Part shown: positions 1 through 35,589 of the stretch, one piece after another
How positions within the stretch are numbered: position 1 is the first letter of the stretch
How the letters are laid out: each line of letters starts with the position of its first letter
NCBI GenBank assembly: GCA_039917955.1
Contig: JBDSIN010000143.1
Coordinates: 1-35,589, forward strand
Reading direction: 5' to 3'
DNA length: 35,589 nucleotides
Origin: Candidatus Limnocylindria bacterium
GTDB taxonomy: Bacteria > Chloroflexota > Limnocylindria > QHBO01
Notes under the pieces: generated by a model
The model's input: the letters and a program-made list of their open reading frames with translations, nothing else
Databases searched by the model: none
Told to the model about the DNA's origin: nothing
Translations under genes and position numbers: made by a program

Positions 1-507
1 GAGCTGTGGCGGGCCGAGGCGCGCCAGCTGCCGCTGCGAACGGAGCCCGTGCAACTCGGAGAGGTGGTTGAGGAAGCAATCGCACGCTTCATGCCGAGCG
101 CGACGGAGCATGGCGTGCGGCTCGAGAGTGCTGTCGCGCCCGGCGCGGTCGCGTTGGCCGATCGGGACCGCGTTGTGCAGATCCTCGGCAACTTCATTTC
201 CAACGCTCTGCGTCACTCGCCGCAGGGCTCAAGTGTCCTCATCGGAGCCAGCCGGACCGGTTCCCTCGTCGAGCTCTCGGTGCGGGACGCAGGGCCAGGA
301 CTCAGCGCCGAGCAGCTCGGGCAGGTCTTTGAGCGCTTCTACCGTCTCGACGCTGCGCGATCCCGCGGCGAGGGGGGAGCCGGCATCGGTCTCGCCATCG
401 TGCGGGCGCTGGCCGAGGCGATGGGGGGCCGCGCCTGGGCCGAGAGTCATGGGAGCGGCGACGGCTCGACCTTCAGAGTGTCTCTGCCCGCAGCAGCGAG
501 CCCGTAG
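1..507 (+). CDS. Sensor histidine kinase, C-terminal fragment (5' end outside window)
   Basis: Frame 1 is open from nt 1. HATPase_c boxes are present (ILGNFISNALRHSP, RDAGPGL, GGAGIGLAIVRALAEAMGG). TAG at 505-507. Confidence 0.85.
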   Translation, partial: ELWRAEARQLPLRTEPVQLGEVVEEAIARFMPSATEHGVRLESAVAPGAVALADRDRVVQILGNFISNALRHSPQGSSVLIGASRTGSLVELSVRDAGPGLSAEQLGQVFERFYRLDAARSRGEGGAGIGLAIVRALAEAMGGRAWAESHGSGDGSTFRVSLPAAASP

Positions 508-568
508 GCGACACTCCGCGGGGCCGCACCGAAGCGCGGATACCGACAGCTGCAGCAGGACCCGCGGC

Positions 569-619
569 CTTGAGCGAATCTTGAGATGAACTTGCCTCCA
601 GTCCGCATTGCGTCTTGAG
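569..619. promoter_or_regulatory. Phased direct repeats CTTGAG / CTTGAG / CTTGCC (11-nt period) plus CTTGAG at 614
   Basis: cCTTGAGcgaatCTTGAGatgaaCTTGCCtcc at 569/580/591. The complement reads CTCAAG, so it is related to the CTCAG boxes elsewhere but in the opposite orientation. It lies between the kinase stop and the SHOCT operon. Confidence 0.35.
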
Positions 620-671
620 CGGCGGCGCCTACGGTGGTGACATCGGAACGCGTAGACGGAGGCAGCAGTCG

Positions 672-896
672 ATGATGGACGGGGCCTGGGGAATGACACT
701 GGGCGGCGGGATCTGGATGGTCATCTGGGTTGGCGCCCTGCTCCTGATGGTCGGGCTGCTGGTCGCCGGCGGGCGTCGCGTCGAGCGTGACGACCCGCTC
801 GACATCCTGCGCGGCCGGTACGCACGTGGAGAGATCAGTGAAGCGGAGTACCGCCACGCGCGGGAGCTCCTCAGCGAGCCAGGAGGCAACAGGTGA
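672..896 (+). CDS. SHOCT-domain membrane protein
   Basis: One TM helix (IWMVIWVGALLLMVGLLVAGG) followed by a SHOCT signature (ILRGRYARGEISEAEYRHARELL). ATG pair at 672/675. The stop overlaps the next start (GTGA). Confidence 0.7.
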   Translation: MMDGAWGMTLGGGIWMVIWVGALLLMVGLLVAGGRRVERDDPLDILRGRYARGEISEAEYRHARELLSEPGGNR

Positions 897-1102
897 GCAA
901 CAGAATCGTCGCGGGCGTCGCGGGCGTGGCCCTTGCGTTGGGCATCGTCGTGGGCGCGGCGGGCGCGATCGTGGTCCAGGACCGAACGACGCCGGGCACG
1001 GCCATCATGAACGGGATGCCGGCAGGCATGGGCGGCTCGATGATGGGCGGCTCGATGATGGGCGCTGGCATGCACGGCCAGTACCGCGGGAGCGATCGAT
1101 GA
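893..1102 (+). CDS. Small membrane protein with Met/Gly-rich tail (putative Cu(I)-binding tract)
   Basis: GTG at 893 lies 6 nt after AGGAGG. One TM helix, then MNGMPAGMGGSMMGGSMMGAGMHG. ATGA overlap with the next gene. Confidence 0.55.
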   Translation: MSNRIVAGVAGVALALGIVVGAAGAIVVQDRTTPGTAIMNGMPAGMGGSMMGGSMMGAGMHGQYRGSDR

Positions 1103-1572
1103 GCCGTCGGCGCGACACAGGCCGGCCGCAGCGGCACCGCGAGGAGCCGATCAGCGAGCAGCCGCCGCTCTGGCGCTACGGGCTGGCCGCGGTGGTGGTT
1201 GCAGGCGTGCTCGGTATCGGCGTCTACTTCGGCTTCAGCGACTTCTTCGGCAGACCGGATGCGGCAACTGCAGCTGTCATGCCGGTGCGCATGAGCATGG
1301 CCGGCTTCGAACCGCAGGTTATCACCGGCAAGGTCGGCGAGGCGTTGGAGGTTGAACTGTGGACCACCGATGCCGCCGTGCATCTCCAGGGCGGAGTGCA
1401 CACCCTCATCAGCGATGAACTGCGGGTCTACGTAGAGTTGCCGGCTGAGTCACGGCGCACGGTGACGCTGCAGATGCCCGCCACGCCTGGCGAGTACGAC
1501 ATCTATTGCGACACCTGCTGCGGCGGTAAGGAGAGCCCGACGATGCACGGCACCCTGCTGGTTGAGGCGTAG
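1099..1572 (+). CDS. Membrane-anchored cupredoxin-like (Cupredoxin_1/EfeO-N-like) protein with C-terminal YCDTCCGGKESPTMHG motif
   Basis: ATG at 1099 (ATGA coupling). TM helix LAAVVVAGVLGIGVYFGF. Beta-sandwich pattern MAGFEPQVITGKVGEALEVEL...PGEYDIYCDTCCGG...MHGTLLVEA. Paralog at 11753-12244. Confidence 0.75.
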   Translation: MSRRRDTGRPQRHREEPISEQPPLWRYGLAAVVVAGVLGIGVYFGFSDFFGRPDAATAAVMPVRMSMAGFEPQVITGKVGEALEVELWTTDAAVHLQGGVHTLISDELRVYVELPAESRRTVTLQMPATPGEYDIYCDTCCGGKESPTMHGTLLVEA

Positions 1573-1573
1573 G

Positions 1574-2449
1574 ATGGCGCTGCCCGTCGACGGCCCGGCC
1601 GGGGCTCCCCCGAGTCCGGGCGTGTCCCGCCTTGCCTGGATCGATCTGCCACCGCCTGCGCTCGCGCTTGCCGGTGCACTGGGGCTCGTGGCCGTGATCG
1701 CAAGCGCCGTCATCGTCGCGTCGCCCTTCGAGGCCGCCGCCTTCGGGGGCCTGACCGTCCCGACGGTCCTGGGGGCGGGCGTGCTCGATGGGCTCAACCC
1801 GTGTGCCTTCGCCCTGCTCGTCCTGTTCGCCACGTACACGCTGACCCTGGTCAACGCCGTGACCGCGTCCGGCGATCCGACCGCGCTGGCCCGCAGACGT
1901 CTGCTGGGCGCCGGTTCGCTGTATGTCGGGGCCGTCTGGATCACCTACTTCCTCGTCGGCCTCGGGCTGTTCACCTTCCTGGCCTGGCTCGGTGAGGATC
2001 ACCTGGTCACCCGTGTCGCCGCGGTGCTGGCCCTGCTGATGGGTCTGTGGATGGTCAAGGACGTCCTGTTCCCGCGGTTCGGTCCGGCTCTGGCGGCTCC
2101 TCAGGCCACCCATGGCTGGATGCACAGGGCCATGGAGCGCGGCGGGCTTGGCGGGATGTTGCTGGCCGGCGTCCTGGTGGGCCTATGCACCGTGCCCTGC
2201 TCGGGGGCGATCTACCTGGCCATCGTGGCGGTTCTGCATGCCTCCGGCGGAGGTGCCACCGGCTTGGCGCTGCTGGCGCTTTACAACCTGGCCTACATCG
2301 TCCCGCTGGTGGTCCTGCTGGCTGTGGTCAGCAATCGCCGGGTACTGGGCCGGATGGGCCGGTGGAACCGGGCCAACTCACCGTGGGTCAGGGTGGGTCT
2401 GGCCGCCGCAGTCATCGTCATGAGCCTCGGCCTGCTGATCACGCTGTAG
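1574..2449 (+). CDS. CcdA/DsbD-family (DsbD_2) transmembrane thiol:disulfide or metal transporter
   Basis: Polytopic protein with the two hallmark Cys motifs, LDGLNPCAF and LCTVPCSGAIYL. ATG lies 2 nt after the upstream stop. Paralog at 12241-13113. Confidence 0.8.
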   Translation: MALPVDGPAGAPPSPGVSRLAWIDLPPPALALAGALGLVAVIASAVIVASPFEAAAFGGLTVPTVLGAGVLDGLNPCAFALLVLFATYTLTLVNAVTASGDPTALARRRLLGAGSLYVGAVWITYFLVGLGLFTFLAWLGEDHLVTRVAAVLALLMGLWMVKDVLFPRFGPALAAPQATHGWMHRAMERGGLGGMLLAGVLVGLCTVPCSGAIYLAIVAVLHASGGGATGLALLALYNLAYIVPLVVLLAVVSNRRVLGRMGRWNRANSPWVRVGLAAAVIVMSLGLLITL

Positions 2450-2541
2450 GACAGGCGACGCTTCCTGGGCTTGGCCGGACAGCGTACGCACGCCCTCCGC
2501 GAACAGGCACAACGGGTTCTCGCGCCTGTGACGCTGGCTTG

Positions 2542-2568
2542 CTCACGAAGGCCTCATCTCGTTCTCAG
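2542..2568 (+). promoter_or_regulatory. Phased CTCA box (site S1), upstream of the response-regulator operon
   Basis: CTCACgaaggcCTCATctcgttCTCAG, with repeat starts at 2542/2553/2564 (exact 11-nt period). Confidence 0.45.
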
Positions 2569-2697
2569 CATACGAGGCAAGAGTGGTTTGCCGGGGAATC
2601 GGTCGTCGCGTAAGGTCGTAAGTAGGGCGAAGCCCTACGATGGGCGCGTCATGAGCGACATGCCGGCCATGGGCAACTACGGGAGAACTCCACCGCC

Positions 2698-3378
2698 ATG
2701 AGTGAGGCCGCGCGCATCCTGGTCATCGACGACGATCCCAAGATCAGGGCGGTCGTGCGCCGCGGCCTGGCCTACGAGGGCTATCGCGTGGTCGAGGCGG
2801 GCAGCGGGGAGGAGGGGCTCGAGAAGGCCCGCGAGCATCTACCGGACCTGGTCGTCCTCGACATCATGCTGCCGGGCATGGACGGGTTGGAGGTCACGCG
2901 CCGACTGCGCTCTGCCGGTGACCAGGTCGCGATCCTGATGCTGACGGCGCGCGACCAGGTGACCGACCGGGTCGAGGGCTTGGAGACCGGCGCCGACGAC
3001 TACCTCGTCAAGCCGTTCAGCTTCGAGGAGCTTCTGGCCCGTGTCCATGCCCTGCTGCGGCGGCGAACCAGCCCCGCCGGCGAGACCCTGCGCTTCGCCG
3101 ACCTTGAGCTGGACGTCGACGCGCGCGAGGCACGCCGTGGCGCCCGCGTCGTCGAGTTGACCACCACCGAGTTCAACCTGCTCCTGCTGCTTCTGCGCCA
3201 CCCGCGCAAGGTGCTGACCCGCGACATCATCATGGAGCACGTATGGGCGTACGACTTCGACGGCGAGTCGAACGTACTGGAGGTATATGTTCGCTACCTG
3301 CGCAACAAGCTGGAAGCGAATGGCGAGTCCCGCCTGATCCAGACCGTCCGCGGGGCTGGCTACGTCCTCAAGGAGTGA
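2698..3378 (+). CDS. OmpR/PhoB-family response regulator
   Basis: Receiver domain (ILVIDDD...[13 protein letters not shown]...KPF) plus winged-helix output domain ([22 protein letters not shown]...VRGAGYVL). Confidence 0.95.
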
Positions 3379-4784
3379 TGCTCCTCCAGCGTCGGCGGCC
3401 AATCCGGACCCGGCTTGCGTTGATCTATGCCGGACTCCTTGCCGGCGCGCTCCTCGTCTTCGGCATTGGTGTCTTCGTCGTGCTGCGTGACGAGCTCGAG
3501 CGCTCGTTCGACGCCGCCCTGTTCGCGAATACGGAGCACGCCGCCGGCGCCTTCGCCCAGGATATCGACGCCGAGGGCCGCCTGAGCCCATCCGAGCGTC
3601 TCATCGAGCAGTTTGCCTCGACAGGCGGCCGCGTGCTGGTCCTTGATCTGGACGGCGGTGTGCTGGCCGATTCGGCGCCATCAGACTCCGGCAGGCTGCC
3701 ATTCACGCCCGACGACCTGGCCAGCGCCGACCACCACGCGCACGCGGTGCGCGAGCTCGCTGTCGACGATGACATCGTCCGGCTCTCCGTTGAGCCCGTG
3801 ATGCTCCCGAACGGGCAGGTCATCGGCTACGTGGCCTGGGCCGACTCGACGAGACCCTTGCGCGACCTGCTAGCGACTGTCGGCGGCGCGCTCGTAGTGG
3901 CCGGCCTGCTGGTGACCAGCCTGGCCATGATTGGCGGGCTCGCCCTCGCACGCCGCGCCCTGGCGCCGGTCGCCGACGTAACCGAGACGGCACGGGCGAT
4001 CTCGCTGTCGGGCGATTTCGCGGCTCGGGTCGACGCGGGCTCGCCGACAGACGAGGTTGGCGAGCTGGCAATTGCCTTCAACGAGATGCTCTCGGCGCTC
4101 GAGCAGAATCATCAGGCTCTGCAGCGCTTCCTCGGGGACGCGTCACACCAGTTGCGCACGCCGCTCACCACGATCCGAGCCAATTTGGACCTCGCGCAGC
4201 GGTCCGGGCTGCCGACGGAAGAGCGCCTCGCCATCCTCGCCGATGCCCGCGACGAGGCGGAACGGATGGGTCGCCTCGTCGGCGACCTTCTCTCGTTGGC
4301 CCGCGCTGAGTCCGGTGTACGGATCCGGGTTGAAGCGGTGGAACTCGACGCACTGCTGGTGGAGTCCGTCCGTCGACAGCGCGAGGCAGCCCCGCATGTG
4401 CGCATGAGCGTGGCCGCCGTTGAGCCTGCCATCGTCGACGGCGATCGCGACCGGCTGCACGAGCTGATCGGGATTCTTCTCGACAACGCGGCGCGCTACA
4501 CGCCGGCGGGAGGCAGCGTCGCGGTCAGACTCGCGGTGCGGGACGGGCGCGCGATCGTCCGGGTGGAAGACAGCGGCATCGGTCTCGACGAGCAGGACCG
4601 CGAGAGGGCCTTCGAGCGGTTGTACCGCGGATCGCGTGCTCGCGACCTGCGTCCGGGTGGCACGGGTCTGGGCCTGGCGATCGCACGCTGGATCGTTGAG
4701 TCACATGCCGGCACGATCGAGCTCACCGATCGCGAGGGCGGCGGAACGGTGGCGATCGTGACGCTGCCGATGCGTGCGTTGTGA
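3378..4784 (+). CDS. Sensor histidine kinase (2 TM, about 140-aa extracytoplasmic loop, HAMP, HisKA, HATPase_c)
   Basis: TGATG overlap with the regulator gene. H-box SHQLRTPLT, N-box LLDNAARYTP, G-boxes DSGIGL and GGTGLGLAI. The sensor loop contains DHHAHAV. Confidence 0.9.
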   Translation: MLLQRRRPIRTRLALIYAGLLAGALLVFGIGVFVVLRDELERSFDAALFANTEHAAGAFAQDIDAEGRLSPSERLIEQFASTGGRVLVLDLDGGVLADSAPSDSGRLPFTPDDLASADHHAHAVRELAVDDDIVRLSVEPVMLPNGQVIGYVAWADSTRPLRDLLATVGGALVVAGLLVTSLAMIGGLALARRALAPVADVTETARAISLSGDFAARVDAGSPTDEVGELAIAFNEMLSALEQNHQALQRFLGDASHQLRTPLTTIRANLDLAQRSGLPTEERLAILADARDEAERMGRLVGDLLSLARAESGVRIRVEAVELDALLVESVRRQREAAPHVRMSVAAVEPAIVDGDRDRLHELIGILLDNAARYTPAGGSVAVRLAVRDGRAIVRVEDSGIGLDEQDRERAFERLYRGSRARDLRPGGTGLGLAIARWIVESHAGTIELTDREGGGTVAIVTLPMRAL

Positions 4785-4847
4785 CCGCGACCCGTGTCCT
4801 GGTCGCCGACGACGAGGCGGCCACCGCAGTCGCGGCGTCAGCAATGT

Positions 4848-4874
4848 CTCAGGGAGCGCTCAGATCAGACTCAG
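4848..4874 (+). promoter_or_regulatory. Phased CTCAG box (site S2), upstream of the HMA-like/ABC operon
   Basis: CTCAGggagcgCTCAGatcagaCTCAG, three perfect pentamers at 4848/4859/4870. The ATG at 4897 is 27 nt from the third repeat start. Confidence 0.5.
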
Positions 4875-4896
4875 CCTCCGATATGACCCTGCTGGA

Positions 4897-5130
4897 ATGA
4901 ACGCCGGAAGCGCAGTCAGGATCCCCGTCCACGGCCTCGGTTGCGGTGGCGGCGGCGCGACGACGATCGAGCGCGAGCTGGCCCGTGCGGCCGGCGTTTT
5001 GCGGTCGTACGTCAACCCGGCCACCGAGACGGCGTACATCGAATACGACCCCGTCCAGACCGACGCCGGGCGCCTGGCGCAGGTTATCGAGCACGCGGGC
5101 TACCGACCCGGACCCGCGTCGGAGGCGTGA
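4897..5130 (+). CDS. HMA-fold (heavy-metal-associated-like) protein with degenerate metal loop
   Basis: Ferredoxin-like HMA pattern VRIPVHGLGCGGGGATTIERELARAAGVLRSYVNPATETAYIEYDP...VIEHAGY. The usual GMTCxxC loop is replaced by GLGCGGGG, leaving a single Cys. Confidence 0.7.
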   Translation: MNAGSAVRIPVHGLGCGGGGATTIERELARAAGVLRSYVNPATETAYIEYDPVQTDAGRLAQVIEHAGYRPGPASEA

Positions 5131-5133
5131 GCG

Positions 5134-6231
5134 GTGCTTCTGGCCCGCCGCAACCTGCTCCACGACCGAACCCGGTTCGCGCTGAGTGTCCTGGGTGTCG
5201 CCGTCTCGATCGGGCTCATCCTGCTGCTCTCCGGCTATCGTTCGGGCGTCTATCAACAGTCCTCCGCGTACCTCGACAATACGCCCGGCAGTGTGGTGGT
5301 GGCCGAGCGCGGAATCCGCGACTTTCTTGGGACGGCCTCAGTCCTGCCGCCGGGCGCGGAGCAGACCGCCCGCGAGCGCCCCGGTGTCGACGGCGTGATC
5401 CCGGTGGTGTCGCAGTTCGTCATCTTCGAGCGCCACGGCCGCAAGGACGGCTTCTTCCTGATCGGTTACGACCCCGCGGCGGGTGGCGGCCCGTGGCGAC
5501 TGGTCGACGGGCGCGAACCGGCCGCTGACGACGAGCTGGTCATCGACCGCACGACGGCCGCCCAGCACGAGATCGCCATCGGAGATCAGGTCCGGGTGCT
5601 GGACCGCGACGCGACCGTGGTCGGCCTATCGGATGAGACGACCTTCTGGGCCGGCTCGGTCGCCTTCGCCCGGATCACCACGCTCGAGTCGTTGCTGCGC
5701 GCTCCGGGCCTGCGCAGCTTCCTGCTTGTGAGCCCGGCCGCCGGGGTGAGCCCGGAAGCGCTCCGCGACCAGCTCGCCCTGCCGGGAACGGAGGTGCTCC
5801 TGAAGAGCGAGATCATCGCCAACGACCGGCAGTTGATGGCGCGGGTGTACGACGCGCCGATCGGGTTGATGGTTGGCATCGCCTTCCTCGTGGGAGTGCT
5901 GGTGGTGGGGCTCGTCATCTATACCGCCACCATCGAGCGACGGCGGGAGTACGGGGCGGTCAAGGCCATCGGCGCCAGCAACCGGACACTGTACCGGGTG
6001 GTGACCACGCAGGCGCTTATCGCGACGGTCGCCGGAGCGGTAGTCGGGGTAGGGCTGGCCTACGGCGGCGGTGCCGCGCTGATGACCTGGCGGCCGCAGT
6101 TCCTGGTGGCCATCGAGCCGGCCGCCGTCGGCGTCGTCCTGGGCAGCAGCCTGCTGATGGCGCTGCTGGCCGCCCTGATCCCGGCCCGGGCGATGGCCCG
6201 CCTGGAGCCGGCCGAGGTCTTCCGGGGATGA
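5134..6231 (+). CDS. FtsX/MacB-type ABC permease (half-transporter 1)
   Basis: N-terminal ARRNLLHDRTRFALSVLGVAVS helix, a large extracytoplasmic loop and a C-terminal FtsX bundle (ERRREYGAVKAIGASNRTLY). GTG lies 8 nt after GGAGG. Confidence 0.85.
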   Translation: MLLARRNLLHDRTRFALSVLGVAVSIGLILLLSGYRSGVYQQSSAYLDNTPGSVVVAERGIRDFLGTASVLPPGAEQTARERPGVDGVIPVVSQFVIFERHGRKDGFFLIGYDPAAGGGPWRLVDGREPAADDELVIDRTTAAQHEIAIGDQVRVLDRDATVVGLSDETTFWAGSVAFARITTLESLLRAPGLRSFLLVSPAAGVSPEALRDQLALPGTEVLLKSEIIANDRQLMARVYDAPIGLMVGIAFLVGVLVVGLVIYTATIERRREYGAVKAIGASNRTLYRVVTTQALIATVAGAVVGVGLAYGGGAALMTWRPQFLVAIEPAAVGVVLGSSLLMALLAALIPARAMARLEPAEVFRG

Positions 6232-7358
6232 GCGCAGCGTGGGTCCTGGCCCGTCGCAACCTGGCCGGCAACCGGGTCCGGCTGCTGGTCTCGGTCGGTA
6301 GCGTCGCCCTCGCCCTGTCGCTGACGATCGCGTTCGACGCGATCTTCGCCGGGGTCGCGAACCAGCTGACGAAATATGTCGATCGGGCCGGCGCGGACGT
6401 GTGGGTCGCCCAGGCCGGCGTGCGCAACCTCCACATGGTGGCCTCCTGGCTGCCCGCCTCGGTGACCGGTGCCGTCAATGCCGTCGACGGCGTGGCCGAA
6501 GTGACCCCCATCCTGTACTCGACCGATACCATCGCCGCCGGCAACGATCGAGCGGTCGCGTACGTCATCGGGCTGCCGGCCGACGCGGCCATGGGCATGC
6601 CGTGGAACGTCGTCGACGGAGCGGACCGACCAGGCCCCGGCGAGGTGATCGTCGACCGCGGCTTCGCCAGCAAGGCCGGCGTCTCCATCGGCGATGACGT
6701 CACCGTCCTCGGCGGCGAGGCGCGGGTGGTCGGCCTGTCGAGCGGAACGGCCAGCCTGGTGAACTCGGTGGCCTTCGTCTCGTTCGAGGACTTTCAGACC
6801 ATGCGCGGCGGCGCCCCGGTCGTGAGCTTCGTCCTGGTCAGGGTCGTTTCCGGCGCCTCGCCGCAGGAAGTCGCCGCCGAGATCGAGCGCGTGGTCCCGG
6901 GTGTGACCGCCCAGTCGCGCGCCGCCTTCGCGGTCGAGGAGCGGCGATTGGTGATGGACATGAGCGCCGACGTCATCGCCATCGTGAACGCCGTGGGCTT
7001 CGCCGTCGGGCTGGCCGTGGTGGCGCTGACCGTCTACGTCGCCACGCTCGCCCGCCGGCGTGAGTACGGTGCCCTCAAGGCGCTCGGCGCGCACAATCGC
7101 TTCCTGTACGGGGTGGTGCTGAGCCAGGCCGTCCTGAGCGTCGCGCTCGGCTTCGTCGTGGGCCTCGCCTTCACCGAACTGATCAGCCTGGCGATTGCAG
7201 GGACCGATCTCAATCTCGAACTTGCCATCAGTGCCCCGTCGCTCGCCAAGGTCGGACTGTTCGCGGCGGTCATCGCCGGTCTCGCCGCGATCCTGCCCAT
7301 CCGCCAGATAGCGAGTCTCGACCCGGCGGTCGTCTTCCGAAAAGGAGCCGCACTGTGA
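6228..7358 (+). CDS. FtsX/MacB-type ABC permease (half-transporter 2)
   Basis: ARRNLAGNRVRLLVSVGSVAL helix and RRREYGALKALGAHNRFLY motif. ATGA overlap upstream and GTGA overlap downstream. Confidence 0.85.
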   Translation: MSAAWVLARRNLAGNRVRLLVSVGSVALALSLTIAFDAIFAGVANQLTKYVDRAGADVWVAQAGVRNLHMVASWLPASVTGAVNAVDGVAEVTPILYSTDTIAAGNDRAVAYVIGLPADAAMGMPWNVVDGADRPGPGEVIVDRGFASKAGVSIGDDVTVLGGEARVVGLSSGTASLVNSVAFVSFEDFQTMRGGAPVVSFVLVRVVSGASPQEVAAEIERVVPGVTAQSRAAFAVEERRLVMDMSADVIAIVNAVGFAVGLAVVALTVYVATLARRREYGALKALGAHNRFLYGVVLSQAVLSVALGFVVGLAFTELISLAIAGTDLNLELAISAPSLAKVGLFAAVIAGLAAILPIRQIASLDPAVVFRKGAAL

Positions 7359-8251
7359 CAACTCTGACGCTCGACGTGCGCGACGTCACCAAGCGCTTCG
7401 GTGACGGCGAGACCGCGGTGACCGCCGTTCGTGGGGTCACCCTCGCCGTCGACCCGGGCGAGGTCGTCCTGATCATGGGTCCATCGGGCTCGGGCAAGAC
7501 GACACTGCTGTCGATGATGGGCGCTCTCCTGCGGCCGACATCCGGCTCGATCCACCTCGACGGGACCGAGATCAGCGCCCTCTCCGAGGCTCGCCTGCCC
7601 GCTATCCGGCTGCGTCAGTTCGGGTTCATCTTCCAGGACTTCAACCTGCTGTCGGCCCTGTCGGTCCGTGAGAACGTGGCACTCGTCGCCGAGCTGGCGG
7701 GCCTCAGCGGACGTGCGGCGCGGGACAAGGCAAGCGCGCTGCTTACCGAGCTGGGCCTCGGCGAGCGGCTCGACTTCCTGCCGGAGAAGCTGTCGGGTGG
7801 AGAGAAGCAGCGGGTGGCGATCGCCCGGGCGCTGATCAACGATCCGACGCTCATCCTGGCCGACGAGCCAACCGCCAACCTCGACTCAAAGATCGGGCAC
7901 GAGATCATGCGCCTGCTGCGGCGCATTGCCAAGGACCAGGGACGCAGCGTGGTCATCGTCAGCCACGACCAGCGCATCCGTGACATCGCCGACCGCGTGC
8001 TGTGGCTCGAGGATGGCGCCTTCAAGGACATGGTGACGATGGCCACCGACCCGGTGTGCGGCATGGCGGTCGAGCGCGAGCGGGTGGTCAGCGGGAGTCG
8101 GGACGGGGAGACCTACTTCTTCTGCTCGAACGGCTGTCGGGCCGAATTCCTCGCCGCCGATGGGCAGGGGCCGCGGAACTGGATCCGGGCGGCGTCCGCG
8201 CTCATCTCACGACACACCACTCCAACCGGTGGTCGCCGCGGTCGCGACTGA
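7355..8251 (+). CDS. ABC transporter ATP-binding protein (MacB/LolD-like) fused to a C-terminal YHS/TRASH metal-binding domain
   Basis: Walker A GPSGSGKTT, signature LSGGEKQRVAIARAL, Walker B LILADEPT. The C-terminal DPVCGMAVE...YFFCSNGCRAEF (about nt 8045-8155) matches the YHS pattern. Confidence 0.9.
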   Translation: MTTLTLDVRDVTKRFGDGETAVTAVRGVTLAVDPGEVVLIMGPSGSGKTTLLSMMGALLRPTSGSIHLDGTEISALSEARLPAIRLRQFGFIFQDFNLLSALSVRENVALVAELAGLSGRAARDKASALLTELGLGERLDFLPEKLSGGEKQRVAIARALINDPTLILADEPTANLDSKIGHEIMRLLRRIAKDQGRSVVIVSHDQRIRDIADRVLWLEDGAFKDMVTMATDPVCGMAVERERVVSGSRDGETYFFCSNGCRAEFLAADGQGPRNWIRAASALISRHTTPTGGRRGRD

Positions 8252-8359
8252 CCGAGCTCGCCGCCGGTTGCGGCGCGGATCCTCGCCATCGAGGCTGCGA
8301 GGGTCGGGAGGGACCTGAGAATCCCGGCCCGGACGGCTCCGGCTCGACCAGGTGCATGT

Positions 8360-8386
8360 CTCATCTACCACTCAGCCTGATCTCAG
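8360..8386 (+). promoter_or_regulatory. Phased CTCA box (site S3)
   Basis: CTCATctaccaCTCAGcctgatCTCAG, with repeat starts at 8360/8371/8382. It lies 58 nt upstream of the ATG at 8444. Confidence 0.45.
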
Positions 8387-8443
8387 GTTTCGCCACGACA
8401 GTCAACTCCAACGAAACGCCAACCAGTTACCTCGAGGTGGTCA

Positions 8444-8650
8444 ATGACACGAACCCTCCGACTCGCGCTGGCGACGGTCGCCCTCGTGGGCCTGCTCGTC
8501 GGGGCCAGCCCGGTTGCCGCCGCGGAAGACGGGGCCGCCTACGGCGCCCACGTCGCCCACCACGCGACGACCGAAGGCGGCTTCAGTGGCGCCTGCAACC
8601 CGGGCATGCACCGCGGTTTCTCCGACAGGGCGGTCTGTCCGGGCCACTGA
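8444..8650 (+). CDS. Small secreted His/Cys-containing protein (hypothetical)
   Basis: GAGGTGG SD element ends 3 nt before the ATG (3-nt spacer). Signal peptide LALATVALVGLLVGASPVAAA. The roughly 42-aa mature part, EDGAAYGAHVAHHATTEGGFSGACNPGMHRGFSDRAVCPGH, has 5 His and 2 Cys. Confidence 0.55.
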   Translation: MTRTLRLALATVALVGLLVGASPVAAAEDGAAYGAHVAHHATTEGGFSGACNPGMHRGFSDRAVCPGH

Positions 8651-8669
8651 GGCGACCTGCGGTGAGACG

Positions 8670-9311
8670 ATGATGACCTTCGGGAGTGGATCCTTCGGGG
8701 ACTGGATCATGATCCTTGTGCCCATCGCGCTCGTCGTCGGGGTCGTTCTGATCGCGCTCTGGGCGGTCCGGCTCCTGGGCGGGGGTGCCGAGGACGACGC
8801 GCTCCGTCAGCTCCGGGCCAGGTTCGCGCGGGGCGAGATCGAGGCGCCGCAGTTCGAAGAGATGCGACGGGCCCTCGAGGCGACGGACGGACCGCGAACG
8901 GGTCGAAGCGCCCTCGGCATCGTCGGACTCGTCCTCGTCGTGGGGGCCATCCTCCTCGGCACCGCCGCCGGCTGGGGTGGGACGACCGGGCCGGGCTGGG
9001 GCGGGATGATGGGACCCGGCGGGATGATGGGCTGGGGACCCGCCCCCACCGCCCCGGCGGGGACCTCCGTGCGCATGGCCGGGTCGCGGTTCGAGCCGGC
9101 GACGCTGACCATCGCCCCGGGCGCGACCGTACGCTGGTTCAACGACGACGCCCTGCCGCACACCGTCACCGCCTCCGACGGCTCGTGGGACTCGGGCAAC
9201 CTCTCGCCCGGAGGCTCCTACGAGCGTCGCTTCGACTCACCGGGCACGTACGCGTATCTCTGCCGCTACCACCCGGGCCAGGCCGGCTCGATCGAGGTTC
9301 GGGCGCCCTGA
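8670..9311 (+). CDS. TM-SHOCT-TM-Met/Gly-rich-cupredoxin fusion protein (type-1 copper site with putative axial Gln)
   Basis: SHOCT motif LRARFARGEIEAPQFEEMRRAL, Met/Gly tract GWGGMMGPGGMMGWG, and plastocyanin/amicyanin-like ligands PHTV...YLCRYHPGQ. Confidence 0.8.
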   Translation: MMTFGSGSFGDWIMILVPIALVVGVVLIALWAVRLLGGGAEDDALRQLRARFARGEIEAPQFEEMRRALEATDGPRTGRSALGIVGLVLVVGAILLGTAAGWGGTTGPGWGGMMGPGGMMGWGPAPTAPAGTSVRMAGSRFEPATLTIAPGATVRWFNDDALPHTVTASDGSWDSGNLSPGGSYERRFDSPGTYAYLCRYHPGQAGSIEVRAP

Positions 9312-9346
9312 CCAGGGGGCCGCGTTGAAGGGGCCAAACCCCACGC

Positions 9347-9373
9347 CTCACCTCGCTCCCACCTCGCTCTCAT
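9347..9373 (+). promoter_or_regulatory. Phased CTCA box (site S4), upstream of cytochrome b
   Basis: CTCACctcgctCCCACctcgctCTCAT, with repeat starts at 9347/9358/9369. The first two units form an 11-nt direct repeat. Confidence 0.4.
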
Positions 9374-9467
9374 CGGACGCTAAGGACGAGGGAGTCCGAT
9401 AACCGCGCACACGACAGCCCTTCGCCGAACACCCGACCGCAAAGGACGGCGGGGAAGGAGAACCTCC

Positions 9468-10556
9468 ATGGGTACCCACGGGGCCATCGGCCAGCGGCGA
9501 TCCTGGCATAGGGCATGGGAGGCGCTCGACGAGCGCCTCGGCCTCAGCGGGCTGGCCTATCCGGTGCCGGCCCACGCCAACGGCATCGGCTACATCCTGG
9601 GCGGTATCACCTTCTTCGGTTTCCTCATCCTGGCGGCGACCGGCATCTGGCTCTCCCAGTTCTACCACCCCACGCCGTCCTCGGCCCGCGAGAGCGTGGT
9701 CTACATCATGAACATGGCCCCGCTCGGCGACCTCGTCCGGGGCATCCACTTCTGGGTGGCCAATATCGTGATGGCCACCGTGCTGCTGCACATGGGCCGC
9801 GTCTTCGTGACGGGCTCCTACAAGCGGCCGCGCGAGGCGAACTGGCTCATTGGGCTCGGGCTGCTCGGGGTGACGCTGGGCCTGCTCTTCACTGGCACGG
9901 TCCTGAAATGGGACCAGGAGGCCTACGAGGCCCTCGCCCACAACGTCGAGATGGGCGACCTGCTCGGCGCCTTCGGCTTCTGGTTCTCGGCTGACTTCGC
10001 GGCCAGCCTGCCGATCCTGGGCAGGCTGTATATAGCCCACATCGCCATCCTGCCCGCGCTCGGGGTGCTGCTGCTGCTCGCCCATTTTCTCCTCGTCAAG
10101 CGCCACGGCATCTCGGCGCTGCCGGCGCAGGCTGACGCAGCGGTCGACGGCGGACCGATCCCGGCGAAGGGTGGATCGACGTTCACCGCCCACCTGGCGC
10201 GGATGGCGGGGTTCGGCCTGCTGATGCTCGCCGCGGCGACGATCGTGTCGCTCATCTGGCCGGCGGGCCTTGGACCGCGCCCCGTGCCGGGCGTTGAGGA
10301 GACGAAGCCGCCGTGGATGTTCCTGCCCTTCTATCCGCTCGAGGACTGGTTCGGGCTGATCGCCCTGTTCTGGGCCCCGGCGCTGCTGTTCGGCGGGCTG
10401 GCACTCGTGCCGTTCATCGACCGCAGCCCGTACCGCTCCCCCGCGCGGCGTCGAGTGTTCATCGCCATCGGCGCCATCGTGGCCATAGCGCTCACCGCGC
10501 TGGTGATGTACGCCCTGTTCACCGTGCCCCAGGCGCACATCCAGGAGGCGATGTGA
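9468..10556 (+). CDS. Cytochrome b (bc-complex type, fused N- and C-terminal domains)
   Basis: Two helix-embedded His pairs spaced about 14 residues apart (IHFWVANIVMATVLLHM and AHIAILPALGVLLLLAH). Conserved KWDQ and PPWMFLPFY motifs. GGAAGGAG SD element. Confidence 0.9.
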   Translation: MGTHGAIGQRRSWHRAWEALDERLGLSGLAYPVPAHANGIGYILGGITFFGFLILAATGIWLSQFYHPTPSSARESVVYIMNMAPLGDLVRGIHFWVANIVMATVLLHMGRVFVTGSYKRPREANWLIGLGLLGVTLGLLFTGTVLKWDQEAYEALAHNVEMGDLLGAFGFWFSADFAASLPILGRLYIAHIAILPALGVLLLLAHFLLVKRHGISALPAQADAAVDGGPIPAKGGSTFTAHLARMAGFGLLMLAAATIVSLIWPAGLGPRPVPGVEETKPPWMFLPFYPLEDWFGLIALFWAPALLFGGLALVPFIDRSPYRSPARRRVFIAIGAIVAIALTALVMYALFTVPQAHIQEAM

Positions 10557-10765
10557 TGGCCGCCGTGCTGTTCCGGCTCGCGTTGCTGGCGACCGGCCTG
10601 GGCGTGACGGAGATCGGTCTCGGCAACGCGCTGGCCGCAGGATCGCCGTGGGGCTGGGCGCTCGTCCTTTTCCTCGGGCTCCCGCTGATCGTCGCCGGCT
10701 CCGCGGGCTTCATGGTCACGCTTCTTGGCGGAAGCAAGCAGAAAGGCAGATCCACCGATGCGTAG
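10556..10765 (+). CDS. Small 2-TM membrane protein (hypothetical)
   Basis: TGATG coupling to the cytochrome b gene, with AGGAGG upstream. Hydrophobic sequence AAVLFRLALLATGLGV...WALVLFLGLPLIVAGSAGFMVTLLGG. Confidence 0.45.
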   Translation: MAAVLFRLALLATGLGVTEIGLGNALAAGSPWGWALVLFLGLPLIVAGSAGFMVTLLGGSKQKGRSTDA

Positions 10766-11282
10766 CTCCGTACCGTTTGGCATGGTGGCCGGGCTGTTGC
10801 TGGTGCTCGGCTCCGCCGCGACCGTGCTGGCCGACGGCAGCGGCGAGGAGGGGATCGGCGTCGAGCCGGCCAGCGTGACGGCTGGTGACACGGTCATCCT
10901 CGCCGGCAGCGGGCTGGAGCCCAACAACGAGCGGGTGATCGTCCTGGCCGGGCAGGATCTCGTCGTCGACTTTGGCACGGTCACCACCGACGCCGCGGGA
11001 ATGTTCCAGACCGAGCTGACCATTCCCAGCCACCTCCCATCCGGGGTCTACGAGTTCCGCGCCATCGGCGACGAGATCCTCACCGCGCCGCTGGCGGTCA
11101 CCGCCGCGGCTGGTGGGGCGGGGTCGTCACCGGTTCCAAACGACCTCAGCAACACCGTCGTGCCTCGCGAGCGAACGGCGATCGAGTTCGGCGTGGTCCT
11201 CGCCCTCGCCGCCGCCGCCGCCCTCGCGGGCGCATTCCTGGTCTGGCGCGCGGAGGGTCGGCGGAGCACGTCAGCCACGTGA
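10758..11282 (+). CDS. Secreted beta-sandwich (Ig-like) protein with C-terminal TM anchor (hypothetical)
   Basis: Signal peptide MRSSVPFGMVAGLLLVLGSAATVLA and C-terminal helix FGVVLALAAAAALAGAFLVW followed by RAEGRR. Overlaps the previous stop. Confidence 0.6.
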   Translation: MRSSVPFGMVAGLLLVLGSAATVLADGSGEEGIGVEPASVTAGDTVILAGSGLEPNNERVIVLAGQDLVVDFGTVTTDAAGMFQTELTIPSHLPSGVYEFRAIGDEILTAPLAVTAAAGGAGSSPVPNDLSNTVVPRERTAIEFGVVLALAAAAALAGAFLVWRAEGRRSTSAT

Positions 11283-11327
11283 GCCGGGGGTGCTGCTCGT
11301 GCGGCCCGGCGGCATCCTGGCCGGCCT

Positions 11328-11354
11328 CTCAGCGTGCTCTCAGGCAATGCTCAC
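11328..11354 (+). promoter_or_regulatory. Phased CTCAG box (site S5), upstream of the CsoR-like operon
   Basis: CTCAGcgtgctCTCAGgcaatgCTCAC, with repeat starts at 11328/11339/11350. It lies 55 nt upstream of the ATG at 11409. Confidence 0.45.
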
Positions 11355-11408
11355 GGCCGATTCACCCGCAACCTGCACCGTTTCAGCGGCAAGGGAGGAT
11401 TGGTCCGC

Positions 11409-11756
11409 ATGAGCATGTCAGCCGGTGATCGAGGGGGTGCTGTTCGGCACGCCCAGCGAGCAGCCGGCCAGGCCTCCGCCGTCGCCACCATGATCGCGGG
11501 CAGCCGGCCATTCGCCGACGTGGCGCAGCAGCTGCTCGCCGCACGTGGATCGCTCGACTCACTGCTCGTGCGCCTTGTCGAACTCGAACTTGAGGGTTGC
11601 GTCCCGAACCCCACGGCGCGCAGGGAGGTGCACGAATTGCTGCACTCCGCGAGGGGGCGGGCGGGACACAGCCGGCACGCGGCTCGCTCGCGGATCGGCC
11701 GGCCGCCGGAGGAGGCGGAACCGCCACGTGTCTTGGAAGGAAGGACATCTTCATGA
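11409..11756 (+). CDS. CsoR/RcnR-family (DUF156) transcriptional repressor, non-canonical ligand set
   Basis: Helical pattern AQRAAGQASAVATMIAGSRPFADVAQQLLAARGSLDSLLVRLVELELEGCV aligns by eye to the CsoR core. The first Cys is replaced by F and the His by E. Confidence 0.65.
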   Translation: MSMSAGDRGGAVRHAQRAAGQASAVATMIAGSRPFADVAQQLLAARGSLDSLLVRLVELELEGCVPNPTARREVHELLHSARGRAGHSRHAARSRIGRPPEEAEPPRVLEGRTSS

Positions 11757-12244
11757 CTCGTCGAGCTCAGACGGGACGCATCCAGCGGCATTCTCCAATG
11801 CCGGCTGACTCTCGATCGATGGCATCGGCCGTGCCGCGTTCGGTCCGGTTGGGCGCATTTGCGGCGCTGGCGCTGGTCGTGGGCGGTGTCGCCATCGCTC
11901 TCGTGGTGAGCCGCCTCCAGGGACCCGCCGCGACCGATACCACTGCCATCAGCGTTCGGGCAAGCATGGGTGGCTTCGATCCCTCGGCGCTCATCGTCAA
12001 GCCGGGTGAGACGGTTCGGATCGAGCTCACCAGCCTCGACACGGCGTTCCACAGCGACGGTGGCGGCTGGCATCAGTTTGCGATCGACGAGCTCGGCGTT
12101 GACTGGAAGGTCGGGCCGCAGACCAGCGAGGTCTTCGAGCTCATTGCCCCTACCGCGCCGGGGACCTATAGCTGGTACTGCGATATCTGCTGCGGCGGCA
12201 AGGAGAACCCGTCGATGCGCGGCACGCTGACCGTGGCGGCGTGA
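11753..12244 (+). CDS. Membrane-anchored cupredoxin-like protein with YCDICCGGKENPSMRG motif (paralog of 1099-1572)
   Basis: ATGA coupling to the CsoR-like gene. TM helix LGAFAALALVVGGVAIALVV. Shared blocks SMGGFDP, DEL, PGTYSWYCDICCGGKE, GTLTVAA. Confidence 0.75.
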   Translation: MTRRAQTGRIQRHSPMPADSRSMASAVPRSVRLGAFAALALVVGGVAIALVVSRLQGPAATDTTAISVRASMGGFDPSALIVKPGETVRIELTSLDTAFHSDGGGWHQFAIDELGVDWKVGPQTSEVFELIAPTAPGTYSWYCDICCGGKENPSMRGTLTVAA

Positions 12245-13113
12245 TGGGCGCCGCGACCGGGCAGCCGCGCGCTCGCCCGCGGCTGCTTATCCTCGTCGTC
12301 GGTGCGGTTGTGGCCGCCGCCGCCGCCGCTGTCCTGGTCCCGGGACCGGCGCCCGCGGGCCACGAGGCCCTGGCCGACCTGAGCCTGCCGGCCATCATCG
12401 GCGCCGGGGTGCTCGATGGCTTCAACCCCTGCGCCTTCGGGGTCCTCATCCTGTTTGCGACCTTTGCGCTGGGGCTGGCGGCACGCCAGTCGCTCGCCGC
12501 CGGCGCTGGTGCTCCCGGCGCTGGTGCTCCAGACGTACGGGGGGCTAGCCGCACCGTGCTCGGACTGGGGTCATTCTTCGTCCTCGGCGTGCTGGCCACC
12601 TACTTCCTGCTCGGCCTGGGCCTCCTGACCGTGCTCTCCTCGCTGACCGACTTCGGTGGCAACCATCTGCCGAGCCGAGTTGCGGCCCTCGTCGCGGTCG
12701 GGCTCGGGCTGTGGATGCTTCGCGACGTGCTCCTGCCCGATGCGCGCTGGAAGCTGGAGGCTCCCCACGCGCTCCACGGCCGCATGCGCGACTGGGCGCG
12801 GTCGAGCTCACCGGTGGCGCTCTTCGGCGGCGGCGTCCTGATCGGACTCTGCACGGTCCCGTGCAGCGGGGCGGTCTACCTCGGCGTGGTGGCGCTCCTG
12901 GGAGTCAGCGGCACGTTCTCGGCGGGCCTCGGCGGCCTCGCCCTCTACAACCTGGCCTACATCACGCCGCTGGTCGGCCTGCTGGTGCTGGCCAGCCGAC
13001 CGGGCCTGATCCGGGTCATCAATCGCTGGCACCTGGAGCACGCGGAGGGCACCAGGCTGCTCCTGGCGATCGTGGTCCTCGCGCTCGGGTTCGCGATTCT
13101 ACTGACGGTATAG
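12241..13113 (+). CDS. CcdA/DsbD-family transmembrane protein (paralog of 1574-2449)
   Basis: GTGATG overlap with the upstream stop. Motifs LDGFNPCAF and LCTVPCSGAVYL. Confidence 0.8.
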   Translation: MMGAATGQPRARPRLLILVVGAVVAAAAAAVLVPGPAPAGHEALADLSLPAIIGAGVLDGFNPCAFGVLILFATFALGLAARQSLAAGAGAPGAGAPDVRGASRTVLGLGSFFVLGVLATYFLLGLGLLTVLSSLTDFGGNHLPSRVAALVAVGLGLWMLRDVLLPDARWKLEAPHALHGRMRDWARSSSPVALFGGGVLIGLCTVPCSGAVYLGVVALLGVSGTFSAGLGGLALYNLAYITPLVGLLVLASRPGLIRVINRWHLEHAEGTRLLLAIVVLALGFAILLTV

Positions 13114-13130
13114 AGGTGGCCGGTCGGGTT

Positions 13131-13168
13131 CTCAGCGCGCCGTTACCCGCTCCTCATCGCGGCCTCAG
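13131..13168 (+). promoter_or_regulatory. Phased CTCA box (site S6), upstream of the lgt-copA operon
   Basis: CTCAGcgcgccGTTACccgctcCTCATcgcggcCTCAG, with units at 13131/13142 (degenerate)/13153/13164. The ATG at 13191 is 27 nt from the last repeat start, the same spacing as S2. Confidence 0.45.
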
Positions 13169-13190
13169 GTTGAGCCGCTGGAATTGCGGC

Positions 13191-13382
13191 ATGCCGGACC
13201 TGCTCGCCACCGTCCTCATCGTCGTCGCCATCCTGCTCGTTGCCGACCTGCTTCTCGCGGGCGGCGCGATGACGATGACGGGCGTGTCGGCCATGATGGG
13301 CGCCTTCGGCCATCCGCTCGCGGCCGCCGCGCTCGTTGTTCTGGTCGTGGCGCTCATCCTGGTACTCGGGAGTCCGGGGTAG
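13191..13382 (+). CDS. Small 2-TM membrane protein (hypothetical)
   Basis: MPDLLATVLIVVAILLVADLLLAGG...AAAALVVLVVALILVLG. High GC at third codon positions. The stop lies 2 nt before the next ATG. Confidence 0.45.
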   Translation: MPDLLATVLIVVAILLVADLLLAGGAMTMTGVSAMMGAFGHPLAAAALVVLVVALILVLGSPG

Positions 13383-13384
13383 CC

Positions 13385-13915
13385 ATGCTTGAGCACGCGG
13401 TCCGGGCACGGCTCGACCCCGATGGTCTGCACCAGGTCGTGGAGGTCGCGGTTCGCGGTGGCTACCGACCCAGCACCATCCTGGCGCGCGCCGGGGTGCC
13501 CCTGCGCATCGTCTTCCGGCGCAACGATGACGACGTCTGCTCGGAGCGCGTCATCTTTTCAAAGCCGCGCGTCGATCGCCACCTGGCGCCGTCCGGTGCC
13601 ACTGCCGTCGAGCTGCCCGCGCAGCCGCCCGGCGAGATCCGCTTCACCTGCGGCATGGGCCGCTACCGCGGCCGCATCGCCGTCGTCGACGAGAGTCGGA
13701 CATCGCTGGCGGGCCGGCTGCACGAGCAGGTATCGCGGCTCGAGGCCGCACTCGGCACCAGGATCGTCCTGTTGCTCTGTTCGCTCCCGCTGATTGCCGT
13801 GCTCACGCTCGTGTTCATCGATGCGAAGGCGGCCATCGCCTTCGCCGCCGCCGCGCTGGCCGCCTGGGTAGCCGGCTGTCTCTGGGCACTCCGCGCCTCT
13901 GCGCCGTCGAGGTAG
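13385..13915 (+). CDS. Cupredoxin_1-domain protein with C-terminal TM anchors
   Basis: GGYRPSTILARAGVPLRIVFRRNDDDVCSERVIF...IRFTCGMGRYRGRIAVV parallels 17304-17687. No N-terminal signal peptide. Two C-terminal hydrophobic helices. Confidence 0.7.
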   Translation: MLEHAVRARLDPDGLHQVVEVAVRGGYRPSTILARAGVPLRIVFRRNDDDVCSERVIFSKPRVDRHLAPSGATAVELPAQPPGEIRFTCGMGRYRGRIAVVDESRTSLAGRLHEQVSRLEAALGTRIVLLLCSLPLIAVLTLVFIDAKAAIAFAAAALAAWVAGCLWALRASAPSR

Positions 13916-13923
13916 GGGAGAGC

Positions 13924-14745
13924 GTGCCGTTCGTCATCGACATCGACCCGATCGCCTTCTCGGTGCTCGGCCTTCACGTGCGGTGGTACGGGATCATCGT
14001 CGCCGGCGCGGCCGCGGTCGCAGTGTGGTTGACCATGCGTGAGGCGCGTCGCCGCGGCATCGGTTCGGAAACGGTCTCAGATGCCGCGATTTGGGCGGCG
14101 GTGGCAGCGCTCGTCGGTGGGCGAGCGCTGTACGTTGCCCAGAACGAGCTCGGCACGCTGGGCGAGGATCCAGCGCACCTGTTCATGGTCTGGAACGGCG
14201 GTCTCTCCTTCTACGGCGGGTTGCTCGGCGCCCTGCTCGCCCTGCTCGTCTTCGCCCGGCGGAGCGGAATCGCCCTTCTGCCACTGCTGGACGTGGCCGC
14301 GCCGGCCGCGGCGATCGGCCAGGCCATCGGGCACATCGGCTGCCTGATCGGCGGCGACTCGTATGGGATCCCCACCGACCTGCCCTGGGCGGTCGTCTAT
14401 CGAAACGTGGATGCCATGGCGCCGGTTGGCGTGCCGCTGCACCCCACGCAGGCGTACGAGGCGGTCCTGCTGGCCGCACTGTTCGCCGGGCTCTGGCTCG
14501 GCCGCGAGCGCCTGGCGCGGATCGGGGAGGGGGCGGTCGCCGCCACCTACCTTGTCGGCCTGGCCGGCATCCGCTTCGGGCTCTTCTATCTGCGCGACGA
14601 GCCCAGCGTGCTCCTGGGGCTCAAGACCGCCCAGCTGATGGGACTCGGGATTGCGCTCCTGGCGATCGTCCTCTTCGTCGCCGCGCGCCGGCAGACGCGC
14701 TCCACTCCCATCGCCCATGCACAGCTGGAGGCCATTCGACCATGA
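13924..14745 (+). CDS. lgt: Prolipoprotein diacylglyceryl transferase
   Basis: RWYGIIVA, WNGGLSFYGGLLGALLA, GHIGCLIGGDSYG and HPTQAYEA. GTG start after GGGGAG. Confidence 0.9.
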   Translation: MPFVIDIDPIAFSVLGLHVRWYGIIVAGAAAVAVWLTMREARRRGIGSETVSDAAIWAAVAALVGGRALYVAQNELGTLGEDPAHLFMVWNGGLSFYGGLLGALLALLVFARRSGIALLPLLDVAAPAAAIGQAIGHIGCLIGGDSYGIPTDLPWAVVYRNVDAMAPVGVPLHPTQAYEAVLLAALFAGLWLGRERLARIGEGAVAATYLVGLAGIRFGLFYLRDEPSVLLGLKTAQLMGLGIALLAIVLFVAARRQTRSTPIAHAQLEAIRP

Positions 14746-15203
14746 CAACCCACGTTCACGACCCCTCGATCGAGGCTCCTGACGGCGGCGGCAGCAGTTC
14801 CGCAGCCATCAGGCGACCTGACCCGGCCATCGCTCGACCGCGATGGCTCCTGCCCGCCCTCGCGGCCGTTGTGGTGGCCACGGGCCTGGTCGTCGCCGGC
14901 GTCGTCTCGGCTTCGACCGTGCTCTCGGTTGCGCTGTTCGGCGGTATGCTGCTGATGCATCTCGGGGGTCACGGCCACGGCGGGCATGGCGGGCATGGCG
15001 GGCATGGAGAGGCCGGACCCGGAGGCCACGGCGGGCACGACGAGCGAGGGGTAGTCCGCGACGAGGATCTCAGCGGGGGCTCAGGTGGCTCTCAGTCTGC
15101 GCGGCCAGGCTTCAATGACGGGCCCGATGACCGAGCCTCGGAGGATCAGAACCGCAACGAGACAACCGACCGTGACCAGCACCCTTCACACACCTGCCAC
15201 TGA
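14742..15203 (+). CDS. DUF2933-like His-rich membrane protein
   Basis: ATGA coupling to lgt. Two TM helices, then [30 protein letters not shown]. The 3' tail overlaps site S7 and the copA 5' end. Confidence 0.6.
15069..15095 (+). promoter_or_regulatory. Phased CTCAG box (site S7), immediately upstream of copA
   Basis: CTCAGcgggggCTCAGgtggctCTCAG, three perfect pentamers at 15069/15080/15091. Candidate copA ATGs at 15115 and 15127. Confidence 0.5.
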
Positions 15204-17307
15204 TTCCGCCGCGACCACGAGCGGCCACCACGGGGCCGCGGCCACGCATCACCCGGCGGCCGTGACTGCCCCTGCGGGCTCGCCGGCGCACGACCGCCAC
15301 GCCGAGTACCGCACGCTGATGCGCAAGTGGTGGTTCGGCGCGGCGGTCGGCGTGCCAACCATGATCCTCTCCTACCCGTGGCTCTTCCCCGGGCTGCGGG
15401 ACGCCTTCCCGCGCGGAGGCGTTGCCCTGTGGTGGCTGTGGGTCGCCATGGGCATCGCTTCGCTGGCCGTGCTGGTCTACTCGGGCGGCCAGTTCTTTAC
15501 CGGGGCCTGGGAGGCGCTCAGGCACCGCTCCGCGAATATGCACACCCTGATCGCGATCGGCACCGGAACGGCCTGGCTCTACTCGACCGTGGCCCTGCTG
15601 CTCCCGCAACTCTTCCCATCGGCCGAGATGACCGATGTCTACTACGACGTGACCGTCGTTGTCACCGCCCTGGTCGGGCTCGGCATGGCCATGGAGGTGA
15701 AGGCCCGCGGCCGGACCAGCCAGGCAATCGAGAAGTTGATCGGCCTGGCGCCCAAGATGGCACGCGTCGTCCGCGACGGGGTCGAGCTCGAGGTCCCCGT
15801 CGAGGAGGTTGTGGTCGGAGACACGGTCGTTGTGCGCCCCGGGGCGAAGATCCCGGTCGACGGCGTCATCACCGACGGGGTGTCGGCGGTCGACGAGTCG
15901 ATGATCACCGGCGAGTCGATGCCGGTCGAGAAGCGAGCCGGCGACGAGGTCATCGGAGCCACCATCAACAAGACCGGCGCCTTCCGCTTCAGGGCCACCA
16001 AGGTCGGGGCGGACACGACGCTGGCTACGATCGTGCGCATGGTCGGCGACGCGCAGGCCTCAAAGGTGCCGATCCAGCGCATCGTGGACGTCGTCTCGGG
16101 CTACTTCACGCCCGCGGTGATGATCCTCGCCGTGGCTGGCTTCGTGATCTGGTACGACTTCGGCCCGGCTCCGGCCTTCGCCTACGCCACCATCGTGGCG
16201 GTCACCAGCCTGATCATTGCCTGCCCCTGTGCCCTGGGCATGGCCACGCCCATGGCGCTGACCACCGGCGTCGGTCTGGCAGCTTCCAACGGGATCCTGA
16301 TCCGTTCCGGTGACGCCCTCCAGGCGGCCAAGCGGATCGACACCATCGTCCTCGACAAGACCGGCACCATCACCCTCGGCAAGCCCGCCGTGACCGATGT
16401 CGTCGTGGCAGACGGCTTCGAGGCCGATGCCCTGCTGGCCCTGGCGGCGGCCGCGGAGCGCGACTCCGAGCACCCGCTGGCGGCGGCGATCGTGGAAAGT
16501 GCGGCCGAGCGCGGCTTCGCCAGGCTCGAGCCGACGAGCTTCGAGGCCGTCCCCGGGTACGGTATCCGGGCGCTTCTCGGCGAGCAGCGGGTACTGGTTG
16601 GCAAGCGTGCCTTCCTGGAGGCCGAGGAGATCTCCGTTGGCGCCCTCGAGGAGGACGCATCCCGCCTGGCCGACGAGGGCAAGACGCCGGTATTCGTCGC
16701 AGTCGACGGCCGAGCCGCGGGGGTGGTTGCCATTGCCGATCCGGTGAAGCCGGACTCCCGAGGGGCGATCGCCGCCCTTCGCCGCCTTGGCCTCCAAGTC
16801 GTGATGATCACGGGCGACAACCACCGCACCGCGGACGCCATCGCGCGCCAGGTCGGGGTCGACCGGGTGCTGGCAGAAGTCCTGCCTGTAGACAAGGCTT
16901 ACGAGGTCCGCAAGCTCCAGCTCGAGGGCCGGACCGTGGCCATGGTCGGCGACGGCATCAACGACGCCCCAGCGCTGGCGCAGGCCGACGTCGGCTTCGC
17001 GATCGGCACCGGCACCGATGTCGCCATCGAGGCCTCGGATATCACCCTGATCTCCGGCAGCCTCCACGGCGTGGTCTCGGCGATCGCCATCAGTCGCGCC
17101 ACGATGCGCAACGTCTACCAGAACCTGTTCGGCGCCTTCGCTTACAACAGCCTCGGGCTGCCGGTGGCGCTCGGCGTCCTCTATCCGTTCATCGGGCTCC
17201 TGCTCAGCCCGCTCCTGGCCGCGCTGGCCATGAGCTTCAGCTCGGTGACTGTCATCTCGAATGCCAATCGGCTCAAGCACTTCAAGCTCGTGGAGGTGGC
17301 GGCATGA
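15115..17307 (+). CDS. copA: Cu(I)-translocating P1B-1-type ATPase lacking an N-terminal HMA domain
   Basis: [44 protein letters not shown] and MSFSS. The N-terminus is His-rich ([13 protein letters not shown]...HDRH) and has no GMTCxxC. Start is uncertain (15085 GTG, 15115 ATG or 15127 ATG). Confidence 0.9.
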
Positions 17308-17687
17308 CGCCCGATCAGATCCTCGTTACCCTCGGCGGCCTCGCCGCCATCGGCTTCATCGCTTGGTTCTTCTGGCTGAAGCGGACACCCGGCGTGAAGG
17401 CGTCCGTCGTCTCGGACGGTTACCAGGAGCAGATGATCCTGGTCAAGGGCGGCTATACCCCGGACACCATCCGGGTCTCCGCTGGCCGCCCGGTGCGACT
17501 CCTCTTCCGCCGCGAGGAGACGGCGGCCTGCTCCGAGCAGGTCGTCCTCGCCGACTTCGGCAAGTCGGCCGCGCTGCCGACCGGGCAGGTGGTGCCGATC
17601 GAGTTCATGCCGGGCGAGCCCGGCACCCACGAGTTCACCTGCCAGATGGGCATGCTGCGCGGCCAGATCGTGGTGGAGGCAGCGTGA
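17304..17687 (+). CDS. Membrane-anchored Cupredoxin_1-domain protein
   Basis: ATGA coupling to copA. N-terminal TM helix, then [34 protein letters not shown]...[17 protein letters not shown]. Confidence 0.8.
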
Positions 17688-17947
17688 TGACCAGTTCGTC
17701 TTCGATCATCGTTCGCGACTTGACCCCCGGGCCCGCGGCACAGTGCGTCGTGTGCGGCAAGGAGATCGCCGCGGGCGAGGGCCTGACCGCGCACTACGGA
17801 GATCGCACTCTCCGTTTCAAGTGCCCTGGCTGTCTCGCCCGCTTTGAGGAAGATCCTGACCGCTTCCTGGCCCGGGAACCGGAGGCCTGCTGCGCTTACG
17901 AAGGCCACCTCGATGCGTCAGCCAGCGAGTGGATCTGCGACCGATGA
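17687..17947 (+). CDS. Small Cys-rich TRASH/zinc-ribbon-like metal-binding protein
   Basis: TGATG coupling. CVVC-x22-CPGC is close to the TRASH pattern C-x2-C-x19-22-C-x3-C. An extra EACCAYEGH lies near the C-terminus. Confidence 0.6.
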   Translation: MTSSSSIIVRDLTPGPAAQCVVCGKEIAAGEGLTAHYGDRTLRFKCPGCLARFEEDPDRFLAREPEACCAYEGHLDASASEWICDR

Positions 17948-18081
17948 GCCAATGGGCTCCGGCGAGCGGGGCGCGCGCCATGCTGACGATCTTGCTCATT
18001 CTCGACGCGTGTTGGGCAATTGCGCGCCACTCGGGACCAGAGAGGTGACGTGCGAGTTCGACTCAAGGGACGGATGAATCG

Positions 18082-18447
18082 GTGAGCATCGTGGTCCGGG
18101 CGGCCAGGACCATGGCCGCCGCACTGAGCGGCGCGGTGGGTGCCATCTCGGGCATTGCGCCCCACGTCCTGCACCACGTCGGGCCGCTGGCCGGGGCCGC
18201 CTTCCTGGCAGGCGCCGGCGGGACTATCCTATTTGGCCTCGCCGGCTTCGCCCTGTCGGTCCCGATGCTGTTGCGCCTGCGCCGACGCTTTGGCACCTGG
18301 GCCGCGCCGGCGGTCGCCAGCGCCCTGTTCACCGCCATCTACCTGGTGAGCGCGCTCGTGGTCGGTCCAGCCCTGACGGCGAATCCGATCACCGTCGATG
18401 CGCCCGCTTCGAGCCCGTCGCCCTCCGGCCACGCCGAACATCACTGA
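18082..18447 (+). CDS. Membrane protein with HVLHH and C-terminal HAEHH motifs (hypothetical)
   Basis: About 3 predicted TM helices. GTG start is uncertain (an in-frame ATG lies about 30 nt downstream). Confidence 0.5.
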   Translation: MSIVVRAARTMAAALSGAVGAISGIAPHVLHHVGPLAGAAFLAGAGGTILFGLAGFALSVPMLLRLRRRFGTWAAPAVASALFTAIYLVSALVVGPALTANPITVDAPASSPSPSGHAEHH

Positions 18448-18463
18448 ACGAGGTGGATAACCA

Positions 18464-19696
18464 GTGCCGCGACGAAAGATAGGCCGGAGGACCCGATCGA
18501 GAGGACTGCCGGGTGTGATGCCCCGCCCAGGCATGCAGCGAGTTGGCGCGAGTGGCCATCCCACCGCTGAGCGTGACGGTGCATCGGGCGAGGTCGAGGC
18601 GGAGGCGCTGTCGATTACCCACTGGTTTGCATCTGAACCGGACGGCGATTCGTACGCGGCGACCGTGCGGTTCACGGGCCGACGCATCGGGGTGTCGGGA
18701 AAACCCGGGCCGCGGGACACCTTCGTGAAGGATGAGTCCGTCGATCGCGTCGTACCGGGAAGCGGCCCGGTTTCAGTCACCACCTGGGCATACGGACTCG
18801 AGCCCGGCGAGTGGACCGTCACCGCTGGCCTCACGCGCCCCACGCCCAGCGGGCGGGCTGGTCAGTCCTCCCAGGGTCGGAAGCCACCTGGCGGCCACAC
18901 CCTCCCAACTGCGGCATGGTCCTGGACGCGCTGGGCGCTGTCGGTCGGCCAATTCGCCCCGGTGAAGACGCGGTGGGCACCGTTGGTCCGCATGACCAGG
19001 ATGCCAGCGGTCATTCCGGGCAGCTGGTCGGGCCTGATCGCCGTGGGCATCGTCGTCGGCGCGGTGGTGCAGTCAGCACTGCTGGCGCGCGCCAACGTCG
19101 CGGTTGGGCTTTCGCTGCTGGTCGACCTGATCGCGCTGGCGTCAGGCATCTTGTTGGCGAAGCTGTGGTACCTGGCCCTGCAACCGCGCACCTCGTGGCG
19201 AGAATCGATCGGCGAGGGCTGGACCATGGACGGTATCCTCTTCGCGGCCCCGGTCGTGGGCGTCGCCGCGTTGACTGCGTTCAACGTGCCGATCGGCGTC
19301 TTTCTGGATGCCAGTGCGGCTGGCCTCTTCTTTGGCGTCGCCATCGGGCGGCTGGGCTGCTTCTTCACCGGGTGCTGTGCGGGTCGCTGCACGCGCTCCC
19401 GCTGGGGCGTCTGGTCCTCGGACCGCCGTGTTGGAGCCCGCCGCATCCCGACCCAGCTCCTTGAGTCAGCAACAGGCCTGCTCATAGGTGTCGCGTCCAC
19501 GTTGTTGGTTCTTGGCTCGCCCACGCCTGCCGGCTCGGTCTTCGTGGCGGCGGTCGCAGTCTACGTCCTCGTCCGGCAGTTCCTGCTCCGACTGCGGGCT
19601 GAACCGCACAATCCAATCAGGGTGCGGGTGACGGCTGCAGTTGCGGGCCTGGTGCTTGTAGCCACTGCGGGGATGATGTTGGCCAATGCGGGCTGA
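18464..19696 (+). CDS. Divergent Lgt-family protein with about 190-aa N-terminal extension
   Basis: GTG lies 6 nt after GAGGTGG. The C-terminal half has GRLGCFFTGCCAGR...RRIPTQLLES (Lgt arm and HPTQLYE-like motifs). The WxGGLS motif is replaced by WTMDGI. Confidence 0.7.
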   Translation: MPRRKIGRRTRSRGLPGVMPRPGMQRVGASGHPTAERDGASGEVEAEALSITHWFASEPDGDSYAATVRFTGRRIGVSGKPGPRDTFVKDESVDRVVPGSGPVSVTTWAYGLEPGEWTVTAGLTRPTPSGRAGQSSQGRKPPGGHTLPTAAWSWTRWALSVGQFAPVKTRWAPLVRMTRMPAVIPGSWSGLIAVGIVVGAVVQSALLARANVAVGLSLLVDLIALASGILLAKLWYLALQPRTSWRESIGEGWTMDGILFAAPVVGVAALTAFNVPIGVFLDASAAGLFFGVAIGRLGCFFTGCCAGRCTRSRWGVWSSDRRVGARRIPTQLLESATGLLIGVASTLLVLGSPTPAGSVFVAAVAVYVLVRQFLLRLRAEPHNPIRVRVTAAVAGLVLVATAGMMLANAG

Positions 19697-20174
19697 CGGT
19701 TCGAGGCTTCGCTCGGTACGACACGGCCGGCTCCGTTGGACCATTGGCCTGATTGGCGCGGCGCTCCTGATCTTGACCCAGGCAGGTTGCGTCGGTTCGA
19801 TGGGTCCGATGGGTCCGATGGGTCCGATGCATCCCGGCATGCACGGCCCTGGCGGTGGGAGCCAAGACGATGCCCCATCGCCAGTTCCGGGAGCTCCCGA
19901 ACTGGTCGCCACGGCCACGGAGTTCGCCTTCGAACCCGGTGAGCTGCGGATTCGCGTCGGCACGACCGTCAACCTCACGCTCGTCAACCGCGGTCAGCTC
20001 TACCACGACCTGAGCATCAGCGACCTTGGATTCGTCCTTACCGCCGATCCCGGTGACACCGCCAGCGGTGCCGTGACGGTCGCCGACGTCGGCCGATTCA
20101 GGTTCGTGTGCAGCGTGCCGGGGCACGCCGAGGCGGGGATGACTGGCACCCTGGTGGTCGAGGCGGAATTCTGA
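19686..20174 (+). CDS. Met-rich cupredoxin (type-1 copper site), probable lipoprotein
   Basis: Signal peptide ending LILTQAGC. MGPMGPMGPMHPGMHGPGG tract. Copper ligands YHDL...FVCSVPGHAEAGM. Confidence 0.8.
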   Translation: MRADGSRLRSVRHGRLRWTIGLIGAALLILTQAGCVGSMGPMGPMGPMHPGMHGPGGGSQDDAPSPVPGAPELVATATEFAFEPGELRIRVGTTVNLTLVNRGQLYHDLSISDLGFVLTADPGDTASGAVTVADVGRFRFVCSVPGHAEAGMTGTLVVEAEF

Positions 20175-20190
20175 CGGGGTCCTTCGGGGA

Positions 20191-20679
20191 CTACTCGACG
20201 ACGGGATACCCGAGGGCTCGCCAGGCGTTCATCCCGCCGTCGAGGTTCCACACGTTCGTAAAGCCGGCGGCGACCAGGGTGCGGGCAGCGATGGCGCTCA
20301 TCGAGCCGCTGCGGCAGTACAGCACGATCTTGGCCCCGAGCGGGGGCAGCTCAGCCAGCCGGCCGTCCATCCGGTCGAACGGAATGAACAGGTCCGTCGG
20401 GGCAATCTCGCCGTCATACGGTATGTGGACGTTGACCAGGGTGAAGTCCTTCGCCTCAAGCATGTCGGCCAAGCGGGCGGCGGTGATGTCGAGGTAGCTG
20501 CCTCCGCCGTCCACCGGCACGCGGACGTCGGTGTCAGCCGCGGGCTGGGAACCGCAGGCGGCCAGGAGGACCGCCAGCAGCAACCCGAGCGCCGCGTTGC
20601 CGCCCGACTTCCGCGTCAGGACGCGACGATCGTGATCGTACCGACCATGCCGGCCGCGTAGTGCCCGGTCAGGTGGCAC
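20191..20679 (-). CDS. Rhodanese-domain lipoprotein
   Basis: Lipobox LLAACGS and rhodanese active-site loop VLYCRSGSMS. No ATG is available. The start is GTG at 20679 (64-nt overlap with the upstream gene) or CTG at 20619 (cCTGA overlap with the upstream stop). Confidence 0.7.
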   Translation of the reverse strand: MPPDRALRGRHGRYDHDRRVLTRKSGGNAALGLLLAVLLAACGSQPAADTDVRVPVDGGGSYLDITAARLADMLEAKDFTLVNVHIPYDGEIAPTDLFIPFDRMDGRLAELPPLGAKIVLYCRSGSMSAIAARTLVAAGFTNVWNLDGGMNAWRALGYPVVE

Positions 20680-21128
20680 CCATAGCGGATGGTGCCTGCC
20701 TGCGTGAACCGCCAGGTCAGTTCGGCCTCCTCGCCCGGGTCGAGGGTCGCTTTGTTCGGCTCGTCGTGACCCATCCCCGCCATTCCGCCGCCGGCCATGT
20801 CGGCCTCGTGCTCGTCCTGCGTCTCCTCGTCGCCGAGGGTGAAGTCGTGCGGGATTGCCCCGGCATTGGTGACCCTGAAGGTCACCGTCTCGCCAACCCT
20901 GACCTCGACCGAAGCCGGGTCGAAGCGGAATTGATCGGACATGGCGATCTCGATCACCCGGTCCGCCTCGCCCGCTTCGGCAGGCTCGCCCCAAGCGAAG
21001 GTGCCGGCATCGGCGTCACTGGCCATGGGCAGGCTGGGGCTGGCCGATGGCTGGGTGCCCGTCGAGCAGGCGGCGAGGATCAGCAGCAGACCGGTGAGCG
21101 GCACGAGGCGAGTGGCGTGTCGGTGCAT
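20616..21128 (-). CDS. Cupredoxin lipoprotein (CopI-like) with Met/His-rich insert
   Basis: ATG at 21128 after GGAG. Lipobox LILAACS. Copper ligands IPHDF...YGCHLTGHYAAGM. Insert EHEADMAGGGMAGMGHDE. Confidence 0.8.
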   Translation of the reverse strand: MHRHATRLVPLTGLLLILAACSTGTQPSASPSLPMASDADAGTFAWGEPAEAGEADRVIEIAMSDQFRFDPASVEVRVGETVTFRVTNAGAIPHDFTLGDEETQDEHEADMAGGGMAGMGHDEPNKATLDPGEEAELTWRFTQAGTIRYGCHLTGHYAAGMVGTITIVAS

Positions 21129-21175
21129 GGGGATCTCCAGGTTTGGGGTGTTATGTCCGTCGGAGCCCTGAACAG

Positions 21176-21189
21176 CTTGAACATTCAAG
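21176..21189. promoter_or_regulatory. AT-rich perfect palindrome CTTGAAcaTTCAAG (candidate operator)
   Basis: Perfect 6-2-6 inverted repeat about 50 nt upstream of the minus-strand ATG at 21128, in the 177-nt gap after copB. Confidence 0.3.
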
Positions 21190-21305
21190 GCAGATCCGGA
21201 TGGCGACCGACCAATCATCCCCCGGAATTGCCGGGGAGGCAAATGAGGTCAGGATCGGACGGCAGCGTCGTGGGGAACCATGTGGGTGACGACCGAAGGG
21301 AAAGC

Positions 21306-23417
21306 TCATGCCGATTGGGGCTCCGGCGCCAGCCGATCGGCGACGTCATCGGACCGCAGGCGCAGCCGACGCAGTAGCTGCGCATTCGCCGCGACCACGA
21401 TGGTTGAGATGCTCATGACCAGGGCGCCGATGCTCATCGGCAGGATCAATCCCCACGGCGCCAGCACGCCGGCTGCAACGGGGATAGCGATCACGTTGTA
21501 GCCGGTCGCCCAGACCAGGTTCTGGATCATCTTGCGGTAGGTGGCCCGCGAGAGATGAATGGCAGCGGCGACGTCGCGAGGGTCGTTGCGGACCAGAACG
21601 ATCCCTGCCGACTCGACCGCGACGTCGGTCCCGGCACCGATGGCGATGCCGACATCGGCCTGTGCAAGGGCCGGCGCGTCGTTCACCCCGTCGCCGACCA
21701 TCGCCACGCGAACTCCGCCGGACTGGAAGCGCATGACCGCGTCCGCCTTGTCGGCCGGCAACACTTGCGCTGCCACCTCGTCGATGCCGATGCGGCGTGC
21801 GACCGAGTCGGCCACGACCTGGGCGTCACCCGTGATCATGGCCACCCGAAGCCCCATCTTGTGCAGCCGCTGGACCGCCTCGACCGATTCAGGTCGGATC
21901 TCGTCCTCCACTGCGACGGCGCCGACCACCTCGGTCCCGTCGAGGACGTACAGCACGGTGCGCCCCTCCTGGTTCCAGCCGACGGCATGCGTCTCCAGTT
22001 CGGGCGGGATGGCGGCGCCGAGGTCTGCCAGGAGCCGAGGCCCGCCGACATGCACCTGGCGGCCATCGATGGTGGCTCGTGCGCCGCGGCCGGGCAGGGA
22101 TTCAAAGGTGGTGGCGCTCGCGGGGTCGATCCCTCGCAGTTGTGCACCGCGCACGACGGCTCGAGCCAGCGGGTGTTCGGAATCGGCCTCCACGGCCGCC
22201 GCAAGAGACAGCATCTGCCCCTCGTCGATGCCAGCTGCGGCGGCGACCGCGGCCAAAACTGGCTCGCCGCGGGTGAGAGTGCCGGTCTTGTCAAAGATGA
22301 TCACCTGCAGGTCCTTTGCCCGCTCCAGGGCCAGCCGGTCCTTGACCAGGAGGCCGTTGCGGGCACCGAGGGTCGTGCTGATGGCAACCACCAGCGGAAT
22401 CGCGAGCCCAAGGGCGTGGGGGCAGGCGATGACCAGGACCGTGGCGGTGCGAATCAGGGCATCCTCTGGCTGGCCGACCGCGATCCACACGGCGAGGGTC
22501 ACAACGCCGGCAGCCAGGGCGACGAAGAAGAGCAGGGCAGCGGCCCGGTCCGCCAGGATCTGGGCGCGCGATTGGGAGGCTTGGGCTTCTGCGACCAGCC
22601 GCATGATTCCCGACAGCGCCGTCTGCTCCCCAACCGCGGTGACCCGCACCCGCAGGCTGCCGCCGGCGGCGACGGTGCCGGCCACGACCTTGTCGCCGGG
22701 CTCCTTGGTCACGGGGCGCGACTCGCCGCTGATCATCGACTCGTCCACGTCTGCCGCGCCGTCGGATACCTCGCCATCGGCCGGCACGCGGGTACCGGGA
22801 CGCACCAGCACGATGTCACCGAGTCGAAGGTCGCGCAGTGGCACCGTCTCAACCTGACCATCGGTCACGCGCTCGGCGGTATCGGGCAGCAGCTCCGCCA
22901 GGGCATTGAGAGCCCCCTGGGCCTGCATGATCGAGCGCATCTCGAGCCAGTGGCCGAGGCTCATGACCGTGATCAGGGTGGCCAGCTCCCACCATACGTC
23001 GACCGCGAACACGCCGAGCGTGGCGGCCCAACTGGCGGCGAACGCGACGACGATTGCCAGGCTGATCAGGGTCATCATCCCGGGGAGTCGATCCGACAAC
23101 TCCGTCCGCGCACCGACCAGGAACACCCTGCCGCCGTAGGCGAAGACCACCGTGCCCAGCGCCGCAGGAATCCATTCAGAGCCCAAGAAGGTTTGAGCCG
23201 TGTACCCGAGCCACATCTGGACCTCGGCGCTCCAGAAGACGACGGGAACGGTTAGCAGCAGGACGACCCAGAACTGCCGCCGGAAAACCTGCGGATCGTG
23301 ACCGGCATGCTTGCTGTGTGCGGTATGCCCACCGTGCTCACCGCCGGCCGGTGGCGCCTGGTGCGAAGCGACAGACGCCTCGGGCTCGTGATGCTGAACG
23401 TGTTCGGCGTGGTCCAT
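21306..23417 (-). CDS. copB: P1B-3-type (CopB-like) copper ATPase with His-rich N-terminus
   Basis: VIACPHALGLAIP (CPH), SGESRPV, DKTGTLT, GDGVNDAP, GYNVIAIP and MSIST. N-terminus MDHAEHVQHHEPE...GGEHGGHTAHSKHAGHD. ATG at 23417. Confidence 0.9.
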   Translation of the reverse strand: MDHAEHVQHHEPEASVASHQAPPAGGEHGGHTAHSKHAGHDPQVFRRQFWVVLLLTVPVVFWSAEVQMWLGYTAQTFLGSEWIPAALGTVVFAYGGRVFLVGARTELSDRLPGMMTLISLAIVVAFAASWAATLGVFAVDVWWELATLITVMSLGHWLEMRSIMQAQGALNALAELLPDTAERVTDGQVETVPLRDLRLGDIVLVRPGTRVPADGEVSDGAADVDESMISGESRPVTKEPGDKVVAGTVAAGGSLRVRVTAVGEQTALSGIMRLVAEAQASQSRAQILADRAAALLFFVALAAGVVTLAVWIAVGQPEDALIRTATVLVIACPHALGLAIPLVVAISTTLGARNGLLVKDRLALERAKDLQVIIFDKTGTLTRGEPVLAAVAAAAGIDEGQMLSLAAAVEADSEHPLARAVVRGAQLRGIDPASATTFESLPGRGARATIDGRQVHVGGPRLLADLGAAIPPELETHAVGWNQEGRTVLYVLDGTEVVGAVAVEDEIRPESVEAVQRLHKMGLRVAMITGDAQVVADSVARRIGIDEVAAQVLPADKADAVMRFQSGGVRVAMVGDGVNDAPALAQADVGIAIGAGTDVAVESAGIVLVRNDPRDVAAAIHLSRATYRKMIQNLVWATGYNVIAIPVAAGVLAPWGLILPMSIGALVMSISTIVVAANAQLLRRLRLRSDDVADRLAPEPQSA

Positions 23418-23440
23418 GGATCGGTCTCGCTGCGGTGGAC

Positions 23441-23470
23441 GGTACTCCCCCCCAGTATATGCCCAGGGGT
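23441..23470 (-). promoter_or_regulatory. Candidate copB promoter/operator (C/G tract flanked by TAC..GTA, TATACT -10-like hexamer)
   Basis: Plus strand reads GTACTCCCCCCCAGTATATGCCCAGGGGT. It resembles CsoR-type TAC-N9-GTA operators with G/C tracts. TATACT on the minus strand (23454-23459) lies 37 nt upstream of the ATG. Confidence 0.25.
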
Positions 23471-23592
23471 CAAGGCGATGCCGGACAGGTGCGGGAAGGC
23501 GTGATCGGCCGGGACACCGAAACCCCGCCGCGCAGTGCGCGACGGGGTTTCCCGAGGGTCGGTTCCCGCGCTGGTGGGCGCAGGCGGCGCCC

Positions 23593-24354
23593 CTACCGTG
23601 CCCAGATGACGAAGCTGAACACCACCATCCCGCTGCCCAGATCGCGGGCGAACAGCGCGTTGTGTCCATTGTCACGAATCATCCGGCCCCACCCCGGTGC
23701 CGCCGAACCGTCGGCCGCGACCTGCCCGACCGTGGTCGGGCTGTCCAGGTGGCTGTAGATCGTCACGAGCTGCCCAAGGTCGTGTGAGTTCGGGTGCTCA
23801 TTGCTCGGCGGCCCGTCAGGGTCACTGGTGTAGTCCATGCAGGTGCCCAGGTTGGGGTTGCCGAAGGTCGCATCCTGGTGGTCGAGCCCCAGCGTGTGGC
23901 CGATCTCCTGGCACATCACAAGGTTTCGCCACGCGGGCGTGTTGTAGCTCGCCGTGTCGAAGTAGGTGTCGTTCAGCTTGACGGTGCCCTGAGTGATGTG
24001 ATCGCCCTGCGCCCAGATCGAGGCGACGCCGAGCCAGCCGTTGTTGCCGTACTTCGAGTTGCAGACATTGACCTGGCCGCTGATGGTCTTGCAGGTCTTG
24101 CCCTTTGCGACGGTGCCGTTCGTCTTGGACAGATCGAGAACCGTTGATTGCGACCAGTCAGCGATGCTCGTATTGAGGTAGTTGTCCCATGCTTGGGTGG
24201 CGCTGTCGACGACCTTGAGCGTGAACGGATTGGACGTCCGTGCCCAGTGGTAGCTACCCCACGAATGCGAGGCGCTGGCGGCCGCGGGGAACGCGGCGAT
24301 GATGACCGTGACCAGACCGATGACCGCCAGGCGGCGCGGGGAAGCCTTGAGCAT
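23593..24354 (-). CDS. Secreted metzincin-like protein with QExxHxxGxxH variant motif
   Basis: Signal peptide MLKASPRRLAVIGLVTVIIAAFPAAASA. VMCQEIGHTLGLDHQD fits HExxHxxGxxH except that the first His is Gln. SD GGAGGG lies 10 nt upstream. Confidence 0.6.
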   Translation of the reverse strand: MLKASPRRLAVIGLVTVIIAAFPAAASASHSWGSYHWARTSNPFTLKVVDSATQAWDNYLNTSIADWSQSTVLDLSKTNGTVAKGKTCKTISGQVNVCNSKYGNNGWLGVASIWAQGDHITQGTVKLNDTYFDTASYNTPAWRNLVMCQEIGHTLGLDHQDATFGNPNLGTCMDYTSDPDGPPSNEHPNSHDLGQLVTIYSHLDSPTTVGQVAADGSAAPGWGRMIRDNGHNALFARDLGSGMVVFSFVIWAR

Positions 24355-24457
24355 GACGCGGGGACCCTCCATGTTCAGTGGCGCGTGGTTCACGAGGATG
24401 GACGGAGTATGCACGACCGATGCAACTGCACCGGACCGCACTCCGGGGTCCGGGAGG

Positions 24458-25543
24458 TCAGTTGGTGAGGCGCTGCTCGGTGGCCGGGTCGAAGAGGTGA
24501 ACCCTGTCGAGCGGCACAGTGAAGTCGATCAAATCGCCCACCTGTACGCGCTTTGCCGCGTCAACCAGCGCCACGATCTCCCGGCCATCGGCCTGGGCGT
24601 GCAGCAGTTCGTCGTTGCCGAGGTACTCGACCACGTCCACCGATGCGGGAATGTGCAGCGCCCCGTCGCCGGCCTCACCTATCTGGAGGTGCTCGGGCCG
24701 GAAACCGACGATCAACTCTGATCCAGTCCCGCGCCGCGCCGCGAACTCGGCAGCCCCGCCGAGCGCGGCACGTGCGGATCCGAAGCGGAGAGTCTCCCCT
24801 TCGACCGTGGCGTTCGCGAAGTTCATCGACGGCGACCCGATAAAGCCGGCCACGAAGACGTTCATCGGCTTGTCGTACAGCTCCGCAGGGGTGCCGGCCT
24901 GCTGGAGGAGGCCGTCCTTCATGACCGCGATCCGGTCGCCCATGGTCATGGCTTCGATCTGGTCGTGGGTGACGTAGACGGTGGTCGTGCCCAGCCGATG
25001 CCGGAGCCGGGAGATCTCGGCCCGGGTCTGGACGCGGAGCTTGGCGTCGAGGTTGGAGAGCGGCTCGTCCATGAGGAAGACGGCCGGCTCGCGCACGATG
25101 GCGCGGCCGAGCGCGACACGCTGCCGCTGGCCGCCGGAAAGCGCCTTCGGCTTGCGATCAAGGTACGGCGCCAGGTCGAGGATGTCGCCTGCGGCGCGCA
25201 CGCGCCGATCGATATCGGCCTTGGGGGTCTTTCGCAACTTCAGGCCAAAGGCCATGTTGTCGTAGACCGACATGTGCGGGTAGAGGGCGTAGCTCTGGAA
25301 GACCATGGCGATGTCACGGTCCTTGGGTGCCACGTCGTTCACCACGCGGTCGCCGATCAGGATGTTGCCCTCGCTGATCTCCTCGAGCCCGGCCACGCAG
25401 CGCAGCGCGGTCGTCTTGCCGCAGCCCGATGGGCCAACCAGCACCAGAAACTCGCCGTCGCCCACTGCGAGGCTCAGGTCGTTGACCGCGACGACATCGG
25501 CACCGTAGCGCTTGTAGACGTGGTCGAAAGTGACTGTCGCCAT
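24458..25543 (-). CDS. msiK: Orphan sugar-ABC ATPase (MsiK/MsmX/MalK family)
   Basis: MATVTFDHVYKRY..., GPSGCGKTT, LSGGQRQRVALGRAIV, FLMDEPLSNLD and a C-terminal MalK-type regulatory domain. No cognate permease is adjacent. Confidence 0.85.
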   Translation of the reverse strand: MATVTFDHVYKRYGADVVAVNDLSLAVGDGEFLVLVGPSGCGKTTALRCVAGLEEISEGNILIGDRVVNDVAPKDRDIAMVFQSYALYPHMSVYDNMAFGLKLRKTPKADIDRRVRAAGDILDLAPYLDRKPKALSGGQRQRVALGRAIVREPAVFLMDEPLSNLDAKLRVQTRAEISRLRHRLGTTTVYVTHDQIEAMTMGDRIAVMKDGLLQQAGTPAELYDKPMNVFVAGFIGSPSMNFANATVEGETLRFGSARAALGGAAEFAARRGTGSELIVGFRPEHLQIGEAGDGALHIPASVDVVEYLGNDELLHAQADGREIVALVDAAKRVQVGDLIDFTVPLDRVHLFDPATEQRLTN

Positions 25544-25669
25544 CGGGGAACATGATACTCGCGCACGTTTATGCCGGTCGTGCGCAGGTGTTAGGTGCCG
25601 ATCGTCCTGCCCCGCAGCCGGGACCACCGTGCTACTGACTCTGTGCCACGGCGACCGTAAGGTCATGGC

Positions 25670-26584
25670 ATGCCGATCGCCGCGTCCGAACGACGCCAGC
25701 CCCGCCGCGTGGTGGCCCGAGCCCTGGGTCTGTCGGGCACGGCCCTGCTCGCTGCGGCGCTGCTCGCCTGGACGCCGCAGCCGGCAACCGGCTGGGATCA
25801 GTCGTCGGCGGAGGCGACCGTCTGGCAGTTGCTGAATGGGGCGCGCGTCAACAACGGTCGCAATCCCCTTACCCAGAACGCGACGCTGGTCAGCCTGGCC
25901 CGATGGCGCAGCCAGGACATGGTCGACCGCGACTACTTCGATCACGTCGTCCTCGGTACCGGCTACCAGGTCTATCACTGGTACGACACCAACGGCCTGA
26001 AGTACGTCTGGGCCGGCGAGAACATCGGCTGGAACAACGGCTTCTCGGACGCCGACAGCCCGGTCAAGATCCACGAGGGCTTCATGGCCTCGGACAGCCA
26101 TCGAACGAACATGCTCGAGCCGACCTGGACGCACGGCGGCGTCGGGGCCTATGGCGCGGATAACGTGAACTTCCTCGGCAAATTGCGCAACCCGCGCGCC
26201 TACACCCAGCTGTTCATGCAGGCGCAGGACGCAGCGACACCGCCGCCCGCCCCTCCGCCGCCTCCGGCCGCCACCCCGCCGCCGCCAGCCCCTCCGCCGC
26301 CTCCGGCCGTCACGCCCAGGCCGACCTCGAAGCCGGCCGCCACGACGGCGCCGACATTCAACCCGCTGCCAACCGCAGATCCGACCGCCAGCCCGACCCT
26401 GGAACCGACGCCATCCCCGACGCCATCGGCCGCGGCCGCCGAGCCGGTTGACCCCGGACACCTTGCGCTCAACGGCTCGCCAGTGGCGGCCGTAGCGAGC
26501 CTGCGGGTGCAGGCTGCGGCGGCGGCGGAGCGCGGCATCTTCGAGACGGTGCTGGGTTCGCTGCTGGGGTTCTTCCTGGGTTAA
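25670..26584 (+). CDS. Secreted CAP/SCP (YkwD-like) domain protein with Pro-rich linker and hydrophobic C-tail
   Basis: LLNGARVNNGRNPL...WRSQDMVDRDYFDH...GENIGWN...HEGFMASDSHRTNML, followed by a PPPAPPPPPAAT tract. Confidence 0.8.
   Translation: MPIAASERRQPRRVVARALGLSGTALLAAALLAWTPQPATGWDQSSAEATVWQLLNGARVNNGRNPLTQNATLVSLARWRSQDMVDRDYFDHVVLGTGYQVYHWYDTNGLKYVWAGENIGWNNGFSDADSPVKIHEGFMASDSHRTNMLEPTWTHGGVGAYGADNVNFLGKLRNPRAYTQLFMQAQDAATPPPAPPPPPAATPPPPAPPPPPAVTPRPTSKPAATTAPTFNPLPTADPTASPTLEPTPSPTPSAAAAEPVDPGHLALNGSPVAAVASLRVQAAAAAERGIFETVLGSLLGFFLG
26240..26314 (+). repeat. Imperfect tandem duplication (36 + 39 nt) encoding PPPAPPPPPAAT / PPPPAPPPPPAVT
   Basis: ccgccgcccgcccctccgccgcctccggccgccacc followed by ccgccgccgccagcccctccgccgcctccggccgtcacg. 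Confidence 0.6.
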
Positions 26585-26621
26585 TCGCAGCGGTCCTCGG
26601 GCCGCGGTTAGACTGGGGCGG

Positions 26622-27368
26622 ATGACGGTGATCCTCGAAGCGCACGACCTGGTCAAGAGCTACCCGCTCGGCGGGCGCTCGGTGGAAGCGCTGCGAGGCG
26701 TCTCCCTGTCGGTGACCAAGGGCGAGTTCGTGGCGATCATGGGCAGCTCGGGCTCAGGCAAGTCAACCATGCTCCACCTGCTCGGCGGACTCGATCGTCC
26801 CACCAGCGGCGAGGTGGTGATCGACGGCGTGAACCTGAGCCAGCTCAACGATGAGCAGGCGACCCTCACCCGTCGTGCCAAGACCGGCTTCGTCTTCCAG
26901 TTCTTCAACTTGATCCCGCTGCTCAACGTTGCGGAGAACGTGGCGTTGCCGTTCCTGATTGCAGGCGAATCGCTCGCCCAGCACCGCCAGCGCGTGCAGG
27001 AGCTGCTCGCCCTGGTTGGCCTGGAGGACAAGGCCGCCCACCGCCCCGACCAGCTCTCCGCAGGCGAGCAGCAGCGTGTGGCGCTCGCTCGAGCGCTGGC
27101 CCCGGAGCCGGCGATCCTGCTCGCCGACGAGCCGACCGGCAATCTGGACTACACCACCGGCACCGAGATCCTCGATCTCATCTGGGACTCGTGTGACCGC
27201 CTCGGCCAGACGATCGTGCTGGTGACGCACGACGCGCGGGCCGCCGCGTACGCGGACCGGGTCCTGGTCGTTCGCGACGGCAGCATCCGCGACGAGATTG
27301 CGCTCGGCCGTCGCCGCGATCATGAGGCCCGACCGCTCATCGCCCGCCTGGCCGCGCTGGGTCTCTAG
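26622..27368 (+). CDS. ABC transporter ATP-binding protein (MacB/FtsE-like)
   Basis: GSSGSGKST, LSAGEQQRVALARAL and ILLADEPTGNLD. Confidence 0.9.
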   Translation: MTVILEAHDLVKSYPLGGRSVEALRGVSLSVTKGEFVAIMGSSGSGKSTMLHLLGGLDRPTSGEVVIDGVNLSQLNDEQATLTRRAKTGFVFQFFNLIPLLNVAENVALPFLIAGESLAQHRQRVQELLALVGLEDKAAHRPDQLSAGEQQRVALARALAPEPAILLADEPTGNLDYTTGTEILDLIWDSCDRLGQTIVLVTHDARAAAYADRVLVVRDGSIRDEIALGRRRDHEARPLIARLAALGL

Positions 27369-27372
27369 ACCG

Positions 27373-29913
27373 ATGCACCTGGCGGCGCTCGCCTGGCGCG
27401 GCCTCGTCGCGCGGCGCCTGCGCACCGGGCTGACGATCATCGGCGTGGCCCTTGGGGTGGCGGTGGTCGCCGGCACGCTGCTCGCCAACCAGGCCGCCTC
27501 CGAGGCGGTCGAGCGTGCCGCCGCGCAAATGATGGGCAGCGCCGAGCTACGCGTGCGAGCCTTCGATCCGGTCGGTTTCTCTCCCCGGGCGGTCACCACG
27601 CTGCGCCAGATTCCCGGGGTCCTTGGCGCAGCGGCCGTTGCCGAGCGGCGCCTGACCGTCTCCACCCTCCCCGGTCCCGATGAACAAGTCTTCAGCCTCC
27701 TCCTGGTGATCGGGGTTGACGCGAAGGACGAAGCGCAGATTCGCACGTACGACCTGGAGGCTGGCGCATTCGTCGAACCCGACAGCCCGAATGACGCGCT
27801 CGTCAATGCTGCCTGGGCACGAGCCAATGGGCTCGTGCTGGGCGACCAGCTGATTCTCACCGGCCACCGCGAAGACGTGCAGCCCCTGCGGATCGTCGGG
27901 CTGCTCGGTGACCTCGGGATCGGCGCCCTCTCCCAGGGCAATGTGCTGGTGATGCACCGATCGACGCTTGCGGCCGCCTTCGAGGAGCCGCCGCCGGTCA
28001 CCTACGTGGACCTGCTGCTGGCCCCTGGCCGCGTGGAGGACGTCCAGAACGCGCTCGATCGAGACCTCGGCGAGCCATTCATCGTGGAGACCGCTGCGGA
28101 CGCGGCGCGCCAGCTCGGCCGCGCCCAGGCGGGATTCGCCGGGATCTCCTTCGTGTTCGGCCTGATCGCGCTCCTGGTCGGTGCGTTCCTGGTCGCGAAT
28201 ACGCTCGCCATGACGGTGACGGAGCGCACCCGTGAGATCGGGCTGCTGCGCGCCGCCGGGGCGACGCGAGGACAGGTGCGGGGCCTCTTCCTACGGCAGG
28301 GCGTCGTCATCGGGCTGATCGGAAGCATTCTCGGAGCGGCTCTGGGCATCGGTCTTGCCGCGCTCGCCATCGGGTTCCTGCATTCGACCCGGGCGGTGCT
28401 GGTGACCGGGCTGCCGCTGAATCCGCTTGCGCTGGGGCTGTCCCTGCTGATGGGTGTGGCGGTGACCGCGGCCGCCGCTACCATCCCGGCCATCGCGGCC
28501 AGCCGCGTCTCTCCGCTCGACGCGCTGCGGTCTAGCCGCCAGCCTGGGCGCAGCCTGGGGGCGCGATTGCGCTGGATCGTGGTCCTGGAGGCGCTCGTCC
28601 TGGCCATCGGGGCGGTCCTGTACCCCCTTGACCGCGGCGAATTCTCGCCGGCGGCGGTGGTCGGGGCGCTGGCGATCCTGATCGCCGGGACGGGGGCGAC
28701 CGCGCTCCTGCTCCAGCCGCTGGCGCGGGTGGTTGGCCGTCCGTTCGAATGGTTCTTCGGGGCGGAGGGGATGCTGGGGCGCGCCAACCTCGGCCGCGAC
28801 CGAGCCCGTACCGGCCTTACCGTGGGAGCGCTGATCGTGGCCCTGGCATCGGTTGTCGCGCTGGGGACGATCACCGAGAGCGCGAGAGCCACCGCTGACC
28901 GATGGGTCGGCTCGATCCTGCCGGGTGGCTATGCGATCCGGCTTGGGCTACCAGTGGAGGTCGACGCCTTGCGTACCGACTTCGAGGCCACCGCCGGTGC
29001 CGCCGCCGCTTCGCCGATCGTCGAATTCCCCGCGGTCGCACGCCAGGGCGAGGCACCGGCCCAGGAGGCGTCGCTGGCGGGGATCGATCCGAACGTCTTC
29101 GACGCGACCGGGTCGCTCATCTTCGTCCACGGCGATCGGGCAACCGCCTTCCAGGCGCTGCGTGACGGTGGCGCGGTGCTCCTTCCGGAGCCCTTTGCCG
29201 GCGAGGAAATGGGGGTCGGCTCGATCGTCTGGCTCTCGCTTCCTGGTGAGGAGGAGCAGGCGTTTGCGGTCGCCGGCGTCATCGCCTATACGCTTCCCGC
29301 ACGTTCCGCGGACGGTGCCATCCTGCTCTCGCTGACCGATGCCGCCGAGCGCTTCGGCGCCACACGTTCCTCCCTGTGGACCTTCATCCCGCAGGACGGG
29401 ATCACCGAAGGCGCCTTCCAGTCCGCCGTCGCTGCCAAGGCGATGTCGTACGCAGGTGAGGCGATCACCGCGCGCGAACTCGCGTCTGATCTCGGACGGT
29501 CGATCGACCGGCTCATCGGTCTCTTTGACGTGCTGGCCCTGCTGGCGGTGATCATCGCCGCGCTCGGCGTGCTCAATACACTGGCGGTGGGGGTCGTCGA
29601 GCGCGCGCGCGAGATCGCCATCCTGCGCTCCCACGGCATGACCATCGGCCAGGTTCAGGCGATGGTCGTCTCTGAGGCCGCGATCATGGGCGCGGTCGGA
29701 GGGATCGCTGCGGTCGCCACCGGGCTGCTGATCGCGTGGACCATCGTTGGCGGCTCGACGCCGCGCGATTTCGGCGCCGGCCTGGCGCTGCCGTGGCCGC
29801 TGCTCCTCAGCGTGGTGCTGATCGGGATCGGCGTTGCGTCGCTGGCCGGTCTGTACCCGGCTCGCTTGGCCGCGCGAACGCCGATCTCACGCAGCATCCA
29901 GCACTTCGAATAG
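27373..29913 (+). CDS. Fused double FtsX-domain ABC permease (YbbP-like, about 846 aa)
   Basis: ALAWRGLVARRLRTGLTIIGVALGV helix. Two FtsX cores, TERTREIGLLRAAGATRGQV and VERAREIAILRSHGMTIGQV. Confidence 0.85.
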   Translation: MHLAALAWRGLVARRLRTGLTIIGVALGVAVVAGTLLANQAASEAVERAAAQMMGSAELRVRAFDPVGFSPRAVTTLRQIPGVLGAAAVAERRLTVSTLPGPDEQVFSLLLVIGVDAKDEAQIRTYDLEAGAFVEPDSPNDALVNAAWARANGLVLGDQLILTGHREDVQPLRIVGLLGDLGIGALSQGNVLVMHRSTLAAAFEEPPPVTYVDLLLAPGRVEDVQNALDRDLGEPFIVETAADAARQLGRAQAGFAGISFVFGLIALLVGAFLVANTLAMTVTERTREIGLLRAAGATRGQVRGLFLRQGVVIGLIGSILGAALGIGLAALAIGFLHSTRAVLVTGLPLNPLALGLSLLMGVAVTAAAATIPAIAASRVSPLDALRSSRQPGRSLGARLRWIVVLEALVLAIGAVLYPLDRGEFSPAAVVGALAILIAGTGATALLLQPLARVVGRPFEWFFGAEGMLGRANLGRDRARTGLTVGALIVALASVVALGTITESARATADRWVGSILPGGYAIRLGLPVEVDALRTDFEATAGAAAASPIVEFPAVARQGEAPAQEASLAGIDPNVFDATGSLIFVHGDRATAFQALRDGGAVLLPEPFAGEEMGVGSIVWLSLPGEEEQAFAVAGVIAYTLPARSADGAILLSLTDAAERFGATRSSLWTFIPQDGITEGAFQSAVAAKAMSYAGEAITARELASDLGRSIDRLIGLFDVLALLAVIIAALGVLNTLAVGVVERAREIAILRSHGMTIGQVQAMVVSEAAIMGAVGGIAAVATGLLIAWTIVGGSTPRDFGAGLALPWPLLLSVVLIGIGVASLAGLYPARLAARTPISRSIQHFE

Positions 29914-29922
29914 GGAGGGACG

Positions 29923-30351
29923 ATGCCTGCGCGCATCTGGGAGGCGTCCGCCGGGCGCGCGTTCGTGCTGCTGCTGGAGAAGGGCGACGATCTGCTCGCG
30001 GAGGTCGAGCGGATCTGCAAGGAGTACGAGATCGTGGTCGCCTGGGTGAGTGCCATCGGTGCCGTCCGGCGCGCGTCCTTCGGCTACTACCAGCAGGGGC
30101 CGCAGAGCTACGTGGAGATGCTCAGCGACCGCCACACCATGCTGAATGGTTTTGTCGGGAACATCTCGGTCGCCGAGGGACGCCCGTTCCTCCACGCGCA
30201 CGCCACTTTCTCCGCGGTCGATGGATCGAACGTCGGCGGACACCTGCTGCCCGGCTGCGAGGTCTTCGCCGTGGAGGTCACCATTCGCGAGATGACCGGC
30301 CTGGAGCTCGAGCGGACCCCCGACGAGGTGACCGGCCTGCCCCTCTGGTAG
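29923..30351 (+). CDS. PPC (DUF296) domain protein
   Basis: AFVLLLEKGDDLLAEVERICKEYEI...GAVRRASFGYY...GNISVAEGRPFLHAHATFS...GGHLL. SD GGGAGGGA. Confidence 0.75.
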   Translation: MPARIWEASAGRAFVLLLEKGDDLLAEVERICKEYEIVVAWVSAIGAVRRASFGYYQQGPQSYVEMLSDRHTMLNGFVGNISVAEGRPFLHAHATFSAVDGSNVGGHLLPGCEVFAVEVTIREMTGLELERTPDEVTGLPLW

Positions 30352-30366
30352 GTCGCCGCAGCGGCT

Positions 30367-30428
30367 CCCGTACAATGGCTGCCGCGCGCGCCCGTAGCTC
30401 AGCGGACAGAGCGGGTGGCTTCGGACCA
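30367..30428 (+). repeat. Left copy of direct repeat (tRNA-Arg promoter region plus 5' half)
   Basis: cccgtacaatggctgc...gcgcccgtagctcagcggacagagcgggtggcttcggacca. By eye, 57 of 59 aligned positions match 33845-33903, plus a 3-nt indel. Confidence 0.8.
30388..30428 (+). pseudogene. Truncated tRNA-Arg (5' half only, ends in the anticodon arm)
   Basis: Acceptor strand, D-arm and anticodon loop CTTCGGA are present. Homology stops after cca, and no T-arm or 3' acceptor strand follows. Confidence 0.7.
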
Positions 30429-30600
30429 GAAACCCCGATGCGCTGTGCTTCGAGCGTGGACCGCCGACCGAAATGCGTCGAGGTATCCGCTGTCTTGAAG
30501 ACCCCACGATGCACTTGATAAGCGTGCCAGATCGCGACCAACCGTCCGTTTGACTCACGGCCTGCAACATGCAGCCCGTGCCGGGTGTCAAGCAGGTGAG

Positions 30601-31137
30601 ATGCTCCGCACGGAGATGGTCATGACCGGGGGTTCGCGCACCACTATCGACGACCCGCGTAACTCCGCCGCCGCCGAGTTCGATGAGCGGTTCTCCGCGA
30701 TGCGCCCACGACTGCTCGCCCTCTGTCGCGGACTGGCTGGACCCGATGCCGCCGAGGACGTCGTGCAGGACACTTACCTGCGCGGCCGTCAGCGCCTGAC
30801 GCAATTGAGGGATCACCAGGCCCTGGAAGCGTGGTTGGCGCGGATCGCCGTCAACGGGGCGCACAACTATCGACGGCATCGACACGGCTGGCTGGACTGG
30901 CTACCTGACCCGGTCGCGCATCGGCTCCCGGCAGCACCGGGGAGGGATGCCGGCCTTCGCGAGTTGATCGAGGCGCTGCCCGCACGGCAGAGAACCGTCC
31001 TCATCCTTCACCACGGCTACGGCTACGACCTGGCCGAGATCGCCGAGCTGCTGACGCTGTCTCACACGAACGTGCGCACCATCATCCGCCGCACGCGCCT
31101 GCTCCTGGCTGCCCAGGTCCGGGAGGCAGGCCGATGA
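30601..31137 (+). CDS. ECF (group IV) sigma-70 family sigma factor
   Basis: Region 2 [16 protein letters not shown]...[15 protein letters not shown]. Region 4 [41 protein letters not shown]. Start could be 30601, 30616 or 30622. Confidence 0.85.
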
Positions 31138-32600
31138 GTGCCGACCGGTTCAGCGATGAGGTCTATCGGCTCATCGTCGGCGGCGACGAGCTGCCGGAGC
31201 GTGCCGCCGTGCACGTCCGAACCTGCCAGCCCTGTCAGGCGGCGATGGCTGACGCCCACCAGTTCCTGGCCCAGCTGGATGCGGCCAGCGCCGCCTTCGC
31301 CAGCCCGGGTATTCCGGATCTGCGCATGACACTCGGCGCAGAACCCGCCGGCCGTCCCGGTCGGACGAGGCGCTTCGCGGCCTTCGCGGCCGTGATCGCG
31401 CTCGCGCTGGTCGCGACGTTCCTGACCTTCGCCTACAGCCCGTTCGTGGGTCCCGCGCCCAGCGCCAGCGCGTCGCCAAGCGCCACGCCGGCACCGTCGG
31501 GGAGTCCGCCTCCCTCGGAGACTCCGGCTCCTCCGACTGGGGCGCCGTCGCCGACTGCACGCGCCGCGAGCTGGAGCGCGACCGGCAGCATGGCCACGGC
31601 GCGCGCGCGGCACACGGCCACCCTGCTCGCCGACGGCAAGGTCCTGGTGGCGGGCGGTTACGGCAGCGGACTGACCTCCGCCGCGCTCTACGACCCGAGC
31701 AGCGGGACGTGGAGCGCCACCGGCAGCATGACCACGGCGCGCAGTTCCCACACGGCCACTTTGCTCGCCGACGGCAAGGTCCTGGTAGTGGGTGGTGGCA
31801 GCGACCTCGTCGCAATGCTGGCGTCCGCCGAGCTCTATGACCCGAGCAGCGGGACGTGGAGCGCCACCGGCAGCCTGACCACGGCGCGCAGTTCCCACAC
31901 GGCCACTTTGCTCGCCGACGGCAGGGTGCTGGTGGCGGGCGGTTACGGCAACGGCGGCCAACTGGCCTCCGCCGAGCTCTACGACCCGAGCACCGGGACG
32001 TGGGGCGCCACCGGCAGCATGACCATGGCACGCTTGGGGCACACGGCCACCCTGCTCCCCGACGGCAAGGTCCTGGTAGTGGGTGGTGGCGACCCCTCCG
32101 GCTCCGGCGACCCCGACGCCCCCGTCGACTACCTCGCATCCGCCGAGCTCTATGACCCGAGCAGCGGGACGTGGAGCGCCACCGGCAGCCTGACCGCGGC
32201 GCGCAGTTTCCACACGGCCACTTTGCTCGCCGACGGCAGGGTGCTGGCGGCAGGCGGCTTCGGCTCCGGCACCGAACTGGCCTCCGCTGAACTCTACGAC
32301 CCGAGCAGCGGGAGGTGGAGCGCCACCGGCAGCCTGATCACGGCGCGCGTTTACCACACGGCCACCCTGCTCGCCGACGGCAGGGTGCTGGTGGCGGGTG
32401 GCCCACTGCTGGCCTCCGCTGAACTCTACGACCCGAGCAGCGGGAGGTGGAGCGCCACCGGCAGCATGACCACGGCGCGCGCGTTGCACACGGCCACGCT
32501 GCTGAGAGACGGCAAGGTTCTGGTGGGCGGTGGCGACGCCTCCAGCTCCGGCGAAGTCTTGGACTCCGCCGAGCTCTACGACCCGGGATCCGGATCGTGA
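31134..32600 (+). CDS. zf-HC2 anti-sigma factor fused to extracytoplasmic 7-blade Kelch-type beta-propeller
   Basis: ATGA coupling to the sigma gene. HVRTCQPC (H-x3-C-x2-C), a TM helix [19 protein letters not shown] and a Pro/Ser linker. Seven [39 protein letters not shown] repeats plus a closing strand. Confidence 0.8.
31566..32597 (+). repeat. Tandem array of about 140-170-nt Kelch-blade repeats with long near-identical DNA stretches
   Basis: For example, roughly 100 nt starting near 31686 and near 31835 differ at about 4 positions by eye. Confidence 0.8.
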
Positions 32601-32787
32601 GACCGCCCGCAACTGACGTTACCGGCGTAGTGGCCGCGGGTTACCACGGGTCAGTCGGGATCGCCGTTGCCGTGGTTCAGATGACAGCTCGGATGGTCGC
32701 TGAACCTTGACCGACGGCCCACACTACGCTGTGTTCGGGGCATGGCGGAGATTGGCCCCAGACCGGGCATTCGAGTCTGGAGGGACC

Positions 32788-33702
32788 ATGCGGCGTCTGT
32801 CGGTCTTGCTCGGTGCGACTGCCATCCTGCTCGCGGCTTGCGGCGGACAAGGCACACCTACCCTCTCACCGACGGCGACAGCCGTGGCCGCGACTGCGAC
32901 ACCCGCCGCTCCGACGGAGACCCCTTCTCCTGCTCCGAGCAGCGGGACGTGGAGCGCCACCGGCAGCATGACCACGGCACGCTATGTCCACACGGCCACC
33001 CTGCTCGCCGACGGCAAGGTCCTGGCGGCGGGTGGCCTCCCCGTTGGTTTCGGGCGCACCTTGCTGGCCTCCGCCGAGCTGTACGACTCGAGCACCGGGA
33101 CGTGGAGCGCCACCGGCAGCATGACCACGGCGCGCGTGTACCACACGGCCACCCTGCTGGCCGACGGCAAGGTGCTGGTGGCAGGCGGCGGCGGCGGCTC
33201 CACACCGGTGACGGCCTCCGCCGAGCTCTACGACCCGAGCAGCGGGACGTGGAGCGCCACCGGCGACATGATCACGGCGCGCTCGTTGCACTCGGCCACC
33301 CTGCTCGCCGATGGCAAGGTCCTGGTGGCGGGCGGCCATGACCCCGGCGAAGCTTTTGCCTCCGCCGAGCTGTACGACTCGAGCAGCGGGACGTGGAGCG
33401 CCATCGGCAGCCTGACCACGGCACGCACGGGGCACACGGCCACGCTGCTCGCCGATGGCACGGTCCTGGTGGCGGGCGGCAACATCTCCGCAGAGCTCGG
33501 CGCACCGCTGGCCTCCGCCGAGCTGTACGACCCGAGTACCGGGTCATGGAGCGCCACCGGCAGCATGACAACGACGCGCTCGGGGCACACGGCGACGCTG
33601 CTCGCCGATGGCACGGTCCTAGTGGCGGGCGGGCAAGGCCCTAGCCCCTCCTTCGATGTTTTGGCCTCCGCTGAGCTCTACGACCCGAGTAGCGGGAGCT
33701 GA
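32788..33702 (+). CDS. Kelch-repeat lipoprotein (5 blades plus closing strand)
   Basis: GGAGGGA SD element. Lipobox AILLAACGG. Five copies of the same blade consensus as 31134-32600. The same 16 nt (ACCGCCCGCAACT core) follow both stop codons. Confidence 0.8.
32941..33699 (+). repeat. Second Kelch-blade DNA repeat array, homologous to 31566-32597
   Basis: Repeated ctctacgacccgagcagcgggacgtggagcgccaccggcagcatgaccacggc... units. Confidence 0.8.
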
Positions 33703-33844
33703 AACCGCCCGCAACTAGGCTAACCCGCTGCGCGGATCGCCGGTCCGGAGCGCACGCTAGCGGACGCCCCTTGGCTGCGGCTCACCGCCTGCTTGTGCGG
33801 TAGACGGTCGTCACCATGGGGCGCTTCGCTCTGGCATGCCCCGG

Positions 33845-33903
33845 CCCGTACAATGGCTGCTCGCGCCCGTAGCTCAGCGGACAGAGCGGATGGCTTCGGA
33901 CCA
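33845..33903 (+). repeat. Right copy of direct repeat (tRNA-Arg promoter region plus 5' half)
   Basis: Matches 30367-30428 and continues into the intact tRNA. Confidence 0.8.
33849..33854 (+). promoter_or_regulatory. Candidate -10 hexamer TACAAT for tRNA-Arg
   Basis: TACAAT ends 8 nt before tRNA position 1. The same hexamer precedes the truncated copy (30371-30376). Confidence 0.4.
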
Positions 33904-33938
33904 TCAGGTCGCGGGTTCGATTCCTGCCGGGCGCGCCA
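33863..33938 (+). tRNA. tRNA-Arg (anticodon UCG), CCA encoded
   Basis: Manual cloverleaf fold. Acceptor GCGCCCG/CGGGCGC, D-arm GCTC-AGCGGACA-GAGC (A20), anticodon arm GATGG-CTTCGGA-CCATC, variable loop AGGTC, T-arm GCGGG-TTCGATT-CCTGC, discriminator G, CCA. Confidence 0.9.
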
Positions 33939-34364
33939 CAGCCATATAACTCGGGGAGGGCCGTTGGATGGGCCGGCCGACTAACCGAAAGGCGCCCGGC
34001 TGCAAGCTGACGGCACCGTTCCGGACTTTCTGCTCGAGGCGCCCAACTCCAGGCCGACGGACCACCTTCTCACGGTCATGGTTGACCCAGATAGCAACCT
34101 GCTCGGCAACGCGTGGATATCGTCTACTTCGATCCGAAGGGTCCTCGAGGCATCTCGACCGGCGGTGGGTAGGGTCAACCTCGCGTAGGTCGCCCGCTCA
34201 CGCCAACTTGCAGCGGCCCAGCGCAGCTACGCTCGGAGTCCCGCAACCGGCCAGGGCCGCACGATCGATATAGTGGCCGTCGGACCGGTCGATCCGCTTG
34301 TCGCGGCCGACTCGAAGTGTCGATGCTCCGAGCGGGGACAAGGCCGAGATCCGGAGGGACGGAT

Positions 34365-35189
34365 ATGCCTGCTGACGTGGTCGCGACCGTGGTTGCGCTG
34401 TGGCGCTATCCCGTGAAGTCGATGATGGGGGAGCAGCTCAACTCGGGCGAGGTGACCGACCGTGGCCTGCTGGGCGACCGGGGGTACGCCCTCGTCGATC
34501 GCGAGACCGGCAAGGTTGCGAGCGCGAAGTTCCCGCGGAAGTGGCCGACGCTGCTCGCTTATCGAGCGACGTACGTCGAGCCGCCAGCCGGCACCGACCG
34601 CCTGCCGGCGGTGCGGATCACGCTGCCGGACGGTCGGATCATCCGGAGCGACGACCCCGATGTTGACAGGGTCCTCTCGGCCGACCTCGGCCGTGACGTC
34701 GCCCTTGACCGCTCCGCGCCAGGGGCGCCGAGCCTCGAGCAGTACTGGCCCGACGTGGAAGGCCTCGATCACCGGGACGCGCTGACCGAGGAGGCGATGG
34801 CGCCCGGCACGTTCTTCGACGCCGGCATCGTCCACCTGCTGACGACCGCCACGCTCGAGAGGCTCCGCCAGTTCTACCCGGAGGGTCGCTTTGAGGTCCG
34901 CCGCTACCGACCGAACGTCGTCGTCAGCCCGACGGGCGGCCAAACCGGCTTCATCGAGAATGAATGGGTCGGGCGATCCTTGGCGATCGGCGACGAGGTC
35001 CGTCTGCGGATCACCAAGCCGTGCCAACGCTGCGTCATGACGACCATCGCCCAGGACGATCTGCCGAAGGACCCCGGCATCTTGCGGGCAGCGGCGCGAC
35101 ACAACAACGTGAACGTGGGCGTCTACGCCACGGTCGAGCGAGGCGGCCGGGTTCGCCGCAGCGATGAGGTGTGGCTTCCGCGGTCCTGA
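34365..35189 (+). CDS. MOSC domain protein (MOSC_N beta-barrel plus MOSC)
   Basis: LWRYPVKSMMGEQL...GLLGDRGYALVD...RYRPNVVV...KPCQRCVMTT with the conserved Cys. SD GGAGGGA. Confidence 0.85.
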   Translation: MPADVVATVVALWRYPVKSMMGEQLNSGEVTDRGLLGDRGYALVDRETGKVASAKFPRKWPTLLAYRATYVEPPAGTDRLPAVRITLPDGRIIRSDDPDVDRVLSADLGRDVALDRSAPGAPSLEQYWPDVEGLDHRDALTEEAMAPGTFFDAGIVHLLTTATLERLRQFYPEGRFEVRRYRPNVVVSPTGGQTGFIENEWVGRSLAIGDEVRLRITKPCQRCVMTTIAQDDLPKDPGILRAAARHNNVNVGVYATVERGGRVRRSDEVWLPRS

Positions 35190-35351
35190 GTCAGGTCGCC
35201 TGGAACAGCTGGTGCCGTGCCTCGCTGGCGAGTGCCGAGCACGATGCCGCCGAGCGACTGCGGCGGTACTGGACGGTCGTGACTCGCCCGCGGGAGGGAC
35301 TCTGACCTTCGGCCTCGCGTGGCGGGAACGGGCCGTGCTGGCGCACAAGGA

Positions 35352-35387
35352 GAGGAGCCTGTCCGCAGGAGAGCGGACAAGCTCCTC
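35352..35387. terminator. 15-bp stem / 6-nt loop hairpin between convergent genes (candidate bidirectional terminator)
   Basis: GAGGAGCCTGTCCGC-aggaga-GCGGACAAGCTCCTC with one mismatch. There is no clear U-tract. Confidence 0.5.
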
Positions 35388-35424
35388 ACATGGTTCTGGG
35401 GTTCGGGCTGGCGCCCGATACGGG

Positions 35425-35589
35425 TTACGCCCTGATGGTCGACCCCTCGGTCACGCGAACCGCTGCCTCTTCGGGGCGGGCCGCCCAGACCAGGCCGATG
35501 CCGGTCAGGAAGAACGCGCCGCCCATGCCCGCGATCACCGCGGCCACGCCCAGGCCCAACTCGAGCGTTGAGGCTGTCACGGTCCCGAC
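35425..35589 (-). CDS. C-terminal fragment of a membrane protein (5' end outside window)
   Basis: The minus frame is open from the window edge to TAA (35425-35427). It reads ...LELGLGVAAVIAGMGGAFFLTGIGLVWAARPEE..., with high third-position GC. It is not in the ORF track because it has no start codon in the window. Confidence 0.4.
   Translation of the reverse strand, partial: VGTVTASTLELGLGVAAVIAGMGGAFFLTGIGLVWAARPEEAAVRVTEGSTIRA

Follow-up and report, generated by a model that had tools for sequence, protein, structure and literature searches.

The 35,589-nucleotide stretch of DNA analysed here (the window) contains a region of about 23 kb which, judging from its genes, is probably a native copper-homeostasis supercluster of its host, an uncultured soil or freshwater Chloroflexota bacterium close to the uncultured class Limnocylindria. 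It consists of several operons, whose modules are met again, differently ordered, in related genomes. Most modules are of known types, the exception being an undescribed, widely conserved gene pair, cupA-ccdL, that encodes a CuA-like cupredoxin and a CcdA-like membrane protein. The homologies, the motifs, the gene order and its conservation were observed directly.

Composition and conservation of the cluster

As stated in the original prediction, seven cupredoxin-fold ORFs are present, all of which scored above the Pfam gathering thresholds (Cupredoxin_1 or Copper-bind) in a profile search of the window ORFs; with seven of seven passing cupredoxin profiles, none was left to unrelated families. 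They are of four kinds: two CupA homologues, two CopI-like, one plastocyanin-like and two CuA-like proteins. The ORF placed at 20616 is likewise real, although this position is the 3′ end of a minus-strand gene and not a start. The recurrent metal-binding low-complexity tracts, four in number and Met/His-rich, were all located. Among the ORFs in 1-23.7 kb, no multicopper oxidase, CusCBA or CopC/D was found above threshold, as had also been claimed. The layout had been called non-textbook, which is true of a copper cluster devoid of these systems, but several of its modules are textbook elements of other organisms, namely CupA/CopA, CopI, CopB, a CsoR-family regulator and a heavy-metal two-component system, and the layout is not unique to the window genome.

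The supposedly exceptional density of the cluster has to be seen against its relatives. The region is unusually dense, and no cupredoxin is encoded in the 12 kb to its right, yet the density is typical of the lineage rather than exceptional within it. Other MAGs share the core in collinear order: positions 9.5-19.7 kb of the window align in this way with three related MAG contigs (L001, L006 and L016), the nucleotide identity being about 71-82%. In related loci, the number of cupredoxin genes per ~20 kb is 1-5. The shuffling of modules between related genomes, together with the occurrence of cupA-ccdL across several bacterial phyla and archaea, which implies past transfer, might also suggest a recently acquired mobile metal-resistance island, however, such an origin appears very improbable, given the core shared with MAGs of the same lineage, a flat G+C content across the window (0.65-0.72), a sole tRNA located 10 kb beyond the cluster, no integrase or transposase among the scanned ORFs and no match in 72,556 plasmids. 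Island boundaries in the form of a G+C shift or a flanking tRNA, which the original prediction had proposed to look for, are not apparent.

The cupA-ccdL pair

Two copies of the pair are present:

cupA1, 1099..1572 (+): membrane-anchored, predicted outward-facing CuA-like cupredoxin, C-x2-CC-GG...M (Cupredoxin_1, 32.2 bits; cut-off 27)
ccdL1, 1574..2449 (+): CcdA-like membrane protein with three Cys (NPC, CTVPC); weak NCBIfam DsbD match over the membrane region
cupA2, 11753..12244 (+): membrane-anchored, predicted outward-facing CuA-like cupredoxin, C-x2-CC-GG...M (Cupredoxin_1, 41.7 bits)
ccdL2, 12244..13113 (+): CcdA-like membrane protein with three cysteines

Each CuA-like gene of the window lies directly 5′ of a CcdA-like gene, and cupA was found immediately upstream of ccdL in all 73 loci with enough upstream DNA, with gaps of -18 to 166 bp. 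The loci belong to several bacterial phyla and to Methanoperedens archaea, and in 40 of 53 another copper marker is located within 10 kb of the pair. No paper describing the pair was found in the literature. The strict pairing of a CuA-like cupredoxin with a CcdA-like gene, absent from the original prediction, is the most interesting regularity of the region.

The two cupA proteins are 39% identical and the two ccdL proteins 45%. Two His, three Cys and one Met are invariant among the cupA homologues; the best Foldseek matches of the cupA2 AF2 model (pLDDT 84.8) are mostly CuA domains, and the His, Cys-x3-Cys and Met of the NosZ CuA domain align with cupA2. The proposed CcdA-like nature of ccdL1 and ccdL2 appears to hold indirectly, through relatives, fold match and motifs. 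Neither protein matches Pfam even at E<10, DsbD_TM included, and a ccdL profile search of PDB sequences gave no match, but relatives about 43% identical pass DsbD_TM (29.8-31.4 bits; cut-off 27.1), and the sole credible Foldseek match of the ccdL2 AF2 model (pLDDT 74.9) is CcdA 5VKV, at a probability of 0.99 and TM-scores of only 0.38 and 0.46 against a target that is an NMR model. The invariant NPC and C-T-x-P-C motifs of ccdL comprise three cysteines, whereas canonical CcdA/DsbD have two. Longer relatives, in which the same membrane domain is fused to outward Cys-motif domains including a thioredoxin, resemble DsbD and ScsB.

Tentatively, and at what we judge to be slightly under an even chance, we infer that the pair serves the reductive upkeep of cupredoxin cysteines. 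Each CuA-like cupredoxin would be served by its own CcdA-type membrane protein, with ccdL carrying reducing equivalents from the cytoplasm so that the cupA cysteines are kept reduced and competent for copper binding, and no thioredoxin-fold intermediate would take part in the relay. A thioredoxin-like ORF occurs within 4 kb of the pair in only 4 of 69 loci, and the window has none. A precedent is the DsbD-family protein ScsB, which has a role in copper resistance and, with ScsC, hands Cu(I) over to CueP (PMC10907172). A plain dithiol relay has no need of the third invariant Cys found in both ccdL and cupA, a hint that metal may be bound.

The pair could instead move copper rather than electrons, in which case the three membrane-embedded ccdL cysteines would form a trigonal Cu(I) site in metal exchange with the cupA Cys3 site, and Cu(I) would be carried across the membrane, in or out, comparably to MerP-MerT for mercury. 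The three invariant cysteines of ccdL (NPC and C-x3-C) and of cupA, and the 65 of 69 loci with no thioredoxin partner encoded nearby, are in line with such a function, however, we consider it unlikely, as no member of the DsbD superfamily is known to translocate copper, and relatives in which this membrane domain is fused to CxxC or thioredoxin domains have the classic electron-relay architecture. Copper transfer does find support in ScsB, which itself binds Cu(I) and passes it on to CueP in vitro (PMC10907172), and in a DsbD-family protein that responds to copper limitation in an ammonia-oxidising archaeon and has been suggested to be a Cu(I) binder or importer (PMC7785015).

Type-1 cupredoxins, cytochrome b and the Lgt paralogues

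The remaining cupredoxins predicted to lie outside the membrane and the genes next to them are as follows:

cupC, 8670..9311 (+): TM helix, cytoplasmic SHOCT, second TM helix, GMMGPGGMM linker and outward plastocyanin-like domain in the predicted topology (Copper-bind, 33.1 bits, cut-off 21.2; SHOCT)
9468-10556 (+): cytochrome b (Cytochrome_B, Cytochrom_B_N_2; best NCBIfam matches ExtP and cytochrome b6)
10556-10765 (+): 69-aa membrane ORF, between cytochrome b and the 174-aa protein
10758-11282 (+): 174-aa secreted, C-terminally anchored protein
Lgt1, 13924..14745 (+): Lgt family with altered catalytic signature GHIGCLIGGDSYG (Pfam LGT, 190.5 bits)
Lgt2, 18518..19696 (+): divergent Lgt family, motif GRLGCFFTGCCAGR (Pfam LGT, 64.6 bits)
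cupD1, 19686..20174 (+): type-1 copper protein, probably a lipoprotein, with a MGPMGPMGPMHPGMHG tract (Cupredoxin_1, 31.1 bits; Copper-bind, 28 bits)
cupD2, 20616..21128 (-): CopI-like lipoprotein with lipobox LAAC, internal His/Met-rich loop and His-Cys-His-Met ligands (Copper-bind, 39.6 bits)

CopI is a copper-tolerance protein of cupredoxin-like type that matters when oxygen is low, and tracts rich in Met/His typify copper-binding resistance proteins, CopI among them (PMC13308877). Both cupD proteins score below the CopI cut-offs (50 bits for cupD1 against NCBIfam CopI; 118.4 and 72.1 bits for cupD2 against the CopI profiles), and the lipobox is clear in one and weaker in the other. The tract of cupD1 (MGPMGPMGPM) occupies 19800-19829 and that of cupC (GMMGPGGMM) 9003-9029. 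NCBIfam matches of cupC include plastocyanin, amicyanin and halocyanin; its order with cytochrome b recurs in related locus L007, and the trio of cytochrome b, 69-aa ORF and 174-aa protein is kept in L001, L002 and others.

These features could also be read as electron transfer, or as cuproenzyme or cytochrome maturation, for part or all of the cluster, with the type-1 cupredoxins and cytochrome b forming an auracyanin-like respiratory branch and cupA-ccdL assisting the assembly of CuA or haem enzymes. The best PDB matches of cupD2 are auracyanins and plastocyanins, cupC lies directly 5′ of cytochrome b, cupA is similar to CuA domains, and in distant lineages the cupA-ccdL pair adjoins cytochrome-maturation and thiol-redox genes (CcmH, a PCYCGC protein, cytochrome c, canonical CcdA and a redoxin) and not copper pumps. 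We nevertheless regard this role as distinctly improbable, since two copper-export ATPases, CupA-type chaperones, TRASH/YHS/HMA proteins and heavy-metal-type regulators are encoded in between these genes, both in the window and in its relatives, the Met/His-rich tracts are of the resistance-protein type, and the window encodes no oxidase, Rieske protein or NosZ. Copper homeostasis remains the preferred reading of the region.

The original prediction also saw the strategy as one of thiol-redox membrane proteins and lipoprotein maturation. DsbD/CcdA-superfamily proteins and two Lgt-family genes are indeed present, but the maturation part is shaky. Lgt1 passes TIGR00544 (144.5 bits; cut-off 118.9), while Lgt2, extended at its N-terminus by about 160-180 residues (the length varies with the start codon chosen), falls below it (32.9 bits). 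From homologue alignments and comparison with E. coli Lgt (5AZB), the canonical catalytic signature is absent from both paralogues, whose active-site motifs are cysteine-substituted; both lack residues considered essential in the E. coli enzyme, so that lipoprotein maturation is only a possible role. The GRLGCFFTGCCAGR motif of Lgt2 is at least 90% conserved among 18 aligned homologues, and both paralogues are conserved parts of the cluster.

Predicted cytoplasmic copper handling, regulators and the proposed overall model

The pumps, predicted cytoplasmic proteins, regulators and small membrane ORFs are:

1..507 (+): sensor histidine kinase, 3′ end, cut by the window edge (Pfam HATPase_c, 97.7 bits)
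672..896 (+): small membrane protein with SHOCT domain and Met-rich N-terminus (Pfam SHOCT, 33.3 bits)
908..1102 (+): small membrane ORF with a single helix and MGGSMMGGSMMGAGMHG at its end (GC3 0.82; start codon uncertain)
2698..3378 (+): OmpR-type response regulator, heavy-metal class, CopR/CusR-like (Pfam; NCBIfam cztR_silR_copR, 239.6 bits, short of the 279 cut-off)
3375..4784 (+): sensor histidine kinase, heavy-metal class, CopS/CusS-like (HAMP, HisKA, HATPase_c; cztS_silS_copS, 201 bits, short of the 292 cut-off)
4897..5130 (+): HMA-fold protein with degenerate metal motif GLGCGGGG, one Cys and not CxxC (Pfam HMA, 33.1 bits)
5134..8251 (+): MacB/DevCA-type ABC exporter; permeases 5134-6231 and 6228-7358 (MacB_PCD, FtsX), ATPase 7355-8251 (ABC_tran)
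11409..11756 (+): CsoR/RcnR-family regulator (Trns_repr_metal, 37.8 bits)
13191..13382 (+): 63-aa two-helix membrane ORF with Met-rich loop; L001 and L002 have a 62-63-aa ORF in this position
cupB1, 13385..13915 (+): CupA-like cupredoxin, no signal peptide, C-terminal membrane anchor, ligand motif C...CxMxR (Cupredoxin_1, 45.9 bits)
14742..15203 (+): 153-aa membrane protein with low-complexity tail, between lgt and copA; L001 and L002 have a 134-146-aa ORF in this position
CopA, 15115..17307 (+): P1B-1 Cu(I) ATPase, CPC motif, His-rich N-terminus, no HMA domain; start codon uncertain
cupB2, 17304..17687 (+): CupA homologue with N-terminal anchor and C...CxMxM motif (Cupredoxin_1, 65 bits)
17687..17947 (+): TRASH/YHS-type four-Cys metal-binding protein (TRASH_HVO_1752_C, 34.4 bits)
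18112..18447 (+): 111-aa membrane protein with His motifs HVLHHV and HAEHH, no Pfam match; copies 76-80% identical in L001, L006, L016, L024, L032 and L061
CopB, 21306..23417 (-): P1B-3-type ATPase, CPH motif, His-rich N-terminus, no HMA domain

The cupB1 and cupB2 genes flank copA. S. pneumoniae CupA, a Cu(I) chaperone for CopA that acts inside the cell (PMC5646241), matches both products (cupB1 against 2MRY/4F2E, E 1.8e-12; cupB2, E 1.6e-18), cupB2 also matches the CopA metal-binding domain 4F2F (E 2.1e-9), and the CupA ligands C...CxMxM align in cupB2. Topology was judged by eye from the positive-inside rule. An envelope strategy of tethered cupredoxins, as originally envisaged, would suit five of the seven, predicted to be tethered outside the membrane, but the domains of cupB1 and cupB2 probably face the cytoplasm, on account of their charge distribution and lack of a signal peptide. 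The two predicted P1B ATPases, of different subtypes (CPC and CPH), both exceed the NCBIfam copper-ATPase cut-off of 397 bits (CopA 584, CopB 569).

The RR-HK-SHOCT-cupA1-ccdL1 order, of which the truncated kinase is part, recurs in many loci, with the SHOCT gene conserved upstream of cupA1. The MGGSMMGGSMM tract of the single-helix ORF spans 1028-1060 and the tail tract of the 153-aa protein 14976-15008; the ATG of the latter ORF and the stop codon of Lgt1 share bases (ATGA). The CsoR-family repressor encoded ahead of the copA operon is atypical in that it is missing the Cys-His-Cys Cu(I) triad, and no Cys is conserved among 21 homologues. The exporter ATPase carries a C-terminal YHS metal-binding domain (37.2 bits), the best NCBIfam matches of the exporter are DevA/DevC, and the HMA-MacB-MacB-ABC/YHS block recurs beside copper genes.

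From this arrangement we infer the topology, the copper responsiveness and every transfer step of the following model. In the general picture of the phylum, an outer membrane able to retain soluble proteins is probably absent, and copper would therefore be handled by membrane-fixed proteins. Outside the cell these would be the CopI-like type-1 copper proteins, which bear Met/His tracts and are probably lipoproteins, the small Met- or His-rich membrane peptides, the plastocyanin-like protein encoded beside cytochrome b and the two CuA-like cupredoxins with their His2-Cys3-Met site, while the two-component system probably senses outside copper. Inside the cell, the two membrane-tethered CupA-type cupredoxins and the TRASH protein would bind Cu(I) and hand it to CopA, with CopB as a second pump providing extra capacity. 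Within this cluster, cupA-ccdL is the module worth experiments.

The copper cluster and its surroundings

The copper cluster in the first ~23 kb of the window is most plausibly a native copper-homeostasis supercluster, for which we infer the copper regulation, the topology and every transfer step. Known module types (CupA/CopA, CopB, CopI-like proteins, a heavy-metal two-component system and TRASH/YHS proteins) stand in it beside conserved parts without an assigned role. ORFs were chosen by third-position G+C, overlap and homology; Pfam scans covered all substantial ones, and NCBIfam scans the key ones. The names cupA to cupD are our own handles for four kinds of cupredoxin, and CupA with a capital denotes the S. 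pneumoniae Cu(I) chaperone.

Principal genes of the copper cluster
1099-1572: cupA1, CuA-like cupredoxin (kind A)
1574-2449: ccdL1, CcdA-like membrane protein
8670-9311: cupC, cupredoxin of kind C
11409-11756: regulator of the CsoR/RcnR family
11753-12244: cupA2, CuA-like cupredoxin (kind A)
12244-13113: ccdL2, CcdA-like membrane protein
13385-13915: cupB1, cupredoxin of kind B
13924-14745: Lgt1, Lgt-family paralogue
15115-17307: CopA, P1B ATPase
17304-17687: cupB2, cupredoxin of kind B
18518-19696: Lgt2, Lgt-family paralogue
19686-20174: cupD1, cupredoxin of kind D
20616-21128, minus strand: cupD2, cupredoxin of kind D
21306-23417, minus strand: CopB, P1B ATPase

The observation behind the original prediction, a dense island of copper and redox genes, is confirmed, and its interpretation is supported in part. 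All seven cupredoxin ORFs score above the Pfam gathering thresholds of Cupredoxin_1 or Copper-bind (32.2, 33.1, 41.7, 45.9, 65.0, 31.1 (plus 28.0) and 39.6 bits in gene order; cut-offs 27 and 21.2), although 20616, where the last had been placed, is not a start, the gene lying on the minus strand. Likewise, both P1B ATPases exceed the NCBIfam copper-ATPase cut-off and carry the predicted His-rich N-termini, both Lgt-family genes match Pfam LGT (190.5 and 64.6 bits), and the cluster is indeed devoid of multicopper oxidase, CusCBA and CopC/D. The low-complexity metal-binding tracts were located in all four cases, two of them within small membrane ORFs that had not been listed (908-1102 and 14742-15203). 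Five such small conserved ORFs, easily missed by automatic annotation, are present: those two and 13191-13382 have a loop or tail rich in Met or His/Gly, 18112-18447 has His motifs, and 10556-10765 lacks a Met/His-rich tract.

The density of cupredoxins, thought to be exceptional, is striking beside model organisms but normal within the lineage. The 37 fetched related stretches of at least 18 kb hold 1-5 cupredoxins each, with five in six stretches, and seven in 20 kb is therefore a normal density for this lineage. The nearest relatives of the window proteins are from metagenome-assembled Chloroflexota, many of them labelled Candidatus Limnocylindria. When 25 window proteins were compared with 80 loci by tblastn, five recurring modules emerged, all of which are strung together in the window, and its 9.5-19.7 kb part is collinear with three of the related loci (L001, L006 and L016) at ~71-82% nucleotide identity.

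Recurring modules found by tblastn (optional members in brackets)
RR-HK-SHOCT-cupA1-ccdL1
RR-HK with HMA-MacB-MacB-ABC/YHS
(cupredoxin)-cytb-small-p175
CsoR-like-cupA2-ccdL2-small-cupB1-Lgt1-(His-rich ORF)-CopA-cupB2-TRASH-(TM121)-(Lgt2)-(cupD)
cupD with CopB

Of the island boundaries that had been suggested for checking, neither a G+C shift nor a flanking tRNA was found. The G+C content is ~69% with a range of 0.65-0.72 and no compositional break over the whole window, the sole tRNA (tRNA-Arg at 33863) lies 10 kb from the copper cluster, and the ORFs scanned include no integrase, transposase or other mobility gene. A mobile-island reading was rejected on the flat composition, the tRNA position, the lack of mobility genes and the collinearity. 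Since the G+C is flat, mobility genes are lacking and a plasmid search gave no match to ccdL, the cluster appears to be native rather than a recent acquisition.

Several further genes share the window. A YHS metal-binding domain is fused to the ATPase of a MacB/DevCA-type ABC exporter (7355-8251; permeases 5134-7358), ahead of which lies an HMA-fold protein whose metal motif is degenerate and has one Cys (4897-5130), and the whole block (4897-8251) recurs beside copper genes in other genomes. We make no claim for a LolCDE reading of this two-permease system, as its closest NCBIfam models are DevA/DevC and MacB, and the LolD model ranks no higher than second for the ATPase. Further downstream, a second MacB-type system (26622-29913; an ATPase and an 871-aa duplicated permease without a metal-binding domain) appears unrelated to the copper cluster, and an ECF-type sigma-70 factor is followed by two Kelch-repeat beta-propeller proteins of 488 and 331 aa (30550-33702). 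At 24458-26656 long ORFs overlap on opposite strands; the minus-strand ORF matches a MalK-type ABC ATPase in its C-terminal half only and a CAP domain is encoded by the plus-strand ORF 25670-26584, so that the 5′ end of the former has probably been extended too far.

The cupA-ccdL pair

The clearest new lead of the cluster is the pairing of a kind A cupredoxin gene with the CcdA-like gene that immediately follows it, which occurs twice in the window (2/2). A scan of one genome per species gave at least 445 stretches matching ccdL, and the 78 loci kept are mostly from Chloroflexota, with others from Rokubacteria/Methylomirabilota (NC10), Gemmatimonadota (including Longimicrobiales) and Methanoperedens archaea. 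In every locus with at least 600 bp of upstream DNA (73/73), cupA lies directly upstream of ccdL, with gaps of -18 to 166 bp. Within 10 kb of the pair, another copper marker is found in 40 and an Lgt-family gene in 23 of the 53 loci of at least 12 kb. Full-text searches for cupredoxin together with CcdA or DsbD found no published description of the pair.

The kind A proteins have an N-terminal anchor and a domain predicted to face outward, and their relation to CuA domains is close but incomplete. The structure model of cupA2 (pLDDT 84.8, with the domain above 90) has mostly CuA domains as its best structural matches. Like the CuA domains of cytochrome oxidase subunit II and nitrous-oxide reductase (NosZ), cupA is a cupredoxin domain, and in an alignment with NosZ an upstream His, Cys-x3-Cys and a downstream Met coincide with ligands of the CuA site. 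The canonical ligand set H...C-x3-C-x3-H-x2-M is, however, replaced by H...C-x2-CC-GG-x5-M: the second CuA His is gone, an additional Cys yields C-x2-CC, and another invariant His is located seven residues before the first. The residues invariant across 76 cupA sequences include two His, C-x2-CC-GG and one Met. In contrast to the CuA domains, cupA is also a stand-alone anchored domain and not part of an oxidase or reductase.

The second member, ccdL, was originally called CcdA-like, and this holds only indirectly, through its relatives and a fold search, and not through a Pfam match of its own. Neither ccdL1 nor ccdL2 matches Pfam DsbD_TM (PF02683, gathering threshold 27.1 bits) at E<10, a direct NCBIfam assignment yielded nothing usable for either ORF, and a profile of ten diverse ccdL members found no match among PDB sequences. 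Relatives ~43% identical to ccdL, however, score 29.8-31.4 bits on DsbD_TM over model positions 3-203 of 219, and the predicted membership of the CcdA/DsbD_TM family is transitive through them. In a Foldseek search with the AF2 model of ccdL2 (pLDDT 74.9), the sole match with a high probability (0.99) is CcdA 5VKV, with an E-value of 0.033 and TM-scores of 0.38 and 0.46. Apart from one additional helix at the N-terminus, the protein consists of the membrane domain alone, and it has three invariant cysteines, in NPC and C-T-x-P-C. Two of them, in the invariant NPC and VPC, supply the one Pro-Cys cysteine per pseudo-repeat (TM1 and TM4) that is characteristic of CcdA/DsbD, and the third precedes the second of these by four residues.

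Among 1.84 billion representative proteins searched, 2272 are ccdL relatives at E<=1e-10, and many of these are longer, with an outward Cys-motif domain ahead of the three-Cys membrane domain. The fused domain is a YYNEACxxC domain without a Pfam family or DUF1573 with CxC, and the arrangement is the DsbD/ScsB architecture. Those examined as fusions were P0377, P0379, P0384, P0387, P0378, P0391, P0450 and P0494; the last two have only two membrane cysteines and an N-terminal CxxC region followed by FN3-type repeats, and the N-terminal region of P0450 matches Pfam Thioredoxin. The idea that ccdL relatives of 350-600 aa are cupA-ccdL fusions was rejected, their N-terminal domains being other Cys-motif domains.

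How the two proteins might work together is suggested by analogy. In our reading, cupA would be a direct client of ccdL, and reducing power from the cytoplasm would keep its Cys3 site reduced and competent for copper binding; the precedent for ccdL as such a reductant is the ScsB-ScsC-CueP system of Salmonella (PMC10907172). In both cases a DsbD/CcdA-superfamily membrane protein is encoded inside a copper-stress cluster, next to an extracytoplasmic Cys-bearing copper-binding protein that would need the reduced state to work. The comparison is only of how the pair may work, as ccdL has neither the periplasmic alpha and gamma domains of ScsB nor a thioredoxin-fold partner akin to ScsC/ScsD encoded nearby, and its presumed client is a CuA-like cupredoxin instead of CueP or ScsC. 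No WCxxC thioredoxin-like ORF is found in the window, and such ORFs occur within 4 kb of ccdL in only 4/69 loci. On the same grounds the pair can be likened to CcdA, which together with TlpA or ResA reduces the CuA cysteines of CoxB.

While Scs and CcdA proteins have two membrane cysteines, ccdL has three, and the pair together has six invariant cysteines. A plain dithiol relay leaves the third cysteine of both cupA and ccdL unaccounted for, which keeps alive the alternative that ccdL relays Cu(I) instead of electrons, an idea already raised for a DsbD-family protein (PMC7785015). Allowing for either route, we consider it possible, with rather less than even confidence, that cupA-ccdL is an undescribed two-protein module of bacteria and archaea in which a three-Cys CcdA-type protein directly services an anchored His2-Cys3-Met CuA-like cupredoxin, by thioredoxin-free reducing power or by a transmembrane Cu(I) relay.

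The neighbours of the pair differ in distant lineages. In Methanoperedens its flanking genes are a CcmH-like one and one with a PCYCGC motif (locus L079, 8133-8564 and 10692-11171), and in a Longimicrobiales genome it lies among a redoxin, a YHS protein and a canonical CcdA scoring 52.7 bits (locus L048, 7538-8095, 8611-9249 and 11790-12524). In one Methylomirabilota locus a true Lnt is encoded directly downstream of ccdL (L063, 10724-12340), and in a genome of this group a cytochrome c is encoded upstream of the pair. The pair is therefore not simply a housekeeping CcdA, and in some lineages it may serve maturation and not detoxification.

The other cupredoxins, the pumps and the regulator

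The kind B cupredoxins are homologous to S. pneumoniae CupA (E-values of 1.6e-18 for cupB2 and 1.8e-12 for cupB1) and also to the cupredoxin metal-binding domain of S. pneumoniae CopA. The CupA ligands Cys74, Cys111, Met113 and Met115 (C...CxMxM) align fully with the C...CQMGM of cupB2 and only in part with the C...CGMGR of cupB1, in which Arg replaces the second Met. CupA acts inside the cell and hands Cu(I) to CopA, and what re-reduces its cysteines was left as an open question (PMC5646241). Since basic residues follow the N-terminal helix of cupB2, and cupB1 lacks a signal peptide and has its anchor at the C-terminus, both domains are predicted to face the cytoplasm, where they would hand copper to CopA.

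The resemblance to the S. pneumoniae cop operon (PDB 4F2E, 2MRY and 4F2F) extends from the aligned Cys...Cys-x-Met ligands to the membrane anchor on both cupB proteins and the position of their genes on either side of copA, and an HMA domain is absent from both CopA proteins. On the other hand, the window CopA also lacks the cupredoxin metal-binding domain, its N-terminus being just His-rich, the cluster encodes two distinct CupA-like proteins, one of them C-terminally anchored and with Arg for the second Met, the regulator belongs to the CsoR family and not to CopY, and a TRASH protein is added. CopA has the motif ACPCALG (CPC, P1B-1/CopA-type) and scores 584.5 bits against 397 on TIGR01511. 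CopB has ACPHALG (CPH, P1B-3/CopB-type) and the His-rich N-terminus MDHAEHVQHHEPE...HGGHTAHSKHAGHD. Pfam detects an HMA domain in neither window ATPase.

Operons of the CsoR-copZ-copA type are known from Gram-positive bacteria, such as M. tuberculosis cso and B. subtilis copZA, and CopB is a P1B-3 ATPase. As in these operons, a CsoR-family gene (Pfam 37.8 bits) heads the one with the Cu(I) P1B-1 ATPase in the window, and the second pump resembles CopB ATPases in its CPH motif and His-rich N-terminus. In contrast, the regulator lacks the Cys-His-Cys Cu(I) triad, with Phe and Glu replacing the first Cys and the His in a hand alignment to the triad positions of M. tuberculosis CsoR; its lone Cys is not conserved among 21 homologues, and H14 in the N-terminal region is. 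Also unlike these operons, the window has no functional CopZ, and cupA, ccdL, cupB, an Lgt paralogue and small Met/His-rich peptides, all conserved, are found between the regulator and the pump.

Promoter and terminator scans performed no better than on shuffled sequences. A search of the intergenic regions for inverted repeats found a single hairpin downstream of cupD1, a single palindrome ahead of copB and no shared operator. The hairpin (20194-20244, 14-bp stem), directly 3′ of the cupD1 stop and between the convergent cupD1 and cupD2, is probably a terminator. The near-perfect 16+16-nt palindrome (23519-23551, GAAACCCCGCCGCGCA T TGCGCGACGGGGTTTC) is located in the gap that separates the copB start from the stop codon of the minus-strand ORF 23593-24441, and may be either an operator or a terminator.

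The kind C protein, cupC, is composed of a TM segment, SHOCT, a second TM segment, a Met-rich linker and a plastocyanin-like domain, and its gene is followed 3′ by those for a cytochrome b, a 69-aa ORF and a 174-aa anchored protein. Both kind D proteins have signal peptides, and, as the lipobox is canonical in cupD2 and weaker in cupD1, they are probably lipoproteins. Type-1 sites and His/Met-rich segments can be read from their sequences, H...C-x4-H-x4-M with DMAGGGMAGMGH in cupD2 and H...C-x3-H-x4-M with MGPMGPMGPMHPGMHG in cupD1. Their best family matches are the NCBIfam CopI models (118.4 and 72.1 bits for cupD2, 50 bits for cupD1), although both score far under the equivalog cut-offs of 280 or 200 bits. 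In Rubrivivax gelatinosus, Vibrio cholerae and Pseudomonas aeruginosa, copper tolerance involves the cupredoxin-like protein CopI, which is important at low oxygen (PMC13308877). It shares with cupD1 and cupD2 the type-1 His-Cys-His-Met site and the His/Met-rich segments; the cupD genes likewise adjoin copper pumps, and the cluster has no multicopper oxidase. While CopI is soluble and periplasmic, the cupD proteins would be lipoproteins of a presumed single-membrane cell.

Lgt paralogues and implications of the cluster

Lipoprotein maturation had been proposed as a part of the envelope strategy, and the Lgt-family genes are present, but neither has the canonical catalytic signature G-R-x-G-N-F-x-N-x-E-x-x-G. 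Its residues R143, N146, E151 and G154 are essential in E. coli Lgt. Lgt1 aligns over its full length with the E. coli enzyme (PDB 5AZB, E-value 1.4e-25) and scores 144.5 bits on TIGR00544 against a cut-off of 118.9, while Lgt2, at 32.9 bits, falls under it. The E. coli segment GRLGNFINGELWG aligns with GHIGCLIGGDSYG in Lgt1, and the counterpart in Lgt2 is GRLGCFFTGCCAGR, at least 90% conserved in 18 aligned homologues. A Cys occupies the E. coli Asn146 position in both paralogues, H103 is replaced by Tyr in Lgt1, and Lgt2 has an added N-terminal domain of ~160-180 residues depending on the start codon. Lgt1 and Lgt2 may be specialised or repurposed. Their likeness to E. coli Lgt lies in the shared Pfam family and in a documented copper link, as copper blocks lipoprotein acylation in E. 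coli (PMC6538781). The cluster itself encodes at least one clear lipoprotein, cupD2. The conserved Lgt paralogues within copA operons tie in with that copper block, and with Cys-substituted active sites in the same operons as cupA-ccdL they may be copper-adapted or repurposed enzymes.

Copper handling has so far been worked out mainly in proteobacteria and firmicutes, and the cluster, with neither a multicopper oxidase nor CusCBA, illustrates a possible way of handling copper in an uncultured lineage that is abundant in soil and freshwater and presumably lacks an outer membrane. With its fixed gene order, six invariant cysteines and thousands of metagenomic relatives, the cupA-ccdL pair is a precise target. 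If its reading as a module is true, it would constitute a new route for extracytoplasmic copper handling. A ccdL that directly reduces or metallates a cupredoxin would widen the known range of DsbD-family partners, and could also answer, for a CupA-like cupredoxin, the question of what re-reduces the cysteines (cf. PMC5646241).

Follow-up and report, generated by a model that had tools for sequence, protein, structure and literature searches.

A 35,589-nucleotide stretch of DNA from a Candidatus Limnocylindria bacterium (contig JBDSIN010000143.1), referred to here as the window, encodes in two places a small cupredoxin-like protein directly followed by a membrane protein that resembles the CcdA/DsbD transporters of reducing equivalents. 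To our knowledge, the characterised clients of DsbD and CcdA all have a thioredoxin fold, and the direct reduction of a cupredoxin is without precedent. What, then, might such a membrane protein do for a cupredoxin? An earlier sequence-only reading had answered that the cupredoxin, with its three clustered cysteines, is itself the client, and our analyses support this interpretation of the module; none of the outcomes that this reading had named as counting against it was observed. Taken together, the conservation of the cysteines, the homology of the membrane protein and the linkage of the two genes strongly imply that the cupredoxin is a client of the DsbD-like protein, whose most likely role is to bring it reductant from the cell interior. 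A literature search found no paper on this combination of a cupredoxin with a DsbD-like protein, and the sequence-only reading had likewise not recognised the pairing as one already described.

A gene pair present twice in the window

The duplicated two-gene module was found as the sequence-only reading had described it (Table 1), and the closeness of the genes within each pair was confirmed. In copy 1 the cupredoxin stop codon (TAG, 1570-1572) and the ATG of the membrane gene at 1574 abut; in copy 2 the corresponding codons overlap (GTGATG, 12241-12246). The two cupredoxins share 41% identity and the two membrane proteins 46%, the latter with three cysteines common to both. For the cupredoxin of copy 1, a 96%-identical homolog of equal length exists.

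Table 1. Positions in the window of the two gene pairs, their motifs and the neighbouring genes
Feature	Position (nt)	Strand	Length	Remarks
Tri-Cys cupredoxin, copy 1	1099..1572	+	157 aa	Subfamily 'CDTCC..SPTMHG'; Pfam Cupredoxin_1 3.3e-8
Upstream ligand candidate H95, copy 1	1381-1383			
Upstream ligand candidate H101, copy 1	1399-1401			
Motif of copy 1	1504-1551	+		Y136-C137-D-T-C140-C141-G-G-K-E-S-P-T-M149-H-G = YCDTCCGGKESPTMHG
DsbD-superfamily membrane protein, copy 1	1574..2449	+	291 aa	Basis: hhalign to E. coli DsbD
Tri-Cys cupredoxin, copy 2	11753..12244	+	163 aa	Subfamily 'CDICC..NPSMxG'; Pfam Cupredoxin_1 5.9e-11
Motif of copy 2	12176-12223	+		YCDICCGGKENPSMRG
DsbD-superfamily membrane protein, copy 2	12241..13113	+	290 aa	Basis: homology to copy 1
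Further kinase, C-terminus	1-507			Upstream of copy 1
OmpR-type response regulator	2698-3378	+		Neighbour; Pfam
HAMP/HisKA histidine kinase	ORF 3243-4784	+		Neighbour; Pfam
CupA-like Cupredoxin_1 protein	13382..13915	+		Neighbour; C...C-G-M motifs, C-terminal TM helix; Pfam Cupredoxin_1 6.3e-12
Lgt paralog (prolipoprotein diacylglyceryl transferase)	13924..14745	+		Neighbour; Pfam LGT 3.8e-56
P-type (heavy-metal/copper-type) ATPase	15085..17307	+		Neighbour; Pfam E1-E2_ATPase + Hydrolase

A cupredoxin of probable CuA ancestry with an additional cysteine

The proposal that the first gene encodes a cupredoxin-like fold is borne out by profile and structure searches. Pfam Cupredoxin_1 (PF13473) scored 33.9 bits with copy 1 and 42.8 bits with copy 2, both above the gathering cutoff of 27 bits. 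The AF2 model of copy 1 (mean pLDDT 81, and 86-97 across the domain) is a Greek-key beta-sandwich of nine strands, and the best Foldseek matches are all cupredoxins: a B. anthracis Cupredoxin_1 protein, Thermus CuA, CupA and NosZ (probability 1.00 for 4hcf/4hcg, 2cua, 4f2e and NosZ; 4hci also matched). Sequence comparison points in the same direction, with NosZ CuA domains as the best solved matches in a search of the PDB (1.8e-5) and as the only matches of the cupredoxin in a plasmid collection. Copy 2 also gave weak NCBIfam matches to the CuA domains of NosZ and CoxB; the COX2 and NosZ family scores fell far under the family cutoffs.

The copy 1 protein begins with a positively charged N-terminus, followed by a transmembrane (TM) helix at about residues 24-50 and the cupredoxin domain from about residue 60 to residue 157; the N-terminus, which precedes the single TM helix, is rich in Arg. 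We predict a single-pass, N-in/C-out protein with an extracytoplasmic domain, placing the N-terminus inside the cell because some members of the family carry an N-terminal HMA domain without a signal peptide. Export through the Tat pathway, which the N-terminal RR might suggest, was ruled out, as over 20 residues separate this RR from the hydrophobic segment that follows it, and the Bacillaceae homologs lack it.

The family is large, with more than 2000 homologous sequences and occurrence in 252 species-level genomes, and the claimed conservation of the CxxCC motif holds within it. The pattern C-x-x-C-C-G-G-[KR]-x-x-P-x-M is kept in all 120 of the closest homologs (the best 120 of the more than 2000) and in about 75 of the best 150 representatives of clusters at 50% identity. 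Across 48 representatives, C137, C140, C141, G142, G143, P147, M149 and H101 each show either no variation or a conservation above 94%. The longer motif put forward from the two window copies, YCDxCCGGKExPxMxG, stands in its CxxCCGG..P.M core, best written [YFW]-C-x-x-C-C-G-G-[KR]-x-x-P-x-M-x-G, but not in its details: E, D, A or Q can follow the K, the K is sometimes R, and the H/R after the M is not fixed. Two upstream histidines had also been called conserved, in AVHLQGGVH of copy 1 and AFHSDGGGWH of copy 2; H101 is indeed invariant, but H95 is found in only 85% of representatives.

The cysteine cluster had been said to sit where a blue-copper C..H..M loop would be expected. It does occupy the metal-loop site of a cupredoxin, but the loop derives from the CuA type, C-x3-C...M. 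In the alignment H101, C137, C141 and M149 coincide with CuA ligands in NosZ, so that the likeness to the CuA domains of NosZ and of cytochrome oxidase subunit II extends over the fold and four ligand positions. Unlike CuA (H...C-x3-C-x3-H-x2-M), the tri-Cys cupredoxins have no histidine between the cysteine pair and the methionine; no conserved residue in the loop, which is one residue longer, takes the place of this second CuA histidine, and C140 and the upstream H95 are additional. Unlike CuA domains, moreover, they are stand-alone, membrane-anchored proteins outside any oxidase or reductase. The type 1 blue-copper pattern, H...C-x(n)-H-x(n)-M, is also absent, since the loop has no histidine after the cysteine, and the only type 1 matches (C..PGH..AGM) are distant ones that lie outside the family boundary. 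The ligand pattern thus rules out both a blue-copper site and a canonical CuA site. Nor do these proteins contain the Cys plus C-x-M-x-M site of CupA, although the fold is similar (4f2e).

The membrane partner belongs to the DsbD superfamily

The membrane proteins of the window gave no Pfam match at E<1 and reached no Pfam or NCBIfam threshold, and their assignment to DsbD therefore needed profile methods. Aligned by hhalign with E. coli DsbD (92.7% probability, E 4e-7), the family profile places C77 of copy 1, in N-P-C, on the T-P-C that holds the TM1 redox cysteine of DsbD, and C205 and C209, in C-T-V-P-C, on C-S-P-C, with C209 on the TM4 redox cysteine. A cysteine after proline is thus present at both of the positions that mark DsbD/CcdA proteins. 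All three cysteines of copy 1 are invariant residues, and C77 and C209 are invariant among 23 diverse members. Among 23 relatives, DsbD_TM was matched by 10 (best 1.1e-7) and DsbD_2 by 4 (best 2.1e-11), and SfLAP and LysE matches were also seen. As far as sequence comparison goes, these results support membership of the window proteins in the DsbD superfamily and not in its Pfam families (PF02683, PF13386); the partner had been described as a CcdA/DsbD-family protein, which is right for the superfamily but falls under the family thresholds.

An N-terminal signal-anchor and about six TM helices (1+6) are seen in a low-confidence AF2 model (pLDDT 64). The structure search was uninformative because this model is poor, Foldseek returning only noise (E>0.9). 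A search of the PDB with the membrane-family profile gave no match even at E<=10, and no homolog of the membrane protein was found in the plasmid collection.

Linkage and gene neighbourhood

The claimed genomic linkage is complete where it could be assessed. The membrane gene lies immediately downstream of the cupredoxin gene, on the same strand, in 77 of 77 informative loci, drawn from Chloroflexota, from four Bacillaceae and from a single metagenome-assembled genome of Desulfobacterota. Three cupredoxin subfamilies correspond one-to-one to three subfamilies of the membrane protein, and the pairwise identities of the two proteins are correlated (r = 0.91). The absence of a thioredoxin-like gene from the modules was likewise confirmed: none was found among the window genes scanned, and of the 150 ORFs with a CxxC that lie no more than 4 kb from the pair in the 77 loci, only about 5 have a thioredoxin or glutaredoxin fold.

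Genes of copper handling recur around the pair. A copper-type ATPase homologous to that of the window lies within 5 kb in 34 of the 77 loci and an Lgt gene in 24. Response-regulator clusters adjoin the pair in 28 loci and kinase clusters in 26; HMA, YHS and CsoR genes are also among the neighbours.

A proposed route of reductant to a surface copper site

We give about an even chance to the view that the pair is an envelope thiol-copper module of monoderm bacteria, dedicated to relaying reductant across the membrane to a Cys3 copper site on its extracytoplasmic side. One N-terminal helix would hold the cupredoxin, with its domain at the outer surface of the cytoplasmic membrane. This domain may descend from a CuA-type domain, keeping His101, Cys137, Cys141 and Met149, losing the second histidine of the ancestor and gaining Cys140 and His95. 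The resulting Cys3-His(2)-Met site would be suited to Cu(I), possibly to two thiolate-bridged ions. Thiols at the surface would be prone to oxidation outside the cell, especially with copper. The membrane protein, as a putative divergent transporter of reducing equivalents of the DsbD/CcdA type, would use Cys77 and Cys209, plus Cys205, to draw electrons from the cytoplasm, presumably from thioredoxin, and would pass them straight to the cysteine loop of the cupredoxin without a thioredoxin-fold intermediary, keeping or restoring its thiol state. The reduced site could then capture or redox-cycle copper beside the copper-efflux ATPase. Copper binding, direct electron transfer and a role in copper tolerance are what we infer for the pair; between the membrane protein and the cupredoxin, a thioredoxin from another part of the genome could still act as a go-between.

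More tentatively, and with rather less confidence, we suggest that the DsbD-superfamily protein reduces the CuA-derived Cys3-His2-Met surface site directly with reductant from the cytoplasm. The two proteins together would then span the membrane as a reductant-driven machine for copper redox and capture, acting either as a cupric reductase or, in concert with CopA, as a Cu(I)-thiolate trap that can be regenerated. The cupredoxin would be a DsbD client of a new class, and its site a biological copper centre of a new type.

Relatives of the membrane protein lead us to favour redox chemistry over transport. We do so because one of them, P0436, has a similar membrane core fused to a thioredoxin-like domain with a CxxC (matching PDB 8t4c at 1.2e-4 and StoA, 3erw, at 0.005), and also has a signal peptide. 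The fused domain was seen in two distant relatives only, P0436 and P0442, whose identity to the query, a Niallia member of the family, is about 28%. We do so also because relatives from the Candidate Phyla Radiation (CPR) have as partner a DUF1573 protein with a membrane anchor and a C-x-C motif, and at one locus (L087) the first cysteine of this motif is an in-frame TGA, apparently a candidate selenocysteine that would give UxC. Selenocysteine is typical of redox sites. The search for a SECIS element at L087 yielded a 7-bp hairpin 17 nt downstream of the TGA, with a fold no better than that of shuffled sequence (z = -0.22). The CxC and UxC partners suggest that DsbD clients unlike thioredoxin are a broader group.

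If the relay to the cupredoxin is real, the client range of DsbD/CcdA would widen to a cupredoxin and, in relatives, to a DUF1573 CxC protein. Single-membrane bacteria are without the periplasmic DsbC/DsbG system, and the relay would show how monoderms protect or use surface thiols during copper stress. The predicted Cys3-His2-Met set on a CuA scaffold would be an undescribed ligand set of bioinorganic interest. As the pair is present in cultivable Bacillaceae and Paenibacillus, genetics is directly feasible; hosts of this kind include Niallia oryzisoli, Paraliobacillus quinghaiensis and Paenibacillus sp. BR2-3, and the Niallia pair has the accessions WP_394237595 and WP_394237593.

Alternative explanations

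The alternative that survives best, which we nevertheless consider unlikely, is a relay of Cu(I) or a thiophilic metal; a transport role had already been raised in the sequence-only reading. The DsbD-like protein would be a transporter with a trigonal thiolate site made of its three membrane cysteines, and the cupredoxin an extracytoplasmic metallochaperone acting by ligand exchange, much as in MerP/MerT or CopC/CopD; in some members a cytoplasmic HMA or HxCC extension would serve as inner donor or acceptor. Each partner does have three invariant cysteines, and the membrane protein has polar invariants (D72, N75, D163 and N238, the last in Y237-N238) that are absent from E. coli DsbD. Some cupredoxins of the family carry N-terminal cytoplasmic HMA domains and H-x-C-C motifs, separate HMA genes lie directly upstream of the pair at some loci, and the Anaerolineae subfamily of the membrane protein has a His/Met-rich outer loop, W-H-P-N-A-P..M-Q-M-Y, before TM1. 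The LysE/DsbD superfamily, to which the SfLAP and LysE matches of the relatives also point, includes metal transporters, and within this common superfamily there is a distant similarity to the ArsG organoarsenical permeases (NCBIfam NF040495), matched by four A5 members at up to 1.8e-14. The third membrane cysteine, the polar invariants, the HMA/HxCC extensions and the ArsG similarity are features that metal translocation fits equally well. The ArsG matches, however, are far under the cutoff: the best, from a CPR relative, scores 30 bits against an equivalog cutoff of 200, and no full-length family member comes near it, which rules out ArsG membership. The cysteines of the membrane protein, moreover, align with the redox cysteines of DsbD and with a nearby non-essential cysteine of DsbD, and the secreted CxxC domain fused to relatives with a matching membrane signature, together with the candidate selenocysteine, indicates redox chemistry. 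An ATP-driven copper exporter is, besides, already encoded nearby in about half of the loci.

Less probable still is a function of the cupredoxin in respiration or electron transfer, for which it would have a variant CuA-like centre of the purple, mixed-valence kind. The DsbD-like protein would then be only a maturation factor that holds the cupredoxin's cysteines in reduced form up to the insertion of copper, in the way that TlpA acts on CoxB. The CuA-type ancestry and ligand alignment are consistent with such a role, as are JGI names like 'cytochrome c oxidase subunit 2'. Upstream of copy 2 there are genes for a cytochrome b and for a plastocyanin-like protein, cytochrome b recurs beside subfamily-3 pairs in 9 loci, and at one locus (L060) two small membrane proteins are encoded directly upstream of the pair, with an Sdh_cyt (succinate-dehydrogenase cytochrome-b) Pfam match among the neighbouring ORFs scanned. 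Yet the second CuA histidine has no replacement, no catalytic subunit of an oxidase or reductase is regularly found beside the pair, and genes of copper efflux, sensing and chaperones dominate the neighbourhood. A Paenibacillus pair (L086) has no redox-enzyme neighbours at all, and in the CPR relatives the membrane protein and its non-cupredoxin CxC partner sit inside a csoR-copA operon.

That the membrane protein is an ordinary cytochrome c biogenesis CcdA lying by chance beside an unrelated cupredoxin, as the NCBI and JGI names of homologs would have it, is highly improbable given the unbroken adjacency and one-to-one co-diversification across three phyla, the two copies in one copper island, scores under the DsbD_TM threshold, and the lack of any ResA/CcsX-type or other cytochrome c maturation gene among the frequent neighbours in the 77 loci. 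Names in current databases, such as 'cytochrome c biogenesis CcdA family protein' (used by NCBI for the homolog in Niallia), 'cytochrome c oxidase subunit 2' and 'plastocyanin', probably mislead.

Comparison with known systems

The membrane protein shares with the CcdA/DsbD-beta transporters a homologous core, the TM1 cysteine after proline, the TM4 cysteine and about six TM helices, and the secreted thioredoxin-like domain fused to its relatives recalls the ScsB-ScsC and CcdA-Etrx/ResA/StoA systems. A connection with copper tolerance is a further likeness: E. coli dsbD adjoins cutA, and the Scs and CueP systems are tied to copper tolerance (PMC7785015, PMC4546943). In S. pneumoniae, CcdA reduces Etrx, which in turn reduces Msr, and in C. 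diphtheriae a CcdA-like protein has been proposed to act via DsbA on CueP (PMC4546943). Unlike these transporters, the window proteins fall under all family thresholds and have as obligate neighbour a cupredoxin, not a thioredoxin-fold protein; they also differ from DsbD in a third invariant cysteine, four residues before the TM4 cysteine, and in the D-G-x-N-P-C and Y-N signatures.

CopC-CopD and MerP-MerT resemble the pair in joining a small extracytoplasmic metal-binding protein, of beta-sandwich or HMA type, to a membrane protein in metal-resistance operons. No sequence relationship of the membrane partner to CopD or MerT was found; it is instead a DsbD homolog. CopG, a periplasmic copper-resistance protein whose CxCC motif binds a Cu4 cluster, with Cu(I)/Cu(II) interconversion as its proposed activity, offers another parallel in its adjacent cysteines and methionine in the envelope. 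CopG is thioredoxin-like in fold, with C-x-C-C, whereas a cupredoxin fold bears C-x-x-C-C here, and we know of no report of CopG with a DsbD-like partner.

Close structural parallels are CupA (4f2e) and the B. anthracis proteins (4hcf/4hcg/4hci), with TM-scores of 0.74-0.86 normalised to the target: small membrane-anchored Cupredoxin_1 domains in copper-efflux operons with a cysteine-based Cu(I) site, as predicted here. CupA, with its Cys plus C-x-M-x-M site, faces the cytoplasm and feeds CopA. The tri-Cys family differs in having C-x-x-C-C...M and two histidines, in its predicted outward orientation and in being found always with a DsbD-like partner. CupA, a cupredoxin that bears cysteine, is reported to reduce Cu2+ (PMC5646241). 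A CupA-like gene is itself present in the window, where it probably starts within ORF 13184-13915, at an internal Met; in 24 of the 77 loci a homolog is encoded no farther than 5 kb from the pair, and the CupA-like motif also occurs in a neighbouring gene (11462-11866) of locus L045.

Results

The sequence-only reading placed the two gene pairs correctly, and its Cys motif and both upstream histidines were found in each copy. Identity is 41% between the cupredoxin paralogs (157 and 163 aa) and 46% between the membrane paralogs (291 and 290 aa). Abutting or overlapping stop and start codons are the usual signature of translational coupling; in copy 1 a single base separates the TAG stop from the ATG start, and in copy 2 stop and start overlap as GTGATG.

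Coordinates of the gene pairs, their neighbors and features of related loci
Locus	Positions (strand)	Feature	Remark
Window	1099-1572/1574-2449	Cupredoxin/membrane protein	Copy 1
Window	5134-8251	Two MacB/FtsX-type permeases, then ABC ATPase	C-terminal YHS (metal-binding) domain; similar YHS-ATPases at 16 related loci
Window	8514-9311	SHOCT / Met-Gly-rich / plastocyanin-like protein	Upstream of copy 2
Window	9468-10556	Cytochrome b	Upstream of copy 2
Window	10725-11282	Ig-like protein	Upstream of copy 2; signal peptide, C-terminal anchor
Window	11753-12244/12241-13113	Cupredoxin/membrane protein	Copy 2
Window	13382-13915	Second cupredoxin type	Inside ORF 13184-13915; C-terminal TM helix
Window	13924-14745	Lgt paralog
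Window	18464-19696	Lgt paralog	N-terminal extension, ~190 aa
Window	30550-33702	ECF-type sigma factor, then two kelch / glyoxal-oxidase-like (copper radical oxidase-like) proteins	Right part
L045	11462-11866	Second cupredoxin type	Adjoins pair
L060	7606-7911	Separate HMA gene	Directly upstream of pair
L060	8389-9252	Membrane protein	Predicted His/Met-rich outer loop
L060	9349-11175 (-)	Galactose-oxidase-like gene	Adjoins pair
L082-L084	3483-4780	DUF1573 C-x-C gene and membrane relative	CPR
L089/L090	2361-3783	DUF1573 C-x-C gene and membrane relative	CPR
L087	3408-3983 (+)	DUF1573-like membrane-anchored gene	In-frame TGA at 3735-3737
L087	4001-4939	HMA-cupredoxin

Searching 5.8 billion proteins recovered 2199 cupredoxin homologs, and all 120 among the matches listed carry C-x-x-C-C-G-G-[KR]-x-x-P-x-M. 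Against a library of 50%-identity representatives, the motif is present in about 75 of the best 150 matches, past which they switch to type 1 copper proteins (C..PGH..AGM) and CuA-like sequences such as C-T-V-E-C-G-G-N-H-E-Y-M; the family boundary is therefore sharp. Across 48 representatives, H101, C137, C140, C141, G143 and M149 (copy 1 numbering) are invariant; conservation is 94% or higher at M67, G142, P147 and G151, and 85% at H95. The Cys core of the motif as first written is kept, and its Glu and His/Arg vary.

Both window cupredoxins pass the Pfam Cupredoxin_1 threshold, and the confident AlphaFold2 model of the domain matches B. anthracis Cupredoxin_1, the Thermus CuA domain, S. pneumoniae CupA and NosZ, bearing out the proposal that the predicted fold is cupredoxin-like. 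By sequence, the NosZ CuA domains are the best solved relatives (1.8e-5). In the NosZ alignment the two bridging CuA cysteines are matched by C137 and C141; M149 takes the place of the CuA methionine and H101 that of the first histidine ligand, and the tri-Cys cupredoxin offers no equivalent of the second. Its site thus corresponds to a CuA-type loop lengthened by one residue, minus that second His and plus a Cys; this alignment leads us to reject the blue-copper loop at which the motif had initially been positioned. The domain is predicted to face outward, because an Arg-rich N-terminus precedes the single TM helix and because some variants have an N-terminal HMA domain without a signal peptide.

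No Pfam model matched either window membrane protein at E<1, and NCBIfam returned a weak DsbD match (0.018); among 23 diverse family members, DsbD_TM was matched in 10, DsbD_2 in 4 and SfLAP in 8. The family profile aligned with E. coli DsbD (92.7% probability, 179 columns), setting N-P-C77 on T-P-C and C205-T-V-P-C209 on C-S-P-C. In DsbD, T-P-C holds the redox Cys of TM1, and C-S-P-C the redox Cys of TM4 with a nearby non-essential Cys. All three cysteines are invariant in the family, as are D72, N75, D163, Y237 and N238, and a low-confidence model predicts six helices in addition to a signal-anchor. These alignments assign the membrane protein to the DsbD superfamily, with its putative catalytic cysteines retained, and its sequence scores place it below the threshold of every curated family.

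To assess linkage, one genome from each of 185,579 species was scanned; this yielded 252 stretches with relatives, and the best 80 loci were examined. In 77 of these the membrane gene lies immediately downstream on the same strand, and the remaining three contigs stop just past the cupredoxin gene, which upholds the proposed linkage to a CcdA/DsbD-like gene. The hosts are Chloroflexota (Limnocylindria, Anaerolineae), four Bacillaceae (Niallia, Paraliobacillus, Bacillus canaveralius) and one metagenomic Deferrimicrobiaceae; Paenibacillus has the pair too. Three cupredoxin subfamilies correspond one-to-one to three membrane-protein subfamilies, and pairwise identities of the two partners are correlated (r = 0.91). 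Two subfamilies are each represented by one pair in the window, and likewise at the related loci L021, L026 and L035; the pair was therefore duplicated and inherited as a unit.

The window (35.6 kb, G+C ~69%) is closest to Chloroflexota metagenome-assembled genomes of the class Limnocylindria, with 95% protein-level identity to locus L001, and homologs bear names like 'MAG: ... [Chloroflexota bacterium]'. From Pfam scans of its main ORFs, it reads as a copper-homeostasis island, with two two-component systems, two P-type ATPases and several further cupredoxins, in addition to genes listed in the table. Across the 77 loci, a copper-type P-type ATPase lies near the pair in 34, an OmpR-type response regulator in 28 and a histidine kinase in 26; a CupA-like cupredoxin and an Lgt (prolipoprotein diacylglyceryl transferase) gene each lie within 5 kb in 24, the latter including Niallia (L045) and Anaerolinea (L060). 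The proximity of Lgt may reflect a tie to copper interference with lipoprotein cysteine modification. The SHOCT neighbor cluster occurs at 19 loci. Cytochrome b recurs at 9 loci and the Ig-like protein at 12; almost all of these loci have a subfamily-3 (copy-2 type) pair. The genes at 8514-11282 may give a cupredoxin a second path for electrons across the membrane.

We collected 159 ORFs of 80-330 aa with CxxC lying no more than 4 kb from the pair, and scanned the 150 longest. Counted as ORFs rather than loci, these include 12 HMA, 9 YHS and 1 CsoR-type repressor. Thioredoxin folds number five of the 150 (3 AhpC/Redoxin/Thioredoxin_8, 1 glutaredoxin-like, 1 Thioredoxin_2), and Pfam found none among the window genes scanned. 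A thioredoxin partner therefore does not belong to the module, as had been argued from the window.

Distant relatives of the membrane protein retain D-x-x-[NH]-P-C and Y-N signatures. In Candidate Phyla Radiation (CPR) bacteria, the gene immediately before that of the membrane protein specifies a membrane-anchored DUF1573 beta-sandwich protein in which a C-M-C motif is present, and one CPR lineage has this pair within a csoR-copA operon. Non-thioredoxin partners of the membrane family are therefore of at least two kinds. In Zambryskibacteria/Portnoybacteria the DUF1573 C-x-C gene always precedes the membrane relative. At locus L087, an HMA-cupredoxin and DsbD-like pair directly follows a DUF1573-like gene in which a single in-frame TGA falls on the first Cys of the CPR motif, giving U-T-C. 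The product of this DUF1573-like gene is 31% identical to the CPR homologs (E 2e-14), with homology running past the TGA, making it a candidate selenoprotein with TGA as selenocysteine; a 7-bp hairpin 17 nt downstream of the TGA folds no better than shuffled sequence. In the related protein P0436, a signal peptide and thioredoxin-like domain are fused to the same membrane core, and its G-C-S-A-C aligns with thioredoxin oxidoreductase active sites, StoA, a known CcdA client, being matched too; P0442 resembles this fusion with weaker support. Every cupredoxin- or DUF1573-linked member seen has the third Cys (C205, four positions ahead of the TM4 Cys), which P0436 and P0442 lack; with only two fused forms seen, this residue may adapt the protein to non-thioredoxin clients. 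Taken together, the relatives indicate that this branch of the superfamily probably moves reducing equivalents to extracytoplasmic Cys (or selenocysteine) motifs, with the cupredoxin as likely occupant of the client position.

Discussion

That the module is real, widespread and uncharacterized is well supported. Its parts are recognizable, the cupredoxin as a CuA-derived Cupredoxin_1-family domain and the membrane protein as a member of the DsbD superfamily, and DsbD-type redox systems have been tied to copper tolerance (DsbD/DsbC, ScsB/ScsC/CueP, CcdA/Etrx; PMC4546943, PMC7785015). Three features are new: a DsbD-type protein is obligately paired with a non-thioredoxin client, the putative ligand set is Cys3-His2-Met, and the membrane protein has a third cysteine. 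The literature searched gave no description of a cupredoxin and DsbD-like pairing, in agreement with the sequence-only reading.

The chemistry we infer, and favor over the alternatives, is a direct reductant relay, a reading whose chances we judge evenly balanced. The DsbD-like protein would pass reducing power straight to the outward-facing Cys3 site of the cupredoxin, which, once reduced, would stay able to bind or redox-cycle copper next to the efflux pump. A Cu(I) thiolate relay or transporter is the leading alternative; it would account for the three cysteines on each partner, for the additional polar residues in the membrane and for the HMA/HxCC extensions on the cytoplasmic side, but we regard it as rather unlikely. 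That the cupredoxin is an electron carrier with a variant CuA center, the membrane protein still acting in redox, seems quite improbable. Generic cytochrome c biogenesis, as databases name it (the RefSeq name of the Niallia homolog is 'cytochrome c biogenesis CcdA family protein'), is very unlikely. Cultivable hosts make the module testable.

One cupredoxin clade (P0268, P0280, P0281, P0306, P0330, P0343, also P0275 and P0287, and the L087 protein) carries at its N-terminus a cytoplasmic HMA-like domain whose CxxC is often degenerate, then a conserved H-x-C-C before the TM helix; Anaerolineae loci such as L060 have a separate HMA gene. The second cupredoxin type, the CupA-like neighbor at 24 of the 77 loci, has C...C-x-M motifs resembling the CupA Cu(I) chaperone. 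In the Anaerolineae membrane subfamily, a conserved predicted outer loop before TM1, W-H-P-N-A-P-x3-M-Q-M-Y-L-P (columns ~45-65 of the membrane-family alignment, A5), is His/Met-rich and could bind Cu(I); it is absent from both window copies.

Follow-up and report, generated by a model that had tools for sequence, protein, structure and literature searches.

Phased CTCAG boxes in a copper-handling island as candidate operators of an MprA/CssR-type response regulator

Seven arrays of CTCAG boxes with an 11-nt phase are found in the window studied here, the whole 35.6-kb stretch of DNA analysed from a Candidatus Limnocylindria bacterium. The boxes are non-random, co-occur with one clade of response regulators and stand in a fixed geometry to a -10-like hexamer and to ATG codons. 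Very probably they are operators to which the product of the gene at 2698-3378 binds, a regulator of the MprA/CssR clade. This type of regulon is familiar, but the regulon itself is new.

A previous sequence-only reading had proposed that the boxes are sites of this neighbouring OmpR/PhoB-type regulator and define its regulon. Four independent lines of evidence support the proposal, with binding as a prediction, because the arrays travel with orthologues of the kinase and the regulator, CTCA is the sole recurrent phased 4-mer near regulator homologues, the half-site is the same as that before mprA, pepD and htrB-cssRS, and the regulator has about 55% identity with MprA and with CssR and a common helix pattern.

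Gene content of the copper island

The copper theme is based on Pfam results, both on the window and on the cargo of orthologous loci. The genes concerned are:

2698..3378, +, response regulator, OmpR/PhoB type, MprA/CssR clade (Pfam Response_reg and Trans_reg_C)
3378..4784, +, histidine kinase: TM, extracytoplasmic PDC-like sensor of ~140 aa, TM, HAMP, HisKA, HATPase (Pfam, translation)
4897-5130, +, HMA chaperone (Pfam; synteny in orthologous loci)
5134-6231 and 6228-7358, +, two FtsX/MacB permeases (Pfam; synteny in orthologous loci)
7355-8251, +, ABC ATPase with a YHS domain at the C terminus (Pfam; synteny in orthologous loci)
8444-8650, +, small secreted His-rich protein (translation)
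8670-9311, +, SHOCT-cupredoxin membrane protein (Pfam SHOCT, Copper-bind, Cupredoxin_1)
9468-10556, +, cytochrome b (Pfam; cytb orthologue 3' of the ABC operon in L095)
~10758-11282, +, uncharacterised secreted protein (Pfam)
11409-11756, +, CsoR-like protein (Pfam)
~11753-12244, +, cupredoxin (Pfam)
12241-13113, +, DsbD/CcdA-like membrane protein (Pfam)
13191-13382, +, 63-aa Met/His-rich hydrophobic membrane peptide (translation)
13385-13915, +, cupredoxin (Pfam)
13924-14745, +, Lgt (Pfam)
14742-15203, +, membrane protein with a membrane helix and a His/Gly-rich tail (translation)
15115 or 15127 to 17307, +, CopA-type P1B ATPase (Pfam E1-E2_ATPase, Hydrolase)
17304-17687, +, cupredoxin (Pfam Cupredoxin_1)

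The ATG at 13191 is the start codon of the 63-aa ORF and belongs neither to the cupredoxin gene nor to lgt. As for the DsbD/CcdA-like protein, a paralogue of 1562-2449 gives a weak DsbD_TM match.

Arrays in the window

All seven phased sites described by the sequence-only reading are present at the coordinates it gave. The + strand carries exact CTCA-N7-CTCA-N7-CTCA triples that start at 2542, 4848, 8360, 11328 and 15069, and these are the only ones in the 35.6 kb. Sites 9347 and 13131 are degenerate arrays, and fourth units are found at 4848 (an extra upstream GTCAG at 4837), 11328 (TTCAC at 11361) and 9347 (CTAAG at 9380). The site at 15069 does lie within the 3' part of ORF 14742-15203, but Pfam does not confirm the DUF2933-like label of this ORF. 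The arrays and the -10-like hexamers that follow them, all on the + strand, are:

S1, 2542..2568, +, array CTCAC/CTCAT/CTCAG in 11-nt phase, 5' of the regulator-kinase operon, 26.4 bits
S1, 2579..2584, +, hexamer AAGAGT; predicted start ~2591, with a 107-nt leader to ATG 2698
S2, 4837..4874, +, array GTCAG/CTCAG/CTCAG/CTCAG before the HMA gene, 30.1 bits
S2, 4885..4890, +, hexamer GACCCT; predicted start at the HMA ATG 4897, leaderless
S3, 8360..8386, +, array CTCAT/CTCAG/CTCAG, 38.9 bits, the highest of the window
S3, 8397..8402, +, hexamer GACAGT; predicted start ~8409
S4, 9347..9384, +, degenerate array CTCAC/CCCAC/CTCAT/CTAAG, 11.8 bits, borderline
S4, 9395-9400, +, hexamer TCCGAT; predicted start ~9407
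S5, 11328..11365, +, array CTCAG/CTCAG/CTCAC/TTCAC, 17.8 bits
S5, 11376-11381, +, hexamer CACCGT; predicted start ~11388
S6, 13131..13168, +, weak array CTCAG/GTTAC/CTCAT/CTCAG, 8.0 bits, not significant alone; the geometry fits
S6, 13179-13184, +, hexamer TGGAAT; ATG 13191 at +27 from the last box
S7, 15069..15095, +, array CTCAG x3, 35.7 bits, within the 3' part of ORF 14742-15203
S7, 15106-15111, +, hexamer CAGGCT; predicted start ~15118

The expectation that triple in-phase boxes are rare by chance was borne out by a shuffle control, with five exact triples in the window and none in 300 dinucleotide-preserving shuffles. CTCA pairs at spacing 11 number 11-12, against a shuffle mean of 0.9; the histogram of pair spacings shows seven pairs at 22 nt and practically none at spacings other than 11 and 22. 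When the window was scored with a weight matrix trained exclusively on arrays of other loci, the seven sites were its top seven matches (38.9, 35.7, 30.1, 26.4, 17.8, 11.8 and 8.0 bits). The maximum per shuffled window (n=200) had a mean of 6.8, a 95th percentile of 11.9 and a highest value of 17.3 bits. Thus, five sites reach significance individually; the score of 9347 is borderline, and that of 13131 is weak when taken alone. No array was found past 15.1 kb in the window. Because CTCAG comes close to being self-complementary, relaxed matching gives inflated numbers.

Arrays in relatives of the locus

Relatives were scanned within +/-10 kb of the regulator gene; those with a taxonomic name are Chloroflexota, which makes a host in this phylum (Limnocylindria) probable and an actinobacterial one improbable. 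In 124.8 kb of loci with an orthologous kinase (sensor) there are 30 arrays and, at spacings of 10 or 12, none; 511 kb of control loci have one. When 80 loci with regulator homologues were scanned without a preset motif, CTCA was the only 4-mer to recur as an 11-nt phased triple.

In the orthologous loci the arrays recur 5' of the regulator gene, the HMA/ABC operon, and genes for YHS proteins, a lipoprotein and a multicopper oxidase. Although spacers and flanks have diverged, orthologous promoters keep their arrays; among 106 units the box core is nearly invariant (C96 T101 C100 A106), while the spacers look random. The proposed autoregulation is supported too, since S1 occupies an autoregulatory position and orthologous arrays precede the regulator gene in L082, L085, L087, L093, L095 and L097. 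S2 is conserved ahead of the HMA gene in L081, L090, L092, L095, L097 and L098.

Likeness to the MprA and CssR systems

The window regulator shares 55.7% of its residues with MprA and 54.8% with CssR, and the three proteins have in common the recognition-helix pattern N-x-L-x-VYV-x-YLR-x-K; it reaches the cutoff of no NCBIfam equivalog. The half-site TCTCAG at 11-nt phase is found in the window, upstream of mprA and pepD in three mycobacterial species, and upstream of htrB-cssRS in Streptomyces. In these mycobacteria, the upstream regions of mprA and pepD carry TCTCAGG-N3-TCTCAGG plus nAnnnT at +15. Exact CTCA pairs in the 13-kb mycobacterial loci coincide with the mprA/pepD sites only (two in L152, two in L153 and one in L154, where the pepD site reads CTAAG/CTCAG). 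We take these TCTCAGG repeats, 3 nt apart, to be the MprA box, judging from their sequence and the published description of the box. The window element would then be the MprA box itself, beyond analogy.

An array CTCAG/CTCAG/CTCAT lies 5' of htrB-cssRS in about 10 Streptomyces species. It falls inside the region matching a 237-bp fragment of S. lividans that was shifted by CssR~P in EMSA. Low-resolution footprinting has led to the proposal of another putative motif for CssR of Streptomyces, C(C/G)AGCT(G/T)CG.

Promoter geometry and proposed mechanism

Of 31 non-redundant arrays, 30 have a hexamer nAnnnT exactly 15 nt past the last box, with 0-1 occurrences at each other offset. Thirteen of the 31 have an ATG at +27 or +28; the distance of exactly 27 nt noted earlier holds at 4870->4897 and 13164->13191, and in L155 an independently called HMA start is also at +27. 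No sigma-70-type -35/-10 promoter was found before these operons. The first base of the -10-like hexamer is C or G, rather than T, in 28/31 arrays, and given this a sigma factor besides the housekeeping one is conceivable. At PhoB-activated promoters, too, the proximal core ends 10 bp upstream of the -10 hexamer. The arrays would thus mark a promoter devoid of a -35 element, often leaderless and with PhoB-like geometry, the start sites being predicted ones.

The regulator would be phosphorylated by the partner kinase (3378-4784) and occupy three or four 11-bp units of consensus T-CTCA-G-N6 in a head-to-tail row, on one face of the helix. The promoter-proximal unit would begin 27 nt 5' of the transcription start; since its core would end 10 bp before nAnnnT, the array may replace the -35 element, and the bound regulator would recruit RNA polymerase PhoB-style (class II activation). 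In about 40% of such promoters the A of the ATG would be the first transcribed base and the mRNA would be leaderless. The seven promoters (five strong, two weak) would turn on the regulator operon and six copper-handling units: HMA chaperone and ABC exporter; secreted His-rich protein and SHOCT-cupredoxin; cytochrome b; CsoR-like protein, cupredoxin and DsbD-like protein; membrane peptide, cupredoxin and Lgt; and CopA with a cupredoxin.

The kinase sensor and its signal

The AlphaFold2 model of the kinase sensor (pLDDT 86.8) matches PDC/Cache-type folds. The PDC fold is generic, and metal-sensing kinases use it too. The DHHAHAV cluster reported in the sensor loop is present, but only partly conserved among orthologues, and copper sensing through it is therefore not well supported. 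The trigger is likely to be extracytoplasmic copper or damage caused by copper, sensed by the PDC-type domain.

It is possible, if rather doubtful, that the DNA side is as described but the kinase reports envelope or secretion stress, like MprB and CssS, and not copper itself; the stimulus would be exported proteins misfolded or mis-oxidised through copper. The regulator does belong to an envelope-stress clade, MprB has been described as sensing unfolded extracytoplasmic proteins via DnaK, the sensor His cluster is conserved only in part, and Lgt, DsbD-like proteins and numerous exported cupredoxins are part of the cargo. However, no similarity of the sensor to those of MprB or CssS is detectable, and the two Cys residues that CssS has are missing from it. 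Neither the window nor related loci have a linked HtrA-type protease, and two nearly invariant His residues (H54 and H120) lie in the PDC fold, with a weak CzcS match.

Repression, other factors and chance

The regulator could also bind the boxes and repress, the array at about -49 to -23 blocking RNA polymerase until the regulator is released by the signal. The arrays overlap the would-be -35 region and response regulators of the family can repress; CutR, for instance, has been reported as activator or repressor depending on site position. This is nevertheless unlikely. These promoters should need an activator because the -35 is unrecognisable and the -10 weak ([CG]AnnnT), and their geometry resembles that of PhoB-activated promoters. 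Moreover, MprA and CssR have been reported as activators of mprA/pepD/sigE and htrB, and the htrB, mprA and pepD promoters carry the same box as the window arrays. We infer activation rather than repression at the candidate operators.

Recognition of the boxes by another factor, such as a second response regulator, the CsoR-like protein or an alternative sigma factor, is more improbable still. A second regulator-kinase pair, which could contribute, does lie beside the first in most orthologous loci, a CsoR-like gene is within the island, and the -10-like hexamer is atypical. However, the window and L081 (98-99% identical) keep the boxes, in the order kinase, S2 array, HMA gene, with no second pair in either, and the recognition helix of the second regulator differs. 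CsoR-family proteins bind GC-rich inverted repeats, whereas the arrays are direct repeats, and a sigma factor does not have three or four phased direct repeats as its signature. The MprA and CssR loci have the same box without such partners.

An origin of the boxes by chance or through base composition, or as relics of some repeated mobile element, is hardly credible: the DNA is high in G+C and the pentamers are short and near-palindromic, but no Rfam family overlaps the sites, which are strictly spaced, on a single strand and intergenic (S7 excepted), and the controls run (shuffles, spacing and orthologous loci) refute this reading.

Phased boxes in the copper island

The window carries seven rows of CTCAG-like pentamers (boxes, or units) at an 11-nt step, here called arrays S1 to S7, and all seven sites claimed in the sequence-only reading are present in the sequence as described. 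The exact motif CTCA-N7-CTCA-N7-CTCA occurs five times in the 35.6-kb window, at 2542, 4848, 8360, 11328 and 15069, always on the plus strand and without any further copy. The other two sites are degenerate: 9347 reads CTCAC/CCCAC/CTCAT/CTAAG and 13131 reads CTCAG/GTTAC/CTCAT/CTCAG. Additional units in the 11-nt register are:

4837, GTCAG (S2)
9380, CTAAG (S4)
11361, TTCAC (S5)

In a histogram of CTCA-CTCA distances over the window, 11 pairs lie at 11 nt and seven at 22 nt, with almost none at other distances. In-phase triples had been expected to be very rare by chance, and indeed none appeared in 300 dinucleotide-preserving shuffles; the CTCA pairs at spacing 11 numbered 12, against a shuffle mean of 0.9. 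Relaxed scans gave two weak minus-strand echoes, because CTCAG is nearly its own reverse complement (CTGAG). A scoring matrix trained solely on arrays from outside the window ranked the same seven sites at the top (38.9, 35.7, 30.1, 26.4, 17.8, 11.8 and 8.0 bits), the null maximum having a mean of 6.8, a 95th percentile of 11.9 and a maximum of 17.3; two of the sites are thus weak ones.

Neither chance nor a mobile repeat, RNA element, sigma-factor motif or CsoR site is a likely source of the boxes, and these readings were rejected. RNA families of Rfam are absent from the island, and a PLSDB megablast with the island retrieved distant copA matches only and no related island.

Genes behind the arrays

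The gene map of the sequence-only reading agrees with Pfam, and every array except S7 occupies the gap ahead of one unit.

Genes behind the arrays in the window
2698-3378, OmpR-type response regulator (Pfam)
3378-4784, histidine kinase (Pfam)
4897-5130, HMA protein, followed up to 8251 by two FtsX/MacB permeases and an ABC ATPase with a YHS domain (Pfam)
8444-9311, small secreted His-rich protein and SHOCT-cupredoxin
9468-10556, cytochrome b
11409-13113, CsoR-like protein, cupredoxin and DsbD-like protein
13191 (ATG) to 14745, 63-aa Met/His-rich membrane peptide, cupredoxin and Lgt
14742-15203, membrane protein with a His/Gly-rich tail
to 17307, CopA, then a further cupredoxin to 17687

The placement of S7 within the 3′ part of ORF 14742-15203 was borne out. 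The DUF2933 label once attached to this ORF was not, since Pfam gives no such call and the sole Pfam match is a sub-threshold one to DUF3040. The ORF encodes one membrane helix. Its ATG overlaps the stop codon of lgt (ATGA), the boxes of S7 form part of its coding sequence, and its end extends about 80 nt beyond the start of copA.

The CsoR-like ORF 11409-11756 matches Pfam Trns_repr_metal with 37.8 bits. Inspected by eye, its product seems to be missing two ligands of the canonical Cu(I) site, namely the first Cys and the His, and it may therefore not be a copper sensor. The membrane proteins encoded at 1562-2449 and 12241-13113 are paralogous (41% identity), and an orthologue of the former carries a weak DsbD_TM match on record; both may act in thiol-disulfide or cytochrome maturation in the copper island.

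A second copper cluster at 17.3-23.7 kb (17304-23675) contains no CTCAG array and must therefore be under a different control. Its genes are:

17304, 19686 and 20616 (the last on the minus strand), cupredoxins
18464-19696, Lgt-domain fusion protein
21306-23675, minus strand, second P-type ATPase

Promoter architecture

Of the 31 non-redundant arrays in the promoter set, 18 have three units and 13 have four; they come from the window and from L081-L099, metagenome loci with an orthologous kinase sensor. Offsets are counted from the first base of the last box. An nAnnnT hexamer lies exactly at +15 in 30 of the 31 arrays, while the other offsets from 8 to 23 give 0 or 1. Its first base is C or G in 28 arrays and T in only two, as opposed to the usual TAnnnT; this [CG]AnnnT form could possibly reflect an extended contact or the use of another sigma factor. 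No -35-like hexamer was found at the arrays, and a consensus scan detected no sigma-70-type promoter ahead of any operon.

An ATG is located at +27 or +28 in 13/31 arrays, and at L155, a locus in a named MAG, an independent gene caller set the HMA start at the last box +27 exactly. With the -10 element at +15 to +20, transcription would therefore start at about +27, a position that draws on those 13 arrays and this one gene call, and genes with ATG at +27/+28 would be leaderless. The boxes would then begin at about -27, -38, -49 and -60.

Predicted promoter elements of the seven arrays
S1 (2542): -10-like AAGAGT, 2579-2584; predicted start ~2591
S2 (4848): -10-like GACCCT, 4885-4890; predicted start at the ATG, 4897
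S3 (8360): -10-like GACAGT, 8397-8402; predicted start ~8409
S4 (9347): -10-like TCCGAT, 9395-9400; predicted start ~9407
S5 (11328): -10-like CACCGT, 11376-11381; predicted start ~11388
S6 (13131): -10-like TGGAAT, 13179-13184; predicted start at the ATG, 13191
S7 (15069): -10-like CAGGCT, 15106-15111; predicted start ~15118

In PhoB-activated promoters the proximal core ends 10 bp upstream of the -10 element. The arrays show this PhoB-type class II geometry, in which repeats stand in place of the -35 and their proximal end lies about 10 bp before the -10. If the boxes are operators, these promoters, which have no -35, are far more likely to be activated than repressed through them.

Arrays in orthologous loci

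When metagenomes were searched with the sensor half of the kinase, 19 of the loci retrieved were orthologous (61-98% identity), and another 49, which are unrelated, served as control; relatives were viewed within 10 kb on either side of the regulator. An array was defined by at least three CTCA boxes with at most one mismatch in 12. The orthologous loci contain 30 arrays in 124.8 kb at spacing 11 and none in the same 124.8 kb at spacing 10 or 12, and the control loci contain a single array in 511 kb. The composite matrix of three boxes plus -10 gave 0 hits in the 511 kb of control DNA and is specific enough to mark this regulon in metagenome annotation.

Arrays precede the regulator gene in L082, L085, L087, L093, L095 and L097, and the HMA-FtsX-FtsX-ABC/YHS operon in L081, L090, L092, L095, L097 and L098. 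Other genes headed by arrays encode YHS proteins of 57-58 aa, a lipoprotein of about 150 aa, an unknown 71-aa protein, a multicopper oxidase and an MMPL transporter. The core of the 106 units is near-invariant (C 96, T 101, C 100, A 106), the fifth position being G in 64, T in 24 and C in 18, and the spacers between them look random.

Two of these cargo proteins have no Pfam family. The lipoprotein (L084:2360-2812, L089, L090, L092, L095:8754-9206) carries the motif TSEGGQVTV...LDTHSVDLD...KGGHH and would be translated from a predicted leaderless transcript starting at its array. The protein of about 71 aa (L084:3495, L095:9855, L098:1302) is marked by DVRSRALAxWPxLDRxKLxRTCGDP.

In most orthologous loci (L083, L087-L097 and L155-L157; e.g., L095:5844-7621), a second regulator-kinase pair directly follows the first. 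The two pairs share about 44% (regulator) and about 37% (kinase) identity and their recognition helices differ. The window and L081 have no second pair, the order there being kinase, S2 array and HMA gene.

The regulator and its operators

The regulator matches Pfam PF00072 (116.8 bits) and PF00486 (95.9 bits), as expected of the OmpR/PhoB family, and the closest solved structures are those of Mtb PrrA, PhoP and MtrA. Its identity is 55.7% with MprA and 54.8% with CssR, as compared with 60.8% between those two, and the three share the recognition-helix pattern N-x-L-x-VYV-x-YLR-x-K. The window arrays consist of TCTCAG-type 8-bp direct repeats 3 nt apart (11-bp phase). On these sequence features the regulator can be placed in the MprA/CssR clade.

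A GTDB scan gave 80 listed genome loci with regulator homologues of 42-61% identity, which are paralogues rather than orthologues. In a motif-agnostic search of these 80 loci, CTCA alone among the 4-mers recurred close to the regulator gene in triples phased by 11 nt; it did so in 10 loci, most of them from Streptomyces, against two for the runner-up word. Sites of two or three boxes with a well-placed -10 near regulator homologues are L023:9962, L025:9960 and 12287, L039:9370 and L044:7129, which belong to Nonomuraea and to MAGs of Actinomycetota, Saccharibacteria (TACAAT as -10, ATG at ~+27) and Anaerolineae. In a two-box scan, those of Nonomuraea, the Actinomycetota MAG and the Saccharibacteria MAG were leaderless-looking and directly ahead of regulator genes; therefore, this promoter type occurs in several phyla. 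The boxes are very probably the operators of the adjacent MprA/CssR-clade regulator.

The mycobacterial MprA box

In M. tuberculosis, MprAB resembles the island system in its autoregulation, which is predicted for the island, its similar recognition helix and its TCTCAG-type repeats in 11-bp phase; JGI automatic annotation calls orthologues of the window regulator "MprA". The MprA box, reportedly described by He and Zahrt in 2005, is said to consist of two 8-bp direct repeats 3 nt apart in the mprA and pepD promoters. The three mycobacterial mprA-mprB-pepD loci (L152-L154) contain T-CTCAG-gcc-N3-T-CTCAG-gcg directly ahead of mprA and T-CTCAG-tggaa-T-CTCAG ahead of pepD, the L154 pepD site being CTAAG/CTCAG. 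All are followed at +15 by nAnnnT (GACACT, GAAACT, CAACCT, CAAGGT, CACTGT), and these 13-kb loci have no other exact CTCA pair at spacing 11 (two in L152, two in L153 and one in L154). We infer that these TCTCAG repeats are the published MprA box. L079, also from Mycobacterium, was rejected as an mprAB locus after it turned out otherwise.

Before mprA, a second in-frame GTG is conserved at +27/+28 (L152:6310-6345, L153:5968-6003, L154:5969-6003). This position suggests that mprA may have a leaderless mRNA, the start of which would be that GTG, two codons into the annotated ORF (M-R-I-L-V-V-D-D).

The mycobacterial system differs from that of the island in several respects. Its promoters have two boxes instead of three or four, its kinase sensor is unrelated, and its cargo consists of sigma factors and proteases whereas that of the island handles copper. 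The host of the island is probably a member of the Chloroflexota. Moreover, L152-L154 and the Streptomyces loci encode HtrA/PepD-type proteases, but neither the window nor any orthologous locus yielded a trypsin-like protease.

The Streptomyces htrB promoter

The Streptomyces loci L010-L013, L015, L017, L019-L021 and L026 (e.g., L015:8241-8292 and L020:8589-8640) have an array. It reads CTCAG-N6-CTCAG-N6-CTCAT, followed by nAnnnT at +15 and ATG at +27/+28, ahead of a gene for an HtrA-type protease, the first in an operon of protease, regulator and kinase. The S. lividans primers htrB_Fw2 and CssRpromFW match the Streptomyces loci exactly, which identifies them as htrB-cssRS. The 237-bp PhtrB fragment corresponds approximately to L020 8461-8683, with the boxes (8589-8615) inside. 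According to the S. lividans study, phosphorylated CssR shifts this fragment; the same work tentatively proposed a different CssR motif, C(C/G)AGCT(G/T)CG, with 348 genome hits, and a paper of December 2025 states that the CssR regulon "remains undefined". The htrB CTCAG array is thus, on sequence, a candidate CssR operator unlike C(C/G)AGCT(G/T)CG. For htrA1 and htrA2, short fragments are reported as negative, and arrays located beyond 276 bp and 351 bp upstream, respectively, would agree with this.

About 33 nt upstream of the Streptomyces htrB boxes there is a conserved TTTATAT[CG], a match in reverse complement to the published CutR site. The CutR motif TAWATAAA was set aside as the identity of the box, being a separate element.

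A CssR repeat of B. subtilis is reportedly TTTTCACA. Literature searches on the MprA box or motif, on CTCAG together with copper and on TTTTCACA returned no usable statement. CssRS is unlike the island system in that its cargo consists of HtrA proteases and in that the CssS sensor has two conserved Cys and aligns with MprB rather than with the kinase of the island.

The kinase sensor and its signal

The kinase aligns with MprB and CssS over the HAMP and catalytic core only (34-37%), whereas MprB and CssS can be aligned over their full length; no similarity to the MprB/CssS-type extracytoplasmic domain was found in its sensor domain, which spans approximately residues 36-175. Homologues of the sensor are detectable in about 20 proteins, all in Chloroflexota-type MAGs. 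Its model (pLDDT 86.8) is of PDC/Cache type, nearest to the WalK, KinD and CitA sensors and with a weak match to the zinc sensor CzcS; on the whole, the fold search pointed to PDC/Cache folds of a generic kind and to no metal sensor in particular. The DHHAHAV cluster singled out in the sequence-only reading is not conserved as a whole, although H54 and H120 are near-invariant; the sensor contains no Cys.

Judged from cargo and sensor, copper or copper-caused envelope damage is a plausible signal. Direct sensing of the metal by the kinase, whose sensor keeps two near-invariant His, is slightly favoured; that the kinase reports stress indirectly is rather unlikely.

Comparison with other two-component systems

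In E. coli PhoB and Streptomyces PhoP, 11-bp tandem repeats in variable number replace the -35, with the proximal repeat about 10 bp before the -10. The box arrays match this geometry, but the half-site is TCTCAG instead of CTGTCAT or GTTCACC and the signal differs. The regulator is only a family-level relative of PhoB, scoring 223.9 bits with the PhoB model against a cutoff of 296.2.

The proteobacterial CusRS/CopRS and the CopRS of Corynebacterium glutamicum likewise combine an OmpR-type regulator and a membrane kinase located by copper export or oxidase genes, in an autoregulated regulon of copper-resistance genes. However, with the heavy-metal subfamily models NCBIfam TIGR01387/TIGR01386 (CusRS/CopRS/CzcRS), the regulator (239.6 bits) and the kinase (201.3 bits) stay below the cutoffs of 279.2 and 292.55. 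The operator sequences of CusR and C. glutamicum CopR are absent from the window (at least 8/20 and at least 6/18 mismatches, respectively).

An OmpR/PhoB-type regulator with phased direct-repeat operators is of a known kind, and the half-site is that of MprA. New here are the predicted seven-promoter copper-island regulon, the exchanged sensor, the putative three- or four-unit operators and the different host phylum, together with a complete promoter cassette conserved across phyla. Keeping the MprA-type operator and promoter geometry far outside mycobacteria while sensor and cargo are exchanged represents a modular rewiring of a two-component system. A joint reading, to which we give slightly less than even confidence, is that one branch of the MprA/CssR envelope-stress family acquired a His-bearing PDC domain in place of its former sensor and became a dedicated Chloroflexota copper sensor with one operator type for the island; that the TCTCAG-phased, -35-less and often leaderless cassette is ancient (Actinomycetota, Chloroflexota, Saccharibacteria); and that the CssR operator is the CTCAG triple at htrB and not C(C/G)AGCT(G/T)CG.

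These results provide a testable wiring diagram of copper homeostasis for an uncultured but environmentally abundant lineage (Chloroflexota, Limnocylindria-like), with one regulator, one operator type, at least seven promoters and several predicted leaderless transcripts. A predicted operator for Streptomyces CssR is a by-product.

Host and distribution

Orthologues of the regulator (84-98% identity) form more than 120 clusters, all from metagenomes or MAGs, and the only organism names among them are Chloroflexi bacterium and Candidatus Limnocylindrales bacterium. An identical regulator protein is encoded in the NCBI MAGs GCA_031403795.1 and GCA_031389305.1. In named MAGs, arrays stand ahead of a multicopper oxidase-regulator-kinase operon, HMA/ABC genes, YHS genes and small unknown genes. 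With 69% G+C the window has an actinobacterial look, but the named relatives of its regulator and sensor are Chloroflexota (Candidatus Limnocylindrales), the probable lineage of the host. A tRNA gene (33863-33935; Rfam, 66.9 bits) lies about 10 kb past the copper genes.

Follow-up and report, generated by a model that had tools for sequence, protein, structure and literature searches.

The window analysed here, the whole 35,589-nucleotide stretch of Candidatus Limnocylindria DNA, carries at positions 4897–8251 of the plus strand four translationally coupled genes. They encode a single-cysteine HMA-like protein (4897–5130, 77 aa), two paralogous MacB_PCD and FtsX permeases, A (5134–6231, 365 aa) and B (6228–7358, 376 aa), and an ABC ATPase with a C-terminal YHS domain (7355–8251, 298 aa). 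The tight coupling described in the first-pass annotation is plain from the gene boundaries, with a GTG start 3 nt past the first stop and then ATGA and GTGA overlaps. Judged by its sequence, the operon is a member of the type VII (MacB/FtsX) ABC superfamily.

Ahead of the operon stand operator-like direct repeats, GTCAG/CTCAG/CTCAG/CTCAG, spaced with a period of 11 bp (4837–4874, plus strand). The perfect triple CTCAG box noted earlier is present as CTCAG-N6-CTCAG-N6-CTCAG at 4848–4874, beginning 49 nt 5′ of the HMA-like start codon, with the in-phase GTCAG at 4837 upstream. Triple boxes with at most one mismatch occur five times in the window, all on the plus strand, and in none of 200 first-order Markov simulations, while the paired CTCAG pattern gives 13 matches against 3.07 expected, a number reached in 0 of 100 shuffles. 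The five units so preceded are the response-regulator gene (box at 2542), the ABC operon, two cupredoxin units (8360–8386, ahead of a SHOCT/cupredoxin unit, and 11328–11354) and a Cu(I) P1B-type ATPase with the motifs CPC, YN and MSFSS (perfect box, 15069–15095), all boxes reading on the plus strand. The copy at 8360 marks where the next transcription unit begins downstream of the ABC operon. The arrangement is conserved, with a triple box 49–50 nt 5′ of the cassette start codon in 7 of 10 aligned species and TCTCA-N7-CTCA-N7-CT.A invariant upstream of the cassette across the alignment. Since the same box precedes the regulator, the cupredoxin units and the Cu(I) P-type ATPase, the ABC operon belongs to one copper regulon.

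An OmpR-family response regulator (2698–3378, plus strand; Response_reg and Trans_reg_C) is the candidate for binding the repeats, and its partner is the sensor histidine kinase encoded next to it (3375–4784, start at 3375 or 3378, plus strand; HAMP, HisKA and HATPase_c). Such a pair also lies upstream of the cassette in loci L001, L008, L013, L015, L017 and L025. The NCBIfam heavy-metal regulator and kinase models stand near the top of the respective match lists (TIGR01387, 239.6 bits, cut-off 279.2; TIGR01386, 201.3 bits, cut-off 292.55). Both proteins fall below these curated two-component cut-offs, which was counted against the copper-gating explanation set out further on.

The surrounding island holds CPC-type and CPH-type P1B ATPases, cupredoxins and a TRASH protein. 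The first-pass annotation had also counted two Lgt-family genes and several lipoprotein cupredoxins. The gene at 13924–14745 passes the Lgt equivalog cut-off and that at 18464–19696 is Lgt-like by Pfam only; two cupredoxins have a lipobox (19686–20174 and 20616–21242), so that "several" was an overstatement, the others lacking a lipobox and, from their translations judged by eye, apparently relying on a hydrophobic segment for anchoring. A further MacB-type ABC system, at 26622–29913 of the window, has neither a YHS tail nor a CTCAG box and serves as an internal control.

Residues 1–225 of the ATPase form a nucleotide-binding domain (NBD) of the MacB/LolD/FtsE clade (ABC_tran, 121 bits), which is followed by a C-terminal extension. 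The closest PDB sequences were 5xu1, MacB and MJ0796, at about 1e-52 to 1e-53. An AF2 model with a mean pLDDT of 89.4 (an earlier AF2 model was poor) matched in Foldseek the NBDs of MacB, YbbA, HrtA, FtsE and LolD with target TM-scores of about 0.9; MetN was also among the structural matches, and no solved ABC domain among them spans the tail. The nearest sequence and fold matches, MacB, LolD, FtsE and MJ0796, bear out the earlier placement of the ATPase in the type VII clade. The top NCBIfam matches were DevA, LolD, MacB and FtsE, DevA being the best and below its cut-off.

The proposed YHS domain on the ATPase tail was recovered by PF04945 at 37.2 bits against a cut-off of 30.3 (residues 231–269; 8045–8161, plus strand), joined to the NBD by a conserved linker of about eight residues. 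Its putative ligands D232, C235, C257 and C261 are invariant in the family alignment as D-x2-C-x20/21-C-x3-C and are retained in representatives at 45–59% identity; an automatic test found the motif in 55 of 69 loci. The fusion is not an assembly or frameshift artefact, because the same ORF recurs in about 65 (more than 60) species-level genomes, mostly Chloroflexota, within a permease-permease-ATPase trio. PF04945 is found in all of the best 120 protein clusters related to the ATPase, and the tail is kept in at least eight separate clusters at the 50%-identity level. The relatives in L056 and L058 end cleanly after the ATPase domain, and some family members at 61–79% identity to the Rhodococcus protein have no YHS domain, which indicates that the tail is dispensable in some lineages.

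The YHS pattern has been defined as D/C-x2-C ... C-x3-C (PMC4626032). The closest precedent for copper gating, by analogy, would be the class IIIc adenylyl cyclase of Mycobacterium phlei, an experimental example of cytoplasmic metal sensing by a YHS domain, which is copper-activated and carries a C-terminal YHS behind an 8-residue linker, with proposed ligands D-x2-C...C-x3-C (PMC4626032). In both proteins a catalytic domain active as a dimer is followed by a linker of comparable length and then by an Asp and three Cys, although the output domain is a cyclase in one and an ABC ATPase in the other. A cytoplasmic metal sensor on the ABC motor is the most economical reading of the fusion. An unlikely alternative is that the tail, as a zinc ribbon with a structural role, serves only to stabilise or dimerise the ATPase, and that copper regulation is purely transcriptional. 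The metal of TRASH/YHS domains is indeed purely structural in ribosomal protein L24e and missing in toluene-4-monooxygenase (reviewed in PMC4626032), but the L24e ligands are Cys4, whereas the tail has the Asp and Cys3 of the copper-activated cyclase.

The genomic distribution bears on the same question. The closest relatives are Chloroflexota MAGs; further carriers of the ABC-YHS fusion are MAGs labelled Acidimicrobiia, Planctomycetota and Krumholzibacteria, and cultured Rhodococcus, Nocardia and Mycobacterium have versions with one permease. In 18 of 45 loci, scattered over the tree, a P1B ATPase is found no more than 6 kb from the cassette. In the Krumholzibacteria locus L089, CsoR and a P1B ATPase that itself bears YHS and HMBD are near the trio, and in metagenome scaffold L092 DUF411 is nearby. 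In Nocardia an LpqS-PALP-MFS-rhodanese cluster is directly upstream of the ABC-YHS genes, and the Rhodococcus plasmid neighbours are a CopY-family regulator, DUF305, two lgt genes and TlpA/CcdA/ResB. In M. hubeiense the ABC-YHS gene has an AC-YHS cyclase 5 kb away. Retention of the tail in loci with no copper gene nearby (about half have none within 6 kb) is what a structural ribbon would allow, but the consistent occurrence of the fusion in copper contexts across many lineages, together with the neighbouring cyclase, argues against that reading.

The HMA-like protein scores 34.4 bits with PF00403 (cut-off 24.8), has no signal peptide and falls far short of the CopZ models (25.6 and 20.7 bits; cut-offs 91 and 95). 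In an alignment of 33 clusters C16, G17, G20, N40, T43 and E44 are invariant, the site reads GLGCGG[GA]G (GLGCGGGG in the window) and neither a second Cys nor the GMxCxxC bis-cysteine site is present. The earlier remark that this protein cannot form a CxxC site thus holds for its whole subfamily. The gene is limited to the closest clade and missing from most of the ABC-YHS family, and on this distribution the single-Cys protein is a clade-specific accessory partner.

Each permease combines an extracytoplasmic MacB_PCD domain (PF12704, 63 and 51.5 bits for A and B, cut-off 27) with a four-TM FtsX domain (PF02687, 54.4 and 56.7 bits, cut-off 25.5). They are 34% identical, B being the presumed heterodimer partner of A, and the A-then-B order recurs in L089. 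The permease build, with MacB_PCD between TM1 and TM2 and an FtsX four-helix bundle, is that of the MacB-family systems Spr0693-0695, HrtBA, BceAB, YtrEF and YbbAP, and the NBD clade is common to such systems in single-membrane bacteria and their relatives. The permeases match PDB entries marginally (E 3.5e-5 to 3e-3); the best PDB matches of the system were 5xu1, MacB, 7w78, 9o9x and 9ge6, with 7w78 listed as a putative ABC membrane protein and its sibling entries 7w7a-c as the heme exporter HrtBA. The window system differs from these in being a presumed two-paralogue heterodimer in a copper regulon with no membrane-fusion protein in its operon, and in the YHS tail of its ATPase, which is absent from every solved member. 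The system does not match the DevBCA and FtsEX models: DevA and DevC, although the best NCBIfam matches, reached 241.9 bits against 295.8 and about 42 against 290, with no HlyD-type gene in the operon, and FtsE reached 206.1 bits against 264.85 and FtsX_Gpos 16.7 against 225.

The copper regulon and island context could be taken to mean that the system exports copper, the HMA-like protein and the YHS tail handing Cu(I) to the permeases as CopZ does to the CopA metal-binding domain; cytoplasmic HMA-fold and YHS modules are also found on P1B copper ATPases, and the P1B ATPase of L089 has YHS with HMBD. We regard such an exporter as quite unlikely. Across 55–58 orthologues the transmembrane segments hold no conserved Cys or His and only a few Met, which speaks against ion pumping, and no solved type VII transporter is known to have a transmembrane substrate channel. 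The proposed donor has no CxxC and is missing from most of the family, and the island already has two dedicated copper P-type ATPases. In L089 and L092 the trio is directly followed by a LolA_like (PF17131) gene and a gene for a conserved protein of about 400 aa, which an ion pump would not need.

The first-pass annotation had read the operon as LolCDE-like, an assignment that the curated models did not uphold. The permeases scored 23.4 and 18.2 bits with the LolC/LolE model TIGR02212 (cut-off 362.45), the ATPase scored 211.7 bits with the LolD model TIGR02211 (cut-off 307.75) and 179 with NF008639 (cut-off 360), and no LolA-type gene was found among the scanned window ORFs. The resemblance lies in the type VII fold, the two paralogous half-permeases with one ATPase, the Lgt genes and lipoproteins near the operon and the LolA_like gene of some relatives; the gene order is not the same, LolD has no metal domain and the window host is probably single-membraned. 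The subunit make-up is not specific to Lol, since FetBCD of the Campylobacter fetMP-fetABCDEF cluster likewise has two distinct permeases, FetB and FetC, 28% identical and both required, with one ATPase (PMC10783030). Compared here by its description, FetBCD is also tied to metal handling and to a YHS-containing protein, FetA, but there the YHS belongs to a membrane protein of its own, with a predicted periplasmic location, and the system serves iron uptake (PMC10783030).

With the LolA_like genes in L089 and L092, the family may work in a somewhat Lol-like way, and an extractor of copper-compromised or new (pro)lipoproteins, such as the lipoprotein cupredoxins, working alongside extra Lgt copies, has to be weighed. 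Lgt-family genes occur twice in the window, in L003 and beside the Rhodococcus cassette, Lit and LGT are among the neighbours, and some copper-resistance elements of Firmicutes carry lit2 and a second lgt (PMC8689077). This extractor is nevertheless very unlikely: besides the low LolC/E and LolD scores, only about 4 of 45 loci have Lgt at a distance of up to 6 kb, and PF17131 is LolA-like, not LolA. The closest relatives, which lack the outer membrane that LolA would serve if Chloroflexota are, as generally regarded, without one, and the absence of a LolA-type gene from the window weigh the same way.

Other neighbours suggest a protein client. The trio is bordered by LysM-M23 genes in the nine loci of an Anaerolineales clade and in L034; L008, L011, L068 and the Rhodococcus island also have M23 genes close by, and three YkuD genes and YceG adjoin the M. 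hubeiense ABC-YHS genes. A mechanotransducer like FtsEX or NosDFY could switch a cell-wall enzyme, either an M23 endopeptidase or an LD-transpeptidase/MltG system, or drive copper loading or unloading of extracytoplasmic cupredoxins, whose units stand under the same operator. LD-transpeptidases are inhibited by copper (PMC11390936), and FtsEX-EnvC and YbbAP-TesA are examples of enzyme control by type VII ABCs. We hold this proposal, too, to be distinctly improbable, since neither M23 nor YkuD genes occur in the window, one clade accounts for most of the M23 adjacency, the FtsE model is below its cut-off and the actinobacterial loci examined contain no cupredoxins. Because neighbours vary by lineage (M23 peptidases, LD-transpeptidases, Lgt, LolA_like), they point to no single substrate.

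We give an even chance to a copper-gated type VII ABC mechanotransducer that belongs to the copper regulon and acts on an envelope substrate. What is observed is the gene and domain content and its conservation, the repeat motif and the copper genes that accompany the operon in genomes; from these we infer, as follows, that metal is bound and gates the motor, what kind of substrate is acted on and what the HMA-like protein does. The adjacent two-component system would turn the operon on via the phased CTCAG repeats. The complex probably comprises a permease A/permease B heterodimer and two ATPase copies, each with a cytoplasmic YHS. Cu(I) bound at the Asp/Cys3 site of the tail would alter closure of the two NBDs, so that cytoplasmic copper gates ATP hydrolysis, and the extracytoplasmic MacB-type domains would deliver the mechanical output to a hydrophobic or lipid-anchored envelope component or an envelope enzyme, with no pumping of copper ions through the membrane. 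The HMA-like protein would most likely dock on the YHS tail or the ATPase, its lone cysteine possibly taking part in the sharing of one Cu(I). A machine with this YHS-tailed ATPase probably lets cytoplasmic copper set off work in the cell envelope.

A more specific version, which we offer tentatively and consider unlikely, is that this is the first ABC machine whose motor is metal-gated allosterically by an NBD-fused sensor, cytoplasmic Cu(I), read by the YHS, licensing a Lol-like type VII extractor of copper-compromised lipid-anchored or hydrophobic envelope components. The single-Cys HMA partner would relay the Cu(I) signal in one clade, and cargo would pass to the LolA_like and ~400-aa proteins in the two relatives encoding both. 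If so, copper defence would include ATP-driven envelope clearing, beyond ion efflux and oxidation.

Extra domains behind an NBD are familiar from the MetN C2 and ModC/MalK TOBE domains, which are found on importers, bind the transported substrate and inhibit. Like these, the window tail could control dimer closure from the cytoplasm, but its fold is that of a zinc-ribbon-like YHS, the machine that bears it is of type VII, and the ligand of the tail is probably not the substrate. A TRASH-family domain is also fused to an ABC transporter in Leishmania LmABCB3 (PMC4700571), a eukaryotic mitochondrial protein that differs in ABC type, organism and biology.

The ABC operon at 4897–8251 comprises four genes on a common strand: an HMA-like gene (4897–5130, +, 77 aa); permease A (5134–6231, +, 365 aa), which opens with a GTG 3 nt past the preceding stop; permease B (6228–7358, +, 376 aa), joined to the permease A gene by an ATGA overlap; and the ATPase-YHS gene (7355–8251, +, 298 aa), joined to the permease B gene by a GTGA overlap. 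These ORF coordinates bear out the layout and tight coupling proposed in the first-pass annotation, and Pfam likewise recovers its two MacB/FtsX permeases and one ATPase. Pfam gathering thresholds were the criterion for domain calls, and all domains of the cassette exceed them, including HMA in the HMA-like protein (34.4 bits), MacB_PCD and FtsX in permease A and permease B alike, and ABC_tran in the ATPase (121 bits). The metal-binding YHS domain (PF04945) that had been read in the ATPase tail is found at residues 231–269, with 37.2 bits against a cut-off of 30.3.

An assembly or frameshift artefact, considered in the first-pass annotation, is ruled out, since the ORF is continuous in more than 60 independent assemblies. 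PF04945 adjoins PF00005 in all of the best 120 protein clusters (at least ~79% identity). With one genome scanned per species, the trio of permease A, permease B and ATPase-YHS was found in ~65 MAGs, mostly Chloroflexota (Limnocylindria, Anaerolineae, Dehalococcoidia, Ktedonobacteria and Thermomicrobiales), with Rubrobacteraceae and Dormibacterota also among the carriers. The tail sequence DPVCGM-x(20-21)-[YF]FC[SA]xGC is nearly universal among trio loci; 55 of 69 passed an automatic check for D-x2-C...C-x3-C, failures being mostly fragments, premature stops or the indexing of the test. In two Bellilinea-type loci (L056 and L058) the ATPase gene stops cleanly after the ATPase domain and has no tail. 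In one lineage (L013, 6001–7104, and protein P0065) the 368-aa ATPase carries a tandem pair of YHS/TRASH domains.

At least eight further clusters at the 50%-identity level, 45–59% identical, align across the tail with the ligands kept. Searching with a Rhodococcus homologue from a plasmid, we found the fusion in the cultured Rhodococcus sp. WAY2, Mycobacterium hubeiense and Nocardia farcinica, and in MAGs labelled Acidimicrobiia, Planctomycetota and Krumholzibacteria. A Haloferax plasmid match (H5) was rejected as an archaeal fusion; its translation has no Cys-rich tail and the tail alignment was spurious. The actinobacterial versions have one permease only, 35–36% identical to A and to B alike, and A and B are 34% identical to each other. 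The A/B duplication is considered old because Krumholzibacteria keep the A-then-B gene order.

By its matches to solved relatives, its fold and its permeases, the cassette is assigned to the type VII (MacB/FtsX-type) ABC superfamily. The best solved relatives of the ATPase are Spr0694 (5xu1), MacB, MJ0796, LolD, YtrE, BceA, YbbA and FtsE. An AlphaFold model from a shallow alignment (mean pLDDT 54) was discarded, and the AF2 rerun with a more diverse alignment gave a mean pLDDT of 89.4, with 79–90 in the YHS region. In Foldseek, ~222 ATPase residues match type VII nucleotide-binding domains with a TM-score (target) of ~0.9; these matches cover the nucleotide-binding domain only, and none includes the YHS tail. 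The permeases weakly match MacB, Spr0695, YtrF and 7w78, the last listed as a putative ABC membrane protein whose sibling entries 7w7a–c are the heme exporter HrtBA. Type VII systems move antibiotics, toxins, lipoproteins or heme, or switch cell-wall hydrolases, and among those that we found, none has a copper link or a metal-sensing domain on the ATPase.

The LolC/LolE/LolD assignment of the first-pass annotation did not hold. Membership in LolCDE, DevBCA or FtsEX is ruled out, every curated model scoring far below its cut-off, and no DevB-type adaptor occurs with the cassette. Chloroflexota are generally regarded as single-membraned, so a strict Lol function is without a destination in this phylum, which holds the closest relatives of the cassette. 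A genuine lipoprotein extractor, with the Lol models far below cut-off, is given little chance. A second MacB-type ABC system in the window, consisting of an ATPase (26622–27368) and a fused double-FtsX permease (27298–29913, 871 aa) and followed by a PCC-domain protein, provides an internal contrast because it has neither a YHS tail nor a CTCAG box.

The class IIIc adenylyl cyclase of M. phlei carries a C-terminal YHS domain on an 8-residue linker that confers copper activation, with D178, C181, C204 and C208 as proposed ligands (PMC4626032). Their counterparts in the window ATPase are D232, C235, C257 and C261, preceded by a conserved linker of ~8 residues, and the ATPase, like the cyclase, functions as a dimer whose active sites lie at its interface. 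The cyclase is the best precedent for the YHS tail. Because the two enzymes share ligand pattern, linker and dimeric working, we favor a copper-gated motor, in which the cassette would be induced as part of the copper regulon, and Cu(I) bound to the YHS tail would license or tune ATP hydrolysis. Set beside this precedent, the alternative that the tail is a purely structural zinc ribbon seems unlikely.

The copper-gated motor most likely acts mechanically on a target in the envelope, because we know of no transmembrane path in the type VII fold, because the membrane helices of the permeases contain no conserved Cys or His, and because two relatives add a LolA_like protein and a further conserved partner. 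Extracytoplasmic metal ligands were also sought in the permeases, and the few conserved His and Met residues (PermA H101 and H145; PermB H69-M70 and M243) are too few for a site to be called. Alongside these permease results, a true Cu(I) exporter, as the setting in a copper island might suggest, is judged distinctly improbable. Candidate targets are lipid-anchored proteins or other hydrophobic species (given the company of Lgt, Lit and LolA_like), cell-wall enzymes (M23, YkuD and YceG) and cupredoxin metallation.

Within 6 kb of the trio, a metal P-type (P1B) ATPase occurs in 18 of 45 loci and an OmpR-type regulator in 19 of 45, the P1B neighbors being spread over many branches of the tree. 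In the 148 ORFs that flank the more distant loci, LysM is the most frequent family (12), followed by Peptidase_M23 (11), HMA (8), the P-type ATPase domains E1-E2_ATPase (7) and Hydrolase (7), and two-component domains (6); Lit, cupredoxin, YHS and LGT occur as well. The LysM-M23 neighbors are centered on one Anaerolineales clade, with weaker cases elsewhere. A controller of a protein client in the manner of FtsEX or NosDFY would suit such cell-wall company, and with FtsEX models far below cut-off we regard it as a slim prospect. In the Anaerolineales clade, LysM and Peptidase_M23 genes flank the trio in L019, L020, L028, L030, L033, L046, L051 and L070, and L034 is a further case; some loci are flanked from both sides, and in L019 the LysM/Peptidase_M23 frame overlaps the ATPase gene at its end.

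In Nocardia the cassette is preceded by LpqS-PALP-MFS-rhodanese, which we take to resemble the copper-responsive lpqS-cysK2-rv0849 cluster of M. tuberculosis. The cassette on the Rhodococcus plasmid pRWAY03 adjoins lgt and a second lgt-family gene, with TlpA, CcdA, ResB, CcsB, DUF305, DUF6153, a CopY/BlaI-family regulator and an M23 peptidase nearby; Firmicutes copper-resistance elements with lit2 and a second lgt have already been described (PMC8689077). In M. hubeiense (L087, locus 9882–18594) the cassette lies alongside YceG and three YkuD LD-transpeptidases, and LD-transpeptidases are inhibited by copper (PMC11390936). The same locus also encodes an adenylyl cyclase with a YHS domain at its C-terminus, 5 kb away from the ABC-YHS gene, and so holds two YHS-tailed enzymes; copper activation has been shown for this class of cyclase in M. 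phlei (PMC4626032).

In a Krumholzibacteria locus (L089) and a metagenome scaffold (L092), LolA_like (PF17131; 199.6 bits in L089) directly follows the trio and is itself followed by a ~400-aa protein, 47% identical between the loci (the two genes span 5068–7115 in L089 and 3426–5445 in L092). Beyond these lie CsoR and a YHS/HMBD P1B ATPase in L089, and DUF411 and a cation-diffusion facilitator in L092. This pairing suggests a system reaching past the cytoplasmic membrane in both.

The HMA-like protein has no signal peptide, and its sole cysteine lies in GLGCGGGG, as first annotated. Its gene is directly upstream of the trio only in the closest clade (~12 loci). A database search defined a subfamily of 33 clusters, in which C16, G17, G20, N40, T43 and E44 never vary and no member has the second cysteine of GMxCxxC. 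A recent TGC to GGC point mutation was rejected, the single Cys being invariant over the 33 clusters, as was identity with CopZ, whose models were not passed. On this conservation, the protein is assigned to an HMA-fold subfamily with a job unlike that of CopZ, and not to decayed chaperones; it is probably a docking or relay partner acting through its lone cysteine.

The CTCAG triple box reported before the operon is confirmed at 4848–4874 (+; CTCAG-N6-CTCAG-N6-CTCAG), with an in-phase GTCAG at 4837. Further triple boxes on the + strand precede the response-regulator gene (2542–2568, a weaker copy), a SHOCT/cupredoxin unit (8360–8386), a cupredoxin unit (11328–11354) and the P-type ATPase at 15085–17307 (15069–15095). 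All five are intergenic and share one strand, and none arose in 200 Markov simulations; the paired pattern occurs 13 times in the window against 3.07 expected, a count reached in 0 of 100 shuffles. In the window, and likewise in L001, L005, L007, L011, L013 and L068, the triple box lies 49–50 nt ahead of the start codon of the HMA-like gene; in L008, L012, L017 and L072 it lies ~50–150 nt upstream of permease A. In an upstream alignment of ten species, TCTCA-N7-CTCA-N7-CT.A is invariant amid unconserved DNA, and cAcgCT is conserved 7–8 nt upstream of the ATG. We infer that the repeats may stand in for the −35 element of an activator-dependent promoter and that the cassette mRNA may be leaderless or near-leaderless, with a predicted start at ~4895; scanning for consensus promoters and terminators was uninformative in the high-GC window DNA.

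The likely binder of the repeats is the OmpR-family response regulator at 2698–3378, paired with a kinase at ~3375–4784. Several species have such a pair upstream of the cassette. Both window proteins score high on heavy-metal two-component models, yet below cut-off. The CTCAG repeats mark a small copper regulon, with probable autoregulation through the box before the response-regulator gene, and the conserved operator makes this regulon testable in uncultured Chloroflexota.

Our literature searches found no paper on the ABC-YHS fusion; the architecture is visible in databases, where NCBI gives it only the name 'ATP-binding cassette domain-containing protein'. TRASH/YHS is already known in fusions with other enzymes and with an ABC transporter of Leishmania, and regulatory C-terminal domains are known on importer ATPases. 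The family is widespread (many Chloroflexota, and also Actinomycetota, Dormibacterota, Planctomycetota and Krumholzibacteria), recurs in copper islands beside lipoprotein-maturation and cell-wall genes, and is testable in its cultured actinomycete carriers. If copper gates the motor, this would be a new mode of regulation of an ABC machine and an unrecognized energy-dependent envelope branch of copper defense, and would offer a clue to why copper resistance is accompanied by additional Lgt, Lit, M23 and LD-transpeptidase genes.

Elsewhere in the island, the P-type ATPase at 15085–17307 has CPC, YN and MSFSS motifs, by which we take it to be a Cu(I) pump, and a second at 21306–23675 (−) has CPH and a His-rich N-terminus. 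Just past the Cu(I) ATPase lies a small stand-alone TRASH protein (~17714–17947; CVVCG...KCPGC), homologues of which adjoin P1B ATPases in L018, L034 and L059. One gene pair is present twice (787–1572 with 1562–2449, and 11597–12244 with 12241–13113). Its first member is a membrane-anchored Cupredoxin_1 protein ending in CD.CCGGKE.P.M.G; the second, a ~290-aa polytopic membrane protein with NPCAF and CTVPCSG motifs, has no Pfam or NCBIfam match and looks like a CcdA/DsbD-type thiol shuttle.

A divergent Lgt-like protein (18464–19696) with an N-terminal extension of ~180 residues passes Pfam LGT (64.6 bits) and falls far short of the Lgt equivalog cut-off (32.9 against 118.9); a second Lgt-family gene is present in the copper islands of the window, the Rhodococcus plasmid and L003. 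Lipobox-like signals (LAAC, LAAC and QAGC) occur in the genes at 20191–20994 (−), 20616–21242 (−) and 19686–20174 (+), which encode a rhodanese and two cupredoxins; judged by eye, the remaining island cupredoxins seem to have a hydrophobic segment as their anchor. Adjoining the CopB-type ATPase, a secreted-looking 282-aa protein (23593–24441, −) has no family match and carries an HTLGLDH metzincin-type zinc motif. The long ORF at 24458–26656 (−) has ABC_tran, MalK OB and TOBE_2 in its C-terminal half only; its first ~370 residues are probably untranslated, with the true start further downstream in the gene. At 30550–33702, an ECF sigma factor and, after it, two Kelch-repeat beta-propeller proteins look unrelated to the copper genes.

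Follow-up and report, generated by a model that had tools for sequence, protein, structure and literature searches.

The 35,589-nucleotide (nt) window, that is, the whole stretch of Candidatus Limnocylindria DNA that was analysed, encodes a di-haem cytochrome b of 362 amino acids (aa) with seven transmembrane (TM) helices (9468..10556, + strand), identified by Pfam, alignment, and ligand mapping. Its stop codon overlaps the start of a gene for a small subunit of 69-70 aa with two TM helices (2-TM peptide; 10553..10765, + strand; synteny and alignment), followed by that for an anchored Ig-like subunit of 174 aa (10758..11282, + strand), characterised by homologue starts, AF2, Foldseek, and hhalign. 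Upstream on the same strand are a membrane-tethered type-1 cupredoxin (8670..9311; Pfam, family alignment, and profile search) and an open reading frame (ORF) with a signal peptide, encoding a 68-aa secreted protein rich in His, Cys, and Met (8444..8650). The latter had no match in Pfam or NCBIfam, may bind metal, and has a 62%-identical copy upstream of cytochrome b in one related locus (L006); it is an accessory gene outside the conserved triad of cytochrome b, 2-TM peptide, and Ig-like protein.

Phased CTCA boxes punctuate this region. An exact match to the CTCA-N7 x3 pattern (8360..8385, + strand) precedes the unit formed by the small secreted ORF and the cupredoxin, and two overlapping boxes (11328..11364, + strand) mark the 3' limit of the cytochrome b operon and open the next unit, comprising CsoR, a CuA-like cupredoxin, and a CcdA-like protein. 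The box that the original prediction had placed at 9347 is real: it spans 9347..9372 (+ strand) with one mismatch, precedes cytochrome b by about 100 nt, and is a candidate response-regulator site. In total, eight phased CTCA-N7 triplets were observed in the window versus 0.1 expected. Such boxes stand ahead of the units for cytochrome b, CopA, and the cupredoxins, both here and in four other loci, which supports the proposal that the cytochrome b unit is part of a copper gene set. In L001, L005, L006, and L008, similar boxes precede cytochrome b by 100-135 nt. One metagenome contig lacked exactly one 11-nt unit at the 9347-9372 box.

In the cytochrome b, a b6-like part is joined to one resembling subunit IV. 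It matched Cytochrome_B (PF00033; 82.7 bits, cut-off 27.2) and Cytochrom_B_N_2 (PF13631; 92.7, cut-off 27), and barely exceeded the cut-off for Cytochrom_B_C (PF00032; 21.7 versus 20.7), and the closest solved structures were cytochrome b6 chains (E 1e-32). Both of the bis-His helix pairs claimed for this protein could be mapped, as H94/H108 in helix B (H-x13-H) and H191/H206 in helix D (H-x14-H, as in b6), and the four ligands were invariant or at least 90% conserved among 40 clade members. Besides this shared fold family and ligand spacing, the protein retains the KRPRE motif, the W-D-Q region, and a C-terminal half with the PxW loop, as in b6f and bc1 complexes. Unlike those proteins, it has PPWM at the Qo site in place of PEWY (P-E/D-W-Y), and the cd1 helix is rewritten to a P-side motif, D149-Q-E-A-Y-E-A-L-A-H158, in which Q150, E151, E154, A155, and H158 are nearly invariant in the clade. 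The T279-K-P-P-W283-M loop and H357, a conserved P-side His near the C-terminus, are further clade-specific P-side residues. Additionally, the CxGG motif of b6 is absent (YILGG versus YCLGG) and hence there is no haem cn; CxGG was seen in only four of the 150 best representatives at 50% identity. Scores against NCBIfam equivalog models were all far under their cut-offs (for example, 143.7 versus 325 for PRK03735 and 81 versus 740 bits for SoxC).

Judged by its sequence, this cytochrome b belongs to a large, distinct, uncharacterised branch of a known respiratory protein. The branch is marked by DQExxEAxxH, TKPPW, and the C-terminal P-side His, and its hosts belong to the Chloroflexota, Bipolaricaulota, Actinomycetota, Nitrospinota, and Nitrospirota. 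Of the 150 best representatives at 50% identity, 96 had DQE[AG]xEAxxH, giving a clade of at least 96 clusters at that level, and among 40 full-length members the conservation of H158, W283, and H357 was 90% or higher in each case. Conservation was also strong at closer range, with 80-98% identity over more than 120 clusters. The phylogeny that had been suggested as a check, a quick IQ-TREE reconstruction in which the mis-cut row of L013 was disregarded, grouped PEWY-type sequences separately from the clade. In some members (P0411 and P0426) the P-side C-terminus is extended by His/Met-rich tails. Members from Nitrospina (L017-L041) shared 40-44% identity and the same motifs with the window protein. 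Limnocylindria occur in soil, sediment, and freshwater, and are abundant in soil and freshwater. The literature that we found on the group did not describe its complex III, and our searches returned nothing on a Rieske-less orphan cytochrome b, on complex III of Ellin6529, or on a histidine-brace or DOMON cytochrome b.

The absence of a Rieske or cytochrome c partner, which the original prediction had claimed for the window, was borne out by motif scans. No bc-type Rieske motif (CxHxGC...CxCH) was found in the window with either a strict or a loose pattern, and the only two CxxCH frames were rejected as spurious, one being antisense to a Kelch gene and the other a 120-aa frame opposite a 282-aa ORF and lacking a Pfam match. 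The window is apparently an entire contig of 35.6 kb, and this absence applies at the level of the locus. A Rieske or cytochrome c gene could nevertheless have been located just outside the operon in orthologous loci, and here too the result was negative: the motif was absent within ±10 kb of cytochrome b in 41 related loci (40-89% identity) from five or more phyla, those of Nitrospina included. As a positive control we used a distant, Rieske-linked cytochrome b (L042; 33% identical), where the search recovered the motif, and where a Rieske protein and a seven-haem cytochrome c adjoin the gene. The loci thus support a cytochrome b that is Rieske-less at locus level.

With respect to neighbours, the 2-TM peptide and the Ig-like protein that had been named alongside cytochrome b are conserved partners, while the SHOCT-cupredoxin named with them is not. 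The triad is start/stop-coupled and strictly conserved in every Limnocylindria locus with enough flank, and the 2-TM peptide, which has an invariant intramembrane Glu and a VAGSAGFM motif, directly follows cytochrome b in all those with downstream flank. The Ig-like protein starts at ATG 10758, rather than at TTG 10725, based on homologue comparison, and comprises a signal peptide, a beta-sandwich, an Ala/Gly linker, and a C-terminal TM helix; its AF2 model (mean pLDDT 81.5) consists of the beta-sandwich plus the TM helix. Foldseek returned only generic Ig, macroglobulin, and neocarzinostatin folds, offering no functional clue, and CopC was not among the top 50; searches of Pfam and NCBIfam gave no significant match to the 2-TM and Ig-like proteins or to the CcdA-like protein of the next unit. 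In P0365, P0366, and P0369, cytochrome b is naturally fused to an Ig-like domain plus anchor, and hhalign related the window protein to the C-terminal domain of P0365 (probability 97.6%) and to a Bipolaricaulota neighbour (98.6%).

Cleavage of the signal peptide, judged by eye rather than with a dedicated program, is predicted at VLA|DGSGEE, leaving a mature N-terminal Asp (codon 10833-10835), whereas about 95% of Ig-like homologues would begin with His (MA|HEGSGEE). Contigs of four independent metagenomes matched 10564-10888 with the Asp codon unchanged. More broadly, an adjacent same-strand gene for a C-terminally anchored protein with a predicted A|H or A|D cleavage was present in about 30 of 38 loci; these partners are predicted to begin with His, rarely Asp, and their mature parts are otherwise unrelated, being Ig-like, DOMON (L011; Pfam E 8.6e-10), or disordered and His/Met-rich. 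An internal residue of the Ig-like protein, His92, is not conserved beyond Limnocylindria, such that copper ligands would need to come from cytochrome b.

The cupredoxin itself is composed of TM1, a cytoplasmic SHOCT-like segment (23.5, under the Pfam cut-off of 27), TM2, a Met-rich linker (GMMGPGGMM), and a cupredoxin domain that matched Copper-bind (PF00127; 33.9 versus 21.2) and Cupredoxin_1 (27.3 versus 27). In alignments with solved cupredoxins, H164, C198, and H201 fall on the ligand positions, and the loop reads C198-R-Y-H201-P-G-Q204. The predicted amicyanin-length loop with Gln replacing Met survived alignment with characterised cupredoxins, which put Q204 (codon CAG, 9279-9281) exactly at the axial-Met position and not elsewhere. 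This position is Met in 26 of 27 homologues and Gln in the window lineage only, making the axial Gln, from the family alignment, an exception within this cupredoxin family. A sequencing error was rejected as its source, given that Met-to-Gln takes two base changes and that the codon is identical in contigs of four independent metagenomes matching 9092-9471. The proposed likeness to stellacyanins extends to the Gln but not to the loop, which is C-x2-H-x2-Q here and C-x4-H-x4-Q in the plant phytocyanin domain of stellacyanin; profile searches matched amicyanin, plastocyanin, and the C-terminal cupredoxin of NirK, the first two being the best. The protein scored under the equivalog cut-offs for plastocyanin and amicyanin. 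It shares with them the cupredoxin fold and the His-Cys-His ligands, and with amicyanin the C-x2-H-x2-X loop length, while auracyanin D of Chloroflexus, whose axial ligand is Gln and whose potential is +90 mV, is an earlier case from the Chloroflexota (PMC10804444). Unlike all three, the window protein has a two-TM tether, the SHOCT-like cytoplasmic segment, and the Met-rich linker. Synteny ruled it out as an obligate partner of cytochrome b: it had no match in loci L001-L042, it adjoins rhodanese, OsmC, SQR-like, and DsrE genes in other Limnocylindria, and it lies next to cytochrome b in only one sister lineage (L045/L046).

Copper genes also neighbour cytochrome b across phyla, including CopA, CsoR, the CuA-like cupredoxin with the CcdA-like protein, and TRASH/YHS domains, and this association recurs in Chloroflexota, Bipolaricaulota, and Actinomycetota. 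A CopI-like cupredoxin belongs to the cluster (19686-20174 in the window) and directly follows the triad in most Limnocylindria loci, although the window ORF is not a member of the CopI family by its model (50 bits versus a cut-off of 280). CopI has a role in copper tolerance, and its redox partner, or electron acceptor, is not known (PMC13308877); the literature that we found did not link a cytochrome b to it. The Nitrospina loci differ: the anchored partner there is disordered and His/Met-rich, and thiol-redox genes (TlpA-like and glutaredoxin-like) take the place of CopA or CsoR as neighbours.

Among described systems, SoxC works in the SoxABCD complex without a Rieske protein. SoxC and SoxN of the Sulfolobales are cytochrome b homologues with PPWF (PMC4122944), and the Pro that comes second in the Qo motif is common to SoxC and the window protein. 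SoxC differs in coming from archaea, in its considerably greater length, and in having its gene within an oxidase operon; no haem-copper oxidase genes were found in the window. By analogy, SoxC is a nearer precedent for a Rieske-independent cytochrome b than the SoxM complexes, which had been offered as a parallel. The SoxM analogy is weak, because these complexes contain a Rieske protein (SoxF) together with sulfocyanin, and the window has no Rieske protein and its ORF at 19686-20174 scored 18 bits versus 168 against the sulfocyanin model. ExtP was rejected as a Rieske-less precedent, since it has a Rieske partner, ExtO, and the match was under the cut-off. Cytochrome b561/Dcytb and CYBDOM proteins are bis-His di-haem membrane proteins that pass electrons to an extracytoplasmic metal site or a DOMON partner. 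These eukaryotic cupric/ferric reductases resemble the proposed system in their working and, as in L011, their DOMON partner, but by analogy only, as they belong to an unrelated fold family without homology and use ascorbate rather than quinol as donor. Finally, Nitrospina gracilis has a bc-like operon with a Rieske gene and, apart from it, an extra unsplit cytochrome b that was noted in passing (Lucker et al. 2013; PMC3578206) and is probably a gene of the same clade.

The reading that we favour, at a little under an even chance, is that the triad (9468-11282) provides a route, regulated by copper and independent of a Rieske protein, by which electrons of quinol reach extracytoplasmic copper. 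Its proteins probably form one membrane complex, with the Ig-like subunit on the outer face, that would work without a Rieske iron-sulphur protein or cytochrome c. Cytochrome b would oxidise quinol, probably menaquinol, and electrons would exit on the outer (P) side via a site made up of His158 of the cd1 helix, the TKPPW loop, and His357, completed by the anchored subunit's N-terminal His (Asp in the window lineage). Copper would be bound at this putative site, whether as cofactor or as substrate Cu(II), and electrons would then pass to the island cupredoxins or turn Cu(II) into Cu(I), to be handled by Met-rich proteins. The operon would be induced along with the CopA pump and cupredoxin units through their common CTCA boxes. 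A search for RNA runs containing the stretch found none. We arrive at this reading because the triad is conserved and its components are sometimes fused, because no Rieske gene lies within ±10 kb in 41 loci of a distinct clade, and because the A|H or A|D partner pattern, the His/Met-rich tails, the copper neighbours, and the common boxes all point the same way. The direction is suggested by energetics, as electrons run downhill if menaquinol is the donor and type-1 or type-2 copper the acceptor, and uphill in the reverse case.

Against this reading stand the missing N-terminal His of the window's own anchored partner, the lack of a conserved His92 in the Ig-like protein beyond Limnocylindria, the thiol-redox neighbourhood in Nitrospina, and the apparent counter-productiveness of producing extracellular Cu(I) in a resistance island, as well as a possible Rieske gene elsewhere in the genome, given the distance that sometimes separates Rieske genes from cytochrome b genes (PMC5600118). 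A further reading, for which we see only a slim chance, is that the Rieske [2Fe-2S] cluster has given way to a mononuclear copper centre, which would serve as high-potential acceptor where quinol is oxidised, yielding a copper-based Q-cycle in a cytochrome b-Cu complex. The centre would comprise His158, His357, and the partner's free amino-terminal His (or Asp) on the outer face, and the complex could serve bacteria like Limnocylindria and Nitrospina where copper is abundant and the maturation of iron-sulphur or cytochrome c proteins is copper-stressed.

Several other explanations must be weighed against the quinol-to-copper route. The triad could act as the main complex III, a quinol:cupredoxin oxidoreductase that feeds a CuA-type aa3 oxidase via anchored cupredoxins and has no specific role in copper detoxification. 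In L003 it lies 2.3 kb from a COX operon that opens with an anchored cupredoxin and encodes a COX2 that has a complete CuA motif and lacks a cytochrome c domain, nuo genes lie beside it in L001, and the strong conservation of cytochrome b would suit such a role. Auracyanin serves Chloroflexus in this way. Adjacency to COX or nuo is not conserved, however, and the boxes common to CopA point to conditional expression of the triad; moreover, the canonical bc operon that Nitrospina also has (PMC3578206) means that the clade is not generally a main complex III. We consider this role unlikely. An ordinary Rieske/cytochrome b complex, with the Rieske protein and acceptor encoded elsewhere and the 2-TM and Ig-like proteins as accessories, would be compatible with the retained subunit-IV-like part and PxW motif, and with the facts that Rieske genes do not always adjoin those for cytochrome b (PMC5600118) and that the Rieske protein of the separate Nitrospina bc-like operon could be shared (PMC3578206). 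We find it improbable, given the lack of an adjacent Rieske gene in all 41 loci, the polar DQExxEAxxH that replaces the cd1 helix (normally the Rieske docking and Qo surface), PPWx in place of PEWY, the conservation and occasional fusion of a different P-side partner, and the equivalog scores far under their cut-offs.

The two remaining explanations concern copper itself. The triad might be a transmembrane electron wire for another extracytoplasmic acceptor, for example a thiol/disulfide or haem system, that merely co-travels on the island, as could be argued from the TlpA-like and glutaredoxin-like neighbours in Nitrospinota, from a partner with DOMON, a domain that usually binds haem or sugars, and from the lack of a recognisable metal site in the Ig-like fold. 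Against this, the association with copper genes repeats in three phyla, partners and tails in the clade are His/Met-rich, CopA has the same regulatory boxes, and TlpA-type proteins themselves act in CuA assembly, leaving us to rate it as unlikely. Conversely, Cu(I) exported by CopA could be oxidised by cupredoxins or the anchored subunit, with electrons passing through cytochrome b to quinone in an O2-independent analogue of CueO/CopI. The copper-resistance setting with CopA and CsoR, the CopI-like cupredoxin in the cluster at most loci, and the missing electron acceptor of CopI (PMC13308877) would accord with such an oxidase. The energetics do not, and make it very doubtful: type-1 copper and Met-bound Cu(I) have potentials of about +90 to above +300 mV, so transfer to low-potential haem b and menaquinone would be uphill and against the membrane potential.

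The cytochrome b of bc1 and b6f complexes is among the best-studied energy-converting proteins, and teaming up with the Rieske cluster is what defines its mechanism. Here, a widespread clade that spans Limnocylindria and the main marine nitrite oxidisers retains the two haems as well as the subunit-IV-like half, has apparently lost the Rieske protein, and has an altered docking helix and partners predicted to have a free N-terminal His. The paired changes in the window lineage, Met to Gln in the cupredoxin and His to Asp in the anchored subunit, amount to a natural experiment in copper-site tuning. The cytochrome b complex may pass electrons on to extracellular copper sites, and its apparently copper-controlled setting would tie the quinone pool directly, and in a way open to testing, to copper chemistry beyond the cytoplasm, a step missing from models of bacterial copper homeostasis, in which redox partners such as that of CopI are not known. 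If this is true, the clade shows a second way of using the cytochrome b scaffold.

The forward-strand gene at 9468-10556 encodes a member of the cytochrome b superfamily that passes the Pfam cut-offs, has seven predicted transmembrane (TM) helices and, among solved proteins, aligns most closely with cytochrome b6 chains (E 1e-32). Both bis-His pairs called in the original prediction were located (H94/H108 and H191/H206). The Cys of the CxGG motif is absent, the protein reading YILGG where b6 reads YCLGG, and PPWM occupies the PEWY/PDWY position. Judged by the testable features that define Rieske/cytochrome b systems, it lacks PEWY, has no adjacent Rieske gene and falls below all equivalog cut-offs. 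The window holds neither a Rieske protein nor a cytochrome c, as had been proposed: strict and loose Rieske patterns gave no match over its whole length, and the two CxxCH-containing frames proved spurious. Around orthologous loci, a bc-type Rieske motif occurred within 10 kb in none of the 41 that were at least 40% identical, and in the distant Bryobacterales control L042 (33% identical) cytochrome b is flanked by a Rieske gene close upstream and a 7-haem cytochrome c on the downstream side.

When 1.84 billion representatives were searched exhaustively with HMMER, 217 matches fell below 1e-30; a scan restricted to a single genome for each species gave 38 loci. More than 120 cytochrome b clusters were at 80-98% identity, while relatives at 40-56% came from Bipolaricaulota, Dehalococcoidia, an archaeon-labelled metagenome-assembled genome (MAG), Actinomycetota, and many Nitrospinota and Nitrospirota. 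Among the best 150 of the 217 matches, the cd1-helix motif DQE[AG]xEAxxH was present in 96, a [TSVA][KRQL]PxW loop at the Qo-motif position in 62 and P[ED]W[YF] in 25; sequences with a clear [VA][KR]PEWYF, which stood near the end of the list, lacked the cd1 motif. In a quick IQ-TREE run, the careful search being unfinished, PEWY-type sequences clustered with the Rieske-linked L042, away from the motif-bearing ones (SH-aLRT 83). Conservation of at least 90% across 40 full-length members extended beyond the haem ligands to Q150, E151, E154, A155, H158, F239, H242, W283, E292 and H357, the last of which is placed on the outer side because it follows helix 7. By these comparisons the proteins form a distinct clade with its own predicted outer-face residues. 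The C-terminus is prolonged as a His/Met-rich tail in some members (P0411, P0426), and long helical repeats are present in others. A Bipolaricaulota locus (L009:15238-17136) contains a second paralogue of the clade, highly divergent and 437 aa long, with RGDQEAFEAWVH and ITKPPW, located 3′ of a Cys-rich 176-aa protein and 5′ of an RND/MMPL-like transporter gene.

The best NCBIfam match was ExtP, which has a Rieske partner, ExtO (PMC5877670). A PPW motif is present in SoxC and SoxN (PMC4122944), and Dibrova et al. mention a group of long cytochromes b, clade G', whose conserved operons have no assigned function (PMC5600118). The PPW motif is common to SoxC/SoxN and the window cytochrome b, although the sequence match is remote. 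SoxC reportedly functions without a Rieske protein. Our literature search found no paper describing the clade motifs or the partner pattern detailed below.

In the window (69% G+C; near-identical public MAG proteins are labelled Candidatus Limnocylindria or Chloroflexota), the region opens on the forward strand with a phased CTCA box (8360-8385), followed by a 68-aa, His/Cys-rich small secreted protein (8444-8650), the SHOCT-cupredoxin (8670-9311) and a second box (9347-9372). Next come cytochrome b, a 2-TM peptide (10553-10765) and an anchored Ig-like protein (10758-11282), all on the same strand and joined by start/stop overlaps. Two more boxes (11328-11364, forward strand) open the next unit, which encodes, in order, CsoR, a CuA-like cupredoxin, a CcdA-like protein, a further cupredoxin-like protein, Lgt, CopA and a TRASH protein. 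The mature part of the 68-aa protein (about 42 aa) is His-rich with two Cys and one Met and matches no family; a homologue at 62% identity lies upstream of cytochrome b in L006. Additionally, the window carries two paralogous copies of a gene pair (787-2449 and 11597-13113), in which a Cupredoxin_1 protein bearing a CuA-like C-x2-C-C...M motif is accompanied by a membrane protein of CcdA-like type. The latter has two Cys motifs and no match in Pfam or NCBIfam, and the pair is also kept beside cytochrome b in Bipolaricaulota and another Chloroflexi locus. The gene at 7355-8251 specifies a MacB/FtsX-type ABC transporter ATPase that has a C-terminal YHS/TRASH metal-binding domain.

Phased CTCA-N7-CTCA-N7-CTCA boxes number eight in the window (0.1 expected), with the remainder at 2542-2567, 4837-4873 and 15069-15094, and stand before a response regulator/two-component system, an ABC permease, the cupredoxin unit, cytochrome b, the CsoR unit and CopA. 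An OmpR-type regulator is encoded in the window at 2698-3378. The box reported ahead of cytochrome b has counterparts 100-135 nt upstream of that gene in four other loci (L001, L005, L006 and L008), in which similar boxes also precede CopA and cupredoxin units. Because the boxes precede all of these, the triad of cytochrome b, 2-TM peptide and Ig-like protein appears to form a transcription unit by itself, belonging to a common regulon that is presumably copper-responsive. In one metagenome contig (run X7), 11 nt are missing at 9349-9359, exactly one repeat period of the array, so that the number of box units upstream of cytochrome b varies by one between strains.

Wherever a Limnocylindria locus includes downstream flank, the 2-TM peptide and Ig-like protein come after cytochrome b, and the usual surroundings of the triad are a CopI-like cupredoxin, CsoR, the cupredoxin/CcdA-like pair, Lgt and CopA; copper genes again adjoin clade members of Bipolaricaulota, Chloroflexi and Actinomycetota. 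Homologues set the start of the Ig-like protein at 10758 rather than 10725. Its AF2 model is a beta-sandwich with a C-terminal TM helix (mean pLDDT 81.5), for which Foldseek returned generic Ig-type folds only. Three clade members (P0365, P0366, P0369) are natural fusions of cytochrome b, Ig-like domain and anchor. Homology links their fused domain to the Ig-like family of the window (hhalign 97.6%, E 5e-12), and the same is true of a Bipolaricaulota neighbour (hhalign 98.6%). These fusions provide Rosetta-stone evidence for a physical complex.

The predicted signal cleavage of the Ig-like family reads ...MA|HEGSGEE in about 95% of 121 members, and VLA|DGSGEE in the window lineage. Moreover, our systematic scan recovered a C-terminally anchored product, adjacent and on the same strand, with predicted cleavage at A|H, occasionally A|D, in about 30 of the 38 loci. 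The mature parts of these partners are mutually unrelated: those of Chloroflexota and Bipolaricaulota are Ig-like, the one in L011 is a DOMON domain (Pfam E 8.6e-10), and those of Nitrospinota and Nitrospirota are disordered chains rich in His and Met (A|HGGGHK...). What they share is the predicted amino-terminal residue only; His92 of the Ig-like protein is unconserved beyond Limnocylindria. In L011 (5275-7179), a MAG labelled 'uncultured archaeon', the anchored DOMON protein begins A|HEEGEE and precedes the clade cytochrome b. The flanks in Nitrospinota (L018:8509-9550 and 11096-11341, and other loci) encode a CYCYCKK...GH-motif protein, a TlpA-like thioredoxin and a glutaredoxin-like protein, a thiol-redox neighbourhood that differs from the other settings of the clade.

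The SHOCT-cupredoxin scores above the Copper-bind cut-off; two TM helices flank its SHOCT-like segment, and its soluble domain covers residues 125-213 approximately. It had been proposed to carry an axial Gln and to partner cytochrome b. Only the former held. In a 28-member alignment, the loop is C-R-Y-H-P-G-M in 26 of 27 homologues and Gln (Q204) occurs in the window copy only; the axial assignment is correct since the family profile matches the loop to the Cys-His-Met loops found in solved cupredoxins, namely amicyanin, plastocyanin and a nitrite-reductase cupredoxin domain. The Gln codon (CAG, 9279-9281) is two base changes away from ATG and is unchanged in contigs from four metagenomes of four different studies, and thus represents a fixed variant rather than an error. 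An axial Gln is also found in auracyanin D of Chloroflexota, with a potential of +90 mV (PMC10804444). As a partner, the SHOCT-cupredoxin is not a conserved neighbour: it had no match in L001-L042 and is directly upstream of the triad only in the sister lineage L045/L046 (90% identical, axial Met). There are hints of a role for the family in sulfide or persulfide oxidation. In two other Limnocylindria (L043:5331-8642 and L044:6248-8657), it adjoins rhodanese, metallo-beta-lactamase-rhodanese, OsmC, SQR/FCSD-like and DsrE genes.

On comparative evidence, we propose that a Rieske-independent cytochrome b complex would take electrons from quinol to copper at the outer face. The exit site would combine the amino-terminal His or Asp of the partner with three elements of cytochrome b, namely H158, H357 and the TKPPW loop, and its copper could be either a cofactor handing electrons to cupredoxins or substrate Cu(II). 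Flow from quinol to copper is favoured because the reverse, CueO-like direction is thermodynamically uphill. Two candidate copper ligands in neighbouring genes have changed in the window lineage: L045 retains partner His and cupredoxin Met (L045:3332-3973 and L045:1247-1888, respectively), against Asp (10833-10835) and Gln (9279-9281) in the window. Both changes put oxygen donors in place of softer or nitrogen donors and, judging from this one lineage, would probably favour Cu(II) and give lower potentials.

The original observation is confirmed, and its interpretation supported in part. The oxidase neighbouring the triad in L003 contains a complete CuA site and lacks a cytochrome c domain; its COX operon (L003:3046-4681) begins with an anchored Met-rich cupredoxin, making a respiratory role of the complex through cupredoxins possible. 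The COX2 protein there, which bears the CuA motif, has a C-terminal triple repeat, MGPMPGMSMAPGETMAPPT. Nitrospina retains a canonical bc operon besides the clade gene (PMC3578206), which argues against the clade serving as a general complex III. The finding is clearly relevant to both bioenergetics and copper biology.

Follow-up and report, generated by a model that had tools for sequence, protein, structure and literature searches.

A sigma factor/Kelch cassette without integrase, probably derived from small integrative elements that insert with reversed polarity into tRNA-Arg(TCG) genes of soil Chloroflexota

Introduction

Genomic islands that displace a 5' fragment of the tRNA or tmRNA gene in which they reside form a minority class, with such fragments in 159 of the 3919 islands of the Islander catalogue (PMC4383910). 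They are covered by the Islander/TIGER work and by Zhao & Williams (2002, J Bacteriol 184:859, via PMC6563490). In such islands, a tyrosine integrase acts at an anticodon-centred sublocation, the element supplies the 5' part of the gene, and the intact tDNA lies downstream of its cognate fragment in the same orientation. The locus described here has the same features, the integrase being predicted from its family. Unlike those islands, it contains an integrase-less unit, which the Islander filters would reject, and its family is found in uncultured Chloroflexota, with elements down to 2.6 kb. It also resembles the tycheposon islands of Prochlorococcus, in which elements are stacked at one tRNA gene with only partial tRNA copies between them, degenerate att-flanked remnants lack integrases, and gene content varies by strain (bioRxiv 10.1101/2020.12.28.424599). 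In contrast with these islands, the partial copies in the present family are 5' halves, the array would grow on the promoter side of the tRNA gene, and the cassettes are very small (0.9-6 kb, one to four genes). The last three differences also hold for the comparable tandem accretion, with cis-mobilisable remnants, of CIMEs and ICEs in Streptococcus thermophilus.

Integrons are recognized by an intI gene adjoining attI, attC sites with R''-L''/L'-R' hairpins and a Pc promoter. Like them, the family has short, promoter-poor or self-promoted cassettes in a row, a conserved recombination site between these, a fixed chromosomal anchor and strain-variable content. Unlike them, it has no intI beside the anchor and no attC hairpins, its site is a tRNA gene, and its recombinase, cassette-borne when present, does not belong to the IntI type. 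The tRNA gene analysed here has no integrase gene beside it, and the units of tRNA half and arm lack a covarying hairpin; we therefore regard the likeness as an analogy of outcome, not as membership. IMEX, integrase-less elements that use XerC/XerD at dif and are stacked in tandem at one site, are similar to the family in that its recombinase is Xer-like and its integrase-less elements lie in tandem at a single site. The family differs from them in targeting a tRNA gene instead of dif and in carrying the Xer-like gene inside its elements.

We analysed a 35,589-nucleotide stretch of DNA from a Candidatus Limnocylindria bacterium (hereafter, the window). A preliminary description had proposed that it harbours either a decayed, atypical integrative element or a tandem tRNA duplication into which a cassette was inserted. 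We consider it likely, with good confidence, that an integrase-less cassette occupies segment 30429-33862 and that it was left behind by, or travelled with, small integrative elements that insert with reversed polarity into tRNA-Arg(TCG). The family of these elements is found in soil Chloroflexota, in Limnocylindria-like MAGs.

Organization of the locus

The window contains a direct repeat, exactly where the preliminary description had placed it, whose copies (30367-30428, 62 nt, and 33845-33903, 59 nt) share 57 of 59 positions and differ by one 3-nt indel in the leader. It comprises a TACAAT box and positions 1-41 of tRNA-Arg(TCG). Allowing at most one mismatch, two occurrences of the 41-nt tRNA part were counted in the window, versus 0.00 expected (100 shuffles). 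ARAGORN and Rfam detected one intact tRNA gene, at the right copy, and none at the left copy, in agreement with the earlier reading. The left copy ends after position 41, within the 3' strand of the anticodon stem, also as first described. The fragment is thus located upstream of the tRNA on the same strand, which is the layout of 5'-fragment islands (Table 1). The TACAAT box, which we take to be a promoter element, is found at -17 to -12 and is unchanged in every chromosomal copy. Because a simple sigma-70 scan yielded no full -35/-10 match and a terminator scan likewise gave no hits, promoter roles are given here as putative.

The PCC gene and, upstream of it, an FtsX/MacB permease gene (27298-29913) constitute a left flank with 86-89% nucleotide identity in three related loci (L001-L003), up to 30358/30428. 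Past the left copy, the lower GC content reported initially was found over 172 nt (61% at 30429-30600, versus 69% for the remaining window). Of the cargo genes, those of the sigma and anti-sigma factors overlap by 4 nt (31134-31137), and the anti-sigma translation harbours the sequence HVRTCQPC, corresponding to an HxxxCxxC motif, and one hydrophobic/TM segment. With sigma regions 2 and 4 in the partner protein, these features identify a predicted ECF sigma/ZAS anti-sigma pair. The motif of the probable ECF-type autoregulated promoter is kept upstream of the sigma orthologues of three other loci whose contexts differ (Table 1), and the cargo would thus have its own promoter.

Table 1. Features of the tRNA-Arg(TCG) locus in the window
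Feature	Position	Strand	Basis
PCC/PPC-domain gene, conserved left flank	29923..30351	+	Pfam PF03479, E=1e-25
Putative native tRNA promoter box (CCCGTACAATG) and leader, left end of direct repeat	30367..30387	+	Continuous with PCC flank in empty-site L001, X4 and X5; promoter function presumed
Displaced, presumably native tRNA-Arg(TCG) 5' fragment, positions 1-41, core of attL	30388..30428	+	G28 and leader length as in X4/X5 empty-site alleles
Putative element-borne P' arm: GAAACCCCGATGCGCTGTGCTTCGAGCGTGG..CGACCGAA..CGAGGTATCCGCTGTC	30429..30495	+	Blocks shared with 23 further fragment copies, where they also follow position 41
Probable ECF-type autoregulated promoter of sigma gene (TGCAACAT..N..GTGTCA)	30563..30595	+	Kept upstream of sigma orthologues in L004, L005 and L006
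ECF sigma factor (cargo)	30601..31137	+	Pfam Sigma70_r2 and r4_2
Anti-sigma factor fused to 7-blade Kelch propeller (cargo)	31134..32600	+	Pfam Kelch_4, 7 stretches
Kelch lipoprotein (lipobox LLAAC), tandem paralogue of anti-sigma/Kelch gene (cargo)	32788..33702	+	Pfam Kelch_4, 5 stretches; repeat families D1-D5
Cassette right-end spacer	33703..33844	+	No recognisable P2 arm, no integrase remnant
Second, presumably imported promoter box and leader copy	33845..33862	+	3 nt shorter than left copy; empty-site allele has left-copy leader
Functional tRNA-Arg(TCG), predicted chimera	33863..33938	+	ARAGORN/Rfam 66.9 bits; A28/G28 comparison with X4/X5 and L001

Related loci and empty sites

Approximately 25 related loci share the layout of the window. 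On the left, a chromosomal promoter, tRNA positions 1-41 and a conserved P' arm precede a variable cassette, and on the right are an element-borne arm and a whole tRNA. The junction between position 41 and the P' arm was found in seven metagenome contigs and in PCC-orthologue loci down to 65% amino acid identity, and the P' arm blocks are shared among 23 other fragment copies despite unrelated cassettes around them. The 40 repeat copies that were classified include 12 attL, 8 attR, 11 internal and 4 attB-like copies. Arrays comprise up to four units, and among the loci found without using integrase as bait, most units lack an integrase. Their cargo varies, including Kelch proteins, sigma/anti-sigma factors, cyclase-STAND proteins, an S8 peptidase, an acetyltransferase, Fic and AbiEii. 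The sigma cassette of the window is also present in L004, second in an array behind a peptidase cassette; the two cassettes are 91.5% identical in nucleotides including the P' arm, and the sigma orthologues are 96% identical.

Empty sites were identified in relatives from other soil samples. In L001, 15 nt separate the PCC stop codon from the promoter, which precedes a whole tRNA. In contigs assembled from two metagenome runs, X4 and X5, which are about 97-99% identical to the window, 30415 is joined exactly to 33891, with 3475 nt skipped. A contig from a third run, X3, has the same empty site at 93% identity. The PCC gene followed by a single tRNA-Arg, which had been proposed as the expected empty site, is thus present in L001 and X3 to X5, which provide precise candidate attB sites. 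Because empty sites exist, the presence of the cassette with identical junctions in the whole clade is contradicted. Universal conservation together with native composition had been named as an argument against insertion; the former does not hold, while the native composition does (see below). The source sample itself holds another cassette, of 1.27 kb, with the same repeat ends, and the contig of the window may represent a longer array that was collapsed or joined chimerically during assembly. Many contigs end at the repeats.

The empty sites also inform on polarity. Over 30250-30428, the X4 and X5 contigs differ from the left copy by one mismatch, with no gap, and carry G28. Because the empty-site relatives match the left copy, we consider this copy to be native and the working tRNA to have an imported 5' half; a single SNP and a 3-nt indel underlie this polarity. 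The intact tRNA would accordingly be element-derived from position 1 to about 28-41, as judged from A28, with a native 3' part, which places the exchange point in the window between positions 29 and 41. In L028, the 5' acceptor strand of the element co-varies with the 3' strand of the host.

At its right end, the window departs from the family. A P2 arm precedes the tRNA copy at all eight clear attR sites; the right copy of the window has no P2 arm and carries instead a second chromosomal-type promoter arm, like L002 and L003. A degenerate P2 arm 5' of this copy appeared plausible by eye and was dropped as not significant against shuffles, local alignments with 14 P arms giving z <= 3.3, mostly about 0. 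The absence of an integrase, already stated in the preliminary description, was confirmed by Pfam searches of all ORFs from 27298 to 35348 and by tblastn of the whole window with the family integrase, which also revealed no remnant. Since it has neither an integrase nor a recognisable standard right arm, the cassette is best viewed either as a remnant or as a passenger mobilised in trans. When IMG/VR was scanned with the attL junction, the P2 arm and the P' arm, no attP was obtained, and hence no link to a recognised virus. The assembled contigs showed no circular or excised form.

Integrase-bearing members of the family

In some family members, a gene for a Xer-like tyrosine integrase adjoins the 5' end of the tRNA. 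L028 and L029 have the order PCC, attL, Kelch, integrase, P2 arm and tRNA, and their 2589-nt unit, with one cargo gene and the integrase, is the smallest element seen. An integrase is also found within the islands of L026, whose element of approximately 10.2 kb is identical to that of L023, and of L027. In L032, four units form an array, which contains an integrase and Replic_Relax. The integrase-less cassettes of L009 and L014 retain the start of the integrase gene, roughly its first 40 codons, beside the P2 arm. A large serine recombinase gene adjoins the tRNA in L001. It was rejected as the cassette recombinase because it lies on the 3' side of the tRNA, at an empty 5' site, and it probably belongs to a separate element class targeting the tRNA 3' side; L014 also bears a 17-nt 3'-end duplicate.

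The family integrase harbours the Pfam domains Phage_int_SAM_1 and Phage_integrase. Its alignment with XerD (1a0p) revealed the motifs ATGARLSE, GKGQRER, HSFRH, GW and RY, i.e. the full tyrosine-recombinase catalytic set. The R-K-HxxR-H/W-Y residues and the SAM-like N-terminal domain are those of a predicted tyrosine recombinase. Its scores against the NCBIfam XerC/XerD equivalogs, 143.7 and 124.7 bits, are below the cut-offs of 335 and 330, respectively, and therefore it is not a housekeeping XerC or XerD; nothing suggests that the housekeeping Xer pair is used. Its NCBIfam integron-integrase score is 46.9, versus a cut-off of 265.

Origin of the cassette

The precise empty sites, the same left junction and arm at approximately 25 loci, and the integrase-bearing members all favour the first of the two readings proposed initially, a decayed, atypical integrative element. 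The attP of the circular element would comprise a promoter-supplying arm, a copy of tRNA positions 1-41 and the P' arm. The Xer-like integrase, presumably acting on the tRNA and att sites, would exchange strands in the anticodon stem-loop, with a crossover probably in the anticodon loop, predicted at positions 32-38. Insertion would leave the native promoter and 5' half stranded at the left end, where their fusion with the P' arm makes up attL (30367-30495), and the working tRNA (33845-33938) would then join the promoter and 5' half of the element to the native 3' half. Integrase-less cassettes may subsequently move or disappear via the flanking repeats, by an integrase acting in trans or by homologous recombination.

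Homologous recombination alone might account for the cassette in this genome, if it was gained, and is lost, by RecA-dependent exchange with related strains, using the PCC/FtsX flank, the tRNA and the att repeats as homology. The att structures would then be inherited scars, with no site-specific integration in this lineage. We find this unlikely, even though the cassette lacks an integrase and a standard P arm, and even though its base composition is that of the host, with GC3 values (0.80-0.87) equal to those of the flanks, so that donors would be close relatives. A GGCTGC sequence common to both promoter copies of the window and absent from every relative compared suggests intragenomic homogenisation. 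Moreover, repeats of 59-62 nt suffice for RecA-mediated deletion, and the empty sites, including those of X4 and X5, could equally come from this process. However, homologous recombination leaves the first origin of the attL structure unaccounted for, and it explains neither the break at position 41 and the same arm across flanks diverged to 65% amino acid identity nor the integrase genes located exactly at the P arm. It touches the last step only, and as such is compatible with the integrative-element reading.

The other initial proposal, a tandem tRNA duplication, supposes two ancestral tRNA-Arg genes with their own promoters and the cassette genes between them, the left 3' half having been deleted later. 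The shared promoter box and nearly identical leaders would fit, as would the resemblance of the right copy to an unoccupied attB, but two intact tRNA-Arg genes occur at none of the approximately 25 related loci, the left copy breaks off at the nucleotide where 23 other fragments also end, with the family P' arm next to it, and the empty site is precise in strains of 97-99% identity. This very improbable scenario is already largely refuted.

That the repeated unit (the tRNA 5' half and about 70-150 nt) represents a gene for a functional RNA, or a leader, e.g. a tRNA-half-derived regulatory RNA expressed from the tRNA promoter and retained for its RNA function instead of as a recombination site, is hardly credible: the promoter box is intact in the left copy, the arm is kept across distant genomes, and the pairing of the D-loop CAGCGGA with its inverted copy TCCGCTG in the P' arm is invariant, but there is no Rfam match, the RNAalifold covariation term is -0.28 kcal/mol with compensatory changes in just 2 of 28 pairs, the unit sits before genes of both orientations and so is not a gene-specific leader, and the same motif is present, inverted, in the P2 arm, which would fit protein-binding sites. 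The missing covariation in the P' arm is consistent with a DNA site.

Discussion

The duplication of the 5' part of the gene, flagged as unusual in the preliminary description, is real; it is not new, being found in about 4% of catalogued tRNA islands (PMC4383910). The window contains a clean new example of this known, rare process. As far as literature searches show, the element family is undescribed.

More tentatively, the tRNA-Arg(TCG) gene could be a tRNA-anchored analogue of an integron, at which tiny cassettes are captured, stacked and reshuffled in trans by a Xer-like integrase that is itself borne on cassettes, and the cassette of the window a passenger that is still active instead of a dead scar; we see this as a possibility, on balance doubtful. 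Stacking would occur on the promoter side of the tRNA, every insertion giving an essential tRNA a new promoter and 5' half. The cassettes are mostly integrase-less, and many encode secreted Kelch proteins, sigma/anti-sigma pairs or defence functions.

Because the repeats break short-read assemblies, MAGs contain such loci too rarely or in collapsed form, and any island finder for which an integrase is obligatory will overlook them. The family offers unusually clean material to study how an essential tRNA can have its promoter and 5' half taken over by an element, whose 5' acceptor strand must match the 3' strand of the host. It also bears on the minimum size of an autonomous integrative element, the smallest here being 2.6 kb, and on whether integrase-less cassettes are shuffled in trans. 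For the organism, the integrative-element reading explains a strain-variable gene block in abundant, uncultured soil bacteria as one unit of a widespread cassette hotspot.

The repeat and the tRNA gene

The cassette is flanked by a direct repeat with 57/59 identities and a 3-nt indel, as the preliminary description had it, made up of a CCCGTACAATG box, a short leader and positions 1-41 of tRNA-Arg(TCG). Allowing ≤3 mismatches, the 41-nt tRNA core occurs twice in the window, compared with 0.00 occurrences expected from shuffled sequences. The TACAAT box presumably serves as a promoter. ARAGORN and Rfam both detected a single intact tRNA (66.9 bits), which continues the right copy, confirming the tRNA-Arg assignment; neither called a tRNA at the left copy. 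The latter was thought to break off just past the anticodon loop and to be followed by ~170 nt of lower GC content. It indeed ends after tRNA position 41, within the 3' strand of the anticodon stem, and the GC content is 61% over the next 172 nt vs 69% in the remainder of the window.

Coordinates of the features in the window and in related loci
Feature	Sequence	Position	Strand
PCC/PPC-domain (PCC) gene	window	29923-30351	
Left repeat copy	window	30367-30428	
attL	window	30367-30495	
P' arm (element sequence after tRNA position 41)	window	30429-30495	
Motif upstream of sigma gene	window	30563-30595	
Motif upstream of sigma gene	L005	449-487	
Motif upstream of sigma gene	L006	125-160	
Kelch blades	window	31520-33632	
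Common Kelch 3' ends and downstream sequence	window	32546-32614, 33648-33716	
Right repeat copy	window	33845-33903	
Intact tRNA-Arg	window	33863-33938	
Non-coding stretch 3' of tRNA	window	33939-34316	
Stretch skipped in X2 and X3 contigs	window	33936-34232	
Site of extra sequence in X4 contig	window	~33997	
Large serine recombinase gene	L001	1722-3245	minus
PHO4 gene fragment	L004	5490-5798	
Region of tRNA 3'-end duplicate	L014	11416-11480	
2589-nt unit	L028	9815-12479	minus
Four-unit array	L032	8193-17597	

Gene content

The region successively comprises genes for an FtsX/MacB permease and a PCC-domain protein, the tRNA fragment, genes for an ECF sigma factor, an anti-sigma factor fused to a Kelch propeller and a Kelch lipoprotein, the intact tRNA, ~380 nt of non-coding DNA and a MOSC-domain protein gene. 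As initially noted, no integrase gene is found among them, and the suggested comparison of the cassette with its flanks yielded a host-like GC3 for the cargo. The motif TGCAACAT..N..GTGTCA is found upstream of the sigma gene and of its orthologues in two related loci, where it is kept although no tRNA fragment adjoins. It is probably the sigma factor's own promoter, and the sigma module also occurs in the form of a regular chromosomal operon. The two adjacent Kelch genes are tandem paralogues; they encode 12 blades from DNA repeats of 132-171 nt (61-83% identity), and their 3' ends and downstream sequences are common (78%). Kelch proteins are also cargo in L002, L003, L008, L013, L016 and L028.

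Empty sites and direction of exchange

Using the PCC protein as a query against genome contigs, we identified three loci from Chloroflexota MAGs. In L001 (96% aa identity to PCC), 15 nt separate the PCC stop codon from the promoter, and the tRNA that comes next is whole, which is the predicted empty site. In L002 and L003, PCC and the tRNA are separated by different genes (RCC1 and Kelch) in opposite orientation, and the left fragment is missing. For a strain-level comparison, we used contigs from two independent soil sequencing runs, X4 (3752 nt) and X5 (3075 nt). Both align gap-free to positions 30250-30428, with a single mismatch, and join 30415 to 33891, skipping 3475 nt and running straight into the tRNA 3' half. 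PCC followed by one tRNA, the arrangement sought in relatives, is thus present in L001, X4 and X5.

The X4 and X5 alleles share G28 and leader length with the left copy, whereas the right copy has A28 and a leader shorter by 3 nt. These sequence features suggest that the left copy is native and that the working tRNA acquired its 5' part from outside, and the A28/G28 difference would place the exchange point within tRNA positions 29-41.

The X4 contig harbours ~290 nt absent from the window, ~58 nt past the tRNA, and contigs from two other runs (X2 and X3) skip part of the same region, showing that the non-coding DNA downstream of the tRNA is also strain-variable. In L001, the 3' ends of the tRNA and of a gene for a large, XisF/CcrB-like serine recombinase overlap, and in L014, 17 nt of the tRNA 3' end (TCCTGCCGGGCGCGCCA) recur ~40 nt downstream of the tRNA. 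The 3' side of this tRNA-Arg also looks like a target, of a putative second element class of conventional polarity.

A family of cassettes

L004 encodes a sigma-factor orthologue (96% identical) and shares the P' arm and the sigma cassette with the window (91.5% nt identity over 1251 nt), with another tRNA 1-41 copy preceding the P' arm. Further upstream, a tRNA 1-41 copy precedes a different cassette (S8 peptidase, amidase, SnoaL and truncated PHO4 gene). The blocks GAWACCCCGATGCGCTGTG..GAGCGTGG..CGACCRAA..CGAGKTATCCGCTGTC follow position 41 in all three fragment copies of the window and L004. At the end of this peptidase cassette of L004, a PHO4 phosphate-transporter gene is reduced to its final 102 codons; the presence of such a truncated chromosomal gene in the cargo suggests that flanking DNA was captured imprecisely.

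A junction query against metagenomes yielded seven contigs, and PCC-orthologue loci down to 65% aa identity have similar junction layouts. We classified 40 copies by their left and right flanks: 12 are attL, with the chromosomal promoter before the copy and the P' arm after it; 8 are attR, preceded by a conserved P2 arm (..TTCCGCTCWGTTTGAGCGTGAAAYG) and followed by the tRNA 3' half; 11 are internal, attP-like sites within arrays, preceded by P2 and followed by P'; and 4 are attB-like. The cargo varies between units and includes Kelch proteins, sigma/anti-sigma pairs, a 1108-aa cyclase-STAND-TPR protein, SH3, acetyltransferase, Fic and AbiEii. Many contigs end at the repeats, as is typical for assembly breaks in repeated sequence. 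In the arms, the tRNA D-arm motif ACAGAGCGG recurs in inverted copies, as would suit putative protein-binding sites.

The recombinase

The majority of units lack an integrase, and three kinds of unit carry one. In L023, attL is followed by ~10 kb. The end of this element is seen in two matching Logan contigs, L026 and L027, where a gene for a 315-aa tyrosine recombinase, transcribed away from the tRNA, comes before the P2 arm and the beginning of the tRNA. A 244-kb MAG contig (L028/L029) has PCC, attL, Kelch, integrase, P2 arm and tRNA in a complete 2589-nt unit, of which Kelch and integrase are the only genes. Its acceptor stem pairs the element-borne 5' strand GCGCCGG with the host 3' strand CCGGCGC (GCGCCCG/CGGGCGC in the window); this co-variation indicates that element and host tRNA variants are matched. 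One of four units in L032 carries the integrase with a Replic_Relax gene. In the L032 array, the P' arm is divergent (GAAACCCGGCNGCGGTGTGCTC..) and the cargo comprises Fic, a PHD-like antitoxin, integrase, Replic_Relax and IS110-type and rve-type transposase fragments.

The family integrase is Xer-like, scoring far under the XerC/XerD cut-offs, and its alignment with XerD reveals a complete catalytic set. In the integrase-less cassettes of L009 and L014, the first ~40 codons of the integrase gene remain beside the P2 arm, and therefore at least some integrase-less cassettes are deletion derivatives.

The right end of the window's cassette

The attL of the window is normal; its right end, atypical for the family, has neither a P2 arm nor an integrase remnant detectable. 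A second chromosomal-type promoter box is found there, as before the tRNA in L002 and L003. In X1, the likely source sample, a 1348-nt unitig (depth 13.7) opens with the end of the tRNA core and a variant of the P' arm and closes with sequence identical to the left-copy leader (30371-30400); it appears to represent another cassette, of 1.27 kb, with the same repeat ends and the same promoter-type arm. Arms of this type thus seem to be passed around within the lineage, and the array may be more extensive than the assembled window contig shows. That contig may be a collapsed array or a single variant out of several.

Origin of the cassette

We consider it likely that the cassette is an integrase-less member, or a remnant, of a family of elements that replace the 5' half of the tRNA-Arg gene, with later repeat-mediated gain or loss. 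Insertion would proceed by tyrosine-recombinase exchange in the anticodon stem-loop, the putative crossover site, and the cassette could subsequently be gained or lost via its flanking repeats. That the last step in the window lineage was purely homologous recombination is rather unlikely. Between the two readings first proposed, the results favour a decayed, atypical integrative element. A tandem tRNA duplication with one decayed copy is very improbable, since no relative carries two intact copies. Least probable of all is a functional RNA in the repeated unit, a reading without support; no RNA covariation was found in the arms.

The unusual 5' polarity pointed out at the outset is real and already known as a minority configuration, a 5' tDNA fragment being displaced in 159/3919 Islander islands (PMC4383910); a passage of PMC6563490 citing Zhao & Williams 2002 calls it "considerably less frequent". 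Similarly, tycheposons form stacks of elements parted by partial tRNAs, with degenerate remnants (bioRxiv 10.1101/2020.12.28.424599). As both 5' displacement and tRNA-separated stacks have been described, the family is new but its kind is known.
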